From: an uncultured delta proteobacterium
GTDB lineage: Bacteria > Desulfobacterota > Syntrophorhabdia > Syntrophorhabdales > WCHB1-27
Direction of reading: 5' to 3'
Assembly: GCA_963717985.1 (NCBI GenBank)
Contig: CAVQYC010000001.1
Location: 456,712-520,711 of the forward strand
DNA: 64,000 nt
A program made the position numbers and the translations under genes. Positions 1 to 64,000 of the stretch are shown here, one piece after another. How positions within the stretch are numbered: position 1 is the first letter of the stretch; each line of letters starts with the position of its first letter. Under the pieces are notes generated by a model. The model worked only from the letters and a program-made list of their open reading frames with translations, was not told the DNA's origin and searched no databases.

Positions 1-1292
1 GCCACTTGCGGGATGTGCTGAACGAGCTGCGAGCCGCCATAAAGGCGGGTAAGACACACGACGTAGTGCCGGTCCAAGCTCTCATCGAGGAGACGAAAAG
101 GCGGACTGAACAATCCCTGCGGCCTGCCTTAAAGAAGGTCATCAACGGTACGGGCGTTATCATCCACACAAACCTCGGCAGATCGCCCCTGGCACATTCC
201 GCCATCGAACGGCTCCTTGCCATTGCTTCCGGCTATTCGAACCTTGAATACGGTCTTGCCGAAGGCAAGAGAGGCGACCGCCACGAGCATTGTCTTGCTC
301 TCTTAAAGAGACTGACAGGCTCTGAAGCGGCCCTCGTAGTCAACAACAATGCCGCCGCGGTGCTTCTTTGCCTCAACACCCTCGCCGAGGGCAGGGAAGT
401 CATCATCAGCCGGGGGGAGCTGATAGAGGTAGGCGGCTCTTTCCGCATCCCCGAGATCATGGCGAAGAGCGGAGCTGCTTTGCGGGAAGTGGGCACGACC
501 AACAGGACATTCAAAGAAGACTACGAGAGGGGCGTCAACGAGAGGACAGCCCTCATCATGAAGGCCCATACGAGCAACTACAGGATCAGGGGATTTGTGC
601 ATGAGGCCACGAGCGCTGAGCTTGCGGCTATTGCGGCCGGCCACCACATCCCTTTCTACTTTGATACGGGGAGCGGTCTTTTGTCCGACCTTGGCAGTGA
701 CGCCAATTTTGAAGAGCCAACGGTTGCGGTGGAAGCAGGCATTTGCGACGTCATCTCGTTCAGCGGGGACAAGCTTCTCGGAGGTCCCCAGGCCGGCATT
801 ATTCTCGGCAGGGCATGGCTCATCGATGCCATGAAGAAGAACCCTCTGACGAGGGCCCTCAGGCCTGACAAGTTTACCCTCTCGGCGCTCGAGGCTACCC
901 TCCTGCTTTACCTCGACAAGGAGAAGGCGCGACGGGAAATCCCTGTTCTCCGCATGCTCCATCAGGACCCGCGAGTGGTAAGGACGAGGGCCGGCCACGT
1001 TGCCCGTATGGTGCGAAAAGGCGCGCCCCTTATCACCGTCGAGGTGGTGAGGTTATATGCGGAGGTGGGTGGAGGGAGCCTCCCGGACATCTCCATACCC
1101 TCCTACGGCCTTTCGCTGCAGCCGTCGGCTATCTCCGTGGAGACGCTTGAACAGCGGATGAGGGGCCTCGATACCCCTGTTATCGGAAGAATAGAGAAAG
1201 GCCGTTTTCTCATCGATATGCGGACCGTGCAACAAGAGGATGAACATTACCTGGCCTTCGCCATACAGACAGCCCTCAGGGATGGACGATAA
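1..1292 (+). CDS. selA: L-seryl-tRNA(Sec) selenium transferase (5' end truncated by window)
   Basis: NGTGVIIHTNLGRSP, VVNNNAAAV, SRGELIEVGGSFRIP and PLP-lysine motif FSGDKLLGGPQAG; frame open to window edge. Confidence 0.96.
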   Translation, partial: HLRDVLNELRAAIKAGKTHDVVPVQALIEETKRRTEQSLRPALKKVINGTGVIIHTNLGRSPLAHSAIERLLAIASGYSNLEYGLAEGKRGDRHEHCLALLKRLTGSEAALVVNNNAAAVLLCLNTLAEGREVIISRGELIEVGGSFRIPEIMAKSGAALREVGTTNRTFKEDYERGVNERTALIMKAHTSNYRIRGFVHEATSAELAAIAAGHHIPFYFDTGSGLLSDLGSDANFEEPTVAVEAGICDVISFSGDKLLGGPQAGIILGRAWLIDAMKKNPLTRALRPDKFTLSALEATLLLYLDKEKARREIPVLRMLHQDPRVVRTRAGHVARMVRKGAPLITVEVVRLYAEVGGGSLPDISIPSYGLSLQPSAISVETLEQRMRGLDTPVIGRIEKGRFLIDMRTVQQEDEHYLAFAIQTALRDGR

Positions 1293-2178
1293 GTTCCGCC
1301 TCCGCGCCGACATTGACAACGTGAGAATTGACGTATATCTCTCTGAAAAACTGTCTTTGCCGAGGTCACAGGTCAAGCGGTTGATCGATGAGGGCCATAT
1401 CCGCGTGGAGGAAAGGGTGCCGAAATCCTCCTTCAAAGTGCGAAAAGACATCGAGATTGAGGGCGAGGTCCCCAAGGAAGAGCCGACCTCGCTTAAGCCT
1501 GAGAATATCCCGATCAGGGTCCTGTATGAGGACAATTTTCTGCTCGTGATCGACAAGCCGAAGGACATGGTGGTCCACCCTTCGGCCGGTCATCGCAGAG
1601 GCACGCTTGTCAACGCCGTCTTGAGTCACTTGAGGGAAGTGAGCAGCGCCGACGAAAGACCGGGTATCGTGCATAGATTGGACAAGGGAACGACAGGGGT
1701 CATCATTGTCGCAAAGGACCGGAAGACCCAGGAGGCGCTCTCCCGTCAATTTCATGAGCGGAGCGTGGAAAAAGTCTACCGGGCGGTCGTTGAAGGGGTC
1801 GTGCGGAACGACGAGGGTGTTGTGGAGGGCCTGATCGGCAGACATCCGAAAGACAGAAAACGGATGGACCTGGTGGAATCAGGCGGGAGATACTCATTCT
1901 CCCGATTCAAGGTGCTTCAGCGCATGCGCGGGTTCACGTATGTCGAGGTCTATCCTAAGACGGGCAGGACCCACCAGATACGTGTGCACATGAGCCATGC
2001 CGGCCATCCGATAGTGGGCGACGAACTTTACGGAAAGCGGACAAGGACGCTCGCGGACAGACCTCTCCTTCACGCGTATCGGATCGTCTTCGATCACCCC
2101 GCGACAGGGATCAGGCTGCGCGTGGAAGCGGCTGTGGCTGCCGATATGGAGACATTTGTGAGGGAGCATGCCCTTTGA
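1282..2178 (+). CDS. rluD: RluA/RluD-family pseudouridine synthase with N-terminal S4 domain
   Basis: RPGIVHRLDKGTTG catalytic Asp motif, KTGRTHQIRVHM, GDELYG; ATG at 1282 overlaps selA end. Confidence 0.92.
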   Translation: MDDKFRLRADIDNVRIDVYLSEKLSLPRSQVKRLIDEGHIRVEERVPKSSFKVRKDIEIEGEVPKEEPTSLKPENIPIRVLYEDNFLLVIDKPKDMVVHPSAGHRRGTLVNAVLSHLREVSSADERPGIVHRLDKGTTGVIIVAKDRKTQEALSRQFHERSVEKVYRAVVEGVVRNDEGVVEGLIGRHPKDRKRMDLVESGGRYSFSRFKVLQRMRGFTYVEVYPKTGRTHQIRVHMSHAGHPIVGDELYGKRTRTLADRPLLHAYRIVFDHPATGIRLRVEAAVAADMETFVREHAL

Positions 2179-2899
2179 GCTGAGAATGATAGGCGCCCCC
2201 GACTGCGGGGCAGGCGCCTGGTCTTACTGCCACGTTCCGGGACTCGAAAACGCGGGTATTGTTCACGGGTTCATGACGCGTACGTCGGACGCAATTCTGA
2301 GAGACGCCGGCCTGAGAACGGCTTTTATGGCGGCCTTTTCCGCGAAAGACATGATTATCCTCGACCAGGAGCACGGTGATGCCGTGCACGTAATCGCCGC
2401 GGGTGAGCGCCCTCGGGCAGGCGATGGCCTGGTCCTGCTCGAACCGGGTGTGATAGGGGTGATCAAAACCGCCGACTGTCTGCCTGTCATCCTCTTCGCA
2501 CCCGACTACCCTGTCTGTGCCATCGTACATGCAGGCTGGCGGGGGACGGCGCTTCTGATCACCGGGAAGGCCGTGGCTGCTATGGTTGACCTGGGCGTTC
2601 CGGCGGCCTCAATAAGGGCGCTCATCGGACCCGGCATCGGCCCGTGCTGCTATAACGTGGGAGAAGACGTGGTCACTGCTTTCAAGGCCGCGGGAATCAG
2701 CGACGAGGTGTTCGCAAGAAGGGGCCGCCTCACATTTCTCGATCTGAAGAAAGCGAACCGCCAGATCCTCATGGCTGAGGGGGTCCATGACATTGATGAC
2801 GCGAACCTCTGCACCTCATGCAGGGAGGCACTTTTTTTCTCGGCGAGGCGGGACGGGCAGCGAGGCAGGCAGATGAATTTCGTGCTGATAAAGGGATAG
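2168..2899 (+). CDS. pgeF: PgeF/YfiH (DUF152) peptidoglycan-editing factor / purine nucleoside phosphorylase family
   Basis: Motifs HGFMTR, DQEHG, TADCLPV, HAGWRG, GPGIGPCCY, FFSARR. Confidence 0.9.
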   Translation: MPFELRMIGAPDCGAGAWSYCHVPGLENAGIVHGFMTRTSDAILRDAGLRTAFMAAFSAKDMIILDQEHGDAVHVIAAGERPRAGDGLVLLEPGVIGVIKTADCLPVILFAPDYPVCAIVHAGWRGTALLITGKAVAAMVDLGVPAASIRALIGPGIGPCCYNVGEDVVTAFKAAGISDEVFARRGRLTFLDLKKANRQILMAEGVHDIDDANLCTSCREALFFSARRDGQRGRQMNFVLIKG

Positions 2900-2935
2900 G
2901 CGATGGCGCGTCGCTAAAAACAGGGGGATCGCATA

Positions 2936-5137
2936 ATGGCACAGGCTTCAGGATCCGAAAGGCAGGCGAAAGAGAGCGCGTCAGCCATCGACGATGCCGG
3001 TTTCATGAAGAAACATCGCATCAATCTTTTCTACGTCTTGTCGATCCTGGCGGTCTGCGCCTTCCTCGTCTATCTGGAGACCAACCTCCCTTTCTTCCAG
3101 AAATTCATGCCGGTTCTCGACAATAAGCTCCTTATCGCCATACTCAACCTCAACTTCCTCCTGATCATGCTCCTCATTTTCACCGCAAGCCGTATTCTCC
3201 TGAAGACGTATGTCGAAAGAAAGAGAGGGATTTGGGGCTCCGGGCTCAAGACGAGGCTTACCGTGACCGTCTTCTCCGTCTCCATCATCTCCTCTTTCAT
3301 GCTCTTTTTCCTGACCACATGGTTCTTCTACGCGAGCATGGACAAATGGTTCAGCCAGAAGGTGGAAAATACGGTTGAGAATGCCCGCGACCTCTCGGAG
3401 TTTTACTACGAAGACCTGTTCGGCCGCTATGAGAAGATGGGGAAGATGCTCGCCGAGAGGATCAGGGAGAATGCGATCCTGGACAACGATAAGGCGCTGT
3501 CGGCATTCATAAGGAAAGAGGGGAAATCGAATTTTCTCGGCTACCTCGCGCTCCTCGACCTCACCGGCCAGCCGATCAAGAGCTATAATGCCCTGGACGA
3601 GCAGATGACGCGCATCCTCGTCGAGCGATCGAAGACGTTCAGAAAACATCGGGATGCGAGGCAGATCGTCCCGCTCAAAGACGGAGAGCTGCTCCTCTTT
3701 CTCACCACGGTAACCGATGATTCGGGCCAACCGAGGGCCCTGCTCTTCCTCGGTGAAAAGATCAGGGTCCACGGCGCGCAGAGCATGAAGCAGATATCGT
3801 CTACGTATCGGGAATTCAGGGAAGCCAGGCCGTTCAAGAAGATAGTGAAATACAGCTTTGTGATCCCCCTCTTTCTCATCACGATCCTCAGCATCTTCGT
3901 GGCTATCTGGATAGGGGTCAAGATGGCGGCGTCGATTACCGTGCCTCTCGAAAGGGTGAAAGAGGGTGCGGCAATCATCGCGCAGGGCAGGTTCGATATC
4001 AACCTCGAGGAGAGGGGCAAAGACGAGATCGGGACGCTCGTGAGCGCGTTCAACAGGATGGCAAGGGAGCTGAAGATCGCGAAGGACGAGATCGAAGAGA
4101 AAAGAAAATATATGGAGGTCATCCTCGACAATGTGGCGACCGGTATCATCAGCACCGACGTGAAAGGGCGAATGCTCCTCGTGAACCGGGCGGCAAAGGA
4201 CATCCTGAAGGCGAAGACCGGCGACTGGACGGGCATCCCTTTGTGGCGTTTCGCGGGGGGAGATTTCAGGGCAATCATCAGGCCCTTCCTCAAGGGTATG
4301 CGGGAGGGACCCGAGGGCCCTGCGAAAGAAACGACTTTGTCCCTGCATAATGACACGTTATTCCTGCGCGTCTCCCTCACCACACTGCGCGATGATGCAG
4401 GCAAGCCCGAGGGGTATATCGTGACCTTCGATGATATCACCCATATAGTGAGGGTCGAAAAGCTCGCCACCTGGCGCGAGATCGCCAAAAGACTCACCCA
4501 CGAGATAAAGAACCCGCTTACGCCCATAAAGCTATCGGCGGAAAGGCTTCGGAGGCGCCTGCTGCCGAAGGTCGAGGGGAGGGAGAAAGAGGTGCTTGAC
4601 GAAACAACGTCAGTCATATTGAGCTCCTCCAACGATATTACCGCCATGGTAAACGAGCTGACAAAATTTACCAATACGTCGTCGTCTCCGCGGACGCACG
4701 AGGATGTGAACGCCATCATCGAGGAGACGGTCGCTATTTACAGAAACCTTTACCCGGCCATCTCCTTTCAGTTTCACGGGGACAAGGTGCCCCCATTCAG
4801 GACGGACAGAGACAAGATGAAGAGGGCATTGATCAATCTGATCACGAACTCCATCAATGCCATAGATTCCGAGCCGGGGACGATCAGCGTTGAGACGCGG
4901 TACGATAAAGGCAGGGGCACCGTGCGGATTGAGCTGGCGGATACGGGCTGCGGCATAAGGGATGAGGATAAGTCCCGGGTATTCGACCCGTATTTCACGA
5001 AGAACCGGGACGGCATGGGCCTCGGTCTCGCCATTGTCAATTCGATCATTCTAGAGCTTGGGGGCCGGATCAATGCGGAAGATAATGTGCCGAGGGGGAC
5101 GCGGATGGTCATGGAGATCCCCGTCTTCGAAGCGTAG
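2936..5137 (+). CDS. NtrY-like membrane sensor histidine kinase (TM-HAMP-PAS-HisKA-HATPase); start may be 3005
   Basis: Several TM segments, HAMP (KDEIGTLVSAFNRM), H-box WREIAKRLTHEIKNPLTPIKLSAERL, N/G boxes NLITNS, DTGCG, GMGLGL. Confidence 0.88.
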   Translation: MAQASGSERQAKESASAIDDAGFMKKHRINLFYVLSILAVCAFLVYLETNLPFFQKFMPVLDNKLLIAILNLNFLLIMLLIFTASRILLKTYVERKRGIWGSGLKTRLTVTVFSVSIISSFMLFFLTTWFFYASMDKWFSQKVENTVENARDLSEFYYEDLFGRYEKMGKMLAERIRENAILDNDKALSAFIRKEGKSNFLGYLALLDLTGQPIKSYNALDEQMTRILVERSKTFRKHRDARQIVPLKDGELLLFLTTVTDDSGQPRALLFLGEKIRVHGAQSMKQISSTYREFREARPFKKIVKYSFVIPLFLITILSIFVAIWIGVKMAASITVPLERVKEGAAIIAQGRFDINLEERGKDEIGTLVSAFNRMARELKIAKDEIEEKRKYMEVILDNVATGIISTDVKGRMLLVNRAAKDILKAKTGDWTGIPLWRFAGGDFRAIIRPFLKGMREGPEGPAKETTLSLHNDTLFLRVSLTTLRDDAGKPEGYIVTFDDITHIVRVEKLATWREIAKRLTHEIKNPLTPIKLSAERLRRRLLPKVEGREKEVLDETTSVILSSSNDITAMVNELTKFTNTSSSPRTHEDVNAIIEETVAIYRNLYPAISFQFHGDKVPPFRTDRDKMKRALINLITNSINAIDSEPGTISVETRYDKGRGTVRIELADTGCGIRDEDKSRVFDPYFTKNRDGMGLGLAIVNSIILELGGRINAEDNVPRGTRMVMEIPVFEA

Positions 5138-5220
5138 GGCACCCCGAAGACGGTCATCGACGTTGCGCCTGAAGCCGCGCGTCTCCCCACCCGACCGCGA
5201 AATATGCTATAATAATAAGC

Positions 5221-5667
5221 GTGAAGATAGTGAGTACCAACAGGAAAGCCTATCACAACTTCTCGATAGAAGAGAAGTACGAGGTGGGCGTCGCTCTTTT
5301 GGGGACCGAGGTGAAGGCGCTCAGGGAGGGGAAGGCGAACCTTAACGACAGCTTCGCCAAAGTGAAAAATGATGAGCTTTTCCTGGTGAATGCGCACATA
5401 AGTCCATATTCATGCGGGAATATTTGTAACCATGAGCCGAAGCGTGACAGAAAGCTCCTTATGCACCGCTTCGAGCTGAAACGGCTCTACGGGAAGGTGA
5501 AGGAACGGGGTTACACGCTCATTCCGCTTAGCATGTACTTTAATGACAGGAACAAAGTAAAGCTGGAAATAGGCCTGGCAAAAGGAAAGACTTCCGTTGA
5601 TAAACGTCATGACATCAAGGCCAAGGACGAGAAGCGAATCAATGAGCGCGAAGGACGGTTAAGATAG
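5221..5667 (+). CDS. smpB: SsrA-binding protein
   Basis: NRKAYHNF, LLGTEVKALR, RKLLMHR, GYTLIPL, GLAKGK; directly upstream of tmRNA. Confidence 0.98.
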   Translation: MKIVSTNRKAYHNFSIEEKYEVGVALLGTEVKALREGKANLNDSFAKVKNDELFLVNAHISPYSCGNICNHEPKRDRKLLMHRFELKRLYGKVKERGYTLIPLSMYFNDRNKVKLEIGLAKGKTSVDKRHDIKAKDEKRINEREGRLR

Positions 5668-5672
5668 ATAAT

Positions 5673-6022
5673 GGGGGCGAATGGTCTCGACAGGGAAAGA
5701 AGGGTCAAGGAGGCGTGCCGGGGTTCTATCTGCCCGCAATCAGGTAGAAACTAAACACAAACGCAGAAACAGACTACGCACTGGCCGCGTAAGGCGGCCA
5801 CATCCGCTGGACTTTCCTCCCGCTTCAAGTTCAAACGGGTGTAATGCAAGTGGGATAGCCTCATCCGATACCTGTGGGGAAAGGCGAAGCTTAACAGGTT
5901 GGGATGAAAGGAAACCGGTCAGTGGGTGTCCTCGATTCCGAGACTTAATACACTGACTACGCATGTAGGCTCCTTAGGTTCTTGTTCTCTGGACGCGGGT
6001 TCGATTCCCGCCGCCTCCACCA
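5673..6022 (+). ncRNA. ssrA: tmRNA; predicted tag (A)AETDYALAA at 5763-5792
   Basis: 5' GGGGGCGAATGGTCTCGAC, 3' GGACGCGGGTTCGATTCCCGCCGCCTCCACCA; internal frame gca gaa aca gac tac gca ctg gcc gcg taa; follows smpB. Confidence 0.96.
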
Positions 6023-6054
6023 TTTGATAATCCGATACAATCCAACGAAGCACG

Positions 6055-6081
6055 AAACCCGTTAGAAATAGCGGGTTTTTT
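6055..6081 (+). terminator. Intrinsic terminator downstream of ssrA
   Basis: AAACCCGTTA-GAAA-TAGCGGGTTT stem followed by T run. Confidence 0.7.
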
Positions 6082-6130
6082 GTTGTTGACAGTCCAAAGA
6101 AGTGTTATACTGTCTATTGAAATCCGGCAG

Positions 6131-6187
6131 TTTTTGAGTCATATTTGGGGTGCATATGCCTCAAAAATAAATCATATGCCTCAAAAA
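6131..6187. repeat. Putative integrase arm-type binding sites
   Basis: CATATGCCTCAAAAA at 6153-6167 and 6173-6187 plus an inverted near-copy TTTTTGAGTCATAT at 6131-6144. Confidence 0.6.
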
Positions 6188-6200
6188 AGGAGAAAAGCCA

Positions 6201-7430
6201 ATGCCTAAGCGGGTTATCCAGCTATCCGATGTTCAGGTAAGGAATGCCAAGCCCCGGAAGAAAGACTACAAGCTATCCGACGGGCGCGGTCTCTACCTTC
6301 TCGTATCAGTGAAGGGCGGCAAATACTGGCATTTCCAATACCTGATTCACGAGAAGCGCAAGAGAATCAGCTTCGGCCCCTACCCTGAGATATCCCTTGC
6401 CGAAGCGCGAGAGAAGCGTGAGGAAGCCCGAAAGCAGATTTTGCACGGGATAGACCCGGCAGGCGTCCGCAAGGCTATGAAGCAGGCGGAGACTGTAGAG
6501 CCTGAGACATTCGAGGTGATAGCCCGTGAATGGCACGCGAAATTCACCCCTACGTGGTCGGCGACCCATGCGACAACCATGATAGCCCGGATGGAACGTG
6601 ATCTCTTCCCGTGGATAGGAGCACGCCCTATCAACGAGGTCAAGGCCCCTGAGCTTTTAACGGTCCTTCGCCGGGTGGAGAGCCGGGGCGCCCTGGAAAC
6701 CGCACACCGGATCAGAACCATTGCAGGGCAGGTGCTCCGGTACGCCGTCGCTACAGGCCGATGTGAACGTGATTGCTCCGGCGACCTGAGAGGGGCATTG
6801 CCTCAACCGGGAGAGCATCACCATGCCGCTATCACGGACCCGAAAGAGGTTGCACCCCTTCTGAGGGCGATAGACGGCTACCAGGGCGGGTTTGTGGTCA
6901 AATGCGCCTTACGCCTTGCCCCCATGTTCTTCGTGCGCCCTGGAGAGCTACGACAGGCGGAATGGGAGGAGATCGATCTCGATGAGCGAGTCTGGAACAT
7001 ACCGGCGCACAAGATGAAAATGAAGCAGCCCCATATCGTGCCTCTGTGCGCTCAGGCCGTGACGATACTGACGGAACTGAAACAGCTTACCGGCGCGAGC
7101 AGGTACGTCTTCCCTTCAGGGCGGTCCTTCGCACGGCCGATGAGCAACAATACCGTGAATGCGGCACTACGGCGCATGGGCTATGACAAGGAGACCATGA
7201 CCGGCCACGGCTTCAGAGCGATGGCAAGGACCATCCTTGACGAGGTCTTGCAGGTGAGGCCGGACTACATAGAGCATCAGCTTGCCCATGCCGTGAGAGA
7301 CCCGAACGGCAGAGCCTACAATCGGACGGCACATCTTGAAGGACGCCGCGAAATGATGCAGACCTGGGCGGACTACCTGGACGGGCTGAAAAAAGGCGCA
7401 CAGGTATTGCCATTGCACAGGAAGGGTTAA
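6201..7430 (+). CDS. P4-type tyrosine integrase, apparently intact
   Basis: Arm-binding N-terminus YKLSDGRGLYLLV..GGKYW; catalytic residues RPGE, KMK, HGFR, LAH, AYNR. Confidence 0.95.
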   Translation: MPKRVIQLSDVQVRNAKPRKKDYKLSDGRGLYLLVSVKGGKYWHFQYLIHEKRKRISFGPYPEISLAEAREKREEARKQILHGIDPAGVRKAMKQAETVEPETFEVIAREWHAKFTPTWSATHATTMIARMERDLFPWIGARPINEVKAPELLTVLRRVESRGALETAHRIRTIAGQVLRYAVATGRCERDCSGDLRGALPQPGEHHHAAITDPKEVAPLLRAIDGYQGGFVVKCALRLAPMFFVRPGELRQAEWEEIDLDERVWNIPAHKMKMKQPHIVPLCAQAVTILTELKQLTGASRYVFPSGRSFARPMSNNTVNAALRRMGYDKETMTGHGFRAMARTILDEVLQVRPDYIEHQLAHAVRDPNGRAYNRTAHLEGRREMMQTWADYLDGLKKGAQVLPLHRKG

Positions 7431-7586
7431 GGGAAAGCGAGAGGTGAAATAGCAGGGTAAACCGGACCGACGTGGTACAATGGACAAGACCGCACGAGAA
7501 TGATACCGGGGAGGGGGAGAAATCCCCTTTCCTGTTTATTGGGAAGTATTATGAACAATGAGCGACATGGCTTTACTGGTACTGGT

Positions 7587-7817
7587 CTATTTGCAGAGCT
7601 TCAGAAATTCCTCGACAGTCATGCCTGCCTTTCCGATCTGGTCCCGCAGTAAGCCTTGCTTTACGGTGTCCCCTTTGTGAAAAGGAATGGAAAGGATGTT
7701 CGGGTTGCCTTCCTTCGTGAGCTTTACGTGGCTGCCCTTCTGCCCCCTTACCTTCCATCCCGCCCGCTCGAATGCCCTTATCACCCCTTCGGGTTTCAGG
7801 TTGTGAATCCCGCTCAT
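7587..7817 (-). CDS. hicA: HicA-family mRNA interferase toxin
   Basis: 76 aa, GW..RGQKGSHVKL..IPFH..VKQGLLR; ATGA overlap with upstream antitoxin. Confidence 0.9.
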   Translation of the reverse strand: MSGIHNLKPEGVIRAFERAGWKVRGQKGSHVKLTKEGNPNILSIPFHKGDTVKQGLLRDQIGKAGMTVEEFLKLCK

Positions 7818-8455
7818 GAGGCCCGTTTGGACTTTTCGTCTTGCCGGTCTTCCTCTATAATTTCAAGGTGTCCGCTAATCGCGTCCTTCATCATACCAAG
7901 CGTTTCTTCTATCGTGTCTCCCTGAGACGCGCATCCGGGCAGATCGGGACATTCTCCCCAGTAGCCCCCGTCTTCCATATCCGCGCGTAAAATCACTCGA
8001 TACTTCTTTCCCTTGACCGTCACGGAATATTTCCTTTCCTTCTCCAGGTCAATTACTTCTCCCCGGAGCTTTTCGATCAGGTCTCCTAAAGCGATAGAGA
8101 ACACCAGTTGCCCTTGTTTCAAGGTATCCATGATCTGCTTGTCGTCCCCGGTGATGACGAATATCGTTTTGCCGTCCGTGAGAAAGCGAAGCTCCGCAAG
8201 GGGTTTCTCTACTTCCTTGATGTGTTTTTTCAGATAGGTCACGGCTTTCCTGATCTTCTGAAGGGTAAGCCCGCTGTCCAGCAAGGTTTTCGCTACCTTG
8301 ATCTGAACCAGGTCGCTGAAGGAATAGAGCCTTACCGATCCCTTCCCTGCTGCCTCGCTTATCGAGGGTTTTATGAAATTGCTCGAATCCCAGTAATCGA
8401 GCCTTCTTTGCGTCAGATCGGTGATCTTGGACACCGCTTTACTATTGAAATTCAT
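7814..8455 (-). CDS. hicB: MerR-type HTH fused to HicB antitoxin domain (213 aa)
   Basis: N-term SKAVSKITDLTQRRLDYWD..RLYSFSDL..GLTLQKIR; C-term YRVIL..EDGGYWGECPDLPGCASQGDTIEET; SD GGAGGG before ATG 8455. Confidence 0.85.
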   Translation of the reverse strand: MNFNSKAVSKITDLTQRRLDYWDSSNFIKPSISEAAGKGSVRLYSFSDLVQIKVAKTLLDSGLTLQKIRKAVTYLKKHIKEVEKPLAELRFLTDGKTIFVITGDDKQIMDTLKQGQLVFSIALGDLIEKLRGEVIDLEKERKYSVTVKGKKYRVILRADMEDGGYWGECPDLPGCASQGDTIEETLGMMKDAISGHLEIIEEDRQDEKSKRAS

Positions 8456-8488
8456 GTTCCTTCCCTCCATGAGTACATTACTGTATTT

Positions 8489-8515
8489 ATTATACATATG
8501 TTTTGCTTTTGTCAA
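8489..8515 (-). promoter_or_regulatory. Putative sigma70 promoter of the MerR-hicB/hicA operon
   Basis: Perfect TTGACA (8515-8510) and TATAAT (8494-8489) but only a 15 bp spacer. Confidence 0.5.
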
Positions 8516-8862
8516 TAGATTTCCGGTGCCTTACCGTCCCCTGCCTTGCTATTCTCCGCACCCATTCCAAACAGTTCCCTGAATAGACTATCCTGGAACC
8601 CTGCAATACTACGGTCGCGGTTCTTAATAAGCCACCTGAAACATAGGGTAATAAACTTCGATCTGGTTAGCCCGACTTCCCGCAAGATCGGTTCGACTCT
8701 TTCCCATTCCTCGTCAGTGACATATACGTTCCGTCGATAAGGATCGGTACGGCGAGGCTTTGACTTTTTAGCGTGAGAGGCCATCAGCACCCGAGGTGTG
8801 TTCTCAGCCTGACTCACAGACGCCCTCTCTTGCGCCCTTCTCAATTTTCTTTGCTTGCCCAT
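8512..8862 (-). CDS. Ribbon-helix-helix (CopG-like) DNA-binding protein
   Basis: RRNVYVTDEEWERVEPILREVGLTRSKFITL fits the RHH pattern; start uncertain. Confidence 0.55.
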   Translation of the reverse strand: MGKQRKLRRAQERASVSQAENTPRVLMASHAKKSKPRRTDPYRRNVYVTDEEWERVEPILREVGLTRSKFITLCFRWLIKNRDRSIAGFQDSLFRELFGMGAENSKAGDGKAPEIY

Positions 8863-9174
8863 ACACACCTTATACACCACTATCGTGACACAGGTCAAAG
8901 CTCTTTTTCTTCCCCCGTATATCCCCCTGTTTTTACTACGAATATTATTCTCGTGAGGTTTAAGATAAGATAGTCTTGTTGTGATATGTGTTAATTAATA
9001 AACCCAAGGGCAACCCCGCCATGCGCCCGATCTATCGGGATGGCTTTCCAATTTCCCCGCCGTGGCCGTCACGGAAATTGTACTCATCGCTGCCGCGAGA
9101 AAAGGCCCTCTTTTCCCCTTCCTTTTTGAGGGGAAAAAATCTTTAGGGAAGGACCTTCCGCCCTTCCGCGTCCA

Positions 9175-9248
9175 CCCGCCCCCGTGCTCCTTACGTCCGC
9201 GCGGGAGGCGGGAGGGACGCCGTCTCACCGATTGCGGACCTCGGACCC
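9175..9248. repeat. Conserved inter-island cis motif, copy 1
   Basis: CCCGCCCCCGTGCTCCTTACGTCCGCGCGGGAGGCGGGAG; its reverse complement matches 56160-56199 at 38/40. Confidence 0.85.
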
Positions 9249-9408
9249 CATTTTGTACCACCGCCTTCGTTTAACATTGATTTCATTTATGGACAGACCG
9301 TATTATTTTGTCCAGTGTTCCTATCTGTAGCGTTATTGGAATGCGCCTACTATATATTGATTGAATCACAATCTTGAAATATTTCGCTGAGCCTGATATG
9401 ATTGGTTC

Positions 9409-9831
9409 GTGCCGTCGCCAAAGTGGGCTACCCAACAAATTATTATGTTAATTTTCTGCATAGTCGTTGTAGGAGGTATAATTTTTTTAAAGCTTTTTGG
9501 TGACGAGTTCGGGATTCATACACAAGGTTATCCCCTTTATTACGATCTGCCCCTCGGGGAGCAAGCTGACGTTCGCTTCACCTACGAGTGTCCGACGCGA
9601 CAGGACTACGGCGAGGGGTCTCCTTCCAGATTTGGGGTCCACTCATCATATATCCCCCCCGGAATGCACGAGAGTCCCGGAGGGCTTACCGGGACCCCCA
9701 CCGAAACCGGCGAATGGTACATAAGAGTGTCAGTCACTTGTGATTATAAGTCGCTTTATGATGGCAGTTGGTGGTACAACCGGCCCCCCTACGAAACCGG
9801 AGCGAAAATACGAGTACACCTACGGCGATAA
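9409..9831 (+). CDS. Membrane-anchored protein with putative Ig (He_PIG-like) domain
   Basis: N-terminal hydrophobic anchor; IPPGM..GLTGTPTETGEWYIRVSV resembles putative Ig repeats. Confidence 0.55.
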   Translation: MPSPKWATQQIIMLIFCIVVVGGIIFLKLFGDEFGIHTQGYPLYYDLPLGEQADVRFTYECPTRQDYGEGSPSRFGVHSSYIPPGMHESPGGLTGTPTETGEWYIRVSVTCDYKSLYDGSWWYNRPPYETGAKIRVHLRR

Positions 9832-9907
9832 AAGGCTGCTGAAGCGCGTTGTTTCGAGGAGGCTGCTGGGTCTTGCACTACAACTGTAAATTTTCGATTC
9901 GTTCTCC

Positions 9908-11125
9908 CTATGGAGGCTTGCCCACAATACCGGCACGCACCGGCCAGAGGCAGAATCTATTATCATCGTTTTTTTTGTTACGAGCACTACTAAGGTTAGC
10001 GATATGGTTCATGCCCAGGCTGCGGCCGAGCCCCCAACTGCCGTCTTTCATATTGACGACCCATGCGAGGTCGTGCGACCTGTAGGGAGAAGACGACCAG
10101 TAGAAATCGGGCTGAACATTTATGAATGGATGGCCCTGCGACAGGGCGCACTGATGCATAGAATAATCGATCAGGCTTCTAAGCTCCTTAACGTTCGGCA
10201 GCCGCCAGTCGTTGTGCCCGTAGGTTCCTGAGCCGGAATTAATAGAGGTTACGTATTTTAGCGCTCCTACCCACGTCTTATAACTACCCCATAATAAACT
10301 CTGGTCGTTTTCCGTGACGTTTCCATCTTTTGTCCATATGAGACCGGTCAGGTTATCCGTTACAGTGCCATCGTCATTATCGATAAATCGTGGATCGGGC
10401 CAGGGAACTCCTGCTTGTATATGGCCGTCGTCACCTGAATGGCGGCTTTGCGTCTGACCCGTGGCCCAAATAGCCGCGTTACGAAATGCCCCGGATTGTC
10501 CATCACGAACAGGCCAAACTTTTGAGTCGCACGCCCTAGGATCAGGTTTCTTGATCGCCTTCCATCTGGCTTCTGCGAGGCCGCCCATGGTAAAGTTAAT
10601 GCGCCACGCGAAGGAGCTATTGATTGCATGCGTTGTAGAGGACCAATAGCCCGTAAAAGGCAACGATCCAACATTTCTAAATATCTGCGGCACACTGCGC
10701 AATGGGCTTATGAGATCCGGATTTCTATTGGACGGCCCGAAGATAACGAGGCTTTCCAACTCGTTAATATTTGGCAGCCGCCAGTCGTTATGACCAAGGT
10801 GATTCACGGCATTTAAACAAGTTACATAATTAAAAGCATTCTCCCAACCCATCACTCCACCCGCGCACGACCCGGCCGTCAACACTTTATGCGCGGACGA
10901 CCACCAGTGTCGCTTTTGCATCGGCTCGTATGACCCGACCATAGGCGTACCGGCATTTTTTGTCCATATGAGACCGGTCAGGTTATCCGTTACAGTGCCA
11001 TCGCCATTATCGATAAATCGTGGATCGGGCCAGGGAACTCCTGCTTGTATATGGCCGTCGTCCCCTTCCTTATTGCCAAGGAATCCTAAAGTCCATCCCG
11101 TCCGCGGCAGGTTTACAGTTCCCAT
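9908..11125 (-). CDS. Tandem DUF1566 (Lcl C-terminal) domain protein
   Basis: Two copies of RFIDN.DGTVTDNLTGLIWTK ... HNDWRLPN..EL.SL ... YWSS. Confidence 0.88.
   Translation of the reverse strand: MGTVNLPRTGWTLGFLGNKEGDDGHIQAGVPWPDPRFIDNGDGTVTDNLTGLIWTKNAGTPMVGSYEPMQKRHWWSSAHKVLTAGSCAGGVMGWENAFNYVTCLNAVNHLGHNDWRLPNINELESLVIFGPSNRNPDLISPLRSVPQIFRNVGSLPFTGYWSSTTHAINSSFAWRINFTMGGLAEARWKAIKKPDPRACDSKVWPVRDGQSGAFRNAAIWATGQTQSRHSGDDGHIQAGVPWPDPRFIDNDDGTVTDNLTGLIWTKDGNVTENDQSLLWGSYKTWVGALKYVTSINSGSGTYGHNDWRLPNVKELRSLIDYSMHQCALSQGHPFINVQPDFYWSSSPYRSHDLAWVVNMKDGSWGLGRSLGMNHIANLSSARNKKNDDNRFCLWPVRAGIVGKPP
10328..11062. repeat. 105 bp intragenic direct repeat (10328-10432 and 10958-11062)
   Basis: Compared by eye: one mismatch (tcgtcatt vs tcgccatt). 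Confidence 0.9.
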
Positions 11126-11368
11126 GTCTGATCCCCCCCTTTGTTCTTTGTGTGGAAGAATCTTCGTTTCATTTTTTAGATAAGAGAAGGCAATATGGCA
11201 ACGTAAGCAACGTCCCTATTATACACAATTTCTCGCCCAGTATCACAGGCCCTCCTCTTTTCGATTTCCATAATGCGACAAAATGTATTATTTTGTCCAT
11301 ATTATGAAAACGCAACATAGGAAAGACGCGAGTTTGCGCGGTCTTTCCGACCCTGAAACCTGGACAAA

Positions 11369-11440
11369 ATGAACGATGACAGAAAACACCTTACCCAGCG
11401 GGAAGTGGAAAAAGTCATCAAGGCCGTCAAAGCAAGCCGT
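11369..11440 (+). pseudogene. N-terminal remnant of a FimB/FimE-like tyrosine recombinase
   Basis: DDRKHLTQREVEKVIKAVKASR resembles this family's N-terminus; similarity stops at the motif copy at 11437. Confidence 0.55.
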
Positions 11441-11494
11441 GCCCATCCTTCCGCGCGGGAGACGGGAGGTACGTCGCTTGCGGACTTCGGACCC
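11437..11494. repeat. Conserved inter-island cis motif, copy 2 (diverged)
   Basis: CCGTGC..TCCGCGCGGGAGACGGGAGG..TTGCGGACTTCGGACCC aligns with 9182-9248. Confidence 0.75.
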
Positions 11495-11833
11495 GTAAAG
11501 GGCGCTTTCTCCGGCACTCGGAAGAAAAGTTTTGACACAGACAAAAAATTGTGGTCTCTATAGGTTGCAGGCATTGTTACCTGCCATAATAAATAATTCA
11601 GGAGCTAGTCTCCTGCAGGGTTAGACCCTGCCTACAATTAACTTCACACCATTTAGGGCTTTGCCCTCCCACAGCTAAATACCTTCATTTTCAGGAATTT
11701 ATTTCCTGCACCCGACACAACTTAGGGGCCGCCCCTGCCTTTATCAACCGAGACTTGCCCTTGCCGTCTAACATAGCGGCAAGGGCAAGCAGAGTGACAA
11801 GGAGGTCGCAGGCAATGGCAAGTAGGTGTCAGA

Positions 11834-12007
11834 ATGAATAAGCGCTTCTTACGCCTCCCGGAAGTCCTTGAGCGAATCCCTGTGTCGAAGAGCACGTGGT
11901 GGGCCGGTGTCAAGAAGGGCATTTTCCCAAAGTCAATCAAATTGTCGGCCCGAATCACCGTGTGGCTGGAAGAGGATATTGAAAAGATCGGCGTTGAAAC
12001 AAAATAG
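11834..12007 (+). CDS. alpA: AlpA-family excisionase/regulator (57 aa, below ORF-track cutoff)
   Basis: Own translation: MNKRFLRLPEVLERIPVSKSTWWAGVKKGIFPKSIKLSARITVWLEEDIEKIGVETK. Confidence 0.92.
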   Translation: MNKRFLRLPEVLERIPVSKSTWWAGVKKGIFPKSIKLSARITVWLEEDIEKIGVETK

Positions 12008-12056
12008 TCCTTTCAAAACCGCCCGATATTTCATACAATAGCGCCAAGGGGTAGGT

Positions 12057-13679
12057 ATGGAAAATACTCTCTACTACGGCGATAATCTGGACATTCTGCG
12101 CCGCTACCTGAAAGACGAATCGGTTGACCTCGTTTACCTGGACCCGCCGTTCAATTCCAATGCGAACTATAATGTGCTTTTTGCAGAAAAGGACGGACAT
12201 AAGGCCGCGAGTCAGATTCGGGCTTTTTCGGATACCTGGACATGGACACAGGAAAGCGAATCCGCCTATGCAGAGGTTGTGACGGCGGGCGGGCGGGTGG
12301 CCGATTGTTTACGGGCTTTCAGGACGTTCTTGGGCGAATGCGACATGTTAGCCTATCTCGTTATGATGGCTCCGCGCCTTGTGGAACTGCGGCGGACATT
12401 GAAGCCCACGGGCAGCATATACCTGCACTGCGATCCGACAGCGAGCCACTACCTGAAATTGCTTATGGATGCTGTTTTCGGTCCTCAAAACTTCAGAAAT
12501 GAAATCGTCTGGAAGCGAACCAGCGCCCATAGCAGCGCCAAAAGATACGGTCCTGTCCACGACACGCTGCTCTTATTTTCTAAGACAGATGGGTACACCT
12601 GGAACCAATCCTTTCAAGCCTACGACGAATACTACCTTGACCAATTCTACACGCACATTGACGACAAGGGTAGACGATGGACAAGGTCCGATCTCACCGG
12701 GGCCGGTGTCCGGCATGGTGAAACCGGAAAGCCGTGGCGCGGCATTGACGTAACTGCGAAGGGCCGTCACTGGATGGTGCCTACTGCCGAGTTAGACAAG
12801 CTCGATGCTCAGGGTAAGATTCACTGGCCCGAAAGGGAGGGTGGTATGCCAAGGCTCAAGCGCTATGTTGATGAGCAACCGGGCGTTCCGCTGCAAGACG
12901 TGTGGACGGACATTCCGCCGATGCATAATCTATCCCGTGAACGCCTCGGCTACCCCACGCAGAAACCCGAAGACTTGTTGGAACGAATGATTCAGGCGAG
13001 CAGCAACGAAGGGGACACAATCATGGACCCCTTCTGCGGCTGCGGGACCGCTATCGCCGGTGCCCAAAAACTCGGCCGCCGATGGATAGGGATAGATATA
13101 ACGCACCTTGCAATAACGCTTATCAAGCACCGCCTTAAGGATACCTTCGGCGAAGCTGCCGCATACAAGGTGATCGGGGAACCGGTAAGCGTGCCTGACG
13201 CCGAGGCGCTTGCGGCTTCAGACCCGTATCAATTTCAATGGTGGACCTTGGGCCTTGTGGGGGCGCGGCCCGTCGAACAAAAGAAGGGAGCGGACAGGGG
13301 TATTGACGGGCGGATCGTCTTTCAGGGCGATAAGGCCGGAGTATTTGAAAGCGTAATTCTATCAGTGAAGGCGGGTAAGACCGGCCCGTCGCACGTCCGA
13401 GACTTAAAAGGCGTCTTGGAGCGGGAAAAAGCAGCCATAGGCGCTTTGATTACAATGCAAGAGCCGACTGCTGAAATGAAGACCGAGGCTGTTATGGCGG
13501 GATTCTATCAGTCCGAGACGTGGGGGCGGAAATATCCGCGAATGCAACTCTTGACAGTGGCCGAATTATTGGCCGGGAAGAAGATCGAAATGCCCCCGAT
13601 CCGGCAAGTGGGTGCTACGTTCAAGAAAGCGCCCAAAGCGACGGGGACACAGGGCGAACAGGTTAAACTGCCAATGTGA
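12057..13679 (+). CDS. N6/N4 DNA methyltransferase (beta class) fused to a C-terminal Mrr-like endonuclease domain
   Basis: DPPF, YPTQKP, DPFCGCGT; C-term GADRGIDG..LSVKAG..HVRDLKGVLEREKAAIGALIT. Confidence 0.88.
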   Translation: MENTLYYGDNLDILRRYLKDESVDLVYLDPPFNSNANYNVLFAEKDGHKAASQIRAFSDTWTWTQESESAYAEVVTAGGRVADCLRAFRTFLGECDMLAYLVMMAPRLVELRRTLKPTGSIYLHCDPTASHYLKLLMDAVFGPQNFRNEIVWKRTSAHSSAKRYGPVHDTLLLFSKTDGYTWNQSFQAYDEYYLDQFYTHIDDKGRRWTRSDLTGAGVRHGETGKPWRGIDVTAKGRHWMVPTAELDKLDAQGKIHWPEREGGMPRLKRYVDEQPGVPLQDVWTDIPPMHNLSRERLGYPTQKPEDLLERMIQASSNEGDTIMDPFCGCGTAIAGAQKLGRRWIGIDITHLAITLIKHRLKDTFGEAAAYKVIGEPVSVPDAEALAASDPYQFQWWTLGLVGARPVEQKKGADRGIDGRIVFQGDKAGVFESVILSVKAGKTGPSHVRDLKGVLEREKAAIGALITMQEPTAEMKTEAVMAGFYQSETWGRKYPRMQLLTVAELLAGKKIEMPPIRQVGATFKKAPKATGTQGEQVKLPM

Positions 13680-13845
13680 AGGCCAATCTTGTTCATCAGG
13701 TTCGCATACTTTCCATGGCACAGGGAGGCTCTCTCTTCCACCTAAATAGCGTGTCGAATTCAAACTTGTGAATCGCGGATTGCCGCAGAAAGACGACAAC
13801 AAAGGCGTTAGCCGCCGACGTATCGAGTTTACTTGGATGCAGTAA

Positions 13846-14970
13846 TTAACTGCATATCTCCTTCACTCTGTTTAGAGCTTCGTGCGGACACGAAAAGACC
13901 TCACACCCATATTTCTTGTCAAAAGCAACATGACTTCGGGTAACCAAGTCCCTCAGACTGTGCTCAGTGAAGAAGAAATCAAAATAGGGCAAGGCAGTTT
14001 GGGCATGTCTGAAATCATGCAAATCGTTTCTCTTGAATTTCCTTTTGGTATCCCATCGCACTAGAGCATGTAACGCAGAGCCGATTACGAGTGTCGGAAA
14101 ATAGGTCTGTAGCTTATTCTTGCGGAACAGATTATAAACTGCATTTGCAATCTGTTTCCCCGCCTTACTTGATTTCACTTCGCTCGGTGTCGGTTCACAC
14201 CCTTGCTGCCCCTTAAACAGATAAACCATGGTATCTTCAAAAGTCGGTATGCACAGATCGAGTACCCCTGCAAGCTCTGATAGGCAAAGCTGTTTGAAAG
14301 AATTATTTTCATGTGAATGTCTGATCTTTCCCTCGTTCAAAATATCCGACAAGTCGTTCAGCCGAGGCATTTTAGAAATTGCCTCTTTCCCCATTATTTC
14401 TATCATTTGGGATAATGAGATCGTCCACATTTGATCGAAGAAAGCCTTCTGAAGCACCAGCTCTTCTTGAGGAAAGAATGGCGTAGATGTCGGGTGGACA
14501 GCGCCGAGCACATAGGCCAACTTCGTCCAGACTAATACGTCTGGCGAATGCACTGAATCTTCTCCTCCAATGGTTCTTCGGATAAAGTAGAGCGTTTCGA
14601 AGCCAATTCGTTCTTGCTCCGACAATATTGATATACCTCTTGATAGGATGTCAATGAGATTGCTTGTTTCAGAAAGCGTCTTTGTGTCTGACTGGTTCAA
14701 TACCTCTGCAAAAATATCTTCGCTTATAGGGCACACCATTCTCCCGTCTTCGACTCCGTATCGCAGCACCGCCAGGAGTTCTGTAATGTCCCCGTCTCTT
14801 TGTCTTCCCATTGCAGCGTCCCGCAGAAGCAACCAATACTTCGTATCAAGATATATTTTCTTGCACTTCGCCATTTCGCGGCCGAGTGCTATCCTAACCT
14901 CCCTGGTATACGTTTCTAAGGTCTTTTCAGGCTCCGATCTGTGTTTTTCAAAAGTATCGATCAGTTTCAT
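13846..14970 (-). CDS. Hypothetical protein with PIN-like acidic motifs
   Basis: IYLDTKYW, CPISEDIFAEV, NDLHDFRHAQTALPYFDFFFTE; fold is inference. Confidence 0.55.
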   Translation of the reverse strand: MKLIDTFEKHRSEPEKTLETYTREVRIALGREMAKCKKIYLDTKYWLLLRDAAMGRQRDGDITELLAVLRYGVEDGRMVCPISEDIFAEVLNQSDTKTLSETSNLIDILSRGISILSEQERIGFETLYFIRRTIGGEDSVHSPDVLVWTKLAYVLGAVHPTSTPFFPQEELVLQKAFFDQMWTISLSQMIEIMGKEAISKMPRLNDLSDILNEGKIRHSHENNSFKQLCLSELAGVLDLCIPTFEDTMVYLFKGQQGCEPTPSEVKSSKAGKQIANAVYNLFRKNKLQTYFPTLVIGSALHALVRWDTKRKFKRNDLHDFRHAQTALPYFDFFFTEHSLRDLVTRSHVAFDKKYGCEVFSCPHEALNRVKEICS

Positions 14971-15304
14971 GTCTTCTACAATTAACGGACGCGGTAACGG
15001 GGCCATTGACGGTGGACAACTTCCGTTCCGGCCGCATCAATTCGAGAGCAGCTTTTTATCTGCCCCTCAATGATTACCACTTGTTTTCCTTTTCTTCAAG
15101 AAGAATCTCGGAATCCTCCATTCCGTTCCAGTGAGTAATAACCGGATGAACCATTAATCCTTTTTGCGGTTGATTGGGCGTAAGCGCGGGGACATATCTT
15201 GCAGGTTTGTTGGGGCTATGATTGCGATTTTGGGGGCTGTTGTGGGGGCGTGCCAGATTTTGCGAGGTTTGATAATCCCATGATAACGCTATGTTAGCAG
15301 CTCA

Positions 15305-15330
15305 GTTCGATGGACGCCGCCCCACCATTT
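15305..15330 (+). repeat. Degenerate ssrA 3'-end copy (attR of element 1 / attL of element 2)
   Basis: GTTCGATggacGCCGCC-CCACCATTT vs ssrA GTTCGATtcccGCCGCCtCCACCATTT. Confidence 0.7.
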
Positions 15331-15764
15331 TTTTATTGATATTATTAGCATTATTTCCTCCTTGTTCGTTCCAGGGCCGTTCCAGGCCTTGTGAACTTTA
15401 TGATTCTCTTTTCAAGCAGTGCTTTCCTGGCCGATACCTCTACCTTTGCATACCTCTTCACTGATTCCCGCCGCGCGTGGTCCGTCGCTATCTGAACCTC
15501 GTCGATTGAATAGCCGTACTCATTCACAAGTTGAGAGCATGAACTGTGCTTGACCCCAGGATAAAGCGCTATCGATTCTCCTACCTTCTTGCAAGCCTCT
15601 TTCCATATCTTTGATAGCGCCTTGCCCGTGTATGGCTGTCCCGGCCTTTCGCCGTTCGGATTGACGAAGAAATACGGCGAGACGATGGACAACGATTGTT
15701 GTTTTGCCTTTTCAGTCTCGTAGTGCGGAATAAACTCGTCGACCATAGGGACGTAATGAATTTC

Positions 15765-17605
15765 TGATTCCTGAGAAGAAAGTGCCCTTTCTGAAAGGAT
15801 CAATCGTCACCATCGTTGTGTTACCACCATCGTGAAGATGAACTTCTTAGGCAAGGACACGCCAACTATTTCGGTCCAGAATACCTTCATGCTAATACAA
15901 AGAGACGATATGCAGCCTTCCAGGGTCTTTTTCAAGGCCCAAGGGGCCTTGGCCCACCTCTTTATGTTGCAGGCGATCAGTTTGCATGCAACGGCAAAGC
16001 ATACTTTTGCCAGCCGACGCACCCGAAGTCTGCCGATTCCGTGAGATCGTTTCAATTCGGAGTTTGTTGCTTCGATCCCTGCACGAATCTTGTACCGGTC
16101 TTTCCATTCAGTGGTCTGCTGGATGGCATACATCTGATCCCGCAGGCGAAGCTCGGCAGTGATCTCCAGACGAAAGTCCCCGACCGTTTCACGGGCCTGG
16201 CAGCCTTTGTTGCGGTGGTTCGGAGCTCTTACCGGGCACCTATCGAGCATCGTGCACGATCGACAGGCGTTTCCGTCAAAGATCGCATGGAGAGAACGAC
16301 GGGTGCTGTTGTTGCCGCTCAGTATGCGATGGTCTATGGGACTATTACCCATGGGACATCGGGTCACCAAACCTTCCGAGTCGAAGGAGAAAAGGTCTCT
16401 GCCCACGATATCGTCGGAGAGCCTGCTGCGGTTGACGGGCGTGACGAATTCGATACCTTGCTCTATGACCTTTGCCGCTGAAGGGACAGACGGATAACCG
16501 CCGTCGGCAAAGAGCGCTTCGGGCTTCAACCCGGCAGCCTCCAAACGTTCGATAACAGGAAGGGCCTTGCCGATGTCGGATCTGGCGGCGCCATGCACCT
16601 CATAGTCTGTGATGATTTCGGTTTTTCCGGTATTCTTGCACGTCTCCGTAACATGAAGGCTGTATCCCGGCCCTTTATGTCCGCAGGACGCATCCGGGTC
16701 GTAAGGGGATTGAAGGGTTGCTCCTTCACTCTTTTTCTTCACCTGGACCTTGGACGATTCTTGGTCTGAGGTGAATTCGCATTGTTCGGAGAAAAGGCGC
16801 TTCAACAATTGGTACGGCTCATTGCCTGTAAGTTCATTATCCTTCTCGAAGATAACAATAAGGTCATAGAGATACTGCGCCAGTTCTTCCAGCTTGATCT
16901 TCTGCTCGGCCGGACCCAATCCGAACCAACCCTCGGGTTCGCTTGAATGCCATTCCTGAATTGCCTTCGGGACTCTCGACAATTGATCTTCATTCAGACT
17001 CTTGAGAAACTGGGTGAGCGTATTCGAGAATAGAGCCAATCTGCCTCGTACACGAATGTTCGAGATTATGTGGGTAGAATCAAGCCGCTGGCTGGAAGAC
17101 GAGAGGCCAAGTTTGCTTATCGCTGAATCTCTGATATTGTCGAATACATGGCGGACCAGCTTCATCTCCGGGTCTTTGGCGGCCAATCGCCTGCGGAACT
17201 CTACAAGAGAGCGACGGGACAAATAATCTTCCTCATCGCTGACATCCAAGGCGTATCGCCACCGGGTGTCAAAGCTGAAGGTGTCGAGGGCCTCCTGGTC
17301 ACTCAAGTTGCTCCACTCCTGAAGGAGACACAAACCCAAAAGACGCGCAACGCTGAAATTAGGCCGGCCTGTTGTGCCGTACAGAATCGCATAGCGATCT
17401 TCGTTCCTGAACAGGATTGGAAATACCTCGCCTCTAAACAGGTGAGCCCATGAAGACTCAAGACGGTTCCGCAAAGAGGGGGACACCTGCGTCTCCACGC
17501 CGAGTAGTTTTTGTTGAGGTGGTGTTTTCTTATACATGACATATTCTATCATTGTATGTAATTAAATACAATAGTTATTTGTGGAGAGTTACTTCTCAGG
17601 AATCA
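15765..17605 (-). mobile_element. IS copy A, 1841 bp, IS1182/IS5-like DDE element
   Basis: 14 bp TIR TGATTCCTGAGAAG; target duplication TTTC at 15761-15764 and 17606-17609. Confidence 0.92.
15807..17552 (-). CDS. DDE transposase (DUF772-like N-terminus), 581 aa
   Basis: GRPN..LSDQEA..WRYAL..SLVEFRRRL, LDSTHI, ADGGY, YKIRAGIEATNSELKR. Confidence 0.92.
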   Translation of the reverse strand: MIEYVMYKKTPPQQKLLGVETQVSPSLRNRLESSWAHLFRGEVFPILFRNEDRYAILYGTTGRPNFSVARLLGLCLLQEWSNLSDQEALDTFSFDTRWRYALDVSDEEDYLSRRSLVEFRRRLAAKDPEMKLVRHVFDNIRDSAISKLGLSSSSQRLDSTHIISNIRVRGRLALFSNTLTQFLKSLNEDQLSRVPKAIQEWHSSEPEGWFGLGPAEQKIKLEELAQYLYDLIVIFEKDNELTGNEPYQLLKRLFSEQCEFTSDQESSKVQVKKKSEGATLQSPYDPDASCGHKGPGYSLHVTETCKNTGKTEIITDYEVHGAARSDIGKALPVIERLEAAGLKPEALFADGGYPSVPSAAKVIEQGIEFVTPVNRSRLSDDIVGRDLFSFDSEGLVTRCPMGNSPIDHRILSGNNSTRRSLHAIFDGNACRSCTMLDRCPVRAPNHRNKGCQARETVGDFRLEITAELRLRDQMYAIQQTTEWKDRYKIRAGIEATNSELKRSHGIGRLRVRRLAKVCFAVACKLIACNIKRWAKAPWALKKTLEGCISSLCISMKVFWTEIVGVSLPKKFIFTMVVTQRW

Positions 17606-18422
17606 TTTCTCCTGTCTTGGTCCTATCAATCAACTGTCTGTCAGAAAATGAGCGGTGAATGGTGAATATTTCTCCGTCAAAATCGATCTTATGCAGGGAT
17701 GCCGCCTCACAAGGCCGCCGAAGATGGAATTTCAGCCACCAGATAATAGGTTGGTGTTCTGCGGGAATAGCCTCGATAACGGGCCGCTGCCTGTCCTCTG
17801 GCAGCCATACGATCGGCGTATCCGTGATATTGTATGCCTTCCTCTTAGGGAACGGCGGGACCACGGGAATTCGCTCCGATCTCCACGCAAAGTCGAGACA
17901 GGCATGAAGGCAATACATGACGTTAAGCTTTCCCTTTCCTTCCCGGTTGATGCTGTTCAGAATTCGCATCAGCGTGTCGTAGCGGACCTCATGAAGACGA
18001 ATACGCTCATTCTCGAAGAACGGTATCAGATAGTTCTCGATGCTGCCCCGATAATCCTTGTAAGTGGCGGGGGCCAGGGTCGGCTTCACGGTTTCAAGCC
18101 ACTCCTTGAGATAGTCCGACACTTTGCACGGAAGCTCCGTGTACTCCTCGATCCGGAAAACGCCTTTTTCAACGTCCGCTTGCATACAGGACAGAAGCTT
18201 TTCGGCCATCCTGCGATCATAGAGCAATTCGCCTTTGTAGTGATATACCTTGTACGTCTTCTTATGCGCGGGATGGTACCAGGCCACATAATACCTCTTC
18301 ACGTGCTCCGCATAGCCTATGGTCCCTTTCATACAAAAACCCCCAGGAATGAATTTACCTGGAGAAATTATATTGACCTGAAAGGGAGCGGTCAACGCTT
18401 TTGCCTTTTATCCTTTGTCTCT

Positions 18423-18686
18423 TTAATCCTTCAATATGTCCCGATATGACCTGTTCTCATTCTTCAACGGCTTTTTGCCGAGCTTGGCCCGCAACTTGTT
18501 CACCGTGGGAAGCATAGGCTCATCGAAGCTGATGTCTCTCAAGAACTGCGCCATCAATTCTATGACCTTCGATCTGGACAATTTGTCATCCTCCGACCCT
18601 TTGCTTATCTCCGTCAGCGTGTCCCAACACTCGTTGCTCAGGCTCATCACCCGTTGCGGCCTCACCCTCTTTTTCGCTGTTCCCAT
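18423..18686 (-). CDS. Ribbon-helix-helix protein upstream of the integrase
   Basis: QRVMSLSNECWDTLTEISK..LSRSKVIELM. Confidence 0.65.
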   Translation of the reverse strand: MGTAKKRVRPQRVMSLSNECWDTLTEISKGSEDDKLSRSKVIELMAQFLRDISFDEPMLPTVNKLRAKLGKKPLKNENRSYRDILKD

Positions 18687-18731
18687 CTTTTTCTCCTTTC
18701 GGAATGTTTCTTCCCGTACCCTCAGTGCAAC

Positions 18732-18776
18732 TACACTCTATATGAAGTGTACTTACACTGTCAAGCAAAAAGTGTA
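18732..18776 (-). promoter_or_regulatory. Promoter of the RHH-integrase operon with paired TACACT/AGTGTA operator-like repeats
   Basis: TTGACA at 18764-18759; TACACT at 18732 and 18754, AGTGTA at 18746 and 18771. Confidence 0.55.
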
Positions 18777-19166
18777 ACGACACCAAATTTATCGTTGACG
18801 AGATACGGCGATCAGAGTATGAGACCGTAGCGAGGCCAATTTCTACGCCATGATCAGACCCATGTCATAGAAATTGTAATATCCCTGCCGGGAGAAAGAG
18901 CCGCTTGAATTTTCCCCCTTAATTGAGGGGAAAATTTTATAGAAGGGGCGACGTGCCCAGGTTCGCTAAGCTCCTCCGTACTTCCTGGAAGGCGCAGCTG
19001 AATGTTTTTCTTGCTGTACAGGGCTGGTGATGGTAATCTTTGACACGTGTTGGGGGGTGAAGAAGGTGTTTCGTGGGGAGGGCTGGCCAAGTCACGTTAA
19101 TCAGCCTATCCCCCGACGCGCGCCGATGCCGAGAGTGGTTGTGCCAGAATACAGAAGGAGGCAAGT

Positions 19167-19406
19167 ATGGCAGAAATAGCTTTTTATACGGTGGCACCGA
19201 AGGAGGGAGAGCACCCTTTTCCTCCTTACCTTCATATCTACCTTTCCGCATACGCCGATGATCCCGATTGGGGGCCGCTCATGAGTCCCAACCTGATGAC
19301 AGATCGGGAAATCGATGAAACAATCGATTATCTGATAACGCAGTTAGAAAGCGTCAGAGAAAAAGCAAAACTGGAATTAAAGAAGGTGAAGCAACGAAAG
19401 AAATGA
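19167..19406 (+). CDS. Hypothetical protein (79 aa)
   Basis: SD AGGAGG, plausible composition with C-terminal coiled-coil. Confidence 0.6.
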   Translation: MAEIAFYTVAPKEGEHPFPPYLHIYLSAYADDPDWGPLMSPNLMTDREIDETIDYLITQLESVREKAKLELKKVKQRKK

Positions 19407-19496
19407 AACATGTTCTGGAAGAGGTGTGAGGGGGTTTTCAATCGAAACCCCGAGGCGCGGGAAGTACAGTTAAAACGCCCCTGCTTTGTGCAACCG

Positions 19497-20207
19497 TCAT
19501 AAAGGCTTGTTAGCCATTTCGGTGAGCCGCTTGCTCAGCTCTTCAAGACCGGCGGTGAATGCTTTCTCCTCTTCGCGGGTGGGCGCAATCCCGTACAAAG
19601 ACAAAGCACAAACGTTCTTTGCATTCACCCTAACAGCGCCGGACAAAGGGACGACTCTGAGAACGGTATGGAGGTCTTTGGCGTTCCCGTGAACAATCGC
19701 TGAGACCTCTTTTCCAAAGACCCATGCCTGTACATCGCCAATCTTTTTGAATTGCCCGTGGGCCAGAAGATATTTATGGATGCCCCGAGATCTCTGTGTG
19801 CCCTGGTCCCAAAGCTCCGAATCAGTGGGCGAGGAGGCCTCATAGCCGGTCGCCTGGTAAAGTAAGGAATCGGCGAGAAGAGAGGCTAATTCTTTATGGC
19901 CGCAGTAGGAAAAAACGGAGTCGAAATAGATGCACAATTCTAAATCGAAAATGCAAAGTGCGAGAAGGCGGTCTTTCTGTGGCGAAAAGGATGTTTTAGT
20001 GAGGGTACTGAGTAAGTACGTCAAGCGGGTCTTTTGAAGGAACGAGGAGACGATTTCTACCCCGGTTTGGGCATTGACATAGAGTTGATCTCCGAGAGCC
20101 GGTAAGGCATTTACTAAAAAAGCAACCTTACCGTCCAACGGCCCATAGCGATTCAGAAGATATTCTAAAGCGCGGTTACCTGGTCGCCTTGCGTTATTGG
20201 TGGTCAT
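19497..20207 (-). CDS. Hypothetical protein (236 aa)
   Basis: Long ORF with no competing gene; no motif recognised. Confidence 0.6.
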   Translation of the reverse strand: MTTNNARRPGNRALEYLLNRYGPLDGKVAFLVNALPALGDQLYVNAQTGVEIVSSFLQKTRLTYLLSTLTKTSFSPQKDRLLALCIFDLELCIYFDSVFSYCGHKELASLLADSLLYQATGYEASSPTDSELWDQGTQRSRGIHKYLLAHGQFKKIGDVQAWVFGKEVSAIVHGNAKDLHTVLRVVPLSGAVRVNAKNVCALSLYGIAPTREEEKAFTAGLEELSKRLTEMANKPL

Positions 20208-20540
20208 AAGTGTAATTATGATACCACTTACGGACCGGAAATACAGCCGAAAAACTCATGATGGGGTACCATAATGCCCCCTCCCGTTCGCCGGGCTTTG
20301 TAGGGCCTCCTGTGCGCTCGATTTTGCCGATGCTCGGTGAAGACCGTCCTCGCGATGTAACCCGGGCGGTAATTCGAGAAAATGACACAATTTTGTTGAG
20401 TTTCAGGTTCCTGCCACCTTTCAGGTGGTATCCCTCGCGTCGCTTGGCAAGGCAGGTCCGCGGCTTTGTAGGTGTAGCAAGTAATATGTCCCTTGATTTT
20501 GCCCTACAACGCAATGTTGCAATGGTGCGCTTTGAGACAT

Positions 20541-22381
20541 TGATTCCTGAGAAGTAACTCCCCACAAATAACTATTGTATTTAATTACATACAATGATAG
20601 AATATGTCATGTATAAGAAAACACCACCTCAACAAAAACTACTCGGCGTGGAGACGCAGGTGTCCCCCTCTTTGCGGAACCGTCTTGAGTCTTCATGGGC
20701 TCACCTGTTTAGAGGCGAGGTATTTCCAATCCTGTTCAGGAACGAAGATCGCTATGCGATTCTGTACGGCACAACAGGCCGGCCTAATTTCAGCGTTGCG
20801 CGTCTTTTGGGTTTGTGTCTCCTTCAGGAGTGGAGCAACTTGAGTGACCAGGAGGCCCTCGACACCTTCAGCTTTGACACCCGGTGGCGATACGCCTTGG
20901 ATGTCAGCGATGAGGAAGATTATTTGTCCCGTCGCTCTCTTGTAGAGTTCCGCAGGCGATTGGCCGCCAAAGACCCGGAGATGAAGCTGGTCCGCCATGT
21001 ATTCGACAATATCAGAGATTCAGCGATAAGCAAACTTGGCCTCTCGTCTTCCAGCCAGCGGCTTGATTCTACCCACATAATCTCGAACATTCGTGTACGA
21101 GGCAGATTGGCTCTATTCTCGAATACGCTCACCCAGTTTCTCAAGAGTCTGAATGAAGATCAATTGTCGAGAGTCCCGAAGGCAATTCAGGAATGGCATT
21201 CAAGCGAACCCGAGGGTTGGTTCGGATTGGGTCCGGCCGAGCAGAAGATCAAGCTGGAAGAACTGGCGCAGTATCTCTATGACCTTATTGTTATCTTCGA
21301 GAAGGATAATGAACTTACAGGCAATGAGCCGTACCAATTGTTGAAGCGCCTTTTCTCCGAACAATGCGAATTCACCTCAGACCAAGAATCGTCCAAGGTC
21401 CAGGTGAAGAAAAAGAGTGAAGGAGCAACCCTTCAATCCCCTTACGACCCGGATGCGTCCTGCGGACATAAAGGGCCGGGATACAGCCTTCATGTTACGG
21501 AGACGTGCAAGAATACCGGAAAAACCGAAATCATCACAGACTATGAGGTGCATGGCGCCGCCAGATCCGACATCGGCAAGGCCCTTCCTGTTATCGAACG
21601 TTTGGAGGCTGCCGGGTTGAAGCCCGAAGCGCTCTTTGCCGACGGCGGTTATCCGTCTGTCCCTTCAGCGGCAAAGGTCATAGAGCAAGGTATCGAATTC
21701 GTCACGCCCGTCAACCGCAGCAGGCTCTCCGACGATATCGTGGGCAGAGACCTTTTCTCCTTCGACTCGGAAGGTTTGGTGACCCGATGTCCCATGGGTA
21801 ATAGTCCCATAGACCATCGCATACTGAGCGGCAACAACAGCACCCGTCGTTCTCTCCATGCGATCTTTGACGGAAACGCCTGTCGATCGTGCACGATGCT
21901 CGATAGGTGCCCGGTAAGAGCTCCGAACCACCGCAACAAAGGCTGCCAGGCCCGTGAAACGGTCGGGGACTTTCGTCTGGAGATCACTGCCGAGCTTCGC
22001 CTGCGGGATCAGATGTATGCCATCCAGCAGACCACTGAATGGAAGGACCGGTACAAGATTCGTGCAGGGATCGAAGCAACGAACTCCGAACTGAAACGAG
22101 CGCACGGAATCGGCAGACTTCGGGTGCGCCGGCTGGCAAAAGTATGCTTTGCCGTGGCATGCAAGCTGATCGCCTGCAACATAAAGAGGTGGGCCAAGGC
22201 CCCTTGGGCCTTGAAAAAGACCCTGGAAGGCTGCATATCGTCTCTTTGTATTAGCATGAAGGTATTCTGGACCGAAATAGTTGGCGTGTCCTTGCCTAAG
22301 AAGTTCATCTTCACGATGGTGGTAACACAACGATGGTGACGATTGATCCTTTCAGAAAGGGCACTTTCTTCTCAGGAATCA
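20541..22381 (+). mobile_element. IS copy B, 1841 bp, inverted relative to copy A
   Basis: Same TIR; target duplication GACAT at 20536-20540 and 22382-22386. Confidence 0.92.
20594..22339 (+). CDS. DDE transposase, 581 aa, one residue different from copy A
   Basis: KRAHG vs KRSHG; otherwise identical translation. Confidence 0.92.
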   Translation: MIEYVMYKKTPPQQKLLGVETQVSPSLRNRLESSWAHLFRGEVFPILFRNEDRYAILYGTTGRPNFSVARLLGLCLLQEWSNLSDQEALDTFSFDTRWRYALDVSDEEDYLSRRSLVEFRRRLAAKDPEMKLVRHVFDNIRDSAISKLGLSSSSQRLDSTHIISNIRVRGRLALFSNTLTQFLKSLNEDQLSRVPKAIQEWHSSEPEGWFGLGPAEQKIKLEELAQYLYDLIVIFEKDNELTGNEPYQLLKRLFSEQCEFTSDQESSKVQVKKKSEGATLQSPYDPDASCGHKGPGYSLHVTETCKNTGKTEIITDYEVHGAARSDIGKALPVIERLEAAGLKPEALFADGGYPSVPSAAKVIEQGIEFVTPVNRSRLSDDIVGRDLFSFDSEGLVTRCPMGNSPIDHRILSGNNSTRRSLHAIFDGNACRSCTMLDRCPVRAPNHRNKGCQARETVGDFRLEITAELRLRDQMYAIQQTTEWKDRYKIRAGIEATNSELKRAHGIGRLRVRRLAKVCFAVACKLIACNIKRWAKAPWALKKTLEGCISSLCISMKVFWTEIVGVSLPKKFIFTMVVTQRW

Positions 22382-22605
22382 GACATTCAAAAACGTCCCG
22401 CCCCTGATATCCCTTCCCCTCGCACTCCCCTTCAAGATAGTGATAACAGCCCCCTTCGCACCCGAATTCTTCCGCTTGTACATCGCCCAGGCACTCGTCT
22501 AAGAAGGCCCCGAAGTGTTCTATGACCCTGCTTTTGCCCTGGACCCACCATTCCGGCAATTGCTGTGCCGCTCGTACAGCCTTCTTCCGCTCAAGCCTTT
22601 CTTTC

Positions 22606-23661
22606 TTACGTTTCTTCATAATGGCCCCCATAATCGGTATTTTCATAGGACTTCTCGCCGTGCCCTTCTTCAAATTCCTCGACGCTCATTCTCTTTTCGC
22701 TTCCGAACGGTAAGAATCTCTTATCCCATTCCGTCCCGGTTCCCATGATATCCGTACCCACACACTCCCAATTCCCTTTGACGAACGGTTCAGTCACCGG
22801 AATTTCTTTCTCGCCGATCTCCACGGCCTCACACTGCTTTTCTTCCTTCTTCCTCTTGCCGTAAGCCACCCGGTAGAGAGGCACCCCGAAGAAATAGGCA
22901 TAGGCATAGAGAAGATGGACTTTATTGCCATCGACGCAGGTAACGGCCTTCTTCAGATAGCTTGAAAGGTAGCCCGCAACTTGGCCCCCCGTTCTCACTG
23001 TGACCTTGATCCCTTGTGGTTTTGACCATCCCCACAGCCTTACTATGTCGTCTATATCGGCGATCCAACCGCCCTTGAAATAGAAGTGGATATGAGGAAG
23101 GCCCGATTCCCTGTAAGGCTCTATGGCGAAGCCTCTATAACTCCACTCCCATCCTTTTCGCTTGTAGAAGGACCGTAGGCGCTTCAGGAAGGCGCTTATG
23201 TCCGTTCCGATGCGGAACATGAGGAATCCATAGAAGTCGCCGCCCCATCCTGATTCTTCCATGAGATCGTACATACGCCGCTGATCGTATCCTATTGCGA
23301 GCATCGTCACCTTGGTTTCATCCTTCACGCTATCGTGTATGTCCCAATACCGTTTCTTGTACCAGTCATCCCTTTTCGTGTTCCACCTGGAGCAGATCGG
23401 CATCCGCTTGTACTCCCCGCTATCCATGTTCCTGAAGACCAGCCCCACGTTGCTGTAATAATCGACGGTAGAATAGAACATCGTCGCCACATCCTGCTTG
23501 TCGAACAGGTATGAGTATTTATCCACTATTTCGGCTCTCTTCTTTTTCCCCCGTACTTCTGTTCTTATTGTGACGTGTTTATCAGACCTTGGCCGTGTCT
23601 CCACCCAGGGTTGAATATCGTTCCTTGCCCGCCAGAGTGAATAATCCCGACTTTCGCTCAT
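22606..23661 (-). CDS. HUH rolling-circle replication initiator (two-tyrosine type)
   Basis: EPYRESGLPHIHFY (HUH) and VAGYLSSYLKK (YxxxY). Confidence 0.75.
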   Translation of the reverse strand: MSESRDYSLWRARNDIQPWVETRPRSDKHVTIRTEVRGKKKRAEIVDKYSYLFDKQDVATMFYSTVDYYSNVGLVFRNMDSGEYKRMPICSRWNTKRDDWYKKRYWDIHDSVKDETKVTMLAIGYDQRRMYDLMEESGWGGDFYGFLMFRIGTDISAFLKRLRSFYKRKGWEWSYRGFAIEPYRESGLPHIHFYFKGGWIADIDDIVRLWGWSKPQGIKVTVRTGGQVAGYLSSYLKKAVTCVDGNKVHLLYAYAYFFGVPLYRVAYGKRKKEEKQCEAVEIGEKEIPVTEPFVKGNWECVGTDIMGTGTEWDKRFLPFGSEKRMSVEEFEEGHGEKSYENTDYGGHYEET

Positions 23662-23798
23662 CGGTGTAATTCATTACCTCTGTTACAAGCACAGAGGAGC
23701 CGACCAGCGCATGCTTGTGCTCGACCTCCACTACTCCGTTCTGTCACCCTCGTCGGGAAGTGATGTGGGGAAAGGTTTGTGCGCGGCGCAAGCCCCGA

Positions 23799-23835
23799 CC
23801 CCCCGCCGTGCTCCTCCGTCCGCGCGGCAGGAGGG
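23799..23835. repeat. Conserved inter-island cis motif, copy 3, ~140 bp upstream of rep
   Basis: CCGTGCTCCTCCGTCCGCGCGGCAGGAGGG shares the CCGTGCTCCT and GTCCGCGCGG blocks. Confidence 0.75.
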
Positions 23836-24167
23836 ACCGGAACTTGCGCCGGAATTTGCTTTGAGAACGTCGGGAAGTCCCCCGACGTAGGCCCTATATG
23901 CCCTTTACAATGGCCCGAGGAAGCTTTATACTCACTCTTAGGTGATACGGTCACGTTTCACCACCCCCGCCGCCGGAGACGCCCGCCAAAGCTCTTCCGG
24001 TGGCTTTTTTATTCGTCTTGAATTAGCTGTTGCTCAAAACGAAAAGCCGGCATGATAGCCGGCTTAGGGGTGGTGGTTTTTTCAGCACTCGTGCAGATTC
24101 GTTCCAGGATTTAAAGAAGCGTCTAAAACCTCCTATTGTTTCAGCTACTTGGACGGGGGGGCAGGTT

Positions 24168-24183
24168 TTCGATTCCCGCCGCC
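24168..24183 (+). repeat. ssrA 3'-end copy (attR of element 2)
   Basis: TTCGATTCCCGCCGCC identical to 6000-6015, preceded by GGACG. Confidence 0.8.
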
Positions 24184-24314
24184 CCATAAATGAGTTACAA
24201 TGTTTTAGGGGTCATGGATACTGTCCGTATAGTGTCGGTGACCCTTTTCCCAGGGCGCGATCCTTCGTCCTAGAGGACCCGCGGCTGCGGATGAATGCAC
24301 CCTGCCGGGCGCAC

Positions 24315-24348
24315 AAAAAAGCAGGCAGAGACCAAGGTCTCTGCCTGC
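24315..24348 (-). terminator. Intrinsic terminator of the PEP-CTERM gene
   Basis: GCAGGCAGAGACC-nn-GGTCTCTGCCTGC stem followed by T6 on the minus strand. Confidence 0.8.
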
Positions 24349-24370
24349 TGAATAAAGCGAGTGGTTGGTC

Positions 24371-24961
24371 TTACCCCTTAAGTCTTTTCCTGATGCCCAC
24401 AAGGCCAAGGAGGCCGGGGGCAAGAAGCAGTAGTGTCGGGGGAACGGGAACCGGGCTGTAGGTAGCAACGAACCCTACCTTTGTCGGGTCGATGTTCCCC
24501 GTGAGAACGATATTCACAAAGAAGGTGTCACCGGCGACAAGCGCGGCTCCTCCGGGAGCGAAAAACTGCACCTCCGTGGGCGAAACCGAGACCATGGTCC
24601 AGAGTGCACCGGCTGTGGTGTTGCTGAAGCGTGTCGTGAGATAGGAGCCAAACGGGTCATTCCCCGGGGTAGGAGTCAAATCGATCGCTACTCCCGCGGG
24701 CACGGTAAATTGAGTGCCGAGCACGAAGTCGAAATCCCGCGTCGCCGGGCCCGTCCAGGTCAACGTCCCCGCGAGGAGGCCCGGGATACCCCACGCTGAA
24801 GTTCCCCCAGGGCCTTGGGTATTCCAAGACCACGCGTTGCCGTACGTGTCCACTCCCGTGGCTCCAAGGCCCACGAAGCTGACATCGGCCTTTGCAGAGG
24901 CGGCGAAAACCATGATCACCATTGCCAGAACGATCGTTGTAGCCACTAACATTCTTTTCAT
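24371..24961 (-). CDS. PEP-CTERM/VPLPA-CTERM exosortase-sorted surface protein
   Basis: Signal peptide ending ASAKA; C-term VPVPPTLLLLAPGLLGLVGIRKRLKG. Confidence 0.88.
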   Translation of the reverse strand: MKRMLVATTIVLAMVIMVFAASAKADVSFVGLGATGVDTYGNAWSWNTQGPGGTSAWGIPGLLAGTLTWTGPATRDFDFVLGTQFTVPAGVAIDLTPTPGNDPFGSYLTTRFSNTTAGALWTMVSVSPTEVQFFAPGGAALVAGDTFFVNIVLTGNIDPTKVGFVATYSPVPVPPTLLLLAPGLLGLVGIRKRLKG

Positions 24962-25059
24962 AAGCTTTTCTCCTTTTGATTTTGACTAACGCCGGAACAT
25001 GAACTGCCTGTTGAGACTCCCCACCCCCTTTCGCTTTCATGCGTGAAAGCGTTTTTTTT

Positions 25060-25155
25060 GGCAGCCCGGCCGTCTGTCTGCAGTGCTCACGAGAAGCGTA
25101 TCAGAGACCCGCTGGCTTTCCGTCCCACCCTTACGAGTGGTTTGGCTTTGTCAGA
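25060..25155 (-). ncRNA. GEMM-I (cyclic di-GMP-I class) riboswitch
   Basis: Minus strand GACAAAGCCAAACCACTCGTAAGGGTGGGACGGAAAGCCAGCGGGTCTCTG..CAGACGGCCGGGCTGCC. Confidence 0.88.
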
Positions 25156-25164
25156 ATTTGTATA

Positions 25165-25193
25165 ATGTTATGCCAGGTCTAACTCAATGTCAA
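25165..25193 (-). promoter_or_regulatory. Sigma70 promoter of the riboswitch/PEP-CTERM transcript
   Basis: TTGACA-17 bp-TAACAT immediately upstream of the aptamer. Confidence 0.7.
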
Positions 25194-25365
25194 GAAAAAA
25201 ACGCAGGTTTCGGAAAAATAAATTGCCCTTCCTTACGAGTGGCATTTTTGACTCGCCTAAAGAGGCCAGGGCGCGAGGAATTATAGGTGAAGTGAGCAAG
25301 GTGGTTTTTTGCGGCCGAGGCGCTTTTTTGATGGAGGCGCGAAAAGTGTCCCGGCCGCGTCAGCA

Positions 25366-26634
25366 TCAGAGGATAGTGTTCATGCCATACATATAGGGCC
25401 GCAACACCTCGGGTACAGCGATGGCGCCGTCCGCAAGCTGGAAGTTTTCCATGACCGCCATCACACACCTGCCCACCGCAAGCCCCGAACCATTCAAGGT
25501 ATGTACGTATTCCGTCTTTCCGGTCCCGGTCCTGTACCTGATCCTTGCCCTTCTTGCCTGGAAGGCCTCGAAGTTACTGCACGACGAGATCTCCCTGTAG
25601 ATGTTCTGCCCGGGGAGCCATACCTCGATGTCATAGGTCTTTGCCGAGGAAAATCCGAGGTCGCCGGTGGATAGGAGAGAAACGCGGTAGTGGATGGAGA
25701 GCTTTTTCAGGACATCCTCGGCATCGAGGAGCAGACCTTCGAGCTCTGCATAAGAGTCCTGGGGCAAGCTGAATTTTACCAGCTCCACCTTGTTGAACTG
25801 GTGCTGTCTGGTGAGGCCCCTCGTGTCTTTTCCGTGGGCTCCGGCCTCTTTTCTGAAACAAGGCGTGTATGCGACATACTTGATGGGCAGGTCGTCTCCT
25901 TTCAGTATCTCGTCTCTGAAGATGTTCGTCACGGGCACTTCGGCAGTCGGTATGAGGAAGTAGTCAGGGTCGGAAAGCTTGAAAAGCTCTTCCTCAAACT
26001 TCGGAAGCTGCCCGGTGCCTGTCATGCTCTCCCTGTTCACCATGAAAGGCGGCAGCACCTCGGTATAGCCGTGCTCGCGCACATGGAGATCGAGCATGAA
26101 GTTGATGAGCGCCCTTTCCAAAAGGGCCCCGTGGGATTTGTACAGGGTGAATCTGGAGCCTGTGATCTTCGCGGCCCTCTTGAAGTCGAGTATGTCGAGT
26201 CTCTCGCCCAGGTCCCAGTGGGCGATAGGCTGGAAGTCAAAGCGAGGTTTCTCTCCCCATGTCCTGACCACTTCGTTCTGCTCCTCGCCCGCCCCAAGGG
26301 GTACGGAGTCATGAGGGATGTTCGGTATTTCAAGGCTACTGAGCTCCCATTCACTTTCCACGCCCCTAAGCTCCTGTTCCCGAGCTTCAATCTCTTTCCC
26401 GACGGCCCGGAGCTGTTCTATCTTCTCTTGCGCTTCGACGCCGCTTTTTTTCAGCCGCGCTATTTCATCGGAAGTGACGTTCCGCTGATTCTTCATCGCC
26501 TCTGCGTGTCTGATCAGCTCGCGCCGACGCTCATCTATCCCGATCAGTTTTTCAAGATCGAATACGGACCCCCTCTTCTTGAGGCTTTCCCGCACCAGTT
26601 CCGCTTTTTCTCTTATCAATTTCGGATCGAGCAT
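25366..26634 (-). CDS. serS: Serine--tRNA ligase
   Basis: [55 protein letters not shown]. Confidence 0.98.
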
Positions 26635-27237
26635 TTAATCCTCCAGCAATTCCTTGTTGTACTGCAGCGGCTTCAAAATATAAAGCAACCCACTTCTCGT
26701 GTAGACCGGCTCTCCCTCGACCAGCAACTGGACGCGATGCACCCCGGGAAAACTTGCTGTAAAGGAGTTTACGATGCTGTAGACCATGGCGATCTCCCTG
26801 GCGGGGCTGCCCGGGTCGATAAACTCCTTCGACACATTCAAGTAGAGCACACCGTCCGCGCCTACGGCCAAGTCGTAAAACCTCAGCCGGTCCGGTATGG
26901 ATCGCGTCTCTTTCAGCTCCCTGAACAGGATATCGGCCCGCGCCCTGTCTGATAACTGCTTCCCCACCTCCACCGTTTTTCTCTCCAGCTTCCCCTGCTC
27001 ATCAGGAAAGAAGACCGAGACGGCCGCCTTTTCCGCCGCCGCGGCACGCCGGACGGGCGGCATGACAGGCCGGTTGTACAGATAGCAGCCGATACCGGCT
27101 GCGACCAGGGCGAGAAGACCGAATATAACCGCGAAACGTCTCGTACCAGGTCGGCCTCGAAGCCCCATCTTTGTTGGCGGGATCTGCGTTGCCCGGGTAC
27201 TCTCTGGGTAGTGCCTTCGAATGCGACTCGGCATCAT
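26635..27237 (-). CDS. GerMN-domain membrane-anchored protein (start uncertain)
   Basis: TM helix then VFFPDEQG..LYLNVSKEF..YSIVNSFT..RVQLLVEGE. Confidence 0.78.
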   Translation of the reverse strand: MMPSRIRRHYPESTRATQIPPTKMGLRGRPGTRRFAVIFGLLALVAAGIGCYLYNRPVMPPVRRAAAAEKAAVSVFFPDEQGKLERKTVEVGKQLSDRARADILFRELKETRSIPDRLRFYDLAVGADGVLYLNVSKEFIDPGSPAREIAMVYSIVNSFTASFPGVHRVQLLVEGEPVYTRSGLLYILKPLQYNKELLED

Positions 27238-27242
27238 GTGCC

Positions 27243-27800
27243 TCATTTTGCAATGGTGCTGAGAAATTCATCTCCCGTCGCGACCCTGAACAGGGGATAT
27301 ATGGCTGACTGCCGATAGGCGTCCATGAAACTTGTATGGATCTCCGGCTTGTAGGCGGCGCTGAGGTCTTCGAGGAGGATCGTGTAGAAGTCGTGGCAGA
27401 TGGCGTCTAAGGCAGTAGCGATGACGCAGAAATGGGTGTTGATGCCCGCCACCGCCACCGTATCTATCTGCATGGTGCGGAGCGTCTGGTCGAGGTCTGT
27501 TTTGAAGAAGGCGCTGAACCTCCTTTTCGGGAGCATGATGTCCGTCGCCTCGGCCTCGAGTGCGGCGGCCGGCTGCGCTCCTGCCGTGCCTCGTATGCAA
27601 TGCGGCTTCATCCTCCCCTTGAAGATGAAATCGCCTTCCAGGAAGCTGTCACAGGCGAATATGATAGGAACAGAGAGGGCCCGGCAGCGTTTGAGAAACG
27701 CCCGCACAGGCTCTACGATCCCGGTCAACTCCCGAGGTGCCCCCCCCTCTTTTCCGTACATATCTTCCAGCATATCAACGATTATGACTACCGACTTCAT
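27243..27800 (-). CDS. Isochorismatase-family cysteine hydrolase
   Basis: IIVDM, HCIRGTAG, KRRFSAF, AGINTHFCV. Confidence 0.88.
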   Translation of the reverse strand: MKSVVIIVDMLEDMYGKEGGAPRELTGIVEPVRAFLKRCRALSVPIIFACDSFLEGDFIFKGRMKPHCIRGTAGAQPAAALEAEATDIMLPKRRFSAFFKTDLDQTLRTMQIDTVAVAGINTHFCVIATALDAICHDFYTILLEDLSAAYKPEIHTSFMDAYRQSAIYPLFRVATGDEFLSTIAK

Positions 27801-28599
27801 GCGACCTCTCCTCGCTATCTCTCTTTCCCTCATCGGACAGAAAAACGGTCTTGAAGGTATTGGTCAGGGCAGAAGCTACTTCCTCAACCGGTCTTTCCTT
27901 TATCAGGGCCATCTGCTCGACCACGAGTCTCACAAGGGCCGGTTCGTTTCTCCTGCCCCTCTTCGGCACAGGGGTCAGAAATGGGGCGTCCGTCTCAGAA
28001 AGCAGCCTGTCAATCGGCGCGTAGCGCACAATCTTTGTCAGTCTTGTGTCAGGGTAGGTAACCGTACCCGGGATAGAAAGGTAGATGCCCATATCGAGCA
28101 GTTGTTTTGCGGTGTCAAGGTCATAGGAGTAACAGTGGACCACGGTCTTGTGGCCCTCCAGGTGCGCCTCCTTCACGATCTCAAGGGTCTCCTGCCTGGC
28201 GTTCCTCGAGTGGATGATCACCGGAAGCCCGGCGAGCCGGGCCAGCTCTATTTGCCGCCGGAACGCCTCGATCTGAACCTCTCTCGGTGAATATTCCCTG
28301 TAAAAATCGAGACCGATCTCACCGTAGCCGACGATCTTCGGGTGGTGCAGGTACCCTTTTATGGTCTCTTCGACTTCGGGCGAGTAGTCTTTTGCGTTGT
28401 GGGGATGGATGCCCACGGCGCCGTAAATGTGGGGATATGCCTCTATGATCTCCACGACTTTGGCAAAATACCGCACCTCCGTCCCGACCGTAAGTATGCA
28501 GGAGATACCCGCCCCGGATGCACGGTCTATCACCGCCTGACGGTCCTCATCATATTCTTCCATCTCCAGGTGGCAGTGGGAATCTACGAACATGCACAT
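27775..28599 (-). CDS. tatD: TatD-family nuclease
   Basis: DSHCHL, VGIHPH, GEIGLDF, IIHSR, HCY, ETDAPFL. Confidence 0.95.
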   Translation of the reverse strand: MCMFVDSHCHLEMEEYDEDRQAVIDRASGAGISCILTVGTEVRYFAKVVEIIEAYPHIYGAVGIHPHNAKDYSPEVEETIKGYLHHPKIVGYGEIGLDFYREYSPREVQIEAFRRQIELARLAGLPVIIHSRNARQETLEIVKEAHLEGHKTVVHCYSYDLDTAKQLLDMGIYLSIPGTVTYPDTRLTKIVRYAPIDRLLSETDAPFLTPVPKRGRRNEPALVRLVVEQMALIKERPVEEVASALTNTFKTVFLSDEGKRDSEERSHEVGSHNR

Positions 28600-28904
28600 T
28601 TATAGCACATTCCCGCGCCGCTAATCCACTGCCCGGCCCATTTCCGATCGTTGCCGATCACCCTTTACATGTGATAGTTAGATCTACTATTCTTGCAATT
28701 GTGTCAGGTCACGCCTATCATATTCTATGGCTACGAACCGGACGATAGTGCATGGACGGTGAGATTACGAAGTCGGGTGGTTGCGGCATGTTTTATGCTT
28801 GTCGTTAAGAAGAGAAAAAGAGAAGAGGAAAGCGGAAGGGTCATCGGAAAGGACACGATCGACCTGAACGCACGTAAGATACCACCATTTTAAGGAGGCA
28901 TTAT

Positions 28905-30665
28905 ATGGCATACGATGCGACAAAGATGGCAGACTGGCAGATTTCCGAAGCGGCTGAGCAACACATGAAATCAGTCTGGCAGTTGGGCGAAGAGATGGGG
29001 CTGAAAAAGGATGAGGTAATCGGATACGGCCGTATAGGCAGGGTCGATTTCATGAAGATCATCGACCGGCTGAAGGACAAGCCGGACGGCAAGTATATCG
29101 AGGTCACCGCTATTACCCCGACCCCGCTCGGTGAAGGGAAAACGACGGTCTCCATGGGGCTCGTGGAAGGTATGGGCAAGAGGGGATGGAAGGTATGCGG
29201 TGCGATCCGCCAGCCCTCGGGCGGCCCTACCATGAACGTCAAGGGGAGTGCGGCAGGCGGCGGTAATGCCCAGGCCATCCCTCTGACGGAGTTTTCCCTC
29301 GGTCTTACAGGCGATATCAACAATATCATGAATGCCCACAACCTCGCCATGGTGGCCCTTACCGCGCGCATGCAGCATGAGAGGAACTATACGGATGCGG
29401 AGCTTGCAAAAAGAACGCTGAAACGGATCGACGTCGACCCCAGGAACGTCCAGATGGGCTGGATTATGGATTTCTGTGCCCAATCCCTCCGGAATATGGT
29501 GATCGGTCTTGGCGGCAGGATGGATGGGTTCCTCATGCAGTCCCGCTTCGATATCGCGGTCAGCTCGGAGGTCATGGCCATCCTTGCCGTCGTGAGAGAT
29601 CTGAAGGACCTGCGCGAGCGGCTCGGCAAGATCACCGTGGCCTACGACAAGTCAGGCAAGGCTGTGACCTGTGAAGACCTCGAGGTGGCAGGTGCCATGA
29701 CTGCGTTCATGAGGGAGAGTATCAACCCGACCCTGTTGCAGTCGGTCGAGGGGCAGCCCGTGTTCGTCCATGCGGGACCTTTCGCGAACATCGCCGTGGG
29801 GCAGTCCTCGATCATCGCGGACCGTGTGGCCCTGAAGCTTTTTGACTACAACGTGACGGAGAGCGGGTTTGCCGCCGACATCGGCTTCGAGAAGTTCTGG
29901 AACGTCAAATCGAGAATCAGCGGGCTCAAGCCGAACGTCTCCGTCCTCACGACGACGATCCGCGCCCTCAAGATGCACGGCGGCGGGCCGCGGGTGGCGC
30001 CGGGGCTCCCTCTTCCCGAGGAATATAAGAAGGAGAACCTGGGCCTGCTTGAGAAGGGCGCTGCCAATATGGTCCACCATATAAAGACCATAAAACAGTC
30101 GGGGATGAAGCCCGTCGTCTGCATTAACTGGTTCCACACGGATACCAAGGACGAGATCGCGCTGCTCCGCAGGATTGCCGAAGGGGAAGGCGCGCGGGTG
30201 GCCGTGTCGACCCACTGGCTGAACGGCGGTGACGGGGCCCTGGAGCTTGCCGACGCAGTGCATGACGCGTGCGAAGAAAAGTCGGATTTCAAGTTCCTCT
30301 ATCCCCTCGAAATGCCGCTCCGTCAGAGGGTCGAGATGGTGGCGAAGAACGTCTACGGCGCCGACGGGGTCTCGTGGACGCCCGAGGCGGAGGCCAAGGC
30401 AAAGGCCTTCGAGGCAGACCCCAGCAAAAGGGACTATTACACCATGATGGTCAAGACCCACCTCAGCCTGTCCCACGACCCGAACGTCAAGGGCGTGCCC
30501 AAGGGCTGGGTGCTGCCGGTAAGGGATATTCTGATCTTTTCCGGCGCCAAGTTCCTCTGTCCCGTGACCGGAGCGATCAGCCTCATGCCGGGCACCAGCT
30601 CCGACCCCGCCTTCAGAAGGATCGACGTGGACGTCAATACGGGCAAAGTAACAGGGATGTTCTAG
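28905..30665 (+). CDS. fhs: Formate--tetrahydrofolate ligase
   Basis: [48 protein letters not shown]. Confidence 0.97.
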
Positions 30666-30780
30666 ACAAGAACCTTGATCAGTGCGTCCGGCGGCAAAAA
30701 CGCCGGACGCACCTCAAAGGGAGGCGGCTCTGCCTGATGCCTTGTAGAGCGAAAAAAAAGCTGAAAAGAAAGGAGTAGAT

Positions 30781-31665
30781 ATGGCCGCAAAGATTATTAG
30801 CGGGACGCAGATCGCAGCAGAGATCAGGGAAGAGATTAGGCAGGAGGTGGTGCGGCTCAAGGAACAGCATAACCTGGTGCCGGGTCTTGTCACCATCCTC
30901 GTCGGCGAGAACGCGGCCTCGGTGAGCTATGTCACCGCCAAAGGGAAGACCTCGAAGGAGCTGGGCTTTTATTCCATCCAGGACAGCCAACCGGCGGACC
31001 TCGCGGAAGACGCGCTCCTGGCACTCATCGACAAGTACAACAAAGACCCGAAAATCCATGGTATACTTGTACAGCTTCCCCTGCCGAAGCACATAAACGA
31101 GACGAGGGTGCTCTACGCTATCGATCCGAATAAGGACGTCGATGCCTTTCATCCGGTGAATGTTGGCAAGCTCGTCATTGGGGAGGCCAACTACTATCCC
31201 TGTACGCCCTACGGGATCCAGCAGCTCCTGGTCAGGAGCGGGGTCAAGACCGACGGCGCGGAGGTTGTTGTGGTGGGAAGGAGCAACATCGTGGGCAAGC
31301 CGATCGCCAATATGATGCTGCAAAAGGCAAAGGGCGCCAACGCCACGGTTACTGTCTGCCATACGGCAACGAAGGATATGGCCTTTCATACGAAAAGGGC
31401 GGACATTCTTATTGTTGCCGCAGGGAGGCCCAAGGCGATTACGGCGGACATGGTGAAAGAGGGTGTGGTGGTCATCGATGTGGGCGTCAACCGGATCGGC
31501 ATGACCCCCGAAGGAAAGGCCAAGCTCTCCGGCGATGTGGACTTTGAGGCGGTGAAGGAAAAGGCTTCGCTGATCACCCCCGTGCCCGGAGGGGTCGGCC
31601 CCATGACGATCACCATGCTCATGCTCAACACGGTGAAAGCCGCAAAAGTGGCGGGAGGAGTTTAA
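30781..31665 (+). CDS. folD: Methylene-THF dehydrogenase/cyclohydrolase
   Basis: GILVQLPLP, KDVDAFHP, PCTP, GRSNIVGKP, TPVPGGVGPMT. Confidence 0.97.
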   Translation: MAAKIISGTQIAAEIREEIRQEVVRLKEQHNLVPGLVTILVGENAASVSYVTAKGKTSKELGFYSIQDSQPADLAEDALLALIDKYNKDPKIHGILVQLPLPKHINETRVLYAIDPNKDVDAFHPVNVGKLVIGEANYYPCTPYGIQQLLVRSGVKTDGAEVVVVGRSNIVGKPIANMMLQKAKGANATVTVCHTATKDMAFHTKRADILIVAAGRPKAITADMVKEGVVVIDVGVNRIGMTPEGKAKLSGDVDFEAVKEKASLITPVPGGVGPMTITMLMLNTVKAAKVAGGV

Positions 31666-31680
31666 CTAAGGAGGACGTTC

Positions 31681-31896
31681 ATGGCGGACTATGTGTACGA
31701 AGAAAAGGAAGACTTCGAAGGTAAAAAAGTGCGGGTGCTGGGCTCCACCTATGAGCCGGGCAAGCCCGAAGAAAAGAGTGACTGGACGCAGAAGCTCGGA
31801 AGCGAGAGCGACCGGCTCGGCTACCTGAAAAGCGCCCTCCGGTACTGGTACAGCACCGACTGGTTTGGCAGTGAGAAGAGGAAGCAGGATGCTTGA
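31681..31896 (+). CDS. Hypothetical 71 aa protein inside the Wood-Ljungdahl operon
   Basis: SD AAGGAGG, fills the gap between folD and acsD. Confidence 0.75.
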   Translation: MADYVYEEKEDFEGKKVRVLGSTYEPGKPEEKSDWTQKLGSESDRLGYLKSALRYWYSTDWFGSEKRKQDA

Positions 31897-31911
31897 AAGC
31901 GCTGCGGTGCA

Positions 31912-31948
31912 GTCGATAGGTCTTATAAGTCCTATAATGCCTATCGAC
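31912..31948. repeat. Intergenic TAGGTCCTAT-type decamer repeat, copy 1 (others at 35009-35039, 48100-48147, 53133-53170)
   Basis: ATAGGTCTTATAAGTCCTAT-like units just after stop codons. Confidence 0.7.
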
Positions 31949-31980
31949 TGCCGAATTGATTGCTATAAGGGAGGCAACCA

Positions 31981-32922
31981 ATGAGTTTTGCGATACCCAA
32001 AATCAGCTATACCGGAAAGATCAGGGAAGTGACTATCGGGAGCGGAGCCTCTGCCGTCACGGTGGGGGGCGGGTCCTGTTACCCCTTCTACACCTTCGAG
32101 GGGGCCATGCCTCATCCGCCGCGGGTCGCCTTCGAGGTATGGGACTATGCGCCCGAGGATTGGCCTGCCTGGGCCGTCGAGCCCTATAAGGACGTGATCG
32201 CAGACCCCGCGGCCTGGGCCCGCAAGTCCGTGGAAACGTACCATGCGGAGATGATAGCCCTTCTTCTGAAGAGCGCCGACCCGAACGGTATGGACCGGCC
32301 CGTGGAAGAGGTTGTCTCCTCCGTGAAGGCGGTCTCGGACGCAGTTTCCGTGCCGCTCATCGTCTGGGGCTGCGCAAACGATGAGAAGGACGCCCTTATG
32401 CTCCGCCGCGTGGCGGAGGTCTGCGAGGGCAAAAACGTGGCCCTCGGCCCGGTCACGGAGAAGAATTACAAACAGATCGGGGCCATGGCCATCGGGTACA
32501 ACCAGGTGGTGATCGCCTCCACACCCATCGACGTGAACCTCGCAAAGCAGCTCAACATCCTTCTTGGGAACTTGGGTGTGCCGGAGAACCGGCTGCTCAT
32601 CGACCCCACCACAGGGGGCCTGGGCTACGGTCTCGAATATTCCTATTCGGTGATGGAGCGCGACCGCATGGCTGCCCTCACCCAGGAGGACGTCAAGCTC
32701 CAGACGCCGATCATCTGCAACCTTGCGAACGAGGTGTGGAAGACAAAAGAGGCGAAGACGAAAAAAGAGGACAACCCGAAGCTCGGCGACGAGAAAAAAA
32801 GGGCCGTCCTCATGGAATCGGTCGCCGCCATGACGCTTGCGATGGCAGGCGCCGATATACTCATCATGAGACACCCCGAGGCGATCGCCTACACCAGGCA
32901 GATGTTCGGGGAACTGGCTTAG
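31981..32922 (+). CDS. acsD: Corrinoid Fe-S protein small subunit
   Basis: MPHPPRVAFEVWD, PLIVWGC, PIDVNLAKQLN, GLGYGLEYSYSVMER. Confidence 0.94.
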   Translation: MSFAIPKISYTGKIREVTIGSGASAVTVGGGSCYPFYTFEGAMPHPPRVAFEVWDYAPEDWPAWAVEPYKDVIADPAAWARKSVETYHAEMIALLLKSADPNGMDRPVEEVVSSVKAVSDAVSVPLIVWGCANDEKDALMLRRVAEVCEGKNVALGPVTEKNYKQIGAMAIGYNQVVIASTPIDVNLAKQLNILLGNLGVPENRLLIDPTTGGLGYGLEYSYSVMERDRMAALTQEDVKLQTPIICNLANEVWKTKEAKTKKEDNPKLGDEKKRAVLMESVAAMTLAMAGADILIMRHPEAIAYTRQMFGELA

Positions 32923-33052
32923 GCGTGGAAGGGGCGACCGTATACCCGCTTGCCGGCGTCCCGGCACATTGCTTTTGTGAGCGGGGAGGCTCCAGCGGCT
33001 CCGCCGATGGAGGGGGTGCTGAACCCCAATAATTGCGTAATAAGGGGGAACC

Positions 33053-34999
33053 ATGTCAGAAGAAAAGATACGGAGTGTCGATAAGGCGACCCTCGAGCTC
33101 CTTGACAAAGCGGAAAAAGAAAAGATCTCCACGGCCTTCAGCAGGGCAGACGATTTGAAGCCCTGCCCCATAGGGGTGGAGGAAAGCTGCTGTAAGATAT
33201 GCGCCATGGGGCCGTGCAGGATGCCCCGGTCGAAGAAAGGTGAAGAGAAGAAGCGAGCCGGAGTTTGCGGCGCCACCATCGACACGGTCGTGGCGAGGAA
33301 CTTCGCCCGCAAAATAGCCGCTGGCGCGGCGGCCCACTCCGACCACGCCCGGGAGGTCGCCGAGACCTTCTTGAAGGCTGCCAGAGGCGAGGCCCAGGGG
33401 TTTGCCATCAAGGATGAGGTAAAGCTTCTCGAAGTGGCCCTCGACTTCGGCATCCCCATAGAAGGGAGAGACCCGAAAGAGATCGCCATCGACGTCGGGG
33501 AAAAGGCACTCGCCGAGTTCGGCAAGCAGCACGGAGAGGCCGTCTACGTCAAGAAGGCGCCCCTCAAACGGCAGGAGATCTGGCGGAAGCACGGCGTTGT
33601 CCCCAGGGGTATCGACAGGGAGGTGGTGGAGGTGATGCACCGCACCCACATGGGCGTCGACCAGGACTATAAGCACCTCATGCTCCAGGCCACACGCAGC
33701 GCCCTTGCGGACGGCTGGTCCGGCTCCATGATCTCCACGGACCTCCAGGACATCATGTTCGGCACCCCCGTGCCGGTCCTGGGCGCTTTCAACCTGGGCG
33801 TGCTGAAGGAAGACCAGGTCAATGTCGTGGTCCACGGCCATGAGCCGCTCTTACCCGAGCTCCTCGTGACTGCGTCCCGCGACCCTGAGATAAAGCAGAT
33901 GGCGGAGAAGGCGGGCGCCAAAGGCATCAACCTCGCCGGCATGTGCTGCTCCGCGAACGAGGTGCTCATGCGCCACGGCATCCCCTGTGCGGGGAACTTC
34001 CTCCAGCAGGAGCTGGCGCTTGTGACCGGCGCGGTCGAGGTGATGACGGTAGACGTCCAGTGCGAGATGCAGGGCCTCGCCGATGTGGCGGAGTGCTTCC
34101 ATACTAAGCTGATCACCACGTCCGACAGGGCCAAGATAGAACATGCCGAGCACATCGAGTTTCATCCCGAGACCGGCCTCGACACGGCAAAGAAGATCCT
34201 CAAGATGGCCATCGAGAATTACCCGAACAGGCGCCACAACGTCGCCATCCCCCAGTACTCCCAGGACGGGGTGGTCGGCTTCTCACACGAGACGATCAAC
34301 TACCTTCTGGGCGGGCTTTTCCGCGCGAGCTACAAGCCGCTCAACGACAACATCATAAACGGCCGCATCCGGGGCGTGGCAGGCGTGGTGGGCTGCAACA
34401 ACGCGAGGACCCCCCACGATCAGGGCCACCTGGAGATGATCAAGGAGCTGCTCAAGAACGACGTGATCGTCCTCTCCACGGGCTGCTCCGCCATGGCCTG
34501 CGGCAAGGCGGGGCTTCTGACCCCGGAGGCCGCCCGGGCCTATGCGGGCTCGGGCCTCGCGGAGGTGTGCGAAACGGTCGGCATCCCCCCTGTCCTCCAC
34601 CTGGGCTCCTGCGTCGACAACTCCCGCATCCTCATCGCGGCGACGGCTATGGTAAAAGAAGGGGGCTTGGGCGACGACATCTCCGATCTGCCCGCGGCAG
34701 GCGCCGCTCCCGAGTGGATGAGCGAGAAGGCCCTGTCCATCGGCCAGTACTTCGTCGCTTCCGGCGTCTACACCGTCTTCGGCACCACGTGGCCGACCTT
34801 CGGCAGTGATGCCCTGACAAAGCACCTCTTCGAAGAACACGAGGAGATGTACAAGGGCATGTGGGCATTTGAGGCCGACCCCGTAAAGGCGGCCGCCCTC
34901 ATGATCGCTCACATCGACAAAAAGAGGAAGGCCCTGGGCCTCGAGAAGGCCAGGGAAAGGGTGCTCTTCGATATGGCAATGAGAAGGGCCATGGCATAA
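33053..34999 (+). CDS. cooS: Ni-dependent CO dehydrogenase catalytic subunit (AcsA/CooS)
   Basis: CCKICAMGPC, HGH, GMCCSANE, DVQC, GVVGCNN, GSCVDN, MSEKA. Confidence 0.97.
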   Translation: MSEEKIRSVDKATLELLDKAEKEKISTAFSRADDLKPCPIGVEESCCKICAMGPCRMPRSKKGEEKKRAGVCGATIDTVVARNFARKIAAGAAAHSDHAREVAETFLKAARGEAQGFAIKDEVKLLEVALDFGIPIEGRDPKEIAIDVGEKALAEFGKQHGEAVYVKKAPLKRQEIWRKHGVVPRGIDREVVEVMHRTHMGVDQDYKHLMLQATRSALADGWSGSMISTDLQDIMFGTPVPVLGAFNLGVLKEDQVNVVVHGHEPLLPELLVTASRDPEIKQMAEKAGAKGINLAGMCCSANEVLMRHGIPCAGNFLQQELALVTGAVEVMTVDVQCEMQGLADVAECFHTKLITTSDRAKIEHAEHIEFHPETGLDTAKKILKMAIENYPNRRHNVAIPQYSQDGVVGFSHETINYLLGGLFRASYKPLNDNIINGRIRGVAGVVGCNNARTPHDQGHLEMIKELLKNDVIVLSTGCSAMACGKAGLLTPEAARAYAGSGLAEVCETVGIPPVLHLGSCVDNSRILIAATAMVKEGGLGDDISDLPAAGAAPEWMSEKALSIGQYFVASGVYTVFGTTWPTFGSDALTKHLFEEHEEMYKGMWAFEADPVKAAALMIAHIDKKRKALGLEKARERVLFDMAMRRAMA

Positions 35000-35059
35000 G
35001 ACGTTTTTAATAGGTCCTATACGTCCTATGGGTCCTATCATTCAGCAGGAGGAGGCGAC

Positions 35060-37264
35060 ATGTCAAAGATCATTTGTTCTGCGGCCATAAGAGGGGCGCA
35101 GAAGATATACGAGAAATCGGAAGGGCTTTATAAAAAGGCCCTCGAGAAGTACGGACCCGAGCAGGAGATAGGCTTTCCCAACACCGCGTACTATCTCCCT
35201 ATCATCTACGCCATGACGGGCATACCGGTCGCGAAGCTCTCGGAGATGCAGAAGGTCTTCGACTTCTGCAAGAAGCTGATACCGGCCCCCGTCAGGGAGA
35301 CCACCCCCCTGCCTTATCTCGCCCCCGCTCTCGACGCGGGCATGGCAACCTTTTTCGTCGAGGAGATGGCGGAGGCGATCAGGTACCTCGAAAACCCGGA
35401 CTGCTACGTCGTCGGGGAAGACCCCACGCCAGGGAACATCTGGCTGGGGGCCGCCTCCGACCTCATTTTCAGGAAGAGGGGCGTCGAGTTCGTCGACGGC
35501 ACCGCCCCCGGCTTCGCCGCCATCGCAGGCGCCGCGCCCGATGCACAGACGGCGGCAAAGATCGCTCTAGAGTTGCAGGAGAAGAACCTCTACGTCTTCA
35601 TGTGCGGTGAGAACGGCGGCAAAAGGTTCTCCGAGCAGCTCGTGGAGGCCGGCGTCCAGGTCGGATGGCCCACGCGCCTCGTCCCCTTCGGCCCCGACAT
35701 CCAGCAGGCGGTCTTCGCCATAGGCTTTGCCTGCCGCGTGGCCATGGCCTTCGGCGGCATCAAGCCCGGCGACTTCAGAAAGAACCTCATCTACAATAAG
35801 GACAGGACCTACGCCTTCGTTATGGCGCTGGGCGACGTCACGGACGAGTGGTACGCCAATGCCGCGGGCGCCATCAACTGGGGCTTCCCGACCATCGCCG
35901 ATACCCCCATCCCCGAGGTCCTGCCTACGGGCATCTGTACCTACGAGCACGTGGTCTCCAACATTGCCCACTCCCACATCACCGAGAAGGCGGTAGAGGT
36001 CCGGGGCCTCAAGGTCCAGGTCGCGAAGGTCCCCATCCCCGTCTCCTACGGCCCTGCATTCGAGGGGGAGAGGGTCCGCGGCGAAGACATCTATCTGGAG
36101 ATGGGCGGCGGCAAGACTATTGCCGTCGAATGGACCACCTCGAAACGGATGGAAGAGGTGGAAGACGGGCGCGTCGAGGTGATAGGACCCGACGTCAAAG
36201 ACGTGAGCCCGGGCACGCGCCTCCACTTCGCCATGGTGGCAGAGGTGGCGGGCAGGGGCTTTCAGGAGGACTTCGAGCCGATCCTGGAGCGGCAGAACCA
36301 TCACCTCATCAACCAGGCCCAGGGCATCATGCACATAGGCCAGCGCGACATCGCCTGGCTGCGCATCTCCAAGCAGGCGGTCGAGAAAGGCTTTACTCTG
36401 GCCGATATAGGCAGGATCATCCATGCCAAGTACCACCAGGACTTCGGCGCCATCTTCGACAAGGTCCAGGTGAAGATCTATACGGAGGAGGAGAAGGTCA
36501 GAGAGGTCCTGGCGATGGCCCGCGCCTCTTACAACCACAGGGACGCCCGCGTGGAGAACATGACCGACGAGACGACCGATACCTTCTACTCCTGCACCCT
36601 CTGCCAATCCTTCGCGCCGAACCACGTCTGCGTCATCGCCCCCGAGAGGACGGGCCTCTGCGGCGCCTACAACTGGCTCGACTGCAAGGCCTCCAATGAG
36701 ATCAACCCGGAAGGGCCGAACCAGCCCATCCAGAAGGGGGAGGTCCTCGATGCGAGGTACGGCCAGTTCAAGGGGGCCAACGACTTCGTCTACAAGGCGT
36801 CACGGCAAAAGGTCGAGAACGTCAGCTTCTACAGCCTCATGGTCGATCCCATGACGACCTGCGGCTGCTGCGAGTGCATCGCCGCGGTGCTGCCCATGGC
36901 GAACGGCATCATGACCGTTGACCGGGATTATACGGGCATGACCCCCTGCGGCATGAAGTTCACGACGCTGGCGGGTTCTGTCGGCGGCGGCGCCCAGTCG
37001 CCGGGATTTTTAGGCCACAGCAAGTATAACATCACCCAGAAGAAGTTCCTTGTCGGCGACGGCGGCCTTCTGCGCATGGTCTGGATGCCGAAGAGGCTGA
37101 AAGAAGAATTGGGCGAACGGCTGAAGAAACGGGCGGCCGAGCTGGGTGTGCCCGACCTCATCGACAAGATCGCCGATGAGACGGTGGCGACGACCGAGGA
37201 AGAGGTCATCGCCTACTGTACGGAAAAGGGACATCCGGCGATGACCATGGAGTCGATTATGTAA
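35060..37264 (+). CDS. acsB: Acetyl-CoA synthase subunit (bacterial type)
   Basis: FPNTAYYLP, CTLCQSFAPNHVC, CGAYNWLDC, TTCGCCEC. Confidence 0.97.
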   Translation: MSKIICSAAIRGAQKIYEKSEGLYKKALEKYGPEQEIGFPNTAYYLPIIYAMTGIPVAKLSEMQKVFDFCKKLIPAPVRETTPLPYLAPALDAGMATFFVEEMAEAIRYLENPDCYVVGEDPTPGNIWLGAASDLIFRKRGVEFVDGTAPGFAAIAGAAPDAQTAAKIALELQEKNLYVFMCGENGGKRFSEQLVEAGVQVGWPTRLVPFGPDIQQAVFAIGFACRVAMAFGGIKPGDFRKNLIYNKDRTYAFVMALGDVTDEWYANAAGAINWGFPTIADTPIPEVLPTGICTYEHVVSNIAHSHITEKAVEVRGLKVQVAKVPIPVSYGPAFEGERVRGEDIYLEMGGGKTIAVEWTTSKRMEEVEDGRVEVIGPDVKDVSPGTRLHFAMVAEVAGRGFQEDFEPILERQNHHLINQAQGIMHIGQRDIAWLRISKQAVEKGFTLADIGRIIHAKYHQDFGAIFDKVQVKIYTEEEKVREVLAMARASYNHRDARVENMTDETTDTFYSCTLCQSFAPNHVCVIAPERTGLCGAYNWLDCKASNEINPEGPNQPIQKGEVLDARYGQFKGANDFVYKASRQKVENVSFYSLMVDPMTTCGCCECIAAVLPMANGIMTVDRDYTGMTPCGMKFTTLAGSVGGGAQSPGFLGHSKYNITQKKFLVGDGGLLRMVWMPKRLKEELGERLKKRAAELGVPDLIDKIADETVATTEEEVIAYCTEKGHPAMTMESIM

Positions 37265-37279
37265 GAAAACTCAAGACTG

Positions 37280-37435
37280 AAAAGGCAGCGCGTCACGCGC
37301 TTGAAAAGGGAAGACGGTGCAACTCCGTCACGGGCCCGCCGCTGTGAGGGGGGACGAAGGGCGCAAAAGACCACTGGGAAACCCCGGGAAGGTGCGCTCA
37401 GTAAGGATGAACCCCGAAGTCAGAAAACCTGCCTG
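37280..37435 (+). ncRNA. Cobalamin riboswitch between acsB and acsC
   Basis: AAAAGGGAA..GGTGCAACTCC..GCCCGCCGCTGTGA..CCACTGGGAAACCCCGGGAAGG..AAGTCAGAAAACCTGCC. Confidence 0.9.
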
Positions 37436-37500
37436 GCAGTCTTACCCAAACCCCTCTCCCCGCGGTCGGGAGCGGAAGCTCACTTGATAAGGAGACTGCT

Positions 37501-38835
37501 ATGGGACTCACCGGTATCCAGATATTCAAGCTTCTTCCCAAGACCAATTGCGGGGAGTGCGGCTCCCCCACCTGCCTCGCCTTTGCCATGGCGCTTGCCG
37601 CGGGCAAGGCGGAGCTCGAGAAATGTCCGACTATCTCTGATGAGGCAAAAGCGCAGCTCAGCGAGGCGAGCGCCCCGCCCATCAGACAGTTGACCGTAGG
37701 CACCGGCGACTATGCCGTGAAGCTCGGCGGTGAGACAGTCATGTTCCGCCACGAGAAGACCTTCTTCAATAAGCCGGGTCTCGCCATCCTCATCACCAGT
37801 CGCATGGACGACAAAGAGGTATCCCGCCGCCTCGCTGTCCTTTCCGAGCTCCAGTACGAGCGCGTGGGCCTCAACTTAAGACCTGAGATCGTTGCCGTCA
37901 AGGACGAGGGCGATAAAGCGCGCTTCCTCGAGATCGTGAAGAAGGCAGCGGCTACACCCTATAGCCTCATCCTGATGTCTGCGGACCCCGCCGCCATGAA
38001 AGAGGCGCTGGAGGCCGCAAAGGAGAAGAAGCCCCTCATCTATGCCGCAACGATGGAGAACGCAGATGCCATGGCCGCTCTTTCAAAAGAGTACGCCTGC
38101 CCCCTTGCCGCAAAAGCAGAGGGGCTCGAAAGCCTTGCCGGCTTAAGCGAGAAACTCGTTGCTCTTGGCGTCAAGGACATGGTCCTCGATTCCGGCGCCA
38201 GGACGGTGAAGGAGGCCTTCGCCGACCAGGTCGCCATCAGAAGGGCGGCCCTTCAGTCCAAGTTCAAGCCCTTTGGCTTCCCTACCATCACCCTGCCCTG
38301 CGAGATGACCGACGACCTCATGAAGGAGACGCTCATCGCATCACTCTTCATCGCCAAGTACGCAGGCATCATCGTCCTGTCCGACTTTGCGGGCGAGAAC
38401 GTCTTTCCCCTCCTCCTCGAGAGGCTCAACATCTATACAGACCCGCAGCGGCCCATGACCACCGAGCAGGGTATCTACCCCATCAATAACCCCGACGCCT
38501 CATCGCCCGTCCTCGTGACCTGCAACTTTTCCCTTACCTATTTCATCGTCTCAGGCGAGATAGAGAACTCGCGGGTGCCCTCCTGGCTTTGCGTCATGGA
38601 TACGGAAGGTCTCTCGGTCATGACCGCCTGGGCCGCCGGCAAGTTCGTCGCCGATACGGTCGGCCCCTTCATCAAGAAGAGCGGCATCGCGGAAAAGGTC
38701 AATCACAAGAAGCTCATCATCCCCGGCTACGCGGCAGGCATCCTGGGCGATCTGGAAGAAGAGCTGCCCGGCTGGGAGATCACGGTCGGTCCCCGTGAGG
38801 CCGCCCATCTACCGGCTTTCTTAAAGAACAGGTGA
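37501..38835 (+). CDS. acsC: Corrinoid Fe-S protein large subunit
   Basis: LPKTNCGECGSPTCLAFA, MFRHEKTF, NIYTDPQ, TAWAAGKF. Confidence 0.97.
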   Translation: MGLTGIQIFKLLPKTNCGECGSPTCLAFAMALAAGKAELEKCPTISDEAKAQLSEASAPPIRQLTVGTGDYAVKLGGETVMFRHEKTFFNKPGLAILITSRMDDKEVSRRLAVLSELQYERVGLNLRPEIVAVKDEGDKARFLEIVKKAAATPYSLILMSADPAAMKEALEAAKEKKPLIYAATMENADAMAALSKEYACPLAAKAEGLESLAGLSEKLVALGVKDMVLDSGARTVKEAFADQVAIRRAALQSKFKPFGFPTITLPCEMTDDLMKETLIASLFIAKYAGIIVLSDFAGENVFPLLLERLNIYTDPQRPMTTEQGIYPINNPDASSPVLVTCNFSLTYFIVSGEIENSRVPSWLCVMDTEGLSVMTAWAAGKFVADTVGPFIKKSGIAEKVNHKKLIIPGYAAGILGDLEEELPGWEITVGPREAAHLPAFLKNR

Positions 38836-38844
38836 GGAGGAGAC

Positions 38845-39724
38845 ATGCTGATCATAGGTGAAAACCTGAATGTGATATCGAAGAAGATCGGTCAGGCGTT
38901 AAAAGACAGGGACCCGGCGCCCATCCGGGAGATGGCGGAGGCCGAAACCAAAGCAGGCGTCGACGTGATCGACCTCAACCTTGGCCCGGCCCGCAAGGCA
39001 GGGCGCCGAGCTGATGGAGTGGGTGGTCAAGACCGTGCAGGAGGTGACCGACGTGACGCTCTGCCTCGACACGACGAACATTGAGGCCATAGAGGCGGGC
39101 CTTAAGGTTTGCAAGAAGAAGGCCCTCATCAACTCGATCTCCGCGAGACCCGAGAGGATCAGTGCCCTCATGCCTCTCGCGAAAAAGTATAACGCCGCCT
39201 ACATCGCCCTCAGCCTGGGCGTGGAAGGCATACCAAGGGATGCGAACGAGCGCGCAATGCTTGCCGCCGAGCACCTGGCCAAGGCCGCCGAGTACGGCAT
39301 CCCGGAAGAGGACATGTGGATCGACCCGATAGTCCTTCCCACGAACACCCAGCAAATCCAGGTGCAGGGCTGCACGGAGTTCATGATGATGCTCGGGGAC
39401 ATCGCCCCGGCTTGTAAGTCGACCTGCGGCCTCTCGAACATCTCGAACGGCGCCCCCGACCACCTCCGTCCCATCCTGAACAGGACCTACGCCATCTTTT
39501 TGAAGCGCTACGGCATGTACTCCGCTATCGCCGACGCCTTCGACCAGGAGCTTCAAACGATTGCGAAAGGCAAAAGACCCGAGATCGAGGCCCTCGTCCA
39601 CAAGGTGATGGATGGGGAAGCGGTCAGCCTCACGGGCCTCTCAAAAGAAGAGACCGATTATGTCAAGACGGCCAGGGTCCTCATAGGGCAGACGCTCTAC
39701 TCCGACTCGTGGCTCGACCTGTAG
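38845..39724 (+). CDS. acsE: Methyl-THF:corrinoid protein methyltransferase, frameshifted by one extra G at 39001-39003
   Basis: MLIIGENLN..IDLNLG joins GAELMEW..LCLDTTN..INS..WIDP..GLSNISNG if one G is removed (292 aa). Confidence 0.9.
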
Positions 39725-39726
39725 CC

Positions 39727-40254
39727 ATGGACGACCTGACATTTTGTAAGGAGATGGAGCGGGAGAGCGCAGAGCAGATATCCGCCTGCTACCAGTGCTA
39801 CCGCTGCACGACCGGCTGCCCGGCCCTCCCGGAGATGGACATCCTCCCCCACCGGGTCATCCGGTACATCATGCTGGGCGAGAGAGAGAAGGTGCTCTCC
39901 TCGAAGACCATCTGGTCCTGCCTCCAGTGCTATACGTGCAGCGTCCGCTGTCCCAACGACATACACATAGGCCACGTCTTCGATACGGCAAGGAAGATCG
40001 CCGTCCGCGAAAAGAAGGCGTGTCCGGACGTCTGGACTTTCGATACGCTCTTCGTCGACAGCGTCCGCAGACACGGCCGGCTTTACGAGATGGAGACAAT
40101 CATGCGCTACAAGCTGAAAAAGAAGGACCTCTTCTCCGATACGCGCATGGGCCTGGACATGATGAGGAAGGGCAGGATGGCCCTTTTCCCGCACAACATT
40201 AAGGACAAAAAGGGGCTGCAAAGGGCGCTCGGCCGACTGGCCCAAAAAACATGA
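39727..40254 (+). CDS. hdrC: Heterodisulfide reductase subunit C-like protein
   Basis: CYQCYRCTTGCP and WSCLQCYTCSVRCP. Confidence 0.92.
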   Translation: MDDLTFCKEMERESAEQISACYQCYRCTTGCPALPEMDILPHRVIRYIMLGEREKVLSSKTIWSCLQCYTCSVRCPNDIHIGHVFDTARKIAVREKKACPDVWTFDTLFVDSVRRHGRLYEMETIMRYKLKKKDLFSDTRMGLDMMRKGRMALFPHNIKDKKGLQRALGRLAQKT

Positions 40255-40311
40255 ATCATGTGATAAAATATTGCCCCCTAAAACAGGCGGTATAGTTAGA
40301 GGTGGCTCGAT

Positions 40312-41169
40312 ATGGTGACGTTGACGTACTACCCGGGTTGTTCTCTCAAGACGGGGAGCAAGTTCTACGAGACCTCGATTCAGAAGGTGTTTTCAACCTA
40401 CGACATCGAGCTCAGGGAGCTTCCTGACTGGTCGTGTTGCGGCGCATCGGCGGCCCATACAATCGATGAGGAGCTTGCCCACGTGCTCGTGGCGCGGAAC
40501 CTCGCCCTTGCTGAAAAGGAGGAGCTGACGTTCTTTGCGCCCTGCTCGGCCTGCTACAGCCGCTCAAAGATCACCAACGATACGATACGCAACGATATAA
40601 GCCTGCAGGACCGGCTGAATGGTGTCATCGCGCCCCTGGAGTGCACCGGATCGCTGGAAATAAAGAATATTATCGAGGTGCTCGACGATCACGTCGGCGT
40701 TTCCGTTATTGCGAAAAAAAGGCCCTTCGACCTGTCCGCCTTACGGGTAGTGCCCTATTACGGCTGCGTGCTCACGCGCCTTATGCGGGTGAAGCCCTTT
40801 GACGACAGGGAGGACCCGAGGAGCATGGACGGGCTCCTCGGGGCGCTCGGCGCGACCGTCCTGGCCTGGCCCTTTAAAATGGAGTGCTGCGGGGCCACCA
40901 AGACGCTGACCGACAAAAAGATGACCGTGCGCCTCTCCGAGCGGATTATGGGTCGGGCGATAAGCGCGGGGGCAGACGCAATCGTCACCCCTTGCCCGCT
41001 GTGCCAGATGAACCTCGATCTGCTGCCGAGCCTAGGGAGCACTGCCCCGGTGATCCCCACGCTGTTTCTGTCGGAGGTCTTTGAGCTTGCCCTTTACGGC
41101 CGGATGATCGGTATGAGTTCCCACCTTGTTCCCGCGGAGCCGGTACTGAACAAAATCAAGGAGGCGTGA
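40312..41169 (+). CDS. hdrB: Heterodisulfide reductase subunit B-like protein
   Basis: YYPGCS, WSCCGA, PCSAC, YYGC, ECCG, PCPLCQMNLD (two CCG domains). Confidence 0.93.
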   Translation: MVTLTYYPGCSLKTGSKFYETSIQKVFSTYDIELRELPDWSCCGASAAHTIDEELAHVLVARNLALAEKEELTFFAPCSACYSRSKITNDTIRNDISLQDRLNGVIAPLECTGSLEIKNIIEVLDDHVGVSVIAKKRPFDLSALRVVPYYGCVLTRLMRVKPFDDREDPRSMDGLLGALGATVLAWPFKMECCGATKTLTDKKMTVRLSERIMGRAISAGADAIVTPCPLCQMNLDLLPSLGSTAPVIPTLFLSEVFELALYGRMIGMSSHLVPAEPVLNKIKEA

Positions 41170-41173
41170 GGCT

Positions 41174-41527
41174 ATGGAGGCGCAAGAGGCACTCGATTTC
41201 ATCAAGGCCCAGGATCCGGAAGGGGGCGAGCGTCTGAAGCGTCTGCTCGACAAGAAATCTGTGCTGGCTGACGGGAACGTCTACGGCGAGCGTTTCACCG
41301 ACCGCCAGTTTAGCCTGGTTTTTGATCCGCTTCTGCGTTCCGCTTATGAAAAGGCGCAGATATTGGAGCTTTTGAGCGTGAAGGACGAGAAAGTCGCATC
41401 CCTTGCGGCACAGCTTTCCATGGATAAGGCGCGTGTCTTTGCGCACCTCCTGGACCTGGTCAAGAGGAACATGGTGGAAATCGCAGGGTTCGACGAGAGA
41501 CACCCCGTCTTCAAAAAGAGGTGGTAA
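41174..41527 (+). CDS. Hypothetical protein with C-terminal winged-helix-like region
   Basis: ILELLSVKDEKVASLAAQLSMDKARVFAHLLDLVKRNMV; co-oriented within the hdr cluster. Confidence 0.7.
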   Translation: MEAQEALDFIKAQDPEGGERLKRLLDKKSVLADGNVYGERFTDRQFSLVFDPLLRSAYEKAQILELLSVKDEKVASLAAQLSMDKARVFAHLLDLVKRNMVEIAGFDERHPVFKKRW

Positions 41528-41532
41528 GGGCT

Positions 41533-44500
41533 ATGGATAAGGTTGGAAAAGTACTGATCATCGGAGGCGGCATCGGGGGGATGGAGGCTTCCCTCAACCT
41601 CGTGGAAGCCGGCTTCAAGGTCTATCTGGTTGACGAGAAGCCGAACATCGGCGGCAAGATGGCGCAGCTCGACAAGACATTCCCGACCAATGACTGCTCC
41701 ATGTGCATTATGGCGCCGAAGCTCGTCGAGGTAGGAAGGAACGCGAACGTCGAGTTACTCATGGGCAGCGAGGTGGTGGCCCTTGAGGGGCAGCCCGGTA
41801 ATTTCACTGCCGTCATCAAGAGGCGACCGCGGAGGATCATTAAAGAGAAGTGTACGTCCTGCGGCCTCTGTGCGCCTTACTGTCCCCTTGAAGTCCCGGC
41901 GGATTACAATGAAGGGCTTTCACGGAGAAGCGCAGCCTTCATCAACTTCCCCCAGGCCATCCCCTCCACCTACTCCATCGATCGGGAGATACCGCCCTGC
42001 GTCAACAGGTGCCCCATCAACATCAATGCGCGCGACTACGTGGGCCTCATCGCCCAGGGTAGGTTTCTGGAAGCCCTCGACGTCATACGCGAGAAGCTGC
42101 CCTTTCCAGGCACCATCGGCCGCATCTGCAACCACCCCTGCGAGGACGCATGTCTCAGGGGCGAAAAGGTCGACCAGCCTCTGAGCATATGCGCGCTGAA
42201 GCGGTTCGTCGCCGACTACGAGACGGGCCGGCGGGAGATGCCCGTGCCCGGGACAGGGCCGGACAAAGGCAAGAAAGTGGCGGTGATCGGCGGCGGCCCG
42301 TCGGGCATGGCATGCGCCATAAGCTTGCGGAAGGCGGGTTATGGCGTCACGATCTTCGAGGCCCGGAATAAGCTGGGTGGCATGCTCTATTGGGGCATCC
42401 CGGCCTATCGTCTGCCCAAGGACGTGCTCGACCGTGAGACGTCGATTGTCGAGGCCATGGGGATCGAGGTCCGCTACGGAACGCAGGTGGGCAAGGATGT
42501 ATCTCTGAAAGATATCCGGAAAGACTTCGATGCGGTCTATGCCGGCTGCGGCGCACAGGGGGGCAGAAAGATCGGCCTTGAGGACGAGGACGCCCCCGGC
42601 GTGATGACCGGCGTGGAGTTCCTGCGCCTTTCCAATGAGAAAAGGCCCCTGGATGTCCGTGGTAAGGTAGTGGTGGTGGGCGGCGGCAACGTGGCGGTGG
42701 ATGTGGCGCTCACTGCGCGGCGTCTGGGCAAGGCGGAAGTGCATATGGTCTGCCTGGAGAAGTGGGACGAGATGCCCGCGAGCAAATGGGAGGTCGAGCA
42801 GTGCATCGAAGAGGGCATAAAGATACATACCTCGTGGGGCCCGTGCCGGATCCACCAGGAGAAGGGACATGTCAAGGCCCTCGAGTTCAGGCGGTGCACT
42901 GCCGTATTCGATGAGATGGGGCGGTTCAACCCTTCTTTTGCGGAGGGCGTCAGGAAGACTTACGAGGCCGACATGGTCATCCTCGCCATCGGCCAGTCTC
43001 CGGAAACGGGGTTTTTGAAAGAGCTGCCCGAGGTCGAGATGCTCGGCGGGGGGTGGATCAAAGCAGACCCTGTCTCCCTGGCGACGGGGCTTCCAGGCGT
43101 TTTTGCCGGGGGTGATATCGTGACCGGCCCGAAAATGGCGATCGACGCCGTGAGCCAGGGGCAAGAGGCGGCCGAGTCGATCGTACGGTACCTTGAAGGG
43201 AGAGACCTGAAGGAGGGGCGGTGCGCAAAAGAGGCGGAGCTGGTCGTTGAGGTGCCCGATGGGATCGAGCGGCGTGCCCGCGCGGTTGCCCCCTCTATCC
43301 CTGTCGACAGCAGGAAGGGTTTCGAGGAAGTGGAGCTGGCCTTTGACGAGGCGACTGCGAGGCTTGAGGCGGAGCGCTGTCTGAACTGCAGGCGCTGCCT
43401 CGGATGCAAGCTCTGCGAAGAGGCGTGTAAGCCCGGCGCCATCAACTATCTGCAAGGGCCGGAAGAGGTGCGGGTCGATGTGGGAAGTGTGATTGTCGCG
43501 GCGGGCCTCGATGAGTACGACCCTTCCCAGAGGCCGGAGCTTGGCTACGGCGTGTACAAGAATGTGCTGACGAGCACCGAGTTCGAGCGTATTTTATCCG
43601 CCACGGGGCCTACATCGAGCATGGTCATGCGTCCCTCCGACGGGAAGGTGCCGAAGAAGGTGGCGTGGCTCCAGTGCGTAGGGAGCCGGGACAAGACAAA
43701 CGAATACTGTTCGTCCGTCTGCTGCATGTATGCAACGAAAGAGGCGATCATCGCGAAAGAGCATCAGAATGATATAGAGCCGACGATCTTCTATATGGAC
43801 GTAAGGGCCTTCGGCAAGGGGTTCGACCAGTACTACGAGAGGGCGCGGCACGAGCACGGCGTCCACTACGTGAAATCTTCCATATCGAGGATCCTGGAAG
43901 ACCAGGAGACGACCGATCTCGAAGTGGTCTATGTCGATGAGGAGGGCCGGGTTACTTCGGAGATGTTCGACATGGCGGTCCTGTCGGTGGGCATACGGCC
44001 GAGCCGGAGCCTTCCGGGCCTCGCCCGTGCGCTCGGTATCGGGCTCAACGAGTACGGCTTCGTGCAGTCGTCCTCACACAATCCCGTGCTCACGACAAAG
44101 GCAGGTATCTACGTGGCCGGCGCGTCGGAAGCGCCTAAGGATATCCCCGAGACGGTGACCCAGGCATCGGGCGCCGCATGTGAGGCCGCCTCCGTCATCT
44201 GCGAGGTGCGGGGCAAGGATTTCGTGGTCAAGCCCTTGCCTGAAGAACGTGAGGTGCCTGCCCTTGAGCAGCCCCGGATCGGTGTGTTTATCTGCCACTG
44301 CGGCGTGAACATCGGCTCGGTGGTCAACGTGCCGGAGGTGAGAGAGTATGCGAAAAGCCTCCCCAACGTGGTGGTGGCCGATGAGAACCTCTTTACCTGT
44401 TCTCAGGATACGCAGGAGAAGATGAAGCACCTGGTCAACGAGTACGGCCTCAACAGGGTGGTCGTCGCCTCCTGTTCGCCGCGCACGCACGAATTCCTCT

Positions 44501-45955
44501 TCCGCTCGACCATCCGAGAAGCGGGCCTTAACAAGTACCTCTTCGAGATGGCCAACATCCGGGACCAATGCTCCTGGGTCCACATGAGGGACAAGGATGG
44601 TGCCACGAAAAAGGCGAAAACGCTGGTCAGGATGGCAGTGACCAACGCAAACTATATCAAGCCCTTGAAAGAAGTCGCCATAGGGGTGAACAAGAGCGCC
44701 CTTGTGTTCGGCGGCGGCCTGGCGGGCATGACCGCGGCCCTCAAGCTTGCGGGGCAGAACTTTGAGGTATCCCTCGTGGAGAAAGAGGCCGCCCTCGGCG
44801 GCAACCTGCGCCATATCCATACGACTTTGGATGGGACGAACGTCCGGGAGTTCCTCGCGAACCTGACCGAGCAGGTTGTGAGCCACCCGCTCATACACGT
44901 CATGACGGAAACGACCGTGGTCGACCACTCCGGTTTTCAGGGTAACTTCGAGACCGGCCTCCAGCACATGCCGACAAAGACCACTACCAGAGCTGAAACA
45001 CGGAATTTTGGTGGTGGCTACGGGAGGCGAGGAATTAAAACCGAAAGGCCAGTACGGGTACGGAGAAGACGTCCGGGTCATGACCCAGATGGAGCTGGAA
45101 GCGCGGCTGGCGGAAAAAACGCTGCCCCCGGCGCAGCGGCTTACCATGATCCAGTGCGTGGGGTCACGGAACGAGGAGCGGCCCTACTGCAGCCGGATTT
45201 GCTGCTCCAACGCGATAAAGCATGCGATAGAGCTCAAGGAAGCCAACGCCGGCCTTGACGTGGTGATCCTCTTCAGGGACGTGATGACTTACGGGTTCCT
45301 GGAGAAGTACTACCTGAAGGCGCGGAAAGCCGGGGTGCGGTTCCTGCGCTACGAGAAAGAGCGCCCGCCCGTTGTCGCCGGGAGAAACGGCAGGCTGACC
45401 CTTACCTGCTACGACCCCTCGATCATGGAAGAGCTGACCTTCGATACCGATCTTCTGGTGTTGAGCGCCGCGACAGTAGCCGGGCAGAACGAAGCGCTCG
45501 GGAACCTTCTCAAGGCCCCGAGGACCCAGGAAGGCTTCTTCCTGGAGGCGCACATGAAGCTGAGACCCGTCGATTTTGCATCCGACGGCATGTACCTGTG
45601 CGGTCTTGCCCATTCACCGAAGAACATGCGGGAGACCATCACCCAGGCAGAGGCTGCTGTTGCCAAGGCCTGCACCGTATTGTCGAAAGACCGGATACTT
45701 GTCGGCGGTGTCGTTGCGGAGGTGCAGGCCGATAAGTGCGCCGCCTGCCTCACGTGCGTCCGTGCATGCCCTTACAGCGTGCCCGTCATCAACGCGAAGG
45801 GAGAGGCGGAGATCGATATCAGCAAGTGCAAGGGGTGCGGCAGTTGCGCAGCCGAATGTCCCGCGAAGGCCATAGACCTGATGCACTACCGGGATATCCA
45901 GATTATCGAGAAATCGGGGGCGATGCTTTCGGAGGGAGGGTGCGATGCAGTTTGA
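41533..45955 (+). CDS. hdrA: Large HdrA (HdrL-type, with GltD-like NAD(P)H module), ~1473 aa, frameshift at ~44989-44992
   Basis: GGGIGG, FPTNDCSMC, inserted PCVNRCP..GRIC.HPCE..GGGPSG..GGGNVA module, CSSVCC, CHCGVNI, ASCSPRTH, C-terminal ferredoxins; frame jumps at ACCAGAGCTG. Confidence 0.9.
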
Positions 45956-46370
45956 GCCTGAAATTGTCGCGTTTTGTTGCGAATATTGAGCGTATACCGC
46001 TGCGGACCTGGCAGGTTCGATGAGGCTCACTTATCCGACAAATGTGAAGATCGTCAAGGTACCGTGCACCGGCAGGGTGGATATCATCCATATGCTCAAA
46101 GCCTTCGAGAATGGTGCCGACGGCGTTTTTGTGGCGGGTTGCCTGGAGGGGGAGTGCCATTTCCTTAAGGGGAACCTGCGCGCCAGGAAGCGTGTGGCGC
46201 AGGTGCAAGCACTGCTCAACGAGTGCGGCATCGGAGGAGACCGAATAGCAATGTACAACCTTTCTTCCGCTCAGGGGCAGAGGTTTGCCGAGATCAGCCG
46301 CGAGATGACGGAGAAGGTGCGGCAGCTCGGACCCAACCCCGCGAAGAAGGGGAGAGCAAAGGCAGCATGA
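45945..46370 (+). CDS. mvhD: MvhD-like [2Fe-2S] subunit with selenocysteine (TGA 45987-45989)
   Basis: MQFEPEIVAFCCEY-U-AYTAADLAG in frame with PCTGRVD..GC..GECHF..GN; hairpin 46003-46019; selA in window. Confidence 0.92.
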
Positions 46371-46492
46371 AAGAGAATTGCCACCCGCGAGCGTAAGTGC
46401 GGGACCGCGCAGCGGTGCGGGGCGCCCGGCGTCCACAGCCGGGTCGCAACCGGCTAAAACAGGTGGTCCCGGTAATTGAAGAGGGGGAGATC

Positions 46493-47161
46493 ATGATAGT
46501 AGCGAACAGAAAACCCTTCGAGGAGATCGTGGAGCTGGTCAAGCCGTACAAGAGCATACTCCTCCTCGGCTGCAACGAGTGCGTCACCGTCTGCGCGACG
46601 GGAGGGGCCAAGGAGGTGGCAGTCCTTGCGTCAGAGCTGCGCATGCACCGTGAAAAGGAGGGGCAGCCGATCGAGATCAAAGAGCATGTGCTCGAGCGGA
46701 ATTGCGACCCTGAATATGTGGAGAGCCTCGCGACCGTTATTGGAGATGCCGAGGCGGTCCTTTCCATGGCATGCGGCTGCGGCATCCAGTTCGTCGGCGA
46801 GCACTACCTACGCCTGCGCGTATTGCCGGCGGTCAACACGACCTTTGACGGGGTGGCCGAGGAGCAGGGAGTTTGGGCCGAGCGTTGTCTCGGCTGCGGC
46901 AACTGCATCCTCGACAAAACACTCGGCATCTGTCCCGTCACCCGCTGCGCAAAGAGTCTCTTTAACGGCCCCTGCGGCGGTTCCCACGGAGGGAAGTGCG
47001 AGGTGAGCGACGAGACGCCCTGCGGCTGGCAGCTCATAGTCGACCGGTACAAAGAGATGAATATGCTCGATAAATACATGGAGATTCAGCCGCTGAAGAA
47101 CTGGTCCACGTCGCGGGACGGCGGCCCGAGGAAAAGGGTCAGGGAGGATCTGAAGCTATGA
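46493..47161 (+). CDS. metV: Methylene-THF reductase small Fe-S/Zn subunit
   Basis: GCNECVTVC, CGCG, ERCLGCGNC, CPVTRCAKSLFNGPCGG, CGW. Confidence 0.92.
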   Translation: MIVANRKPFEEIVELVKPYKSILLLGCNECVTVCATGGAKEVAVLASELRMHREKEGQPIEIKEHVLERNCDPEYVESLATVIGDAEAVLSMACGCGIQFVGEHYLRLRVLPAVNTTFDGVAEEQGVWAERCLGCGNCILDKTLGICPVTRCAKSLFNGPCGGSHGGKCEVSDETPCGWQLIVDRYKEMNMLDKYMEIQPLKNWSTSRDGGPRKRVREDLKL

Positions 47162-48081
47162 GCGCGAGCAACCTTGAAAAAGTGCTGAAGGCTGGCAATT
47201 TTGCGGTCACCTCCGAGTGCGGCCCCCCAAGGGGTGCGGACGCGGAAGTGGTGAGCAAGAAAGGCTCCTATCTTAAGGGATATGTTGACGGCGTCAACGT
47301 CACGGACAACCAGACGAGTGTGGTCAGGATGTCAAGCATAGCCGCCGCTGTTCTTCTCAAGCAGATGGGCTTCGACCCGATCATGCAGATGGTCTGCCGC
47401 GACCGGAACCGGATCGCCTTGCAAAGCGACCTCCTTGGCGCAGCGGCCCTCGGGCTCGACAATGTCCTCTGTCTCTCGGGCGACCATCAAAAATTCGGCG
47501 ACCACCCGACTGCGAAGAATGTCTTCGATATCGATTCGATGCAGCTTATCCAGACAATAAAGCAGTTGAGGGACGAAGGGCGGTTTCTCGGGGGAGAGGA
47601 AGTGAAGGGGAGGCCAGATATGTTTATAGGCTGCGCGGAGAACCCTTTCGCCGACCCCTTTGAGATCCGCGCCATGCGCCTTGCGAAGAAAACCGCGGCT
47701 GGCGCTCAGTTCGTCCAGACCCAGTGCATCTTCAACGTGCCGAAGTTCGAGAAGTGGATGGAGATGGTGCGCGACCTCGGCGTCCACGAAAAGATCTACA
47801 TACTGGCCGGCGTTACCCCATGCAAGTCTATCGGCATGGCCCGCTACATGCAAAAGTCGGTTCCCGGCATGGATGTGCCGGAAGAGTTGATCACGCGCCT
47901 GAAAGGCGTACCGAAAGAAAAGGTCGCTGAGGAGGGCATCAAGATCTGCGTGGAGACGATCGAACAGATGCGGGCCATCAAGGGTGTGGCCGGCGTCCAT
48001 ATCATGGCAATCGAATGGGAGCAAAAAGTCGCAGAGATCGTGGAAGCGGCAAAACTGTACCCAAGGCCGGTTTTCAATTAG
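47158..48081 (+). CDS. metF: Methylene-THF reductase
   Basis: ECGPP, NVTDN, QMVCRDRNRIALQ, LSGD, AQFVQTQ, GVHIM. Confidence 0.95.
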   Translation: MSASNLEKVLKAGNFAVTSECGPPRGADAEVVSKKGSYLKGYVDGVNVTDNQTSVVRMSSIAAAVLLKQMGFDPIMQMVCRDRNRIALQSDLLGAAALGLDNVLCLSGDHQKFGDHPTAKNVFDIDSMQLIQTIKQLRDEGRFLGGEEVKGRPDMFIGCAENPFADPFEIRAMRLAKKTAAGAQFVQTQCIFNVPKFEKWMEMVRDLGVHEKIYILAGVTPCKSIGMARYMQKSVPGMDVPEELITRLKGVPKEKVAEEGIKICVETIEQMRAIKGVAGVHIMAIEWEQKVAEIVEAAKLYPRPVFN

Positions 48082-48211
48082 AGCTTTTTGCAGGAATAAT
48101 TTTTAATAATTAGGTCTTATAAGTCCTATGGGGCCTATTATTAAAAATAGCACCAATGCGGGGCGCCCAGGCGGGCCGCACCCGAGGGACTCGGGCGGGA
48201 AGCGGAAAAGA

Positions 48212-50947
48212 TCAGCGGAGCACGAGGTTGACCGTTGTCGTCTCCTCGTCCGCCATCTCGATAGTAAACCCCAGCTTCTTGCACACGGCGATCATTTGTT
48301 GGTTCTCCGTCAGCACCTCGCCGTAGATACGCTCAAGCCCCTTCTCCTCTGCTACTCCGATGAGCACGTCCACGAGCTTGGGGCCGAGTCCCTTGCTCTG
48401 ATAGTCGTCGTGGACGAGCACGGCGAATTCTCCCGATTTGAACTCGCGGTCGATGATCAGCCGTCCGATACCGATCAGCTTTCTCTTCCCGCCGTCCCTC
48501 ACCTCGGCCACGATAGCCATTTCCCTGTCATAATCGATGTTGCAGTAGCGCACGAGCATTTCGTGAGAGATGTCCTTGATTATGCTGAAGAACCTCGCGC
48601 GCATCGTCGCTTGGGACAGGGTGCTCAGAAGCTCATGCTCCAGGGGCTCGTCTTCCGGCTTGATCGGCCTCAAGAGCACGTTCGTGCCGTCTGAGAGCAG
48701 CCAGTGGCTTACATACCGGGTCGGATAGGGCGTAATGACGACATGGGGATATTGGGTTGTCTGCTCGAACTCGCTTTCTTCGAGGACTATCCGCGCATTC
48801 ACTGCAAGGGCCTTGCCGTTGGATATCACGATCGGATTAATGTCCATCTCCGCGATTTCAGGGAAATCGACGATGAGATTTGAAAAACTGACGATGATCT
48901 GCTCGATCTCGCGAAACTCGGCCGGCGTTTTCGCCGGGGAACCCTTGAGCATTTTGCAGATCTCCGTCTCTTCCATGAGGATCCTGGCCAGGGTTTGGTT
49001 GAGAGGAGGTATTGCAAACGATACGTCTTTGTAAACTTCGGCGCGCATTCCGCCCATTCCAAAGAGGATAATGGAACCGAAGTCGGTGTCTTTCTTCGCC
49101 CCCAGAATAAGCTGATAATCAACATTGTTAACCTTTTTCTCAATGGTCACCGCCGAGATCATCGCCTCTGGGACCCTCTCCTTGACCCTTTCCAAAAGGC
49201 TGTTGTATGCCGGTCTGAGCCTGTCCCCGCAATAGACTGCGGTCATTCCGCCCACTTCGCTCCTGTGCGGGATATCGGGGGAGACGACCTTGAGAATGAC
49301 GGGATAGCCTACCCTGTCCGCCCAGCTTGCCGCCGACTCGACGCCGTTGACGATAAAAGAGGTGGTGGTCGGGATACCGTAACTCTTGAGAAAATTCTTC
49401 GATTCCGGCTCTGTCAGGACCCTCCTCCCTTCGTTCAGTGTTCTCCTGATGAAAGCCTTGAGGTTGTTTTTTGGCGGTGACTGGTCTACGGGCAGCTCGG
49501 CAGGGGTTTCATAGAGGAGTTCCAGGTTTCTCTTATACCGGTACATATAGAGGTAGGTCTTTATCGCCTCTTCCGGTGTTTCGTACATGGGTATATGGTT
49601 CTTTTTAAGAATCTCCATTCCCTCCTGAACACTGCTCGTACCCATCCAGGTGACGATCACCGGCTTGTAAGCCTGTTTCGCAATCTCCGCGACGGCCTCT
49701 GCAAGCACGGTCGGCCGGGCCGCCGTGCTGGAGGCATAGATCACGAGGATCCCTTCCACGTGCGGGTCGGCAAGGCAGGTGTTGATGGCTTTTGTGTAAC
49801 GTTCGCTGTCTGCATCCCCAAACAGGTCCACAGGGTTGTTCTTACTCCAGTGTGGCGGTAGGAACGCGTTCAGTTCCTCAATGGTTTCCGGGGTGAGGTG
49901 GGCCAGGTGTCCTCCGAGGCCCATGAGGATATCGGTCGCCATGACGCCGAGTCCGCCGGCATTGGTGACGATTGCCAGGGAAGGTCCTTTTGGAAGGTTC
50001 TTGGAGCGAAGCACCTCGGCGGCGTTGAAGAGGTCCATGATCTCCCGGACCCGGACTACTCCCGCCCGCCTGAAGGCAACGTCGTAGGCCGCGTCATAGC
50101 CCGCCATAGAGCCCGTGTGCGACAGTGATGCCCGGGCGCTTTCCTTGAATTGGCCGGACTTTACTACTATGATCGGCTTGTTCCTGGCAAAGCTCCGGGC
50201 CGCGCTTATGAATTTGCGCGCGTTGCCGACTGCCTCCATATAGATCATGATGCTCCGCGTCTGGGGGTCTTCACCGAGAAAATCGATGAGATCGCCAAAA
50301 TCGATATCGACCATGGAGCCTAGGGAGATGAACATGCTGAACCCTATGTGGGTGTTTGCCGCCCAGTCGAGCAGCACGCGGCCCAATGACGCGCTCTGCG
50401 AAATAAAAGCGATGTTCCCCCCGTCCGGCTGTACATCAAAGATGGAGGTGTTGAGACCTATGCTCGGCCTGATGATGCTTCCCCGGTTGGGCCCCAGGAT
50501 CCTCATGCCGTAAGTTTTTCGTAGATCTTTAAGCGCCTCTTCCAGCTTCCTTCCCTCTTCCCCTGCCTCTCTAAAACCACCTGAAACAATAACGATCCCC
50601 TCCACTCCCGCTTTTCCACAGGCTTCAGCAATTTGGGGAACGGTGGGGGCAGGGGTCGAGATGACTGCGAGGTCGACTTTTTCCGGAATGCTTGCGATGT
50701 CGGGATACGAGACCAGATCGAAGATGGCTCCGCCCGTAGGGCTTACCACAAGCGGTTTTGGTTTCGCGCCTTTCTTTGCCCTCCTACCGGCCTCCGCTGC
50801 GTCCGCTTGCGCGTGCACCCAGAATGTCTTGTGCTTGTCCGAGATAAGGAGATTGGAGAGAAGAACGCTTTCGACCGAGCCCTCCGCTTCCATATCGCCG
50901 AAGACTGCAATCGTTTTTGGTTCGAACATTTTTCTTATGTCGCCCAT
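48212..50947 (-). CDS. NDP-forming acyl-CoA synthetase family protein fused to a C-terminal GNAT (Pat-like)
   Basis: CoA-binding (GPN..SQSA), SHTGS, ATP-grasp (GYPVILKVVSPDIPH), GNAT (LRPIKPEDE..EFAVLV..GLG). Confidence 0.9.
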   Translation of the reverse strand: MGDIRKMFEPKTIAVFGDMEAEGSVESVLLSNLLISDKHKTFWVHAQADAAEAGRRAKKGAKPKPLVVSPTGGAIFDLVSYPDIASIPEKVDLAVISTPAPTVPQIAEACGKAGVEGIVIVSGGFREAGEEGRKLEEALKDLRKTYGMRILGPNRGSIIRPSIGLNTSIFDVQPDGGNIAFISQSASLGRVLLDWAANTHIGFSMFISLGSMVDIDFGDLIDFLGEDPQTRSIMIYMEAVGNARKFISAARSFARNKPIIVVKSGQFKESARASLSHTGSMAGYDAAYDVAFRRAGVVRVREIMDLFNAAEVLRSKNLPKGPSLAIVTNAGGLGVMATDILMGLGGHLAHLTPETIEELNAFLPPHWSKNNPVDLFGDADSERYTKAINTCLADPHVEGILVIYASSTAARPTVLAEAVAEIAKQAYKPVIVTWMGTSSVQEGMEILKKNHIPMYETPEEAIKTYLYMYRYKRNLELLYETPAELPVDQSPPKNNLKAFIRRTLNEGRRVLTEPESKNFLKSYGIPTTTSFIVNGVESAASWADRVGYPVILKVVSPDIPHRSEVGGMTAVYCGDRLRPAYNSLLERVKERVPEAMISAVTIEKKVNNVDYQLILGAKKDTDFGSIILFGMGGMRAEVYKDVSFAIPPLNQTLARILMEETEICKMLKGSPAKTPAEFREIEQIIVSFSNLIVDFPEIAEMDINPIVISNGKALAVNARIVLEESEFEQTTQYPHVVITPYPTRYVSHWLLSDGTNVLLRPIKPEDEPLEHELLSTLSQATMRARFFSIIKDISHEMLVRYCNIDYDREMAIVAEVRDGGKRKLIGIGRLIIDREFKSGEFAVLVHDDYQSKGLGPKLVDVLIGVAEEKGLERIYGEVLTENQQMIAVCKKLGFTIEMADEETTTVNLVLR

Positions 50948-51065
50948 CTCGTGACTCTTTGCCCTTTGCTCTTACCGTCTATAGGATGTTCTTTCCGGCT
51001 GTGGGAGATAAGTCCCCGGTCGTGTGAGCAGCATAAAGCGCACCTCCCGTCGAGGTCGCTTCCGA

Positions 51066-51350
51066 TCAGCGCGTATCCTTTTCCACCCATATCGAGTGTT
51101 CCACGAGTCCGAAGGTTTTAAGCGCCTCACTTATGCTCAGGCCCGCCCTGCTCCCCTCGTGGTGAAGGGAATTGGTATCCCATGTAAGACTCAGCGCCAG
51201 GTCCGTCTGATATGATGCGCTGTTATACATATGGATCCGGACCAGTCCGGCTTCCCCTGCTGCGTGCCTCATCGTGTCAAGAAGCAGGCCGGCCACATTT
51301 TCCAATTGGGCGTGCGTCGTCCTCAATCGTATCATCTCCATCCAGAGCAT
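51066..51350 (-). CDS. Small hypothetical protein under a sigma54 promoter
   Basis: MLWMEMIRLR..HSIW; divergent from the sigma54 activator. Confidence 0.7.
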   Translation of the reverse strand: MLWMEMIRLRTTHAQLENVAGLLLDTMRHAAGEAGLVRIHMYNSASYQTDLALSLTWDTNSLHHEGSRAGLSISEALKTFGLVEHSIWVEKDTR

Positions 51351-51361
51351 CAACTATAAGT

Positions 51362-51379
51362 AAGCATAAAGTGTGCCAG
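51362..51379 (-). promoter_or_regulatory. Sigma54 (-24/-12) promoter
   Basis: CTGGCACACTTTATGCTT, exact GG-N10-GC spacing. Confidence 0.75.
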
Positions 51380-51528
51380 ACTTGATAAAATTCAGGATGT
51401 CTTTGACCCACTGTGATAAGGCACGCAATACTATTAAATGCTACAGAAAGTTCTGTCATAATTGGAAGATATATTGTAGATTATCAGATATGTGAGAGTT
51501 ATCGCAACACATATGAATCGAGAGGCCC

Positions 51529-53136
51529 ATGCCAAGGAATGATTTTTTTCGCGAGTTTACTTTTCGCATCTGTGGAAGTCTCAACATAGGCGAAGCGCTC
51601 TGGCGTTGCCTTGTTTATGTCCGAAAGATTCTACCGGCGGATGAGCTGGTGCTGAGCGTGTACAACCCCGCCCTCGGGACGCTCGAAGTCGTTGCACGGG
51701 CTGACGACAAAGGCTTCGTCACAGAGCCTGAGAGTGTGCCCATGCCTTTCCACGTGCGGAAGGAGTTGGAAAATGTCCAGCGTTATGACCGGGTGAGGAT
51801 AAGAAACGACGTGTGGCAGGACCCTATAATCAAAGAGGTTGCGCTGCAGCTCAAATGGCCAAGCAGCTCGGTGATCGTCGCACGCCTCATTATTCAGCAC
51901 AAATTTATCGGTTCCCTTATCGTTCGCGCGAATGGGTTAGACAGGTACACCGAAGAACACGGGGAACTCTGGGCGACGGTCAATGAGCCGGTTGCGATCG
52001 CACTCGCTAACAGCCGGCAATACCGGGACCTTCTACAGTTGAAAGAGGCCCTCGCCGATGATAACCGGTACCTCCATAACGAGCTCCGAAAAAATATAGG
52101 GGCTCAGATTGTCGGCGCCAACTTCGGTCTCAAAGACGTGATGGACCACGTGTACAGGGTTGCCCCCCTGTCCAGTCCGGTCCTTCTGATAGGCGAGACA
52201 GGGAGCGGCAAAGAGATCGTCGCAAATGCCATTCATAACCTCTCGCCCCGTAACAACGGCCCCCTCATTACGGTAAATTGCGGGGCCATTCCAGAATCAC
52301 TCATCGACAGCGAGCTCTTCGGCCATGAGAAGGGAGCTTTTACGGGCGCCCTCACGGACAGGAGGGGCCGTTTCGAGCGGGCCGACAAAGGCACCATTTT
52401 TCTGGACGAGGTAGGCGAGCTCCCCCTCCAGGCACAAGTGAGACTCCTCAGGGTGCTTCAGGAGAAGGAGGTCGAGCGGGTAGGCGGGTCCCAGCTTATC
52501 AAGGTAGATATAAGGATCGTTTCAGCCACCCACAGGAGCCTTGAGAAGCTGGTCGCAGAAGGAGCCTTCAGGGAAGACCTCTATTATCGGCTCCGGGTCT
52601 ACCCCATCCGCATTCCGCCTCTCCGGGAGCGCAGGCTGGACATCCCGGCCCTTGTGGAGCATTTTGTCGAGAGAAGAGCGCGTGAACTGGGTCTTCGCTC
52701 TACGCCGGTTCTTGCCTCCGGGGCCATTGACAGGCTCATCAGATACGACTGGCCGGGCAATGTGCGGGAGCTGGCAAATGTGGTGGAACGCGCGCTGATC
52801 CAGTCGGATGGAAAGCACCTCACCTTCGATGATATAGTGGTCCCCTCACGCCGCAGTGAGCATCCTGATGCCGTGGCCGTCGCCTTTGACGATGGGCACG
52901 CCCCCCTGGACGGCTCTTCTCACGATGCCGCGCAAGCTATGCCGGCTCATCTCAAACTTGATGAGGTAGAAGCGCGTCATATCAGGCAGGTGATGGAAAT
53001 GACCGGCGGAAAGATAGAGGGAAAGAACGGGGCTGCCACGGTCCTCGGTATGAACCCCGCCACGTTGAGGTATCGCATGCAGAAGCTCGGCATCTCTTTT
53101 GGCCGGGGCAAAGGCGCGGCTGAAAAAGGGAAATAG
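51529..53136 (+). CDS. Sigma54-dependent enhancer-binding protein (GAF-AAA+-Fis HTH)
   Basis: GETGSGKE, HEKGAFTGA, FLDEVGE, FREDLYYRL, WPGNVREL, C-terminal HTH. Confidence 0.95.
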   Translation: MPRNDFFREFTFRICGSLNIGEALWRCLVYVRKILPADELVLSVYNPALGTLEVVARADDKGFVTEPESVPMPFHVRKELENVQRYDRVRIRNDVWQDPIIKEVALQLKWPSSSVIVARLIIQHKFIGSLIVRANGLDRYTEEHGELWATVNEPVAIALANSRQYRDLLQLKEALADDNRYLHNELRKNIGAQIVGANFGLKDVMDHVYRVAPLSSPVLLIGETGSGKEIVANAIHNLSPRNNGPLITVNCGAIPESLIDSELFGHEKGAFTGALTDRRGRFERADKGTIFLDEVGELPLQAQVRLLRVLQEKEVERVGGSQLIKVDIRIVSATHRSLEKLVAEGAFREDLYYRLRVYPIRIPPLRERRLDIPALVEHFVERRARELGLRSTPVLASGAIDRLIRYDWPGNVRELANVVERALIQSDGKHLTFDDIVVPSRRSEHPDAVAVAFDDGHAPLDGSSHDAAQAMPAHLKLDEVEARHIRQVMEMTGGKIEGKNGAATVLGMNPATLRYRMQKLGISFGRGKGAAEKGK

Positions 53137-53352
53137 GCGCATTATAAGTCCTATAGGACCTATAAGACGTATACCAAAGGCCAATCCTCCCCGGAGACAA
53201 TCACACATCCCTTTCGCACTAAGCGCCCCACTATCAACCCGAAAGCACCACGGTGAAAGTATGCGCGCGTGCTGTCCTCACGCCGCCGCGACCATAGTGG
53301 CGCCTTTAAGAAGACTGGAAGAAGGGCGATAAACTGACTGCGGAATGCGAAA

Positions 53353-55551
53353 ATGAGAGACGACGCCGGAGACCATGTGGATTCGCAGAAACAAGGCACG
53401 CAGGAGATAACCGTCCTTTTTGCCGGGGTCGCCGTTTCTCAATGGCTTCAGGGCCTGGGGCACGCGGCCGGGGCGGGTGCGACAAACGAAGGTCTGAACA
53501 CTCTGGTGGATATTGTCACCCAGCGGAGAGGCGATGTCATCAAAAGGACTGACCACTCAATCCTCGCCTGCTTTGCCGACCCTACGGAAGCGGTAAAGGC
53601 CGCGATCCACATGCAAAGAACCGCGGCGGGCAACGCGGATGGAAAGACGTCTCTCGCCATTCGCATTGCCATCCATTACGGTCAGGGCACAGCGGATAAC
53701 GGCGCCCTGCACGGAAATATGGCGGTCTTTGCTGCTGAGGCAGCCTCTATCGCAAAAGCCGGACATATCTACCTCTCGGCGGAGGCCCGCAGCGCCATGC
53801 AGGAGCTGAAGTTGGTGGAGTTTCGCCCCATCCCCATGGAAGGGGGCGTCCTTTTCGGTCACTCTTCCGTCTTAGATGTAGCCTGGCATCCGGAAACGGA
53901 TTGCACCCCGGGCCCGCATCCGACCGCGGAGAGCGGGCGGAGGGCAGGGGTCCCGTCAACGCTCTTCCTCCATGGCGCGGCCCTCCTGGAAGGGGGAAAC
54001 CCGCCATGCTTTTACTGCGGGAGCAGGAAGCACCCCACCACTCGTTGTCCGTCAAAGCAGTTGCCCTACAAAGCATGTGGTCTCGAAGCGCTGGGCTACC
54101 TGACCATGGACGAGATAAATCACCTGTTTTCAACATATCTGGCCGGGGCTGGGGGAGACCTCCCGGCAAACCCCGAGCCCTTGGAGACGGATAAAAAAGA
54201 TCCTGTCTCTCTTGCCCCCTGGAGTTTCTATGAGCTGAAAAGGGTCTTCCAACTCCGCTTTCTCAATATAATATGGAGCGCTTCACCAAAAGAAGACTGG
54301 TACAGGGTGAAGGAAAACAAGAGGGAAACCTCGGCTAAGGGTGGGCTTTTGTGGCTTGCTCGCGATTGTATCAGGACGTCTGATCTCGATGAGGCAGAGG
54401 ATCTCCTCCAACGCCACGCACGTCAAAACTCGAAAGACTACAGGACTGCCTGCGGATTGGGCTTTGTCCACATAGAATGGGGGAAGTACACATCCGCCGC
54501 CGATTTTTTCAGTGAAGCCCTGAGCCAGGAGATCACACCGGTCCAGAGGACGTACCTCTTGCTTCTCCTTTCCCGTATCTATACATATACCGAAGACCAT
54601 GGCAAATCCTTCGGCACGCTGAAGGAAGCTTTGAAAATAGAGCCCTATTTTCTTGAAGCCATGTTTGAAGAGATAGTGCGATATTTTCAGTTAAGGCAGC
54701 CGTCTGAGGCCGAAAGCCGCCTCCTTAAACTGCTCCACTTCGCGCGTGAATACTACGTCGCGGCCCTTATATCCCCCGAACTGGCGGAATTCCAGTCTTC
54801 AATTGCTCCTGAATTACGTAGGCTCGTCATGCAGACCCACAAGGAGGCGCAGACGGCGTCAGAGGAAGCGGATAAGGCGGTCGACGCCCTGAAAGGTCTT
54901 CTGAGAGACGACGACGAAGGCGTCGCGGAGATGGTTTCCATGCAGGAGCGTATGCATGAGCTGCTCGAAAAACCAGACGCACTCCTTGCCTGTCAAGACG
55001 CGATCCATACGGCAAAAAGGATCGCCGCCGACTGCGATGCGATTGAAAAGAAGCGAAAAGACCACGCGTTGAAGGTGCTCCTGAAACTGGAAGAGCGCGC
55101 CGGGACGCTGCTCCTGGATGGGATCGCGATGGCAAAGCTTGCTCCCCTCGTTCGCCACGTTTTTGAGCATCTCCGCTCTCTCACGGACGGGCTTGAGCGG
55201 CGCGAGCCCTTCGACCGCTGTCTCGAGCAATGCGAGGTGCTCTCCAGAGAGCTTGAGCCCCTAGAAACAGTTGCGAAACGGCTGAAGGAGCGGGCCGAGC
55301 TTTGCCGGGCATGGGGAAGCTTCTTTAGGGACTTGACTATTACCCTCTTGATCACCGCCACCATCGGGCTGGTACTCCTTCCCGCCATTCTCTTTTGCGT
55401 GGACGCGCTTCATCCGGGATCGACACTGATAGAGCCTCCGGAGGTGTGGTCGGCCCAGAAAGTCGTTTTCGTCGTTGGATGTCTGTTTGGCGTAATATTC
55501 GCTTTTGGCCGTACCATTATCGTGAAGGCGAAGCCGGATAAAAAGAGATGA
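53353..55551 (+). CDS. Degenerate class III cyclase domain + CCHC zinc knuckle + TPR-like repeats + two C-terminal TM helices
   Basis: ITVLFAGV..HSILACF..AVKAAIHMQ..IRIAIHYG; CFYCGSRKHPTTRC; helical repeats. Confidence 0.7.
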   Translation: MRDDAGDHVDSQKQGTQEITVLFAGVAVSQWLQGLGHAAGAGATNEGLNTLVDIVTQRRGDVIKRTDHSILACFADPTEAVKAAIHMQRTAAGNADGKTSLAIRIAIHYGQGTADNGALHGNMAVFAAEAASIAKAGHIYLSAEARSAMQELKLVEFRPIPMEGGVLFGHSSVLDVAWHPETDCTPGPHPTAESGRRAGVPSTLFLHGAALLEGGNPPCFYCGSRKHPTTRCPSKQLPYKACGLEALGYLTMDEINHLFSTYLAGAGGDLPANPEPLETDKKDPVSLAPWSFYELKRVFQLRFLNIIWSASPKEDWYRVKENKRETSAKGGLLWLARDCIRTSDLDEAEDLLQRHARQNSKDYRTACGLGFVHIEWGKYTSAADFFSEALSQEITPVQRTYLLLLLSRIYTYTEDHGKSFGTLKEALKIEPYFLEAMFEEIVRYFQLRQPSEAESRLLKLLHFAREYYVAALISPELAEFQSSIAPELRRLVMQTHKEAQTASEEADKAVDALKGLLRDDDEGVAEMVSMQERMHELLEKPDALLACQDAIHTAKRIAADCDAIEKKRKDHALKVLLKLEERAGTLLLDGIAMAKLAPLVRHVFEHLRSLTDGLERREPFDRCLEQCEVLSRELEPLETVAKRLKERAELCRAWGSFFRDLTITLLITATIGLVLLPAILFCVDALHPGSTLIEPPEVWSAQKVVFVVGCLFGVIFAFGRTIIVKAKPDKKR

Positions 55552-55682
55552 GTCATCTGAGAAGGTGATCGCCCTGCGTGGCGGGAATGGTATCAGGGGG
55601 GGGGAGCACGGGCGGCCGCAGGGTGTGGAGACCTTGTGGAGACCCACCACACCCAAAACGACTGAAACACCGCATAAATAAA

Positions 55683-55724
55683 TGCCCCCGAGGTGACTCG
55701 AACACCTGGCACCAGGATTAGGAA
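55683..55724 (-). other. 3' half of tRNA-Arg(CCT), att-site duplicate bounding element 3
   Basis: Minus strand TTCCTAA-TCCTG-GTGCC-AGGTG-TTCGAGT-CACCT-CGGGGGCA; no 5' half upstream. Confidence 0.85.
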
Positions 55725-56159
55725 AGCAAAATCAGCCGAAAGTCACGACCAATCCGAGACCAATAGAATCCTCGACAATCCGCGTAACGCGGGCTTCATG
55801 CACATTTCCACCGTCTTGGGTCCGCTTTGTCGAAAGTTGGGCCTTTTCGAACGCGACAGGCACAATTTAGGCACAGAAGAACGTGATGGCGGAAGTGTGC
55901 CCATCCATCCGCTCCTATATGAGACAAGAAAGCCACCGGGTACTGTTGGCGGCGTCTCAGGGGCGGGTGGGCCATGTACAGGTATGTTCTAAGCCATTCG
56001 CAATCGAGTCTGAACCACGAGAGCGGAGTCTTTTCAACAATTCCGAGCGAGCATCGGCGCATCGAAGGGGCAAGCGGTGCCGGTGCCTTTCAAGGCAGAA
56101 GCGGCACGGCAATTGTTGAAAAGGCGGAGCGCCGCGCAGAGGGGGAGCGTCTTTCGCCG

Positions 56160-56199
56160 CTCCCGCCTCCCGCGCGGACGGCAGGAGCACGGGGGCGGG
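56160..56199. repeat. Conserved inter-island cis motif, copy 4, followed by a candidate nick site CACTTG/ATTAT (56215-56225)
   Basis: CTCCCGCCTCCCGCGCGGACGGCAGGAGCACGGGGGCGGG. Confidence 0.85.
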
Positions 56200-56303
56200 G
56201 CGTCGTCGTTACTTCACTTGATTATAGGCTCACTCAAGGAGAAAACAAAAGGAACCCCTTTGAGAAAACCTGGGCAGGCTACATATCCTCGGTCAATGAG
56301 ACA

Positions 56304-57332
56304 TACCACTTCAGGGCGATCATCGCGGGACATATCATCAAACTCTATAAATACACCGACCTACAGATATGCCAGAAGGGAAAGACATGCGAGAACCGAA
56401 AGAAGCGTGAGGACCGCACGGAAGAAGAGAAGCAAAAGGACCGTAAAAAGAACCTTTGGAGGGCGCGGAACAGTCTCATAGATACCATCAACGCCAATGT
56501 GGACCGGCCCTGGGGGGAACGGCTCAAGTTCTTCACCATGTCCTTCAAAGATGACATTTTCGATCTTAAAGAAGCAAACGGGGAATTCAACAAATTCATC
56601 AAGCGCATTGAGTACCATATCAAGCGGAAGGTCCATTACACCGTGATAGCCCGGTTCCAGGATGGGAAACGACCGGGCGGAAAAGTCGGAGGGCGTGACG
56701 GGGTTATTCACTATCACGTTCTTTTCTACGATCTCCCATATGTGCCACATGAAAGACTTACCGGGATTTGGGGCCGTGGCTTCGTCTGGATCAACGCCGT
56801 TGACGATGTCGACAACCTGGGCGTCTATATGGTCGAGGGGTACATGGGGAAGGAAATCGAGGACGAGCGGCTGAACGGACAAAAGCACTACTGGTCGAGT
56901 CGGGGACTTTCCAGGCCCGTGGTAATGTACGGAAGGGAAGACCTGAGCGTCAAGCTCGGGATTCAGGGCAGAGAACCGGTTTACCGTAAGACCTTTGTTT
57001 CGGAGTACGTAGGCGTAGTTGCCTATGAACAATACAACCTAAAGAGGGAGGGAAAAGACTATGAGAGGAAGAAGAAGAGTGGAGCATCAGGAAACAGCGG
57101 ATCATCGGGAAGCGATTATGGAACACCTTGGGCCGGGGTGGGTCTGGTGCCTTCATTGCGAGAGGGTATACCGGAAGGACGAAGTCGGTGGGACTCTGAA
57201 AACGAGGTCTACCTATGCGCCTATGAAGACTGCGACGGAGACGCCCTGCTCGATGCCTGGGACTATGAAGCGCGGCGCGAGGAATGCGGGTGGCCGGAAG
57301 TGCCAGAAAAGGGGGTCAGCTACTCGCTTTAA
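56304..57332 (+). CDS. HUH rolling-circle Rep; true start and stop uncertain (probable indels at both ends)
   Basis: YHFRAIIAGHIIKLYKY, FFTMSF (motif 1), IHYHVLF (HUH), VYMVEGYMGK, HYWSSRGL. Confidence 0.8.
   Translation, partial: YHFRAIIAGHIIKLYKYTDLQICQKGKTCENRKKREDRTEEEKQKDRKKNLWRARNSLIDTINANVDRPWGERLKFFTMSFKDDIFDLKEANGEFNKFIKRIEYHIKRKVHYTVIARFQDGKRPGGKVGGRDGVIHYHVLFYDLPYVPHERLTGIWGRGFVWINAVDDVDNLGVYMVEGYMGKEIEDERLNGQKHYWSSRGLSRPVVMYGREDLSVKLGIQGREPVYRKTFVSEYVGVVAYEQYNLKREGKDYERKKKSGASGNSGSSGSDYGTPWAGVGLVPSLREGIPEGRSRWDSENEVYLCAYEDCDGDALLDAWDYEARREECGWPEVPEKGVSYSL
57061..57332 (+). pseudogene. Small Cys/His (zinc-binding?) protein with a 1 nt deletion at ~57186
   Basis: WVWCLHCERVYRKDEV joins RWDSENEVYLCAYEDCDGD..WDY if one C is restored. 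Confidence 0.6.
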
Positions 57333-57339
57333 CGGCAAA

Positions 57340-59229
57340 CTCATCTTCTACACCAACAAATTTATTCTTCTGCAAAATTAACGACTTATAGAGACAGAAA
57401 GAGGGCGTGGCACTACAAAAGAGGTTGGGGTTACGGGATCATGCCTCATCTGACTCTGTCCTGTTTATCAGTTTCACTGTAGAGGGGACGGCGACGCCCG
57501 CTGCCTGGAACACCTTGCCCGTGTCACCCCTGAGTTCCGTTCTGATGATCACGTTTTTCCCGACAGCCGACACTTCTATTTCCTTGAGATGATCGAGATC
57601 ACGGATCAGCCTGTCCCATTCGAGCTTCCAGCCTTTCTTCGCAAGCCTGGTCTTGAGCTCTTTCATGAGGATAAGCGCCAGGAAGCTGCAAAAGACATGA
57701 CCTCTTATCGTCTCGGTCCTCTTGTGGAAGATGGGCCGTGTGTTGAGCACGGATTTCATCGTCCTGAACGCCTGCTCCACCATCCAGAGGTTTTTGTACT
57801 GTCTTGCCACGTGCTCCGGTTTAAGGGACGTGTTCGTGGCGAGCACCCACTTGCCGTCGTAGCGCGCCTCATCGGCAATCTTGTCGTTGTCGATCGTCAC
57901 TGCATTCCTCTCCATCCTGACGTACTTCCTATAGCCTTTATTCCCGATGAGGCCTTTCGTCCCCTTCGTCAGGCGCTCTTCGAGCGCCGCGACTATGGCC
58001 TGCCTATCATGAGCATCTTTCTTCGCCTGGTCTTCATTGACGCAGACGATATAACGCTTGCCTCCGTGCAGGACTTCCTTTACCTTCAGGTTCTCTTCCA
58101 CCTCATGATAGCGTCCGGCTCTGGAGAGAACATCTGTTCCTATCTCCTTTTGGCTTCTCATCCTGACGCCCAGGATATAGTCGATGTGGTTTCTTTCGAG
58201 TTCGGCGATTGTTTCCCTGCTTATCATCCCCCTGTCGGCGACTATGCATATCCTGCCTATGCCGAAGCGCTTTTGCAGTCGTGTGACGACGGGGAGAAGG
58301 GTCTTTACGTCGGCCGTGTTGCCGGGCCACATCTCGGAGCAGAGGGGAGTGCCTGATCGGTCCAAGACGACGCCGACCACCATCTGCAACAGATCAGGCC
58401 GGCTGTCCTTCGAGTTACCATACTCCCCCAAGTAATCCCCCTCGCCCTCGAAGTAGATGCTCGTCGTATCGAAGAAGGCAAGGGTGAGGTCGGCAAAGAG
58501 ATCCTTTCTTTTCTCGAAGAGCTTCTCCTCCACGATGTCCTTCACACAGCGGGGCGAGAAGGGCGTAGCGTCTGTTTGATCCGGAAGAGGTTCACCGAGC
58601 CATGCCATCGCCCGGTAGAGATGGTGAAGAGCGATATCTTCTGTCCCTTCTATCCGGTAGTCCTTCTGCCATTCGTCGCAGGAGCGGTCGGAACCGGTTT
58701 CTGTGAGACGGTGGAGCACTGTAAGAAAAAGGGCTCTTTCGAGGGGAAACTGGAACTGGCGGCGGGCAAGAAGATCATCGAGAACTTCCCGTATGCCGAG
58801 TTCGTTCCAGAGACGACCGAAGATAAGCAGTATGCCTATCTTCGTATCTTTCGCCGGAGATGCCTCCCCCTTCTCATAGGCATCCAGAAGGGCGAGTCTT
58901 TCAGAGAACCGGGCGCCCGAACGGAGGAGGCTGTCAATGGCACCGCTTTCTTTAAGGAGATCGGTCCGGCCGATGGTTCCGATGACCTCCTGTTTCACCT
59001 TTCCTTCATCCCTTCGATTGCGGACGATCTGGAGATACTCCCGGGGTCCCGACTTCTTGGTTCTGAAGAACATATCACCACTATACTAAATACTATTATC
59101 CTACCTGTCAAGCAAATAGTGGTAATAACGTGGCACTACGGAAAGGGCCGTTTTTCAGATTATTGCCCGAAAACCCGCATAAATACGTGGGTCGATTGGC
59201 AAAAATGGGGGAAAACTGTAGAAGATGAG
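57340..59229 (-). mobile_element. IS1634-family element, 1890 bp
   Basis: 13 bp TIR CTCATCTTCTACA; 5 bp target duplication GCAAA at 57335-57339 and 59230-59234. Confidence 0.92.
57439..59073 (-). CDS. IS1634-family transposase
   Basis: YLQIVRN.R..GKVKQ.V...GR, FFDTTSIYFEG, GNSKDSRPDL.Q, VADRG, YKNLWMVEQAFR. Confidence 0.93.
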   Translation of the reverse strand: MFFRTKKSGPREYLQIVRNRRDEGKVKQEVIGTIGRTDLLKESGAIDSLLRSGARFSERLALLDAYEKGEASPAKDTKIGILLIFGRLWNELGIREVLDDLLARRQFQFPLERALFLTVLHRLTETGSDRSCDEWQKDYRIEGTEDIALHHLYRAMAWLGEPLPDQTDATPFSPRCVKDIVEEKLFEKRKDLFADLTLAFFDTTSIYFEGEGDYLGEYGNSKDSRPDLLQMVVGVVLDRSGTPLCSEMWPGNTADVKTLLPVVTRLQKRFGIGRICIVADRGMISRETIAELERNHIDYILGVRMRSQKEIGTDVLSRAGRYHEVEENLKVKEVLHGGKRYIVCVNEDQAKKDAHDRQAIVAALEERLTKGTKGLIGNKGYRKYVRMERNAVTIDNDKIADEARYDGKWVLATNTSLKPEHVARQYKNLWMVEQAFRTMKSVLNTRPIFHKRTETIRGHVFCSFLALILMKELKTRLAKKGWKLEWDRLIRDLDHLKEIEVSAVGKNVIIRTELRGDTGKVFQAAGVAVPSTVKLINRTESDEA

Positions 59230-59453
59230 GCAAAGGTGGCGTGCATTGATGGGAGGGGGCACAGGAAACTTCCCGTAAGCCTTGTACACGCGGGGACGGT
59301 GTGCGGCTGCGAGTCTTAGAATGGGGCGTTCCAACGGAAGATTAGAATGGACGAAACCGTGAATTCACCAATGCAGGAGCCGATATGTCTGCGCTGTAGT
59401 ACAAAGAGGAAATACTTCCTCCGTGTCCGAATACTCCGTAGAAGAACTCCTGC

Positions 59454-60938
59454 TCAGCTCCACGCCATTCCGAATTCGGCAATAGCCTCTCGAAGGTGAG
59501 GCGTAGGGACCTGGCTCAGGTTGTACTTGTCGACGGGATAAAAGAAGCTATAGCCGTCCTTTACGTCGCGACGGTAGTCGTTCTCAGTGATGCGCCCACT
59601 GGCAATAGCTTTATCATAATTAGCGGTACCCGGAAGTAAGGTTGCGAAGTGCCAGCTTACGCAATCTGCCCAAGCCGCTAATTCGCGGGCGTGTTGCACG
59701 TCGTTATCGAACTCTTCCTGCGTCTGCCCAGGAAACCCGTACATCATGTAGATGTCGGTGCGAATCCCTTTGCAGCGCAACCGGCGACACAAGTCGGCGA
59801 TCTGCCCTGGGTTGATGTGCTGCCAGTCGATCTTCTTATTGAAGCGTTGGGAAAATGTTTCAACCGCGAGTGTTACAACATTGACGCCCGCAGCGGATAG
59901 GCGGTCCACAAAGCCCATATCCAGTTGATATCCTGTGGATTTCGGAAAAAACAGGTGCACAAAGAACGCATCAGGGTTATTGAGAATAAAATCCGTATCC
60001 CCCGTCTCCCGTCGGTGGTCCGCCAGCATATCAAGGAATAGGCGATCCTCGTGGTTAAACCCGAAGGTGTCTGCCTGGTTGTAGAACACGGCCACGCCGT
60101 ATTCCCGCCGAGCGCTTAGAAAATCCCGGAACATACGGTCGGCTCCCATGTGCCGGACGTTTGCGCCGTCGCGCGTCGAGGTCGGACAATATGGACACTT
60201 AAATGGACATCCCCGTGAAGCGTACAATGCAAACGTGGGCGTGTCTTCAGACAGAGATGTGGGTGCATAAACCGGGCTCTTGCGCGTCAGGCGCTCTATG
60301 TAGCGGGGCTGTCCGGTGGTGGGTAGCCGAAAGATACGGTCAAGAGCCCAAGGGCGGTCGAGTGACATCAACCGTGGGCGCAAAGGCGTCTTTGTCACCC
60401 GGCCACTGCTGTCGCGGTACATCAAACCAGCAATGTCGGATATATTGGTTGCCCCGTGATACAGCGCCTCAAGCAACTCAACAATGGATTCTTCGCCTTC
60501 GCCGACCACGACGAAGTCCGGGTTGGATTCTTCGAAGTGCCACTCCGGCCTTATGCTAGCATGGATGCCGCCTAGGATAACCGTTTTCCGTGGAAATCTG
60601 GCTTTGATGCTTCGCACAAGGCCGTCAACGACCATCTGCTCAAACGTGAACATAGATGAAATGAGAATCCACCTGGGATCAACGCCCGATATATAATCCA
60701 GGATGTCTTCATCGTTCAGTCCATATGACAAGATGTGCTTACCAATCATCCGGTGCTGCTCCCAGCCTTCGGCGGCGGCATCGATAAAGAACACCTCAAA
60801 TCCAGCGGCCTCTAAAGCCCCAAGCACCGTCGCTGCCGGAAGGCTAAAATTCGTGCGCAGCTTCTGCACTGGCTGCCCACCCTCTAAAATAGGGGTGGTC
60901 CTGCAAGGAGAGATGAAAAGGAGCCGTCTATTTATCGT
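59454..60938 (-). CDS. B12-binding domain radical SAM protein; probable start is ACG at 60938
   Basis: ILISSMF..ILGGIHAS..VVGEGE; ASRGCPFKCPYC; SD AGGAGG before ACG-ATA-AAT-AGA (MINRRLLFISP). Confidence 0.85.
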   Translation of the reverse strand, partial: TINRRLLFISPCRTTPILEGGQPVQKLRTNFSLPAATVLGALEAAGFEVFFIDAAAEGWEQHRMIGKHILSYGLNDEDILDYISGVDPRWILISSMFTFEQMVVDGLVRSIKARFPRKTVILGGIHASIRPEWHFEESNPDFVVVGEGEESIVELLEALYHGATNISDIAGLMYRDSSGRVTKTPLRPRLMSLDRPWALDRIFRLPTTGQPRYIERLTRKSPVYAPTSLSEDTPTFALYASRGCPFKCPYCPTSTRDGANVRHMGADRMFRDFLSARREYGVAVFYNQADTFGFNHEDRLFLDMLADHRRETGDTDFILNNPDAFFVHLFFPKSTGYQLDMGFVDRLSAAGVNVVTLAVETFSQRFNKKIDWQHINPGQIADLCRRLRCKGIRTDIYMMYGFPGQTQEEFDNDVQHARELAAWADCVSWHFATLLPGTANYDKAIASGRITENDYRRDVKDGYSFFYPVDKYNLSQVPTPHLREAIAEFGMAWS

Positions 60939-62017
60939 TTCGCCCCTCCTCTTTTCCCGCGAGGCCGTTTGACTCTCTGTTGACCCACCCCTGCGCTCTG
61001 TTTCACCGAGCCATTCGCGTTACCGGCATCATTGGTATCTACCGTGCCTTCCCCGCAAATCGTGGTGCTTGGCTGCTTAGAATTTAGCTCTCCCCAACGC
61101 TCACGGGAAAATTGCTCCGTTTTTGCTAACCGAGGCCCCTGGGGATTCCTATTTGCTTGCCACTTCTCGTCCGTCTTCTTCAATAACTCGTCAAGACCTT
61201 TCCGTGTTTTCGCAGCAATTCTATTGTATTTCTTTCTCAAGCATTTAGGCAACCTTGCTTTAGCCTCCTTATACTCAATTGTCCCTCTGCGCACGCTGAC
61301 TCCAGACAGACAAAGATGCCCGAGATAGAGGTAAAATCCACCTTTTATTATTAGATCAAACAATAGCCCTGCTGCCAGGATTAAACCCAAAAACAGGTAG
61401 GTAACACCATATACCATCACGTAATTGCCTGGATGGCGGCAATCAAGGTATACCACCAATATCAGGAAAACTGACCCAACAAGCATGGTAATATCCGTCA
61501 CAAGGAACTGCCCAACCTTGATCTTTGTTTGCCTATGCATGAACCAGCTCCAAATGATAGTGGTGATGTAGAACGCGGCCAAGTAGATAGGCAGGAAGTA
61601 TGGTGTGGCGACGTTTAAGCCAAGAATTTTGACGGCGCTCATCGATCCAATAAAGACGATGAAAAAGCGAATCCAGAATTCAAAAGTTGTTGCTGATGGC
61701 GACAATCGCACAAAGTAGCGATCTCGTATCCACTCGCTTTCTTCGATCATCTCAAGAGTTACGTAAATACGTAAGAAATGCACAAGCACAGCTAATGAAA
61801 ATACTGCGCTACCAATAACTGGGATAAGCTTATTCGCGAACTGATCATTTGCCGGCATCTCCCGAAAAAGAGCCAGAAAAGCCTGATCGATATTGACGTT
61901 TATCTTATTGAACACTAAATACATAATGGTTATTGCACTGTAAACGAAGACGATGAAGTACACAGCCTTGAACACAGATGCCTTAACACAGGGCGTCTTA
62001 CAAAACGTGCTCATCAC
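60932..62017 (-). CDS. Multi-pass membrane protein of unknown function
   Basis: About 6-7 hydrophobic segments then a basic tail; coupled to the ABC ATPase. Confidence 0.7.
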   Translation of the reverse strand: MMSTFCKTPCVKASVFKAVYFIVFVYSAITIMYLVFNKINVNIDQAFLALFREMPANDQFANKLIPVIGSAVFSLAVLVHFLRIYVTLEMIEESEWIRDRYFVRLSPSATTFEFWIRFFIVFIGSMSAVKILGLNVATPYFLPIYLAAFYITTIIWSWFMHRQTKIKVGQFLVTDITMLVGSVFLILVVYLDCRHPGNYVMVYGVTYLFLGLILAAGLLFDLIIKGGFYLYLGHLCLSGVSVRRGTIEYKEAKARLPKCLRKKYNRIAAKTRKGLDELLKKTDEKWQANRNPQGPRLAKTEQFSRERWGELNSKQPSTTICGEGTVDTNDAGNANGSVKQSAGVGQQRVKRPRGKRGGAKR

Positions 62018-62790
62018 CGACCCTCACATGTTCTATGCCGGCGCACGCGGTCGAGAAAAACCTTGAGGCGTGCAGAGTCAGGGCGGGAAAGTACTGTCTC
62101 CGGTTCACCCTGCTCTACGACCTTTCCCTCATTCATAAACGCGATCCTATCCGCAACCTCAGCCGCAAATTGCATTTCGTGTGTTACAACCACCATCGTC
62201 ATTCCTTCCTTTGACAGTCCAGCTATAATGTCGAGGATCTCGCTAACAATCTCCGGGTCCAGGGCCGAAGTGATCTCATCTAAAAGCAGAACCTCCGGCT
62301 CCATCATCAAGGCGCGGGCAAGAGCCACCCGTTGCTGTTGCCCGCCAGAGAGAGTTCCTGGGTATGCATCGGCCTTTTCGACGACGCCCATTCTCTCCAG
62401 CAGTTCCAATGCCTGCTTTTTAATTTCGACCTGTTCTCGGTGATGGACTAGGCGAGGTGCGAGGGTCAAATTTCCCAGAACCGTGCGGTTCGGCCAAACG
62501 TGCAGGTGTTGGAAAACCATTCCCACGCGTTGCCGATAAGCATTAACGTCGGGGTGCCGGATCGTCTGCTCGCGGCCTTCCACGCCTGCAACGAGACGAC
62601 CACCGAACTCAACCGTTCCATCATCAATCGGGTCGAGCAGAGCGATGCATCGGAGCAAAGTGGTTTTGCCACAGCCGCTAGGCCCGATGACGGCGACCGT
62701 CTCTCCCCGCTCGACCTCCAGATCGACGCCGGTCAGTGCGCGGTTGCCTTCGAACGCCTTGCAGACATTCGTGAGTCGCAGGAACGACAT
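62014..62790 (-). CDS. Polar amino acid ABC transporter ATP-binding subunit
   Basis: GPSGCGKTT, VFQH, LSGGQQQRVALARAL, LLDEITSALDPE, VTHEM. Confidence 0.95.
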   Translation of the reverse strand: MSFLRLTNVCKAFEGNRALTGVDLEVERGETVAVIGPSGCGKTTLLRCIALLDPIDDGTVEFGGRLVAGVEGREQTIRHPDVNAYRQRVGMVFQHLHVWPNRTVLGNLTLAPRLVHHREQVEIKKQALELLERMGVVEKADAYPGTLSGGQQQRVALARALMMEPEVLLLDEITSALDPEIVSEILDIIAGLSKEGMTMVVVTHEMQFAAEVADRIAFMNEGKVVEQGEPETVLSRPDSARLKVFLDRVRRHRTCEGR

Positions 62791-63455
62791 CAGGACATCC
62801 TCCATCCCTTGACTGCCTCAAGATGGCGGGTGACCAGCACCAGCGGAAGGATAAGGATTAGGTAAACGCAAGCAACCGTCGTGTAGACCTCAAGGGGCCG
62901 ATAAGTGTTCATAATGAGGTTCTGAGCCGAGTGAAGTAGTTCGTAAACCGCGATGATGGAGGCAAGGGAAGACAGCTTGAGCGTACTGATGTACATGCCC
63001 AAAAGCGGCGGAATGATCACCCGCAGGGCCTGCGGTACGGTTATCCAAGTCAGGGCCTGCAAACGGCTCATCCCCAAGACTCGTGCAGCTTCCACCTGTC
63101 CCCTTGGGACGGCCAGCAAACCAGCGCGGACAATCTCCGCGACGAATGCACTGAGACTAAAGGAGAGCACCAGTACTGCCGTCCAGAAGCCGGAAAGGTT
63201 AATGCCGAGGAATAGCGGTGCGCAGTAGTAGACCCAAACGAGCAAGACGAGCACGGGCAGAGCGAGGAACAACTCGACAAATCCCGAAACCGGCAATCGC
63301 ACCCATAGCGATTTCGATGCCCGGCCAAGTCCCAGAAGGCCACCCCCCACCGTGCCGAGGGCAATGGAAAGCACCGTGATCTGCACGGTGATCCATCCGC
63401 CCCCGATGAAGACTGCTCTATAGCGCCAGATCAAGCCAAAGTCCCAATCGTACAT
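62790..63455 (-). CDS. Polar amino acid ABC transporter permease
   Basis: FVELFLALPVLV, SAFVAEIVRAG..VPRGQVEAARVLG, LKLSSLAS. Confidence 0.93.
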   Translation of the reverse strand: MYDWDFGLIWRYRAVFIGGGWITVQITVLSIALGTVGGGLLGLGRASKSLWVRLPVSGFVELFLALPVLVLLVWVYYCAPLFLGINLSGFWTAVLVLSFSLSAFVAEIVRAGLLAVPRGQVEAARVLGMSRLQALTWITVPQALRVIIPPLLGMYISTLKLSSLASIIAVYELLHSAQNLIMNTYRPLEVYTTVACVYLILILPLVLVTRHLEAVKGWRMS

Positions 63456-63457
63456 CG

Positions 63458-64000
63458 TCAGTTCCTGGTCCAGGTTTTTTTCACGCGAAGCCACTTCGCA
63501 TCATACTTGCGATATATTTCGTCCAGTTTGCCGGTGGTGTCGAGGAAATCCAGCGCCGTATTCACGAACGTCAGTAACGGCATGTCCTCGTAGCGGACGG
63601 ACCATGCAACCGGCGTTACATTGTAGGGATTATCCGGGAATAGGTCCCGAGCCTCGGGATGCTCCGCGACAAACTTCCCTATGAACCAGGCATCTCCAAG
63701 GGCGACATCTGCGCGTCCTGTAAGCACTTCCGAGTATGTCATGGACTGATCACTCCCCGAAATCACCTTGATCTGTGCGTTCCGAAAGTTAGCTTCGGCA
63801 TACTCATGCCCCTGCTCGCCTTGCGTGACCGCCACAATAATGCCTTTCTGGTCTATGTCCTGAAGTGTCTTGAAGCGGGTCTCTTTTCTGCGCACGAGTG
63901 CGCTGTTGCCGATGTACATTTGCGGCTGTGTAAAGGCAACCACTTTGGCCCGTGGGATAGTCGAGAAGATGGGAGCTATGGAAAGATCATATTTGCCTGA
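63458..64000 (-). CDS. Polar amino acid ABC substrate-binding protein (5' end outside window)
   Basis: STIPRAKVVAFTQP, VAVTQG, V..GRADVALGD, FVNTALD..G.LDEIY.KY. Confidence 0.88.
   Translation of the reverse strand, partial: SGKYDLSIAPIFSTIPRAKVVAFTQPQMYIGNSALVRRKETRFKTLQDIDQKGIIVAVTQGEQGHEYAEANFRNAQIKVISGSDQSMTYSEVLTGRADVALGDAWFIGKFVAEHPEARDLFPDNPYNVTPVAWSVRYEDMPLLTFVNTALDFLDTTGKLDEIYRKYDAKWLRVKKTWTRN

Follow-up and report, generated by a model that had tools for sequence, protein, structure and literature searches.

Positions 7587-8455 of the window (the whole 64,000-nucleotide stretch of DNA analysed here, from an uncultured delta proteobacterium) probably encode a type II HicBA toxin-antitoxin cassette that represses its own transcription, and whose antitoxin is a three-part protein in which a CvkR-like repressor of the MerR type is joined to a HicB domain. 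The two genes are adjacent and co-oriented on the minus strand, with the antitoxin first, and overlap by an ATGA. This arrangement had been proposed in an earlier note on the same DNA, and both genes lie at the coordinates given there. The fusion gene starts at the ATG at 8455 and ends with the stop codon at 7814-7816. We take ATG 8455 to be the true start of the predicted ORF because the sequence GGAGGG lies 7 nt upstream of it and aligned close homologues begin MNFN... or MYFN...; a purine-rich, GGAGG-like element is also found in most homologous upstream regions. A longer ORF of 233 aa opening at a TTG is not credible, as this start falls within the -35 hexamer. The features of the cassette and its upstream region are as follows.

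7587..7817 (-): hicA toxin gene, 76 aa, stop codon within the coordinates; PF07927 match, E 1e-15
7814..8455 (-): cvkR-like merR-hicB fusion antitoxin gene, 213 aa plus stop; Pfam matches, AlphaFold2 model with pLDDT 84, 1,684 homologues
8222..8455 (-): MerR-type winged helix-turn-helix (wHTH), aa 1-78 of the fusion; PF13411, model helices and wing strands at 2-78
8039..8221 (-): CvkR-like beta-strand dimerisation domain and C-terminal helix, aa 79-139; profile, Foldseek and model
7817..8038 (-): HicB partial RNase H-like toxin-binding domain and basic tail, aa 140-213; PF15919, phrog_497 and Foldseek
7814..7817 (-): ATGA stop/start overlap, predicted translational coupling; also in 59 of 60 intact homologous loci
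8463..8468 (-): Shine-Dalgarno sequence GGAGGG, 7 nt 5' of ATG 8455
8474..8485 (-): predicted operator TACAGTAATGTA, inverted repeat ACA-N4-TGT, 3 nt past the -10 box
8489..8494 (-): predicted -10 hexamer TATAAT, in register with the family TATTAT/TATAAT
8510..8515 (-): predicted -35 hexamer TTGACA; spacer 15 nt in the clade of the window, typically 17 nt elsewhere in the family
8494..8501 (-): second perfect palindrome ACATATGT in the promoter spacer, a weak candidate for a second site

Domain architecture of the antitoxin and its toxin

The reading of the antitoxin as a single 213-aa ORF with a MerR helix-turn-helix at its N-terminus and a HicB domain at its C-terminus, put forward in the earlier note, is borne out by Pfam, where both domains score above their cut-offs. 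PF13411 (MerR_1) is matched at aa 4-72 of the fusion, with an E value of 7e-13 and 48.9 bits where the cut-off is 21.6. The match to PF15919 (HicB_lk_antitox) covers aa 161-205, with an E value of 3e-8 and 34.5 bits (cut-off 27). The HicB domain spans aa ~141-205, and phrog_497 matches aa 151-206. When a diverse homologue alignment of 38 members was searched, PF13411 was matched in every member and PF15919 in 24, with DUF1902 appearing in just three. The sequence of the MerR domain matches GlnR, CvkR and MtaN. NCBIfam returned no specific model for the fusion or for the HicA protein, and neither Pfam nor NCBIfam detected a metal-binding or drug-binding domain in the fusion.

The stretch between these two domains had been described as a linker of ~70 aa. 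It is instead a conserved, folded domain with invariant residues, homologous to the dimerisation domain of CvkR together with the helix that follows it. CvkR (Alr3614; 150 aa; PDB 7xn2) represses the type V-K CRISPR-associated transposon (cas12k/tnsB) in cyanobacteria. Experiments have shown it to be a homodimeric repressor in which the wHTH is followed by a dimerisation domain of three antiparallel strands and then by a terminal helix; the dimer interface is formed by beta strands. It has neither a coiled coil nor a recognisable effector site, and binds AnnACATnATGTnnT (PMC9938897).

An AlphaFold2 monomer model of the fusion, built on 38 diverse full-length homologues, reached a mean pLDDT of 84. 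In this model a winged helix-turn-helix (aa 1-78) is followed by a short helix and four beta strands (aa 85-119), with the strands of the CvkR-like domain at aa 90-119, then by a helix (aa 123-138) and finally by a beta-beta-beta-beta-alpha HicB domain (aa 141-212). Confidence is moderate across the dimerisation region, with pLDDT values of 61-78 at aa 100-140. The long antiparallel coiled coil is absent from the model, its place being taken by the beta strands and then a 16-residue helix. Residues that are invariant in the homologue alignment between aa 85 and 138 include P85, L86, F91, T93, G95, F99, Q116 and G124.

Profile and structure comparisons both lead to the same relative. Positions 4-139 of the family profile align with chain residues 9-152 of CvkR (7xn2) with an E value of 5.9e-18, and the same structure is the top Foldseek match of the model in the PDB (E 1e-4, 137 columns). 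Judged from the alignment, aa 4-139 of the fusion are homologous to essentially the whole of CvkR. For the C-terminal domain, Foldseek gives a superposition with the HicB structures 6g1c and 6u0i at an rmsd of 0.9-1.0 A over 51-52 columns. The antitoxin is a complete CvkR-like repressor followed by a C-terminal HicB domain, not a MerR helix-turn-helix spaced from HicB.

The partner protein is predicted to be a small toxin of the RNase type. In addition to the Pfam match, HicA is recognised by phrog_353 ('toxin') and aligns with Y. pestis HicA3 (4p78) and with TTHA1913 (1whz). Across 52 family sequences of 45-96% identity its residues G28-S29-H30 do not vary, and they line up with the catalytic Gly26/His28 of YpHicA3.

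Predicted promoter, operator and mode of regulation

An inverted repeat of the form ACA-N4-TGT was found in 58 of the 66 distinct homologous upstream regions that we aligned, against 2.1 expected in shuffles, and these 58 regions were anchored on the palindrome. The repeat lies 28-58 nt 5' of the start codon, and at 28-41 nt in 53 of the 58. The consensus of the anchored regions reads cTTGACAt-N17-TATTAT-AAt-TACAt.AATGTAtTTATAA, with TTGAC present in 49 of them, and the predicted operator follows directly on the -10 box, spanning the point where transcription is expected to start. Upstream regions from a second, divergent clade of the fusion contain ATGACACGCGTGTCAT ~14 nt before the ATG, with an identical ACA-N4-TGT core.

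A sigma-70 scan did not call this promoter in the window, its silence being accounted for by the 15-nt spacer, which lies outside the 16-18 nt range of the tool. The same spacer is poor for sigma-70, and the promoter assignment in the clade of the window is for this reason less certain than that for other members of the family. The spacer also holds the second palindrome, ACATATGT, which we considered as a conserved CvkR-like site and rejected; it is confined to the window and its closest relatives, is already mutated in loci L009-L011 and is probably not functional.

Canonical MerR regulators (MerR, CueR, SoxR, BmrR) have the N-terminal MerR winged helix-turn-helix in common with the fusion, whereas their coiled coil, their effector domain and the placing of their operator are not found in it. 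MerR-type activators bind inside a 19-20-bp spacer between the -35 and -10 hexamers. In the fusion promoters the palindrome is instead located past the -10 box and outside the spacer, which measures 17 nt in the family consensus and 15 nt in the window. As the predicted operator lies beyond the -10 box and the spacer is typically 17 nt, its geometry most likely points to simple autorepression and not to activation in the manner of MerR.

In the mechanism that we propose, both genes would be transcribed from one sigma-70-type promoter and, as the sequence of the junction suggests, translated in a coupled fashion through the ATGA. HicB masks the catalytic residues of HicA in solved HicAB complexes, and the HicB domain of the fusion would likewise bind HicA and mask its catalytic His30. 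By analogy with CvkR and HicAB, the CvkR-like part may dimerise the antitoxin to give a complex of the HicA2-HicB2 type, in which the paired wHTH domains would bind the palindrome TACA-N4-TGTA past the -10 box and keep the operon repressed. HicA would act as the natural 'effector', with the ratio of toxin to antitoxin probably tuning repression as it does for E. coli hicAB. As HicA is the sole partner for which there is evidence, it is probably toxin occupancy that modulates repression.

Genomic setting, pairing with hicA and distribution

A P4-type integrase gene (6201-7430) adjoins the cassette, which lies just downstream of the tmRNA gene (5673-6022) and of smpB and sits at the edge of a stretch of low GC extending from ~6.0 to 24.5 kb. 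It is part of an ~18-kb island inserted beside the tmRNA gene. When the far end of the island was searched for an attachment-site copy of the 3' end of the tmRNA, no direct repeat of 18 nt or longer came to light. The island also carries genes for an Lcl_C/DUF1566 protein, a truncated integrase, a Rep-like protein and a fusion of an N6/N4 methyltransferase with an Mrr-like nuclease domain, as well as a pair of IS element copies in inverted orientation. An almost identical island in a different assembly shares the integrase-hicBA junction, but has IS21, ParB-like, AlpA and TIR genes. At other loci the cassette sits among housekeeping genes, IS21 elements, Fic or other toxin-antitoxin genes. This scattered, mobile distribution is typical of toxin-antitoxin cassettes and is neutral with regard to a role in defence; local stabilisation of the island is equally plausible. 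Its behaviour is that of a mobile module, selfish or stabilising.

The earlier note had suggested that the MerR module couples the release of the toxin to a signal, possibly in anti-phage defence, and among the alternatives to plain autorepression this is the one that fares best. A small molecule, a redox change or a protein of a phage or mobile element would then cause derepression or free HicA, leading to abortive infection. For many of the contexts of HicA a function in defence has been put forward, and its genes are frequent in defence islands; within the window, the island contains the methyltransferase-Mrr fusion, and the closely related island has a TIR-domain gene. The authors of the CvkR study left room for an effector, possibly a protein (PMC9938897). 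Against this, proteins of the CvkR type have neither the coiled coil nor the recognisable effector site of the sensing MerR regulators, and in the fusion the position after the CvkR-like C-terminal helix is filled by HicB. The position of the operator and the typical 17-nt spacer argue for plain repression. PADLOC gave no match, full-length copies of the fusion are absent from phage, plasmid and viral-contig collections, and the neighbourhoods of the cassette vary from housekeeping genes to IS elements. The coupling of toxin release to a signal is unsupported by these results, and we consider a signal-responsive or anti-phage switch unlikely. We give a rather low probability, too, to the more specific proposal that the CvkR-like module is itself the sensor, with a phage, plasmid or transposon protein or a metabolite binding to the domain or its terminal helix to release HicA or relieve repression. 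Were such sensing true, the fusion would represent a one-protein sensor-antitoxin family for abortive infection, and CvkR-type regulators may generally act through protein effectors.

The autorepressing toxin-antitoxin reading draws further on the pairing of the two genes. A scan of metagenomes with an alignment of close homologues returned 520 relatives, from which 80 loci were kept. An intact hicA lies directly downstream of the fusion in 60 of these, with the 4-nt overlap in 59 of the 60. Seven of the 80 loci are cut by contig ends and up to 13 were flagged as degraded. In seven degraded loci inspected by eye, the first 8-20 codons of hicA (MSSLHNLKP...) remain and are followed by a deletion or frameshift, while the fusion gene is intact in all seven. 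That the toxin is lost and the antitoxin kept is the pattern of decay expected if HicA is toxic and the fusion protective. In the second clade, too, hicA lies downstream of the fusion.

These observations also bear on whether the fusion might be mainly a transcription factor for other genes, its HicB-like domain serving in dimerisation or regulation and hicA being a passenger or co-regulator. Databases name the fusion 'MerR family transcriptional regulator', its stand-alone CvkR-like relatives are ordinary regulators, and orphan copies of the fusion without hicA do exist (loci L096, L101 and L102). However, the sole conserved operator found is at the fusion's own promoter, the 4-nt overlap with hicA is nearly universal and HicA has kept its catalytic motif. 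The orphans that were checked still contain remnants of hicA and so derive from complete cassettes. A primary role in regulating other genes therefore seems very improbable.

The fusion itself is widespread, far more so than chance could account for. A word-indexed search with its sequence gave 1,684 homologous protein clusters at E <= 1e-3. Bar one truncated entry of 186 aa, the best 120 of these are 209-258 aa long (nearly all 210-216 aa), are 67-96% identical to it and contain both Pfam domains. Database names for the matches listed are either 'MerR family transcriptional regulator' or 'RNase H-like HicB family nuclease', and the named sources in this first clade include Nitrospirota, Thermodesulfovibrionales and Syntrophorhabdus, together with delta-proteobacterial MAGs. 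An exhaustive search of 50%-identity representatives gave 5,936 matches; among the top 150, full-length fusions number at least 34 (30-55% identity), and many of the others are stand-alone proteins of 150-165 aa that cover aa 3-140 alone. One 37% identical member (P0133) retrieves the second clade, with 405 matches, of which the named ones belong to Myxococcota or Polyangiaceae; the best 120 of the 405 are 203-267 aa long, and JGI assigns both functions to many of them. The nearest genomes, at 96-97% identity, are MAGs that bear the label 'uncultured delta proteobacterium'; MAGs of Thermodesulfovibrionales and Nitrospiraceae come next. A single-protein scan of the genome collection gave four loci, and the diversity came from the metagenome scan.

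The stand-alone CvkR-like relatives reach as far as actinobacterial plasmids. A split form of the cassette, with a stand-alone CvkR-like gene followed by hicB and hicA, was not seen in two metagenomic and three plasmid examples. The prospect raised in the earlier note, that homologues are always two separate genes, does not hold, as single fused ORFs occur in two deep clades. By all indications the fusion is ancient and abundant, divides into two deep clades (37% identity) and is not the product of a recent stop loss. An artefact of annotation or assembly, in which a recent stop-codon loss or frameshift joined merR and hicB in this genome alone, can be dismissed in view of the 1,684 clusters with their listed top matches of 210-216 aa and both domains, the 405 matches of the second clade, the at least 34 separate 50%-identity clusters of full-length fusions and the well-conserved junction region.

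Relation to known systems and implications

The closest published frame for the cassette is the catalogue of 14 genetic contexts of HicA by Gerdes 2024 (PMC10865869), in which the commonest bicistronic form is hicBA with a HicB devoid of any DNA-binding domain. Classes 5 and 6 of this catalogue are antitoxin-first hicBA pairs whose HicB has an N-terminal DNA-binding domain of the Phd/YefM type. They share with the cassette of the window the order of the genes, their close or overlapping arrangement and a HicB with a DNA-binding and dimerising domain at the N-terminus and the toxin-binding domain at the C-terminus. They differ in the module, which is Phd/YefM in Classes 5 and 6, whereas the fusion has ~140 aa comprising a CvkR-type MerR wHTH and a beta-strand dimerisation domain. 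The earlier note had called the architecture inverted, and the norm it assumed, with hicA first and the DNA-binding domain at the C-terminus of HicB, is out of date. Both the antitoxin-first order and an N-terminal DNA-binding domain were already known (PMC10865869); it is the MerR type of the domain that is new.

Class 2 hicBA, in which HicB is 63-103 aa long and has no DNA-binding domain (PMC10865869), has the gene order, the overlap and a HicA of ~76 aa in common with our cassette, and by eye the HicA and the HicB domain of the window resemble Class 2 sequences in Table S1. In the window, by contrast, a whole repressor is fused in front of HicB. We also considered Class 7, in which HicB measures 216-233 aa and has two DUF1902 domains and no DNA-binding domain (PMC10865869). 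This identity was rejected, given that the N-terminal half of the fusion is a MerR wHTH and that DUF1902 was matched in 3/38 homologues.

The classical HicAB systems (E. coli, Y. pestis HicA3B3 and B. pseudomallei; Classes 3 and 4) share with the window a dsRBD HicA with a catalytic His. Both they and the fusion combine a partial RNase H-like HicB domain with a DNA-binding domain that dimerises in the classical antitoxins and probably does so in the fusion. The classical antitoxins autoregulate via a palindromic operator, and such an operator is predicted for the fusion. The order of the genes and of the antitoxin domains is nevertheless reversed between them, and the DNA-binding domain is Xre-HTH or RHH in the classical systems and of the MerR type in the window.

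MerR-type domains are not without precedent in toxin-antitoxin systems. Makarova 2009 described MerR-type antitoxins just with PIN toxins, and in a truncated form; in the same work HicA-HicB was strictly a unique pair. The MerR-PIN pairs provide a precedent for a MerR-family helix-turn-helix as the DNA-binding part of a type II antitoxin (Makarova 2009). They are otherwise distinct, in that these antitoxins have no wing 2 or dimerisation helix and have a small N-terminal toxin-binding domain, and that their partner is PIN and not HicA. MerR is absent from the main text of Gerdes 2024 (PMC10865869) and from the DNA-binding domains of its 14 contexts, and in the accessible part of its supplement the lone match to the string 'merr' lies within a protein sequence. 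Full-text literature searches of open-access papers returned no description of a MerR-HicB protein or of a MerR-type antitoxin of HicA.

CvkR and the fusion are alike in their wHTH, beta-strand dimerisation domain and terminal helix, in the absence of a coiled coil and in the repressor geometry of their promoters. ACA/TGT half-sites are common to the CvkR operator and the predicted operator of the fusion, with a spacing of N3 in the former and N4 in the latter. CvkR is, however, a stand-alone protein with no HicB domain and no toxin partner, whereas the fusion has both. No cas12k or tns genes were present in any locus examined, and for this reason the fusion is a structural relative of CvkR and not a functional CvkR.

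That antitoxins are assembled from shuffled modules, and that hicBA may have an N-terminal DNA-binding domain, is already known. The MerR/CvkR-type variant of hicBA appears to be undescribed, and what is novel in it is the kind of DNA-binding module that it has. To the known contexts of HicA it adds one more abundant class, which is antitoxin-first and has a MerR/CvkR-type domain and a predicted operator, and it offers another example of antitoxins built by the shuffling of DNA-binding modules. The current annotation as 'MerR family transcriptional regulator' misses the toxin-antitoxin pair. The structural subfamily of CvkR, known so far as the repressor of a cyanobacterial CRISPR-associated transposon, is widened to MAGs named Nitrospirota/Thermodesulfovibrionales, Syntrophorhabdus, delta proteobacteria and Myxococcota and to the stand-alone relatives on actinobacterial plasmids, and across this widened range the preference for ACA/TGT half-sites appears to have been kept.

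The island beside ssrA and its cargo

Three consecutive genes occupy 5221-7430 of the window:

5221-5667, smpB
5673-6022, tmRNA gene (tag AETDYALAA)
6201-7430, P4-type tyrosine integrase

This arrangement marks a genomic island inserted beside ssrA, of which the hicBA cassette, consisting of hicA and the upstream merR-hicB fusion antitoxin gene, is the first cargo. GC content is 0.45-0.55 across approximately 6000-24500 of the window, compared with 0.59-0.62 in the flanks, and this low-GC stretch also contains the following features:

9908-11125, minus strand, gene for an Lcl_C/DUF1566 protein, with a 113-nt repeat inside it
12057-13679, plus strand, fusion of an N6/N4 DNA methyltransferase with an Mrr-like nuclease domain
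13846-15006, minus strand, 386-aa ORF, unannotatable, adjoining the methyltransferase fusion gene
17589-18395, minus strand, truncated integrase
22606-23661, minus strand, Rep ORF2/G2P-like gene

An IS element with a 581-aa DDE_Tnp_1 transposase is also present twice within the island, as mutually inverted copies of 1,849 nt each (15757-17605 and 20541-22389). The copies share 99% identity and enclose approximately 2.9 kb, an arrangement that resembles a composite transposon. An att direct repeat of at least 18 nt was sought at the far end of the island and none was found; a riboswitch lies at the apparent far edge, and the window also has a cobalamin riboswitch:

25056-25155, minus strand, c-di-GMP-I-GGC variant riboswitch (score of 68.8 bits with Rfam model RF03167, whose gathering score is 59)
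37266-37449, plus strand, cobalamin riboswitch (RF00174, 110 bits)

The former is flanked by serS (25366-26634) and a 196-aa ORF (24371-24961), and a 444-aa ORF (37501-38835) lies downstream of the latter.

The upstream ORF and decay of hicA

One further ORF lies immediately upstream of the hicBA cassette:

8512-8862, minus strand, 116-aa ORF

Its stop codon falls within the predicted -35 hexamer of the hicBA promoter. The ORF gave no match in PADLOC or PHROG and only a weak hint of NikA-like/RHH similarity (E 0.03). Its conservation is confined to the island clade of the window itself (loci L001, L005 and L006) and does not extend to the wider fusion family.

Within that family, an intact antitoxin gene accompanies a damaged hicA at loci L038, L058, L070, L080, L082, L084 and L088, where either the first 8-20 codons are left or an internal deletion has taken out the catalytic G-S-H motif. 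At L082, L084 and L088, tRNA-like sequence follows the hicA remnant.

CvkR-like proteins outside the fusion

Stand-alone homologues of the CvkR-like region of the fusion (aa 1-140), 150-180 aa in length, are common; they include loci L091-L093 and L105-L107 as well as hits of an exhaustive search of 50%-identity representatives. Rhodococcus, Gordonia, Mycobacterium and Corynebacterium plasmids are among the places where they are encoded. Some CvkR-like representatives carry different C-terminal additions, such as the 329-aa homologue P0152, with repeats similar to a TolB-like beta-propeller. Because stand-alone homologues are so common, plasmids included, the CvkR structural subfamily extends far beyond the cyanobacterial CAST elements.

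Follow-up and report, generated by a model that had tools for sequence, protein, structure and literature searches.

A GC-rich hairpin at the zot 3' end of a tRNA-integrating inovirus clade is shared with small rolling-circle islands: a candidate packaging signal of possible satellites

The window, i.e., the whole 64-kb stretch of DNA analysed here, contains three islands (island 1 and elements 2 and 3). Their genes and boundaries are as follows, with the supporting evidence in brackets; L numbers designate related loci.

5673-6022, plus strand: tmRNA gene, the attachment site of island 1 (ARAGORN and Rfam)
6201-7430, plus strand: integrase of island 1, P4-type with arm-binding domain (Pfam)
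8512-8898, minus strand: 128-aa ORF downstream of hairpin copy 1 (tblastn to L141, L152, L132 and L150)
9250-11436, no strand assigned: 2.2-kb segment between hairpin copies 1 and 2 (blastn join in L141 and L144; ORFs; Pfam)
15305-15327, plus strand: diverged copy of the tmRNA 3' end (≈20/25 positions match 5998-6022 by eye)
15351-18395, minus strand: integrase of element 2, split by an IS (Pfam; colinear with the intact gene in L156)
20541-22389, no strand assigned: second copy of this IS, 99% identical and inverted (IS pair comparison; Pfam DDE transposase)
22606-23661, minus strand: Rep2, HUH rolling-circle initiator with HIH and YLSSY motifs (Pfam PF23343, E 5e-6)
55676-55724, minus strand: 49-nt 3' fragment of tRNA-Arg(CCT), the left end (att) of element 3 (direct repeat in relatives)
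55974-57332, plus strand: Rep3 ORF, with the HUH core from ≈56220 (Pfam PF23343; PHROG replication initiator)
57439-59073, minus strand: IS transposase truncating element 3 (Pfam; blastn)

Elements 2 and 3 had been predicted to be integrative elements with dissimilar HUH Reps. Both Reps indeed belong to PF23343, and they are nearly unrelated to each other; homologues of Rep2 were found at 54–75% identity. In complete relatives, the order is att, hairpins, Rep, small ORFs, tyrosine integrase and tRNA. In element 2, the integrase is separated into a C-terminal half (15351-15803) and an N-terminal half (17589-18395) by the IS at 15757-17605, while the second IS copy is inserted directly past Rep2, into a small ORF. 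The tRNA-Arg(CCT) direct repeat flanks a complete element in L148 and an inovirus prophage in L170, the same att fragment being used by element 3. The homology of element 3 to L140 and L148 stops at 57339. Elements 2 and 3 are of the small rolling-circle type with Rep and integrase; both have been damaged by IS, and in this state they may be dead.

Island 1 is a Rep-less island, as originally predicted, with a P4-type integrase and an inovirus-derived block: the region around its motif shows homology (81% over 184 nt) to the sequence that follows zot in an inovirus. The 128-aa ORF, which by eye resembles a ribbon-helix-helix (RHH) protein and had no match in Pfam, NCBIfam or PHROG, is located where Rep would be in type B and L132/L150 loci. 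The 2.2-kb segment, missing from the relatives L141 and L144, contains a 140-aa ORF, a gene for an Lcl_C-domain protein and a recombinase-like N-terminal fragment. The islands had been placed at different att sites; island 1 and element 2 instead lie in tandem at the tmRNA gene, split by the tmRNA 3'-end copy at 15305-15327. This copy, which was not recovered in a search at ≤3 mismatches, probably represents both the right end of island 1 and the att of element 2. None of the three islands has virion genes: no Zot or coat gene was found in them with Pfam, PHROGs or NCBIfam, and tblastn of the phage proteins of inovirus L124 against the window gave no match.

The motif shared by the islands is present as three full hairpin copies and one truncated copy, for which the strand given is the sense of the adjacent genes.

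9158-9230, minus strand: hairpin copy 1, full (covariance model R1, 70.2 bits; fold; loop on the gene-sense strand GGACGTAAGGA)
11437-11494, minus strand: hairpin copy 2, truncated (covariance model, partial match at 11437-11458, 17.5 bits; alignment; loop GGAAGGATGG)
23782-23853, minus strand: hairpin copy 3, full (covariance model, 61.4 bits; folds; loop GGACGGAGGA)
56144-56216, plus strand: hairpin copy 4, full (covariance model, 79.6 bits; reading frames; loop GGACGGCAGGA)

All four copies are inside islands, and the covariance model, run over the 64 kb with filters off, gave no score above noise beyond them, including in the remaining ≈44 kb. The positions of the four copies, the 38/40 identity between copy 1 and the reverse complement of copy 4 (91% over 45 nt), and the shared palindromes of the original prediction were all reproduced: CCGCGCGG is present in 4/4 copies and GGAGCACGG in 3/4. 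The core pattern was observed two to three times, compared to a chance expectation of 0.02–0.04 in shuffles. The predicted 40-bp unit is conserved, but it is part of a larger unit, of which the covariance model matches 73 nt. The motif is non-coding, since the three full copies fall in different frames. Read on the gene-sense strand, copy 2 still has its 5' arm and loop, but of the 3' arm just 6 nt are left; its upstream flank, which extends to 11907, is 87–89% identical to L141 and L144. Copy 3 is found ≈120 nt 5' of the Rep2 ATG and has the same loop as inovirus L124. Copy 4 sits within the 5' part of the long Rep3 ORF, which runs open from the ATG at 55974 through the hairpins into Rep, and this start is conserved in all Rep3-type loci. 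Because copy 4 is inverted on the plus strand, its sense with respect to the adjacent gene agrees with that of the other copies, so that the sense noted in the original prediction for copies next to Rep holds throughout; in every locus, the hairpin points the same way with respect to zot, Rep or the RHH-like gene.

The 40-bp motif is the conserved apex of an imperfect, GC-rich DNA hairpin of ≈70 nt, with a stem of 20–33 bp and a loop of 10–11 nt, a size within the 50–80 nt range expected of a packaging signal. The loop reads GGA[C/A]G..[A/T]GA on the gene-sense strand, and the loop and apical sequence are strongly conserved, while the outer stems diverge in sequence and keep their complementarity. 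Base pairing is present in 87.6% of cells, compared to 36–51% in slid controls, and 11 of 20 pairs have changed on both sides; none of 500 shuffles attained the observed values. The same fold was obtained for 9/9 variants tested. The hairpin has two conserved single-base bulges and one invariant non-Watson–Crick position, which is a C·A mismatch on the gene-sense strand (presumed to be packaged) and a T·G wobble on the complement; the complementary strand folds slightly better in 7/9 variants. Around copies 1, 2 and 4, Rfam gave no match up to E = 5, and there was no gathering-level match at any of the four copies.

Outside the islands, the hairpin is a cis element of a clade of filamentous phages (inoviruses) from syntrophic anaerobes, which integrate at tRNA genes. 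Zot homologues were collected by protein similarity alone, independently of the motif, and in 5/5 lineages at 59–75% identity (L166–169, L170/171, L172/173, L174/175 and L176) the hairpin is located at the very 3' end of zot (gene I), in the gene sense. The carriers are tRNA-integrating inovirus prophages with a single hairpin each. The same position is seen in L124 and L142, which were found through the motif. A Zot lineage with 42% identity, whose Rep is of a different family, had no hairpin. In these inoviruses, which are integrative and lack gene IV, zot is the last morphogenesis gene, and in several lineages the hairpin overlaps its 3' end. Variable cargo begins past the hairpin, its genes often convergent and ending 400–570 nt away. 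Over 41 nt, copy 1 matches the post-zot hairpin of inovirus L170 with 100% identity, and three loop classes are common to an inovirus and a non-inovirus element (copy 1/L141 with L170; copy 3/L151 with L124; copy 2/L183 with L166).

Only two real matches were found in 185,579 species genomes and 15 in a metagenome set, all of them in mobile elements. The related loci carry database labels of Syntrophaceae, Syntrophorhabdales or “delta proteobacterium”; three of them (L140, L171 and L172) were obtained from a single JGI sample. An inovirus with the motif (Zot P0026) occurs in assemblies ERZ25039528 and ERZ25039486, both of which also hold the locus of the window, a co-occurrence at the level of the assembly. 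The condition that the original prediction had named as refuting it, a genome-wide REP-like repeat, was checked by the covariance scan of the window, in the related loci and by the genome searches; the motif is not genome-wide. An ordinary extragenic palindrome of this kind would be GC-rich, palindromic and present in several copies, as the motif is in the window, but the island-bound copies, the presence of one copy per related locus across 276 kb and the few database matches exclude it as far as the present data reach, leaving it a negligible probability.

Outside the inoviruses, the hairpin is located 35–130 nt upstream of five Rep lineages (Rep2, Rep3, a Rep3-like group, the L151 Rep and the L183 Rep) that have ≤33% identity to one another or to the inoviral Rep, or else it precedes a block without Rep. 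The Rep2 homologues collected by protein similarity fall into four lineages, none of which has it (0/4); hence it is not required for replication by Rep2-type proteins. Separate sites containing CTTG are found near the Reps, together with hairpin I:

23969-24005, minus strand: second hairpin, degenerate copy (GCCACCGG..CTTTGGCGGG..CCGGCGGC), at the edge of element 2 (alignment with Rep2-family loci; hairpin family)
55932-55970, plus strand: second hairpin, degenerate copy, in element 3 (alignment; hairpin family)
56020-56132, plus strand: hairpin I of Rep3-type elements (RNAalifold on seven loci)
56217-56222, plus strand: CTTGAT box, 15 nt past the hairpin (sequence; conserved in Rep3-type loci)

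The second hairpin has a covarying stem and the conserved loop TCTTGGCGGG, and accompanies Rep in the Rep2, Rep3-like, L183 and L166-inovirus lineages. With CTTG in its loop, it is a better candidate for the nick site than the GC-rich hairpin, which was rejected in that role, as this separate hairpin accompanies the Reps. Hairpin I is built on a 15-bp stem (CTTTTCAACAATT / AATTGTTGAAAAG), and there is a compensatory swap in its apical stem. The CTTGAT box resembles the phiX174/pC194 nick-site consensus.

What the data show is how the hairpin is built and distributed, that it sits at zot in a constant orientation and that unrelated Reps share it; from this we infer a packaging function and a satellite lifestyle. 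The reading that we favour, at slightly less than an even chance, is that small Rep-plus-integrase elements acquired an inovirus hairpin resembling a packaging signal and would thus be satellites. Once excised, the element would be nicked by its own Rep at the separate CTTG-bearing site and would release plus-strand circles, on which the hairpin would fold. The assembly proteins of a co-resident helper inovirus would then recognise the hairpin, and the element would exit in phage filaments, like a phagemid or satellite. Packaging by a helper filamentous phage would most likely be the reason for the presence of the hairpin in the islands. Elements 2 and 3 have the HUH Rep that such replication would use. 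Island 1 has neither Rep nor CTTG hairpin, so packaging cannot be accounted for there, and island 1 may be a mere relic. It had been proposed that island 1 is served by a Rep in trans; as it lacks the CTTG hairpin, there is no visible origin for such a Rep to act on. The hairpin has no sequence similarity to the packaging signals of f1, IKe or Xanthomonas phages, but these also differ among themselves, so that such similarity is not a defining trait.

The original prediction had deduced a host-recognised signal from the unrelated Reps. This does not follow, since the constant home of the motif is the 3' end of zot in an inovirus clade, and recognition by the phage is at least as likely. A minus-strand (single-strand) origin, as proposed then, would be recognised on the displaced strand by host priming (primase, PriA or RNA polymerase) and exchanged as a cassette within one host lineage. 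We regard this as unlikely, though it is the main rival reading. The hairpin is indeed common to unrelated Reps and an inovirus, structured and fixed in orientation. Its restriction to related hosts and its absence from Rep2 relatives elsewhere fit the host specificity of sso elements, and in some of these relatives another long GC hairpin takes its place (e.g., L160, z = −3.8). Furthermore, the minus origin of Ff adjoins the packaging signal past the last assembly gene, and the position of the hairpin is equally compatible with such an origin. Origins of the RNA-polymerase type, however, are larger and contain promoter mimics, while here there is a single, fully G+C-paired hairpin of ≈70 nt. 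A promoter scan found nothing within the hairpin: its stem is almost wholly G·C, with no −35/−10-like duplex and no TAGCGT-type loop. RSB and CS-6 are likewise missing, and no ssoA-type motif was seen by eye. In Rep3-type loci, hairpin I, of 110 nt with an A+T-rich stem and located directly 5', is a better sso candidate, and the Rep-less island 1 nevertheless keeps the GC-rich hairpin.

The constant position at the zot stop, the often convergent cargo genes downstream and the T·G wobble, which would be a good G·U pair in an antisense transcript, could also point to an element acting in RNA: a terminator, or a barrier to exonucleases, where the transcript of the zot operon ends, and a 5' leader structure in the small elements. 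We consider this improbable: a terminator scan of the three window copies made no call, no T/U tract follows the hairpin on either strand, and the loop has 10–11 nt. In Rep3-type loci a terminator within the Rep ORF would abort Rep, the convergent genes end well short of the hairpin, and the conservation of loop and apex far exceeds the need of a mere barrier. There is only a slim chance that the hairpin is an accessory part of the double-strand origin, for Rep binding or extrusion beside the nick site. It is close to Rep in five lineages and, in Rep3-type loci, ends 15 nt before the CTTGAT box. On the other hand, the same hairpin accompanies six Rep lineages when the inoviral one is counted, contains no CTTG itself, and is dispensed with by the four lineages of Rep2 homologues; in the inoviruses it is ≈5 kb from Rep, where a separate CTTG-loop hairpin is located. 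Slimmer still is the chance of a recombination site or hotspot for exchange of modules and cargo, either site-specific or through shared identity. The 2.2-kb segment bounded by copies 1 and 2, the flanks shuffled among loci (zot, Rep3, Rep2 or RHH-like block) and the variable inovirus cargo that starts past the hairpin would agree with it, but the carriers have different integrases and no recombinase in common. Their att sites are elsewhere, at tRNA or tmRNA ends, and other mosaic junctions are not in the hairpin (L132 and L150 cease to match after AAGGAGAAAAC); any conserved block can undergo homologous exchange, which would explain the pattern without a dedicated function.

A more far-reaching form of the packaging reading, which we put forward as possible but doubtful, is that the hairpin was captured independently by at least five unrelated Rep-plus-integrase lineages as well as by an island that has a P4-type integrase and no Rep, with loop variants tracking particular variants of the helper. 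Integrative inovirus satellites would then form a guild among strictly anaerobic syntrophs, sharing the hairpin as a “ticket” and as a junction for module swaps. To our knowledge, apart from Ff and one study on Xanthomonas, hardly any packaging signal of an integrative filamentous phage has been described, and we know of inovirus satellites from only a few cultured systems. If packaging is the function, covariance model R1 would be a sequence-and-structure marker for an inovirus clade of uncultured Syntrophia-like bacteria and its possible virion-less riders, and a means to recognise such satellites in metagenomes. It would also explain why small Rep-plus-integrase islands without transfer genes are widespread. 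Even as a minus-strand origin, the hairpin would be a clean new case of a cis cassette across unrelated rolling-circle replicons in a Gram-negative anaerobe.

Several known systems resemble this arrangement in part. In Ff and IKe, the packaging (morphogenetic) signal is the only cis requirement besides the origin for packaging a foreign replicon. Like the hairpin described here, it is a single imperfect plus-strand hairpin of 50–80 nt directly past the last morphogenesis gene and is orientation-specific. The two have no sequence in common, and the Ff/IKe signal is in a large intergenic region, whereas the present hairpin overlaps the 3' end of zot in integrative phages without gene IV. RS1 and TLC of Vibrio cholerae are Rep-bearing inovirus satellites integrated in the chromosome. 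The arrangement had been thought undescribed; in addition to these satellites, pDolos of Shewanella is a rolling-circle plasmid packaged by an inovirus (bioRxiv 10.1101/2023.11.28.569023). All three are small, with their own rolling-circle Rep and no virion genes, as are the elements described here; they ride in helper particles, as the present elements may do. The latter have tyrosine integrases at tRNA/tmRNA genes instead of XerCD at dif as in RS1 and TLC, at least five unrelated Rep lineages share one hairpin, and the hosts are uncultured anaerobes. The packaging signals of f1 and IKe are hairpins of 54–57 nt, and in Xanthomonas inoviruses (Yeh et al.) the signal is a short GC-rich hairpin beside the CTTG origin, inside gII (bioRxiv 10.1101/2023.12.30.573655). 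The Xanthomonas signal, with a conserved stem and loop that are interchangeable among related phages, thus lies by a CTTG nick site inside the Rep (gII) frame, much like the Rep3-type hairpin inside the Rep ORF. The present hairpin differs in its length (≈70 nt), in its sequence and in its position in the inoviruses, at zot and not in Rep. The ssoA/ssoU and Ff minus-strand origins are likewise structured, orientation-specific and host-specific cassettes common to unrelated Reps, but they usually comprise 130–300 nt with promoter-like or other named motifs, in contrast to one GC hairpin with none visible. Finally, double-strand origins of the phiX174/pC194 type, with the CTTGATA nick consensus and superfamily I HUH Reps, have their counterpart in the CTTG-bearing sites near every Rep described here, although these sites (the CTTGG-loop hairpin and the CTTGAT box) are separate from the GC-rich hairpin.

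The four copies of the 40-bp GC-rich motif described in the original prediction are all present where it placed them. As hairpins, they occupy 9158-9230 (copy 1), 11437-11494 (copy 2, truncated) and 23782-23853 (copy 3) on the minus strand, and 56144-56216 (copy 4) on the plus strand. Over 40 positions there are, as predicted, two differences between copy 1 and copy 4 (the latter read as its reverse complement), and the match extends to 45 nt, at 91%. Core patterns of the motif were seen 2-3 times in the window, against 0.02-0.04 expected from shuffled sequence, and on both strands the motif folds into a GC-rich hairpin. An alignment of 17 distinct sequences, with relatives from public collections (an earlier version held 15), showed that the conserved 40 bp form the apex of a longer hairpin. 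Its 10-11 nt loop is closed by an inner stem of 7 bp, followed outward by a 6-bp stem and an outer stem of at least 7 bp, with a one-base bulge at each of the two junctions between stems. Standard pairs fill 87.6% of the cells in this alignment, compared to 36-51% when the partners are slid by 1-3 columns; two-sided changes occur at 11 of the 20 pairs, and none of 500 shuffles reached the observed pairing values, these statistics being flattered by the derivation of the structure from the same sequences on which it is scored. The outer stems are unlike between subtypes, yet complementary (CGCCGC/GCGGCG, GCGTCC/GGACGC, CTTG..CCCC/GGGG..CAAG and AGCGCCGC/GCGGCGCT), and compensated changes in the inner stem were added by L166, L172 and L174, variants obtained without using the motif. 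A single non-Watson-Crick position is invariant: on the gene-sense strand it reads C.A, and on the complementary strand, which folds slightly better in most variants, T.G. With filters off, R1, a covariance model of the hairpin, matched copies 1, 3 and 4 in full and copy 2 in its truncated form, with no other match in the 64-kb window. A chromosomal REP repeat was rejected, since within the window R1 finds the hairpin only at these four island copies. Rfam gave no match to the motif, also at a relaxed E-value.

When 185,579 species genomes were scanned for the exact pattern, 19 matches came back, of which 17 were chance occurrences in high-GC genomes and only L124, in a "delta proteobacterium" MAG, and L132, in a Syntrophaceae MAG, were genuine. 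In the metagenome scan, 15 of 18 matches were genuine. A looser pattern, CCGTGC-N7-8-TCCGCGCGG, was abandoned, as its matches in IMG/VR (at least 120) were essentially all due to chance. At eight of the metagenome loci, an orthologue of Rep3, the HUH initiator of element 3 (83-88% identity), or a Rep3-like protein (about 30%) lies within 35-90 nt downstream of the hairpin, and at four loci (L141, L152, L150 and the genome-scan match L132) the hairpin precedes a homologue of the 128-aa ORF of island 1. Further distinct Reps lie beside the hairpin in L151 and in L183, the sole IMG/VR match. Pairwise identity among these five lineages and the inoviral Rep described below does not exceed 33%. Protein queries found no relatives of Rep2 or Rep3 in IMG/VR.

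The features of the three islands of the window are as follows.

Features of island 1, element 2 and element 3
5673-6022: tmRNA gene, start of island 1
6201-7430: P4-type integrase gene of island 1
island 1: MerR/HicB gene; in sibling assemblies, an adjacent HicA toxin gene is annotated
8512-8898: 128-aa ORF of island 1
island 1: copy 1, then a 2.2-kb segment, then truncated copy 2
11834-12007: AlpA gene of island 1
island 1: methylase-endonuclease fusion
15305-15327: diverged copy of the tmRNA 3' end, probably the right end of island 1
element 2, minus strand: adjoins island 1 directly, far edge near 23965 beside a host terminator
15757-17605: IS copy that splits the integrase of element 2
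20541-22389: second IS copy, inverted, just after Rep2
55676-57339: element 3, with a 49-nt 3' fragment of tRNA-Arg(CCT) at its left end and the other end severed by another IS

The prediction of a family of rolling-circle integrative elements is borne out for elements 2 and 3, since the relatives of Rep2 on long contigs are organised alike (att, Rep, small ORFs, integrase, tRNA). L148 is a complete 6.1-kb element of the element 3 kind, with the same 49-nt repeat on both sides and an integrase adjoining the tRNA gene. Rep2 and Rep3 both match PF23343 and have almost nothing else in common, so that "quite dissimilar" was an apt description of them. The small ORFs (o8512, sm2, sm3, o55693 and others) gave no family matches. 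The elements of the window have been damaged by IS: in element 2, an inverted pair of 1849 nt (99% identical) brackets part of the element, one copy splitting the integrase and the other truncating the small ORF after Rep2, and the element is therefore probably immobile. Around 57180-57381, both the 3' end of the Rep3 gene and the small zinc-ribbon-like ORF that overlaps it are in frames other than those in L140 and L148, and tblastn against these loci splits at Rep3 residue 322; one of the two lineages carries a frameshift. The window also contains a c-di-GMP-I-GGC riboswitch immediately beyond element 2 and 5' of a gene on the minus strand (25056-25155, minus strand), a cobalamin riboswitch (37266-37449, plus strand) and 28-nt intergenic repeats, unrelated to the hairpin, built from 9-nt units (TAGGTCTTATAAGTCCTATAATGCCTAT and variants) at 31917, 35011, 48111, 53136 and 53145.

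In L124, the hairpin lies directly after a homologue of Zot (gene I), within an inovirus gene block, and a Zot C-terminus has the same position relative to the hairpin in L142. Zot homologues were collected by protein similarity alone, and their contigs were then examined. Five Zot lineages, at 59-75% identity, proved to be complete integrative inovirus prophages, laid out as Rep (PF23343), about ten small genes, a large adsorption-like protein, a DUF2523 protein, Zot, variable cargo and a tyrosine integrase. In all five, the hairpin is present once, in the gene sense, and overlaps or abuts the zot stop codon; none was found in the one Zot lineage at 42% identity (n = 1), which has a different Rep family. 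Among Rep2 homologues collected in the same way by protein similarity, 0 of 4 lineages carry the hairpin. Thus, the constant partner of the motif is the end of the inovirus morphogenesis module, not any Rep. In L166-L176, the stretch from hairpin to integrase is a variable cargo slot downstream of zot, holding restriction-modification genes, an OLD-family nuclease, a radical-SAM/SPASM protein or two-component regulators. In relatives of Rep2, the position that the GC hairpin has beside Rep2 may be taken by a different hairpin; the signal for it is clear in L160, moderate in L158 and weak in both L162 and L164, and is no more than suggestive.

A separate hairpin is found upstream of Rep, with the stem GCCACCGG/CCGGTGGC, which has compensatory variants, and the conserved loop TCTTGGCGGG. 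Four Rep lineages with no other relationship carry it, namely those of the Rep2 family, the Rep3-like group, L183 and the L166 inovirus. Superfamily I Reps, such as those of phiX174 and pC194, recognise CTTG. In Rep3-type loci, a CTTGAT box lies 15 nt 3' of the GC hairpin. The same recognition sequence is described for superfamily I Reps in recent work on inoviruses (bioRxiv 10.1101/2023.12.30.573655). This second hairpin is likely the nick-site (CTTG) hairpin of these replicons; the GC hairpin was rejected as the nick site because a different hairpin, with CTTG in its loop, sits upstream of Rep.

Additional hairpins
L145, L147, L157, L158, L160, L162-L169 and L183: intact CTTG hairpin
about 23969-24005, minus strand: degenerate copy of the CTTG hairpin
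about 55932-55970, plus strand: degenerate copy of the CTTG hairpin
56020-56132, plus strand: hairpin I, 110 nt, adjoining the 5' side of the GC hairpin in Rep3-type elements

Hairpin I has an A+T-rich stem of 15 bp (CTTTTCAACAATT / AATTGTTGAAAAG) and an apical stem in which a C-G pair is swapped for G-C, with G.U pairs on the gene-sense strand, and is a candidate single-strand origin. In all Rep3-type loci, the Rep3 frame is open from a conserved ATG/GTG start (MY[R/K]Y[V/I]LKH) across both hairpins (55974-56220, plus strand, in the window). Compensating +1/-1 indels separate the subfamilies in this 5' frame, and in the lineage of the window the stretch from the hairpin to the Rep core offers no canonical start in frame.

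Island 1 had been proposed to be a Rep-less satellite served by Rep in trans. It does lack Rep, but the CTTG hairpin is absent as well, and service in trans is neither supported nor excluded. Over 184 nt, the hairpin and downstream flank of island 1 match the region after zot in the inovirus L170 at 81% identity, and a further 55-nt block is common to island 1 and L176-type phages; the island may be left over from recombination with an inovirus. L132 and L150, which keep the hairpin and CTTGAT box and have the 128-aa ORF where Rep3 would be, are more convincing as Rep-less derivatives. L141 and L144 lack the 2.2-kb segment that separates copies 1 and 2, and there a single hairpin joins the flanks. 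Copy 2 belongs to another loop class, and its truncated 3' arm abuts a recombinase-like gene fragment. A 64-aa ORF (11369-11563, plus strand) runs into this copy; its first ~25 residues, MNDDRKHLTQREVEKVIKAVKASR, resemble by eye the N-terminus of a small FimB/FimE-type tyrosine recombinase, and the ORF has no Pfam match. The interval 11480-11830 is a non-coding stretch of ~350 nt, 87-89% conserved with L141 and L144, that contains three short hairpins (GCAGG/CCTGC stems) and a promoter-like TTGACA site directed towards the AlpA gene, and is probably the regulatory region of island 1. A 113-nt direct repeat (97%; 10324-10436 and 10954-11066) lies within the gene for an Lcl_C-domain protein and reflects a duplicated domain.

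We tentatively read the GC hairpin as an inovirus packaging signal and the islands as satellites, a function that is quite possible though by no means secure. It is placed ahead of the alternatives because of the form and position of the hairpin at the end of zot, the parallels in Xanthomonas inoviruses and the plasmid pDolos (see below), and a set of observations that fit a helper-and-satellite relation: three loop classes are common to an inovirus and a non-inovirus element, an att site is shared, and a motif-bearing inovirus is present in assemblies ERZ25039528 and ERZ25039486, which contain the locus of the window. The shared att is a 45-49 nt fragment of tRNA-Arg(CCT), found in the inovirus prophage L170 (9-53 and 11626-11674), in L148 and at 55676-55724 in the window. 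A common integrase for L170 and L148 was rejected despite the same att, the two being only 27% identical. The IS of inovirus contig L185 is only 64% identical to that of the window, which is no evidence either way on whether they share a genome. The serious alternative is the minus-strand origin originally suggested, which would account equally well for the occurrence beside different Reps, the constant orientation and the restriction to certain hosts, and which in Ff lies next to the packaging signal. However, the hairpin is small, its all-GC stem is without promoter-like elements, and hairpin I, with its greater length and A+T-rich stem, is the better candidate in Rep3-type loci; we consider a minus-strand origin rather unlikely.

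Roles at the RNA level, as an accessory to Rep or as a recombination site are less likely. The 2.2-kb segment and truncated copy 2 do show recombination at or near the hairpin, but other mosaic junctions fall elsewhere, and homologous exchange at a shared block is therefore sufficient. Nor is the hairpin an att site or attP, since the ends of the elements are tRNA/tmRNA fragments elsewhere. It has no likeness by eye to the consensus of XerCD/dif-like sites or integron attC, and tyrosine integrases with tRNA att sites explain integration. An intrinsic terminator was rejected because no T tract follows the hairpin and a terminator scan made no call, and a peptide-coding repeat because copies 1, 3 and 4 lie in different frames of the ORFs crossing them, though the Rep3 ORF does read through the motif.

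Inovirus packaging hairpins and Rep-bearing inovirus satellites are already known. As far as our searches go, this family of hairpins, its placement at zot and its distribution over five Rep lineages, in tRNA/tmRNA-integrating mini-elements of uncultured anaerobes, are undescribed: no published account was found in the literature searched, and there is no Rfam family. Like the packaging signal of Ff and IKe, the GC hairpin is a single imperfect hairpin of ~70 nt directly after the last assembly gene, in a fixed orientation to the plus strand, with a conserved apex sequence and a covarying base. In integrative inoviruses of Xanthomonas, the packaging signal is a short GC-rich hairpin beside the CTTG origin, within the Rep frame, and is interchangeable among phages (bioRxiv 10.1101/2023.12.30.573655); Rep3-type elements have essentially that layout, with the Rep ORF open through both hairpins. 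The rolling-circle plasmid pDolos, which has no phage genes, is packaged by an inovirus, and a short packaging signal is argued to suffice for such a plasmid (bioRxiv 10.1101/2023.11.28.569023).

Follow-up and report, generated by a model that had tools for sequence, protein, structure and literature searches.

The window, a 64,000-nt stretch of DNA from an uncultured delta proteobacterium, carries at positions 15331 to 24183 a small integrated element interrupted by two insertion sequences (ISs; Table 1). When both ISs and one target duplication each were removed, the reconstruction retained 5149 bp and six credible ORFs, in agreement with the first-pass annotation of this DNA, which had described an element of about 5.2 kb with six ORFs.

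Table 1. Features of the element, its edges and its insertion site (window coordinates).
Feature	Position	Strand	Evidence or remark
tmRNA gene (ssrA)	5673-6022		outside the element, same window
attL, displaced and diverged ssrA 3'-end copy (TTCGATGGACGCCGCCCCACCA)	15306..15327	+	marks the island 1/element junction
Integrase, C-terminal part (catalytic domain, box II, Tyr)	15351..15764	-	PF00589, E 8e-7
IS1182-family IS copy 1, 1841 bp, 581-aa DDE transposase	15765..17605	-	duplication TTTC; splits the integrase gene
Integrase, N-terminal part (SAM-like core-binding domain)	17610..18395	-	PF14659, E 1e-8
87-aa ORF directly upstream of int, RHH-like by pattern	18423..18686	-	sequence reading and position
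79-aa ORF, sole gene on the opposite strand	19167..19406	+	
236-aa cargo protein, all-alpha, soluble	19497..20207	-	AF2 pLDDT 87.9
Small Cys/His-rich ORF, last 8 codons and stop	20504..20540	-	severed by IS copy 2; reconstruction
IS1182-family IS copy 2, 1841 bp	20541..22381	+	duplication GACAT; cuts the small Cys/His-rich ORF
Small Cys/His-rich ORF, main part, basic N-terminus	22382..22673	-	overlaps the end of rep
Rep, 351-aa two-tyrosine HUH rolling-circle initiator	22606..23661	-	PF23343 type
Conserved 30-nt block TGTGCTTGTAACAGAGGTAATGAATTACAC	23664..23693	-	2 nt upstream of the rep start codon
GC-rich imperfect palindrome around CCGCGCGG	23784..23838	.	93% identity with L007
attR, remnant of the original ssrA 3' end	24168..24186	+	repeat matching

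The 3'-end word of the tmRNA gene, TTCGATTCCCGCCGCCCCA, recurs with three mismatches at 15306-15324 and without mismatch at attR, against a chance expectation of 0.04 matches, and attL and attR have TTCGAT and CGCCGCCCCA in common. These ssrA-derived repeats flank a stretch of 8.8 kb, both IS copies included, and because the word is found at both edges we take 15331-24183 to be the inner member of several islands arrayed in tandem at ssrA. The element would have been the first entrant into ssrA in the window, and a second island would later have pushed it inward. The palindrome around CCGCGCGG also lies upstream of the window's second Rep gene, and twice in island 1.

The two IS copies differ at nine positions, both have inverted terminal repeats, and their transposase domains (DDE_Tnp_1_6 and DUF772) and short target duplications are likewise those of the IS1182 family. 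IS1182 was also the top NCBIfam match (E 4e-60), at 204 bits; since the curated cut-off is 270 bits, the copies represent a divergent member. In metagenome contigs the IS is covered 10-25x as deeply as the element, and this high-copy IS has struck the element twice, in the integrase and in the end of the small Cys/His-rich (Zn-type) ORF. One contig of run X4 jumps from 15759 to 17605 (1845 bp), omitting exactly IS copy 1 and its duplication, so an IS-free integrase allele exists.

Removal of the IS rejoins the integrase halves in frame into a protein of 399 aa (phrog_1 integrase match, E 4e-26). Its box II reads GVKHSSC, with Lys at the position of the family's Arg (ATRHSFG in the integrase of the L002 relative), and because of this replacement and the IS-split gene, this copy of the element is probably immobile at present. 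For the 87-aa ORF the first-pass annotation had proposed an RHH gene, which pattern (RVMSLS as a beta strand, followed by a pair of helices with an SRS cap) and position support, ORFs with weak RHH matches occupying the same place in relatives; but Pfam gave no match, the PHROG matches were weak (E 0.01) and hhalign found no significant similarity to the RHH-like ORFs of the family. It is a candidate regulator or excision factor.

In Rep the motifs HUH (H190-I-H192) and Y231-x3-Y235 are invariant among 28 relatives, all of which match PF23343, the ssDNA-phage G2P/ORF2 Rep, the window Rep itself scoring 27.1 bits, just under the gathering cut-off of 27.8. A few of the 28 also match Phage_GPA or RepSA (the latter weakly, 3/28), none matches the IS91 family Y2_Tnp, and Rep matches neither Rep_trans nor Rep_2 nor Viral_Rep. 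The calls of an integrase and of a two-tyrosine HUH Rep were confirmed, and Rep does not group with transposases. The top fold neighbours of its AF2 model (pLDDT 83.6) are HUH nuclease domains, at a level that is not significant (E about 0.2), and a dN/dS of 0.06 against the L007 orthologue indicates that Rep is under strong purifying selection. The window Rep had a single match in the phage collection, a microvirus Rep, and the second PF23343 Rep of the window shares 33% identity with inovirus Reps over 99% of the query (33% to that of bajarodino virus 41) and also matches microvirus VP4 and the Spiroplasma SVGII3 rep. The 30-nt block occurs once in the window and is near-invariant across relatives with Reps 52-93% identical, the sequence farther upstream being unconserved; a hairpin around the proposed nick site forms in three of six lineages only. 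We regard the block as a candidate double-strand origin, with CTTG/TA as the putative nick site.

The 79-aa ORF has no family match in Pfam, PHROGs, NCBIfam or PADLOC and no counterpart in related loci. The small Cys/His-rich ORF, 93-107 aa long with a likely start (MGAIMKK) at 22631, has the conserved pattern CxxCxH...C...C...HxC; no family was found for it in databases including PHROGs and NCBIfam, and it has orthologues in L007 (intact, 94 aa, 84% identity), L002 and L018. As previously annotated, the element lacks Zot, coat, relaxase and T4SS genes, for which its ORFs gave no match in Pfam, PHROGs, NCBIfam or PADLOC; a hydropathy scan of all ORFs of at least 25 aa returned antisense artefacts only and no TM ORFs, and the gaps, which are short, hold no pseudogene traces of Zot or coat genes. 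Nor do the unknown ORFs look virion-like: the 236-aa protein, modelled with confidence as all-alpha, belongs to a small family, with 31 homologous clusters, located in toxin-antitoxin and defence islands and not in phages, its AF2 model has no PDB or viral-structure match, and PADLOC did not match it.

The Rep family comprises 18 close proteins and 69 representative clusters, and about nine distinct relatives were found in soil, peat and wetland metagenomes and MAGs, the hosts being Gram-negative soil or peat anaerobes (a Syntrophaceae MAG, Syntrophorhabdaceae). Their Rep module is made up of rep, the 30-nt block immediately preceding it and, in many cases, the small Zn-type ORF, their cargo slot varies (PDC-S35/TIR, E 7e-76; AbiJ, E 3e-12; Mrr, by Mrr_cat), and a variable integrase module adjoins tRNA-Leu, -Ala, -Ser, -Pro or -Lys or the tmRNA. 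The L002 element has 118-nt direct repeats that include the tRNA-Leu end and are spaced about 4.65 kb, and in the distant relatives L021 and L023 RHH, Rep and Int are consecutive. Virion and transfer genes were found in none of the about nine relatives, and because the layout recurs in them independently, minimality characterises the family and does not reflect decay of this copy. The element belongs to a rare family, of which we found no published description, whose members often carry anti-phage genes. Since integrases are split, truncated or missing in several relatives too, many copies of the family may be dead, with Rep kept for another reason.

In the assembled contigs of eight soil metagenome runs, which drop rare variants, the depth of the element equals that of its flanks, and neither circle joints nor empty-site joints were present. 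Moreover, no relative was found among 2.9 million viral contigs of IMG/VR or 72,556 plasmid records (PLSDB), so no virion-borne or episomal form was seen; the virome search and the circle detection that had been suggested for this locus both came back empty. The element now acts as a fixed single-copy chromosomal segment.

The best explanation, to which we give a probability of roughly 60%, is a compact integrative rolling-circle element that depends on outside help for its spread and of which the window carries a disabled copy. The intact form, of about 5.15 kb, would occupy a tRNA or tmRNA gene at its 3' end, from which the tyrosine integrase would excise it as a circle, probably together with the small RHH-like protein, which would act as directionality factor or repressor. 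Rep would then nick the 30-nt block 5' of its own gene and start rolling-circle replication, yielding circular ssDNA and dsDNA copies. Because coat, morphogenesis and transfer genes are absent the element would have to hitch a ride, either packaged in virions of an ssDNA (inovirus-type) phage or passed through a conjugative pore, Rep then serving as relaxase, and after transfer its own integrase would re-insert it. The slot between the Rep and integrase modules would hold exchangeable cargo, often anti-phage, which presumably pays for upkeep. The element's anatomy, the layout of the family, the motifs of Rep and the selection on it, the IS damage and the single-copy state were observed; the parts of this explanation that we infer are the origin and nick site, the excision factor, the helper dependence and the identity of the helper. 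The first-pass reading, a helper-dependent integrative plasmid or satellite, is partly supported. It agrees with the recurring layout without virion or transfer genes, and neither of the two outcomes that the first-pass annotation named as refuting it, a Rep grouping with transposases and virion proteins among the unknown ORFs, was seen; the missing circles and the depth equal to the flanks count against it.

More specifically, the element could be the satellite of an ssDNA phage of the inovirus type or, with lower likelihood, of the microvirus type, whose coat and export functions package the circular ssDNA made by Rep, the element bringing its own integrase in place of Xer. This is possible but tentative. 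PF23343 is the Rep domain of inoviruses, plectroviruses and microviruses, and the phage matches of both Reps of the window point the same way, as do the co-orientation of the majority of family genes with rep, sizes of 4.2-7 kb that fit a length-flexible filament, defence cargo typical of phage satellites and the precedents TLCphi and RS1. The order of rep and the small basic ORF also recalls that of gII and then gV in Ff phages, although a Cys/His-rich small ORF is unlikely to be an OB-fold gV-type protein. However, IMG/VR holds no relative, no packaging signal was identified, and known filamentous satellites rely on Xer and not on their own integrase.

We give no greater credence to an integrative mobilisable element, in which Rep would be the relaxase, the 30-nt block the origin of transfer and a co-resident conjugative apparatus the pore. 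The arrangement in L021 and L023 is exactly the one expected, Rep_trans and Rep_1 initiators have proven dual roles in replication and transfer (PMC5704250), and 118 of 144 streptococcal integrative mobilisable elements encode RCR-initiator-type putative relaxases, 35 of these 118 without a coupling protein (PMC5357655, PMC5704250). Yet a TcpA- or VirD4-type coupling protein and an accessory factor are absent from every family member, Rep matches none of the Rep_trans, Rep_2 and Viral_Rep families, and the cases on record come from Firmicutes and have FtsK-like coupling proteins, whereas the hosts here are Gram-negative anaerobes. Less probable still is a self-contained integrative plasmid whose Rep only prevents loss of the circle and whose spread is passive, through transformation, vesicles or generalised transduction. 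Some integrative elements are known to have replication modules that do no more than stabilise the excised form (PMC5704250), and none of the family members showed a cis or trans function related to transfer, but PLSDB has no episomal relatives, there is no excess depth, and the many tRNA sites and hosts occupied argue for efficient horizontal movement.

We disfavour, as highly improbable, a once complete inovirus or microvirus prophage that has decayed and shed its structural genes. The phage-type Rep, the similar size of a real 5.4-kb inovirus and the visible decay of this copy by two IS insertions would fit, but the same virion-less layout is found at different sites in about nine independent relatives, Rep is under strong purifying selection, the short gaps show neither Zot or coat pseudogenes nor TM ORFs, and the real inovirus carries Zot, a 522-aa protein and small ORFs. 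The least credible reading is a rolling-circle transposon resembling IS91/ISCR or Helitrons, with Rep as transposase, for although two-tyrosine HUH proteins also drive IS91-type transposition, none of the 28 relatives matches Y2_Tnp, the element is single copy, and it is bounded by tRNA/tmRNA-derived direct repeats and has a tyrosine integrase.

Among known systems, AICEs of the pSAM2 type combine an integrase (and Xis) with a rolling-circle Rep, integrated at a tRNA gene as here, and RepSA is the weak match seen in the Rep family; they are larger, and use an FtsK-like Tra protein for dsDNA conjugation, whereas the element has no Tra. Bajarodino virus 41 (PQ006142.1, 5427 bp, Inoviridae) is similar in genome size, Rep Pfam domain and mostly unidirectional genes, but its Zot, its 522-aa protein and its several ORFs of 49-100 aa are absent from the element, which has an integrase and cargo instead. 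TLCphi and RS1 of Vibrio cholerae, filamentous-phage satellites that undergo rolling-circle replication and need filamentous phages as helpers (Midonet et al. 2019, PMC6744903), are likewise integrated, a few kb long and free of morphogenesis and coat genes, with an inovirus-type HUH initiator (Cri in TLCphi, RstA) and a small repressor. They use dif and host XerCD, whereas the family described here has its own tyrosine integrase, targets tRNA and tmRNA genes, carries defence-like cargo and has a helper and packaging that are hypothetical; no sequence similarity was detected between Rep and Cri. The streptococcal integrative mobilisable elements, which have a compact module of relaxase, excisionase and tyrosine integrase and sites at tRNA or ribosomal-protein gene 3' ends (PMC5357655, PMC5704250), differ in Rep domain (PF23343 here), TcpA and host as set out above, and the close family has its cargo between rep and int and an extra conserved Cys/His-rich small ORF. 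They nevertheless share with it small size, a tyrosine integrase, insertion at tRNA or housekeeping gene 3' ends, sole reliance on an HUH rolling-circle initiator for DNA processing, and a core of Rep, small DNA-binding protein and Int that carries exchangeable passengers and no transfer machinery.

The 1.85-kb inverted repeat within the element integrated at ssrA, the tmRNA gene, consists of two 1841-bp insertion sequence (IS) copies that differ at 9 positions. The copies end in inverted repeats TGATTCCTGAGAAG, and their target duplications are TTTC and GACAT. Their 581-aa transposase combines a DDE_Tnp_1_6 with a DUF772 domain; among the NCBIfam models IS1182 fits it best, with a score below the cut-off. 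IS copy 1 splits the integrase gene, and IS copy 2 severs the last eight codons of the small ORF downstream of rep. Removing each IS in silico, together with one target duplication, left 5149 bp and six ORFs, in agreement with the minimal six-ORF element described in the first-pass annotation. The integrase then reads as a continuous 399-aa protein (phrog_1, E 4e-26) that keeps the catalytic R (HLRRPCE) and, in DHARRESVKRY, the last H and the Y; its box II is GVKHSSC, with Lys at the position of the catalytic Arg of two related loci, L002 (ATRHSFG) and L007 (HDLRHTN).

In assembled contigs from soil metagenome runs X1 and X4, which hold the window sequence, IS depth was 10-25x that of the surrounding single-copy DNA. 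Contigs from these two runs also link the IS right end to the IS left end with 4-5 nt between them (CTGC, CAAAA), which suggests that an active IS forms circular or tandem transposition intermediates. Moreover, one contig of run X4 omits exactly the 1845 bp of IS and duplication in the integrase, so an IS-free integrase allele is still in circulation.

The RHH identity first assigned to the 87-aa ORF upstream of int was not confirmed, with no Pfam RHH match at E <= 0.1 and an hhalign probability of 0.6% (not significant) against the RHH-like ORFs of the family; all that suggests this label is an RHH-like beta-alpha-alpha sequence pattern. The 79-aa ORF had no matches whatsoever. The small ORF after rep has a very basic N-terminus and the pattern CxxCxH...C...C...HxC, kept in L007, L002 and L018, and its homologue search returned the query alone. 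The 236-aa ORF has 31 homologous clusters, found in other genomes among toxin-antitoxin/defence genes or beside integrases and never accompanying Rep in the genomic contexts examined. AlphaFold predicts an all-helical fold for it with confidence (pLDDT 87.9), and neither PDB nor viral structures gave a match. The ORF is a mobile accessory gene; a virion protein was rejected on the basis of the toxin-antitoxin/defence islands of its homologues and the lack of a viral structure match.

As first annotated, the element is devoid of recognisable virion and transfer genes: its ORFs had no Zot, coat, capsid, relaxase or T4SS family match in Pfam, PHROGs, NCBIfam or PADLOC. Specifically, no Zot/pI-type morphogenesis ATPase, which the reference inovirus does carry, was matched in the element or the examined relatives (Pfam, PHROGs, NCBIfam; gene tables of the relatives). 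A hydropathy scan of ORFs of at least 25 aa for small membrane-spanning coat proteins returned only ORFs antisense to or overlapping real genes, and neither an ORF of the size of the Microviridae major capsid protein (Phage_F, ~500 aa) nor a Pfam match to it was present, the biggest ORF without an assigned function being the all-alpha 236-aa one.

The 351-aa Rep is a two-tyrosine HUH protein, as the first reading had it. H192 of the HUH motif P-H190-I-H192-F and both tyrosines of the catalytic pair G-Y231-LSS-Y235-LK-K238 are invariant in 28 relatives, with H190 conserved in at least 90% and K238 nearly invariant. Rep matches PF23343 (REP_ORF2-G2P) alone, at 27.1 bits against a gathering cut-off of 27.8 (E 5e-6); PF23343 is the replication domain that plectroviruses and inoviruses carry in ORF2/G2P. 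Each of the 28 aligned relatives matches it (best E 2.4e-14), as do 16 of 18 close homologues in precomputed matches, whereas none matches the IS91 transposase family Y2_Tnp, so that a grouping with transposases, the outcome that would have told against the first reading, was not seen. Phage_GPA is also touched by 4/28 and RepSA by 3/28; Rep_trans, Rep_2 and Viral_Rep (Pfam) matched none of the 28. The AlphaFold2 model of Rep (pLDDT 83.6) had as its top Foldseek match the AAV2 Rep origin-binding domain (probability 0.85, E 0.16, not significant), with MVM NS1, wheat dwarf virus Rep and B19 NS1 also listed, none of them significant, and the Rep profile had no match among PDB sequences.

Close Rep proteins number 18 among 5.8 billion, and representative clusters 69 among 1.8 billion. 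By tblastn, Rep had no match in PLSDB plasmids and a single weak microvirus match in 50,697 phage records, and its distant relative P0030 had no phage match. The virome search suggested in the first-pass annotation yielded no relative: a narrow-alignment locus search found nothing in IMG/VR and one genome locus, L007. Against the 93%-identical orthologue at that locus, which belongs to a Syntrophaceae MAG, dS is 0.49 and dN/dS 0.06, which means that selection maintains rep.

A near-invariant 30-nt block, TGTGCTTGTAAnAGAGGTAATGAATTACAC, ends 2-4 nt ahead of the rep start codon and occurs once in the window. In the upstream alignment its boundary is sharp, the more distal sequence being unconserved, in a set whose Reps are 52-93% identical. 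The two-tyrosine Reps of phiX174 and pC194 cut at CTTG/ATA, and by analogy the block is a candidate double-strand origin that would be nicked after CTTG, the predicted cut being CTTG/TA in TGTGCTTGTAACAGAGGTAATGAATTACAC. In three lineages (the window, L007 and L002) GCTTGTA sits in the loop of a hairpin whose stem shows compensatory changes. This hairpin is missing in L016, L005 and L018, so the proposal of an origin is built on the conserved linear block and not on the hairpin.

The region 120-175 nt upstream of rep holds an imperfect, GC-rich palindrome around CCGCGCGG. The palindrome recurs in island 1, the second island at ssrA, and upstream of another PF23343 gene of the window, where it points the same way with respect to rep. 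It may be a cis site connected with Rep, a single-strand origin or a repeat that occurs throughout the genome. Behind the second Rep, which is very divergent (E 3e-9), comes a Cys-rich 106-aa ORF, and an IS4-like transposase abuts this pair, with no adjacent integrase. The core of the second Rep shares 33% identity with inovirus ('bajarodino virus') Reps, with further matches to microvirus VP4 and the Spiroplasma SVGII3 rep; ACTTGATTATA stands ~15 nt past the shared GC-rich motif.

Features of the ssrA array, the studied element and their surroundings
Feature	Position (strand)	Details
tmRNA gene (ssrA)	5673-6022	ARAGORN
Island 1	6023-15305	second island of the tandem array; no Rep
Island 1, P4-type integrase	6201-7430	PRK09692, E 5e-82
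Island 1, GC-rich palindrome copies	9175-9248, 11437-11494	two copies
Island 1, DNA methyltransferase	12057-13679	540 aa
Island 1, orphan ORF	13846-15006	386 aa
Middle repeat copy	15306-15324	tmRNA 3'-terminal word
Studied element	about 15328-24167	
IS copy 1	15765-17605	1841 bp
IS copy 2	20541-22381	1841 bp
rep	22606-23661 (-)	351 aa
30-nt block	23664-23693 (-)	candidate origin
GC-rich palindrome	23784-23838	upstream of rep
Right repeat copy	24168-24186	tmRNA 3'-terminal word
Terminator	24320-24349	strong; at end of PEP-CTERM gene
PEP-CTERM protein gene	24371-24961 (-)	downstream of riboswitch
c-di-GMP-I-GGC riboswitch	25056-25155 (-)	68.8 bits, above gathering score; just outside element
Second PF23343 Rep	55974-57381	
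GC-rich palindrome, further copy	56161-56192	upstream of second Rep
IS4-like element	57439-59073	beside second Rep

The 3'-terminal word of the tmRNA gene has two further copies downstream, against a chance expectation of 0.04 matches. The right copy retains the TGGACG...TTCGATTCCCGCCGCC context of the gene and is therefore the displaced original 3' end of ssrA. The middle and right copies have CGCCGCCCCA in common where the live tmRNA gene has CGCCGCCTCCA, a pattern that fits two successive integrations into ssrA. The studied element was the first arrival, and island 1 came later, pushing the element inward.

In eight soil metagenome runs that contain the sequence, the element is as deep as its flanks (in X1, 6-9 for the element, 6.6 and 6.0 for the flanks). 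Circle detection, another check put forward in the first-pass annotation, came back negative, as none of the assembled contigs of these runs, from which rare forms would drop out, joined the two ends of the element or contained an excision or empty-site joint. In run X9, contigs of related strains depart from the window straight after the tmRNA end (6020-6090). Past this end an X9 contig contains ATAAATGAGTTA, identical to the 12 nt from the last base of the right repeat into the right flank of the window, and its continuation ...AAAATAAATGAGTTAATACG resembles window positions 24186-24203, to the right of the right repeat. This may hint at an unoccupied ssrA site in a relative. The studied copy itself, because of its split integrase and the box-II Lys substitution, is most likely immobile.

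Relatives of Rep were found at metagenome and MAG loci that share one architecture. Between the window and L007 homology is confined to the Rep module (90% identity), the cargo and integrase modules being unrelated. From this comparison and the contexts of the other relatives, the family is therefore built of a Rep module that is conserved, a slot for variable and often defence-like cargo, and an integrase module that can be exchanged. The cargo is not exclusively defence-related, as seen with the L007 lipoprotein, which has a Gly-rich linker and a HEMGH metalloprotease-like motif.

Loci carrying relatives of Rep (bare numbers are ORF lengths in aa; Int, integrase)
Locus	Gene content	Integration site	Details
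L002-L004	Rep, 116, 99, 206(-), 105, Int	tRNA-Leu(GAG)	bounded by a 118-nt direct repeat, ~4.65 kb apart
L016/L017	Rep, 266-300, 213 (weak TIR), 100 (RHH-like), Int	same tRNA-Leu as L002-L004	
L018-L020	Rep, small ORF, 376, Mrr_cat, 148, Int	tRNA-Ser	integrase split in its catalytic domain by an unrelated rve-type IS (about 13333-15810)
L007	Rep, small ORF, 845-aa lipoprotein, RHH-like, HTH_17, Int	none found in locus	lipoprotein at 4818-7355 (-)
L005	Rep, 111, 104, 72; no integrase	tRNA-Ala	
L006	Rep, 104, TIR/PDC-S35 cargo (E 7e-76)	no tRNA	Rep and 104-aa ORF near-identical to those of L005
5.6-kb JGI contig	Rep, 80, 577, 124, HTH_17, Int	none found	
L008	Rep, AbiJ	none found	40% Rep identity
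L021	RHH, Rep, Int	tRNA-Pro	29% Rep identity
L023	RHH, Rep, Int fragment	tRNA-Lys	

No family locus examined had virion or transfer genes, or a TcpA/FtsK-like coupling protein. The ends of L004 (4236 bp) and L006 do not overlap, so these are not circular contigs. Loss of the integrase seems to be recurrent in the family, being split in L018-L020, a fragment in L023 and absent from L005, and the repeated IS insertions into integrases, in the window and in L018-L020, show how elements of this type can end up as permanent parts of the chromosome.

The Rep, integrase and cargo family is rare, and we found no description of it in the literature. To our knowledge, the mechanism by which most genomic islands move is not known, and much research at present concerns minimal 'hitcher' elements, which bring along just the functions that a helper is unable to provide. 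Within 4-7 kb the family joins an initiator of ssDNA-phage type to a tRNA/tmRNA integrase and a cargo gene that is exchangeable and often defensive, and this defence cargo makes it topical. If active, its members would be among the smallest self-integrating replicons known and would carry defence genes in syntrophic anaerobes that have been little studied. With one Rep, one 30-nt site and one integrase, they would also be a manageable system for learning whether phage Reps can act in satellite packaging or in conjugative mobilisation in Gram-negatives.

The reading that fits best, with a probability of roughly 0.6, is a helper-dependent integrative rolling-circle element, disabled in this copy. 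Here the architecture supports part of what the first-pass annotation had proposed, activity and any helper being putative; we weight the ssDNA-phage and conjugative routes about equally. We consider it unlikely that the family represents the first ssDNA (filamentous-type) phage satellites to encode a tyrosine integrase themselves and to have a slot for interchangeable anti-phage cargo, which would make them minimal 'Rep + Int + defence gene' hitchers of anaerobic soil/peat bacteria whose Rep would make packageable ssDNA circles from a phiX174-like CTTG/TA origin directly before rep. The layout shared across the family, the selection on Rep and the domain matches speak against a prophage remnant. 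The same evidence disfavours an IS91/ISCR-like transposon, which in addition lacks support from any Y2_Tnp match and is at odds with the single copy by depth, the integrase and the attachment repeats.

Among described systems, two come closest to this element. In streptococcal IMEs a putative relaxase of RCR-initiator type is the sole DNA-processing protein, beside an excisionase and a tyrosine integrase (PMC5357655, PMC5704250). Their initiators belong to the Rep_trans, Rep_2, Viral_Rep or PHA00330 (an NCBI CDD model) families, and 83 of the 118 IMEs with an RCR-type relaxase have a TcpA-type coupling protein (Coluzzi 2017, PMC5357655). Like these IMEs, the element has a tyrosine integrase and a site-specific insertion into the 3' end of a conserved gene, tmRNA here and tRNA-Leu, -Ala, -Ser, -Pro and -Lys in relatives. 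The IMEs have a compact module of initiator/relaxase, excisionase and integrase; RHH, Rep and Int are contiguous in L021 and L023, and the window and the close relatives place cargo between rep and the RHH-like ORF with int. The family also differs from streptococcal IMEs in host phylum, in having no coupling protein and in its Rep family, as judged against the three Pfam families. The filamentous-phage satellites TLCphi and RS1 keep an HUH initiator while the morphogenesis genes are absent (PMC6744903), as in the element; unlike these Xer-dependent satellites, which use dif, it has its own tyrosine integrase and ssrA-derived repeats, with tRNA/tmRNA genes as targets. Compact Rep and integrase elements are already known in principle, and the copy studied here is a casualty of IS activity.

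Follow-up and report, generated by a model that had tools for sequence, protein, structure and literature searches.

The window analysed here is a stretch of 64,000 nucleotides from an uncultured delta proteobacterium of the Syntrophorhabdales, and it holds an acs operon with the gene order fhs, folD, acsD, acsA, acsB, riboswitch, acsC, acsE and hdr-like genes. The features that matter for what follows are these (SD, Shine-Dalgarno sequence; CFeSP, corrinoid iron-sulfur protein; H4folate as annotated):

31981-32922, acsD, farther upstream of the riboswitch
35060-37264, plus strand, acsB, acetyl-CoA synthase (CODH/ACS alpha/beta subunit; PF03598, PF19436, PF18537; NF040764, 1075 bits)
37266-37449, plus strand, full-length class-I cobalamin riboswitch aptamer, RF00174 (Rfam scan)
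37273-37279, plus strand, P1 5' strand AAGACUG, beginning 9 nt past the acsB stop (Rfam alignment)
37334-37338, plus strand, L5 loop GCCCG, putative kissing-loop partner (Rfam alignment)
37418-37433, plus strand, B12 box AGUCAGAAAACCUGCC, near-invariant across the leader alignment (Rfam alignment)
37434-37443, plus strand, P1 3' strand region UGGCAGUCUU, with P1 proper being CAGUCUU at 37437-43; also complementary to 37492-37501
37455-37459, plus strand, anti-SD UCUCC, sharing positions with the 5' strand of P13 and complementary to GGAGA of the SD
37456-37472, plus strand, P13 hairpin: CUCCC (37456-60), L13 CGCGGUC (37461-67), GGGAG (37468-72)
37489-37495, plus strand, acsC SD AAGGAGA, 6 nt ahead of the AUG and invariant in all leaders
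37501-38835, plus strand, acsC, large/gamma (corrinoid-binding) subunit of CFeSP (PF04060 and PF03599; NF003195, 634.6 bits)
38845-39724, plus strand, acsE, methyl-H4folate:CFeSP methyltransferase, starting 10 nt past acsC

An Rfam scan of the whole window matched RF00174 at 37266-37449 on the plus strand with 110.3 bits (E 9.2e-27), against a gathering score of 31.5 bits, and the match covers model positions 1-189 of 189. The aptamer begins 2 nt past the acsB stop codon (UAA, 37262-37264) and ends 51 nt short of the acsC start, which at 37501 is the earliest in-frame start possible and encodes an M1 that is invariant among homologues. The four-way-junction core is aligned at high posterior probability and comprises the B12 box, L4 GGUGCAACUCC, P6 ACCACUGGG, which is of the GCCACUG type in the Rfam alignment, and the P6 extension. 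The P1 duplex amounts to -9.3 kcal/mol, and P5 consists of GG at 37332-33 with CC at 37339-40. Unconstrained minimum-energy folding of the whole leader misfolded the aptamer (z = 0.33). An aptamer of this family would be expected to bind a cobamide. No plus-strand terminator-like site lies between the aptamer (37449) and acsC (37501), and the platform has no U-tract. A scan for promoters, which covers the sigma-70-like type only, found no plus-strand site between aptamer and acsC, and for that promoter type the idea of the element as the 5' UTR of an internal transcript was set aside. The earlier note, written from the letters of this DNA, had placed a cobalamin riboswitch between acsB and acsC, inside the acs operon and directly before the corrinoid-binding subunit, with acsD upstream and outside its control and no U-rich terminator after the aptamer; the full-length covariance-model match, the acsB and acsC profile matches that flank it, the position of acsD and the terminator scan bear out each of these points. 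Searching the literature found nothing that links a cobalamin riboswitch to acsC, CFeSP or a Wood-Ljungdahl cluster.

Nine loci fetched through exact-protein look-ups, all from a single Syntrophorhabdales sub-clade, provided seven distinct leaders, individually designated by L numbers below. RF00174 is kept in 9/9 of these loci (AcsC 81-95% identical) at 104-121 bits, and it sits directly past the acsB stop. The riboswitch is absent from six nearer relatives (AcsC 74-82%), as it is from a further 80 species-representative acsB-acsC loci; the Rfam scans of this absence survey covered 55 loci, and no matches were returned by nhmmer with the single window leader as query against 80 acsC loci or by a B12-box regular expression run over the acsC loci. 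Among the seven leaders, 9/45 consensus pairs show compensatory changes on both sides, and P1 itself covaries, with AAGACUG/CAGUCUU becoming AGGACCG/CGGUCUU in L085. We have next to no doubt that the element is a genuine riboswitch under selection.

Past the aptamer, P13 is extended by outer pairs between CC at 37453-54 and GG at 37474-75. Its consensus, CUCCY-CGNGG..-RGGAG, holds in 7/7 distinct leaders, and RNAalifold independently arrives at this hairpin, with a C-G pair changed to U-A in L086 and to U.G in L082 and L088. L13 reads CGNGG in every one of the seven, 18-23 nt past ACCUGCC, and complements the CCCG of L5 if its N is bulged. L5 is either GCCCG or ACCCG, with CCCG invariant throughout, and the invariance of both loops leaves no covariation between L5 and L13. 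The family consensus for L5 is UCCCG, and the cobT switch of Alkalihalobacillus halodurans has GCCCG (PMC10653944). Validated kissing loops include that of P. megaterium metE, in which L5 CCG pairs with L13 CGG, as well as the bulged ones of A. halodurans cobT and env8HyCbl (PMC10653944). By analogy, the CGNGG/CCCG pattern matches these validated kissing loops, and a kissing loop between L5 and L13 would be expected to form in the acsC leader. The 3' strand of P13 is an SD mimic, or decoy, and its 5' strand is an anti-SD whose U-C-C core is invariant among leaders. Since the P13 5' strand (37456-60) shares nucleotides with the anti-SD (37455-59), P13 and the repressive pairing are mutually exclusive. 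In L082 and L088 the fold of lowest energy is the anti-SD:SD helix, which has 4-6 bp. P13 and the SD are spaced 16-18 nt apart in 6/7 leaders and are separated by a 97-nt structured insertion in L088, and comparison of the linkers across leaders revealed no conserved SD-sequestering hairpin between them.

Two other readings of this region were considered. Were the kissing loop made through CGGG in the 3' strand of P13, an OFF switch would follow; this is disfavoured by AAGG in L086, UGGG in L088 and the invariance of the CGNGG loop. A leader peptide or uORF following the decoy GGGAG was rejected, as UUG or AUG candidates appear on reading the sequences in some leaders only and in a different frame.

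The P1 3' strand offers a separate contact with the ribosome-binding region. The earlier note had claimed that it can pair with the acsC SD, GCAGTCTT at 37436-37443 being complementary to GAGACTGC at 37492-37499, and had suggested an ON switch. The pairing is present and longer than had been described, reaching 10 bp between UGGCAGUCUU (37434-37443) and GAGACUGCUA (37492-37501). RNAduplex gives it -15.3 kcal/mol, where shuffled sequences average -8.3 (p about 0.01), and no 14-mer elsewhere in the aptamer pairs equally well. Significance is reached in two leaders only, those of the window and of L081, the closest relative (95%). The pairing is weak in L082 (p 0.19), L085 (0.15) and L086 (0.13, where the partner is codons 2-3 and not the SD), and is absent from L087 (p 0.70) and L088 (p 0.49). 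A G-to-A change in the spacer of L082 and L084 disrupts it and is uncompensated. When the P1 3' strand is free, the pairing is the minimum-energy platform fold in the window, L081, L082 and L085, and once it has formed, opening the ribosome-binding region costs 6-7 kcal/mol more. Activation is still the most plausible reading of the element, but the evidence that had been offered for it is confined to the window and L081, and this pairing is most readily taken as a reinforcement specific to the lineage, one that would work to the same effect as the main model. The ON logic is instead supported by the conserved P13 with its putative kissing loop and its anti-SD 5' strand.

We propose that the element is a class-I translational switch in which a cobamide frees the acsC SD and turns acsC on, and we give this model, taken whole, an even chance of being correct. 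With ligand bound, L5 (GCCCG) would kiss L13 (CGCGG) and thereby stabilise P13, so that the anti-SD UCUCC would be held by the decoy GGGAG, P1 would likewise keep its 3' strand, and the strong SD AAGGAGA would be left free for translation of acsC. With ligand absent, P13 would not be stabilised and the anti-SD would pair with the SD, aided by a small hairpin that the freed P13 3' strand could form with GCUC; in the lineage of the window, the P1 3' strand could also cover the SD and start codon through its 10 bp. Either of these SD pairings would block initiation. From the arrangement of these parts we infer that the output is probably initiation of acsC translation, and on its sign we lean slightly toward activation. 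To our knowledge, CFeSP is useless without a corrinoid and no B12-independent substitute for it exists. B12 riboswitch circuits on B12-dependent pathways (eut via EutX/Rli55 and pdu via AspocR) result in net activation, and nearly all of the characterised cobalamin riboswitches known to us repress. In the btuB leader, the P13 5' strand also resembles an anti-SD and the 3' strand an SD region when the sequence is read, and because of this similar anatomy P13 by itself does not fix the sign. That a natural translational ON cobalamin riboswitch within an operon licenses the CFeSP corrinoid subunit (and, by polarity, MeTr and the Hdr-like module) only when cobamide is at hand is a claim that we make tentatively, and we rate it a little below an even chance.

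Partition functions served to calculate SD accessibility, and the energy needed to open the ribosome-binding site was computed under bound and unbound constraints. The anti-SD:SD and P13 states lie within about 4 kcal/mol of each other in 5/7 leaders (window -1.2, L082 -2.7, L088 -4.2, L087 +0.5 and L085 +1.1), and the P13 state is favoured without any kissing-loop bonus by 7.5 kcal/mol in L081 and 3.9 in L086. Locking P13 raised SD accessibility in L082 (0.06 to 0.29), L087 (0.51 to 0.74) and L088 (0.01 to 0.73), in the last of which the 97-nt insertion folds in such a way that the domain remains closed by the anti-SD and the SD. The effect was flat in L081, L085 and L086. Accessibility fell in the window (0.29 to 0.14), where the SD stays shut with P13 locked because a weak local hairpin, CUCACUU/AAGGAG, forms. 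These energy calculations carry little weight and are in part circular. E. coli btuB, a validated OFF switch that served as the control, has an opening cost of 8.8-8.9 kcal/mol in every state, and because the control shows no difference between states, the ON direction that accessibility and opening cost take in some leaders is not decisive.

The same fold of the window bears on a conventional OFF translational switch of the btuB type, which we regard as unlikely but as a serious contender. Under it, ligand-stabilised P13 would free the linker GCUCACUU to fold onto AAGGAG and mask the SD, and in the unbound state the P13 3' GAGC would pair with GCUC as an anti-sequestrator and leave the SD open; physiologically, less AcsC and AcsE would be made at high free cobamide, for example where extra CFeSP competes for scarce cofactor. 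Family precedent speaks for this reading, since cobalamin riboswitches are described as OFF switches (PMC11477304), and so do the CUCACUU-GAU-AAGGAG hairpin in the P13-locked fold of the window, with the accompanying drop in SD accessibility, and the SD-mimicking strands of the btuB P13. The anti-sequestrator GAGC-GGAA-GCUC can also be read in the window, L085, L087 and L088. The sequestrator, however, is a weak 6-bp helix that contains a bulge and has a 3-nt loop, and CUCACUU/AAGGAG occurs only in the window and L081, being ACCACUU in L082, CUAAC in L085, CUU.. in L086 and L087, and missing from L088; no conserved hairpin of the leaders corresponds to the stable 6-7 bp hairpin that holds the ribosome-binding site of btuB itself. 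In addition, the SD is very strong (UAAGGAG), the energy model gives the opposite direction in L082, L087 and L088, and the anti-SD UCUCC, once freed, could still block the SD in the unbound state. Nor is there a clear physiological rationale for repressing a subunit that depends on B12 and has no known B12-independent stand-in, and if the switch were OFF this would call for a new physiological explanation.

Very improbable, in our judgement, is that pairing of the P1 3' strand with the SD is the switch itself, as in the add riboswitch, with P13 and the kissing loop incidental. The length, energy and significance of the pairing in the window and L081, its place as the minimum-energy platform fold in four leaders and the opening cost that it adds all argue for such a role, but it is not conserved, its break in L082 and L084 is uncompensated, and the validated route in cobalamin riboswitches is the L5-L13 kissing loop and not P1 (PMC10653944). 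A functional aptamer of either sign whose main output is something other than SD accessibility seems to us rather unlikely; Rho-dependent termination, RNase processing, stability of the distal acsC-acsE-hdr-like mRNA and translational uncoupling of acsB from acsC would all belong here. Such outputs would suit the polycistronic setting, in which no internal sigma-70-like promoter or intrinsic terminator was detected, and the position of the aptamer, which adjoins the acsB stop in every relative, so that ribosomes finishing acsB arrive at the base of P1. L088 moreover tolerates its long insertion between P13 and SD, a feature that might be unnecessary if the switch were purely local to the SD. 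Against this, the invariant triad of anti-SD, decoy and SD points to control of initiation, as do the constant distance from P13 to the SD in six of the seven leaders and the strength of the SD, which lies 6 nt ahead of the AUG.

In textbooks, cobalamin riboswitches figure as feedback repressors of the genes that supply B12, and we know of a single described natural case that activates (2023), which is transcriptional and acts on a biosynthesis gene. In that switch, A. halodurans cobT, ligand leads to a bulged L5-L13 kissing loop that stabilises P13 to the exclusion of a repressive structure, resulting in activation (Procknow et al. 2023, mBio, PMC10653944). ON regulation by a corrinoid riboswitch is thus no longer unprecedented (PMC10653944). 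The acsC element shares with cobT a class-I type aptamer, L5 GCCCG and a P13 that shares nucleotides with the repressive structure. In cobT that structure is an intrinsic terminator, whereas the acsC element has none and the competing partner is the SD; it may therefore work like the cobT switch, yet differs from it in type. The cobT switch also lies in the 5' UTR of a biosynthesis gene and gives its strongest response to cobinamide, while the acsC element is intercistronic and precedes a subunit of a corrinoid-dependent enzyme, and the activation demonstrated for cobT is for acsC a prediction.

With E. coli btuB and env8HyCbl, the acsC element has in common an RF00174 or Cbl-family aptamer, an L5-L13 kissing loop (putative in acsC), translational output without a terminator (likewise predicted for acsC) and P13 strands that resemble SD and anti-SD. 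The ribosome-binding site lies within P13 in env8HyCbl and in a separate stable hairpin in btuB, so that ligand hides it, whereas the real acsC SD lies 16-18 nt past P13 (97 nt in L088) with no conserved sequestering hairpin. Their targets are B12 uptake genes; that of the acsC element is B12 use. Like the Vibrio vulnificus add adenine riboswitch, which is translational and ON, the acsC element has a P1 3' strand that, in the window and L081, can base-pair with the SD and the start region, and for this reason a ligand-stabilised P1 would free the ribosome-binding site; unlike add, it belongs to another aptamer class and does not conserve this pairing across the clade. The EutX/Rli55 and AspocR circuits of Enterococcus and Listeria act in trans, by termination of an sRNA or an antisense RNA. 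If ON, the acsC element would resemble them in coupling B12 sensing to net activation of a B12-dependent pathway, but it would do so in cis, on the very mRNA that encodes the B12-dependent enzyme.

Should the ON reading hold, no riboswitch would have been shown before this one to activate a B12-dependent enzyme in cis, and it would be the first translational ON architecture for a cobalamin aptamer. It would also represent a new physiological use, in which apoprotein output is matched to cofactor and a B12-dependent central carbon pathway is licensed by feed-forward control. The P13 module, an anti-SD plus a decoy SD ahead of the real one, would then suggest a simple evolutionary inversion from OFF to ON. 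The model would further bear on the cobamide dependence of syntrophic Syntrophorhabdales and could supply a natural template for B12-inducible expression tools.

Within the operon, acsD, acsA and acsB are unaffected by the riboswitch, and control from this position would set subunit ratios, with AcsC and AcsE varying against AcsA, AcsB and AcsD. Because acsE starts so soon after acsC it is probably under polarity, and acsE and the downstream hdr-like genes are probably controlled as well, via coupling or polarity. In the window, a 1-nt insertion near 39004 splits acsE; in relatives the gene is intact and encodes 292 aa.

Scanning the whole window against Rfam returned three RNAs (RF00174, RF03167, and RF00023), the first of which is a full-length cobalamin riboswitch aptamer at 37266-37449 (+) that matched model positions 1-189 of 189 at 110.3 bits (E 9.2e-27; gathering score 31.5 bits). 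Pfam and NCBIfam scans of plus-strand ORFs place it inside a Wood-Ljungdahl operon, and the coordinates, motifs, and gene calls of the earlier note, which had put a cobalamin riboswitch between acsB and acsC, were correct throughout these scans:

28905-30665 (+), fhs
30781-31665 (+), folD
31981-32922 (+), acsD, CFeSP small subunit
33053-34999 (+), acsA, CODH
35060-37264 (+), acsB, ACS, followed by the riboswitch
37501-38835 (+), acsC, CFeSP large subunit, corrinoid- and [4Fe-4S]-binding, after the riboswitch
from 38845 (+), acsE, methyltransferase
beyond acsE (+), ferredoxin-like gene, HdrB-like CCG protein, 117-aa protein, and giant HdrA-like flavoprotein

Counted from the acsB stop codon (UAA, 37262-64), the aptamer begins 2 nt downstream and its P1 5' strand 9 nt downstream (window 37262-37279), and the latter distance is the same in all relatives. 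The base of the aptamer would thus be within reach of ribosomes terminating on acsB, and translation of acsB could reset the folding of the riboswitch or modulate it. From the end of acsB to acsC, neither an intrinsic terminator nor a sigma-70-like promoter was detectable on the plus strand, which agrees with the claim that no terminator follows the aptamer. Within the acsB coding region, ~260 nt upstream of its stop, a terminator-like hairpin and T-run (GATTTTTAGG, 36981-37004, +) is probably a chance match; it could attenuate read-through into the riboswitch. The 315-nt folD-acsD gap (31666-31980) had no Rfam match at the gathering threshold, and a 71-aa ORF was called in the equivalent gap of L081, an acsC locus from a relative. 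No paper was found that connects acsC, CFeSP, or an acs operon with a cobalamin riboswitch, and none that describes an intercistronic cobalamin riboswitch of the acsB-acsC kind. The aptamer is known but its genetic context is new, within an operon and ahead of a corrinoid-dependent enzyme subunit.

The nearest named AcsC homologs belong to Syntrophorhabdales MAGs (Desulfobacterota), and the genomic context of AcsC homologs was taken stepwise down an identity ladder from 95% to 74%.

AcsC loci of relatives: AcsC identity to the window, acsB-acsC gap
L081: 95%, 237 nt
L082-L084: 93%, 235 nt
L085: 87%, 227 nt
L086: 86%, 224 nt
L087: 86%, at least 280 nt upstream of acsC (the contig begins within the gap)
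P0035: 82%, 125 nt
L088/L089: 81%, 302 nt
L090: 80%, 16 nt
P0058: 80%, 76 nt
L092: 79%, 19 nt
P0094: 77%, 44 nt
L094: 74%, 112 nt

All nine loci from L081 to L089 carried an RF00174 match (104-121 bits) directly after the acsB stop. The gaps of P0035, L090, P0058, L092, P0094, and L094 (16-125 nt) are too small for the ~180-nt aptamer, and Rfam scans of L090, L092, and L094 gave no match. Species-representative genomes supplied 80 further acsC loci (61-75% identity) from Syntrophorhabdus, Syntrophia, Desulfobacterales, and Dehalococcoidia among others, in which the acsB-acsC order was near-universal and gaps were mostly 13-300 nt; no Rfam family matched in the 55 of these that were scanned, which included every gap of at least ~85 nt. 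Because the aptamer is present in 9/9 close loci and unmatched in the remoter loci scanned, the riboswitch is an insertion specific to one Syntrophorhabdales sub-clade, which also has downstream Fer4/CCG/HdrA-like genes in common. Firmicutes acetogens were compared through the transcriptome literature instead of the sequence survey, and papers on E. limosum, A. bakii, and Sporomusa place cobalamin riboswitches at genes for biosynthesis and transport and at no others.

In the alignment of the seven distinct leaders (window, L081, L082, and L085 to L088), the aptamer core is near-invariant, and RNAalifold found both-sided compensatory changes in 9 of 45 consensus pairs. P1, for example, reads AAGACUG/CAGUCUU in the window and AGGACCG/CGGUCUU in L085, and in L086-L088 unrelated sequences keep the complementarity. 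The near-invariant core and compensatory changes mark an aptamer maintained by selection, not a decaying relic. Its score, its B12 box, the covariation, the L5 consensus, and the presence of a matching L13 firmly place the element in RF00174, and cobamide binding is predicted.

A hairpin of the form (C/U)UCC(C/U)-CGNGG(1-3 nt)-(A/G)GGA(G/A) lies 18-23 nt past the B12 box in all seven leaders, and in the window it consists of:

37456-60 (+), P13 5' strand, CUCCC
37461-67 (+), L13 loop, CGCGGUC
37468-72 (+), P13 3' strand, GGGAG

RNAalifold predicted this hairpin independently; four leaders close the loop with C-G, two with U.G, and L086 with U-A. The loop motif CGNGG, invariant save N (C, G, or A), is complementary with N bulged to the invariant CCCG of L5 (GCCCG/ACCCG; window 37334-38). 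The functional kissing-loop pairs of P. megaterium metE join L5 CCG with L13 CGG, the kissing loop of A. halodurans cobT (L5 GCCCG) is bulged, and that of env8HyCbl has one bulge and one mismatch (PMC10653944). Because the loop-L5 complementarity matches these validated corrinoid kissing loops, the hairpin at 37456-72 is identified, on sequence grounds, as P13/L13. Its 5' strand includes UCUCC (37455-59), fully complementary to GGAGA (37491-95), the core of the acsC SD, and its 3' strand GGGAG resembles an SD; the true acsC SD, UAAGGAGA, lies 6 nt before the AUG and is invariant in all leaders. The P13-to-SD distance is 16-18 nt except in L088 (81% AcsC identity), where a structured insertion (L088:2875-3000) stretches the linker to 97 nt. 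Several hairpins are predicted in this insertion, and its two CGGGU motifs are also complementary to the L088 L5 (ACCCG).

In corrinoid riboswitches, the ligand stabilizes the L5-L13 kissing loop and hence P13, and the sign of regulation is set by the competitor of P13 (PMC10653944). Here the bound state would hold the P1 3' strand, the P13 5' strand (anti-SD), and L13, the same elements that are able to pair with the acsC ribosome-binding region. In constrained folding, the P13 and anti-SD:SD states were near each other in energy in five of the seven leaders; the anti-SD:SD state minus the P13 state came to -1.2 (window), -2.7 (L082), -4.2 (L088), +0.5 (L087), +1.1 (L085), +3.9 (L086), and +7.5 (L081) kcal/mol. 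The lowest-energy structures of L082 and L088 contain the anti-SD:SD helix; in L088 the insertion forms separate branches, so that the domain is still closed by anti-SD and SD. When the bound state was modeled by a 6 kcal/mol P13 bonus and a blocked L13, predicted SD accessibility rose in L082 (0.06 to 0.29), L087 (0.51 to 0.74), and L088 (0.01 to 0.73) and stayed flat in L081, L085, and L086. The cost of opening the ribosome-binding region was never higher in the locked state.

The earlier note had also proposed that the P1 3' strand can pair with the acsC SD. This pairing is real and longer than described, as the complementarity of GCAGUCUU (37436-43) to GAGACUGC (37492-99) extends to a 10-bp helix of UGGCAGUCUU (37434-43) with GAGACUGCUA (37492-501) that reaches the A of the start codon. 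RNAduplex gave -15.3 kcal/mol for the window duplex versus -8.3 +/- 2.5 for shuffles (p ~0.01), and the P1 3' region is the best SD-pairing 14-mer of the aptamer, all others being weaker. What did not hold was its conservation, since only L081 is identical to the window. L082/L084 carry an uncompensated G-to-A that breaks the pairing (-8.6 kcal/mol, p 0.19), the L085 version is rich in wobbles (p 0.15), in L086 it has moved to codons 2-3 (p 0.13), and L087 (p 0.70) and L088 (p 0.49) lack it. Our reading is that the pairing is genuine but specific to its lineage, and that it is not the conserved switch.

As in A. halodurans cobT, P13 would compete with a repressive structure, but the acsC element is not of that type because it has no terminator. 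Unlike btuB and env8HyCbl, it places the acsC SD outside P13 and provides no sequestrator dedicated to it. As a control, the same calculation was run on a validated translational OFF riboswitch, E. coli btuB (aptamer L096:185-374, 87 bits; L5 ACGCG; P13 CAUCA/UGAUG with loop CGCGU; RBS hairpin GCAUCC/GGAUGC), and each of the three states cost 8.8-8.9 kcal/mol to open. Since this cost is equal in all states, the method is blind to OFF logic even where it is present, and its agreement with activation in the acsC leaders therefore carries little weight. The btuB P13 has anti-SD-like and SD-like strands as well, so such anatomy is compatible with an OFF switch, and the case for activation rests on four other points. 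In the bound state, no hairpin that could sequester the very strong SD is conserved. Stronger, partly conserved sequestering partners would, in the folding model, be available only in the unbound state. The activating cobT switch offers a mechanistic precedent. B12 repression of CFeSP would make little sense because CFeSP has, to our knowledge, no B12-independent substitute, whereas a cofactor-licensed apoprotein does make sense.

The logic of the acsC riboswitch is probably inverted and translational, and we lean slightly toward activation of acsC by a cobamide as its sign. Repression by a cobamide appears unlikely. It is consistent with the btuB anatomy and with the predicted SD accessibility in the window, which fell from 0.29 to 0.14 upon P13 locking, but that drop is due to a weak local hairpin (CUCACUU/AAGGAG), the only btuB-like sequestrator candidate and one that is not conserved among the leaders. 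Outputs through Rho, RNase, or stability take up the remaining probability.

Indel errors of the kind seen in long-read assemblies seem to affect the window and several relatives. In the window, acsE is split into two overlapping frames (38845-39084 and 38981-39724) by one inserted nucleotide near 39004 (GGGCGCC, versus GGGGCC in L081); the gene is intact in relatives (292 aa), and the frameshift is probably a long-read assembly error, a real pseudogene being possible. The HdrA-like flavoprotein (41521-45258) has 1245 aa versus 1466-1474 aa in relatives and resumes in another frame past ~45258 (about 45200-46000), which indicates a second frameshift near 45258. Split genes also occur in relatives (acsB in L085 and a CCG-domain gene in L081), and indel errors seem common in these assemblies. 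An indel within the window's own leader is possible; in the alignment, this leader matches L081 and L082 at every functional element discussed.

The second RNA in the window is a c-di-GMP-I-GGC riboswitch (RF03167, 25056-25155, -; 68.8 bits, gathering score 59), and the small ORFs after it (24657-25040 or 24371-24961) had no Pfam match. Just downstream of this unit, a 351-aa ORF (22606-23661, -) showed a weak match to REP_ORF2-G2P (PF23343, a replication-associated protein family; 27.1 bits, just below cut-off), which may point to a small integrated element of a rolling-circle or filamentous-phage-like kind. The third RNA is a tmRNA gene (RF00023) at 5673-6022 (+), with 176 bits.
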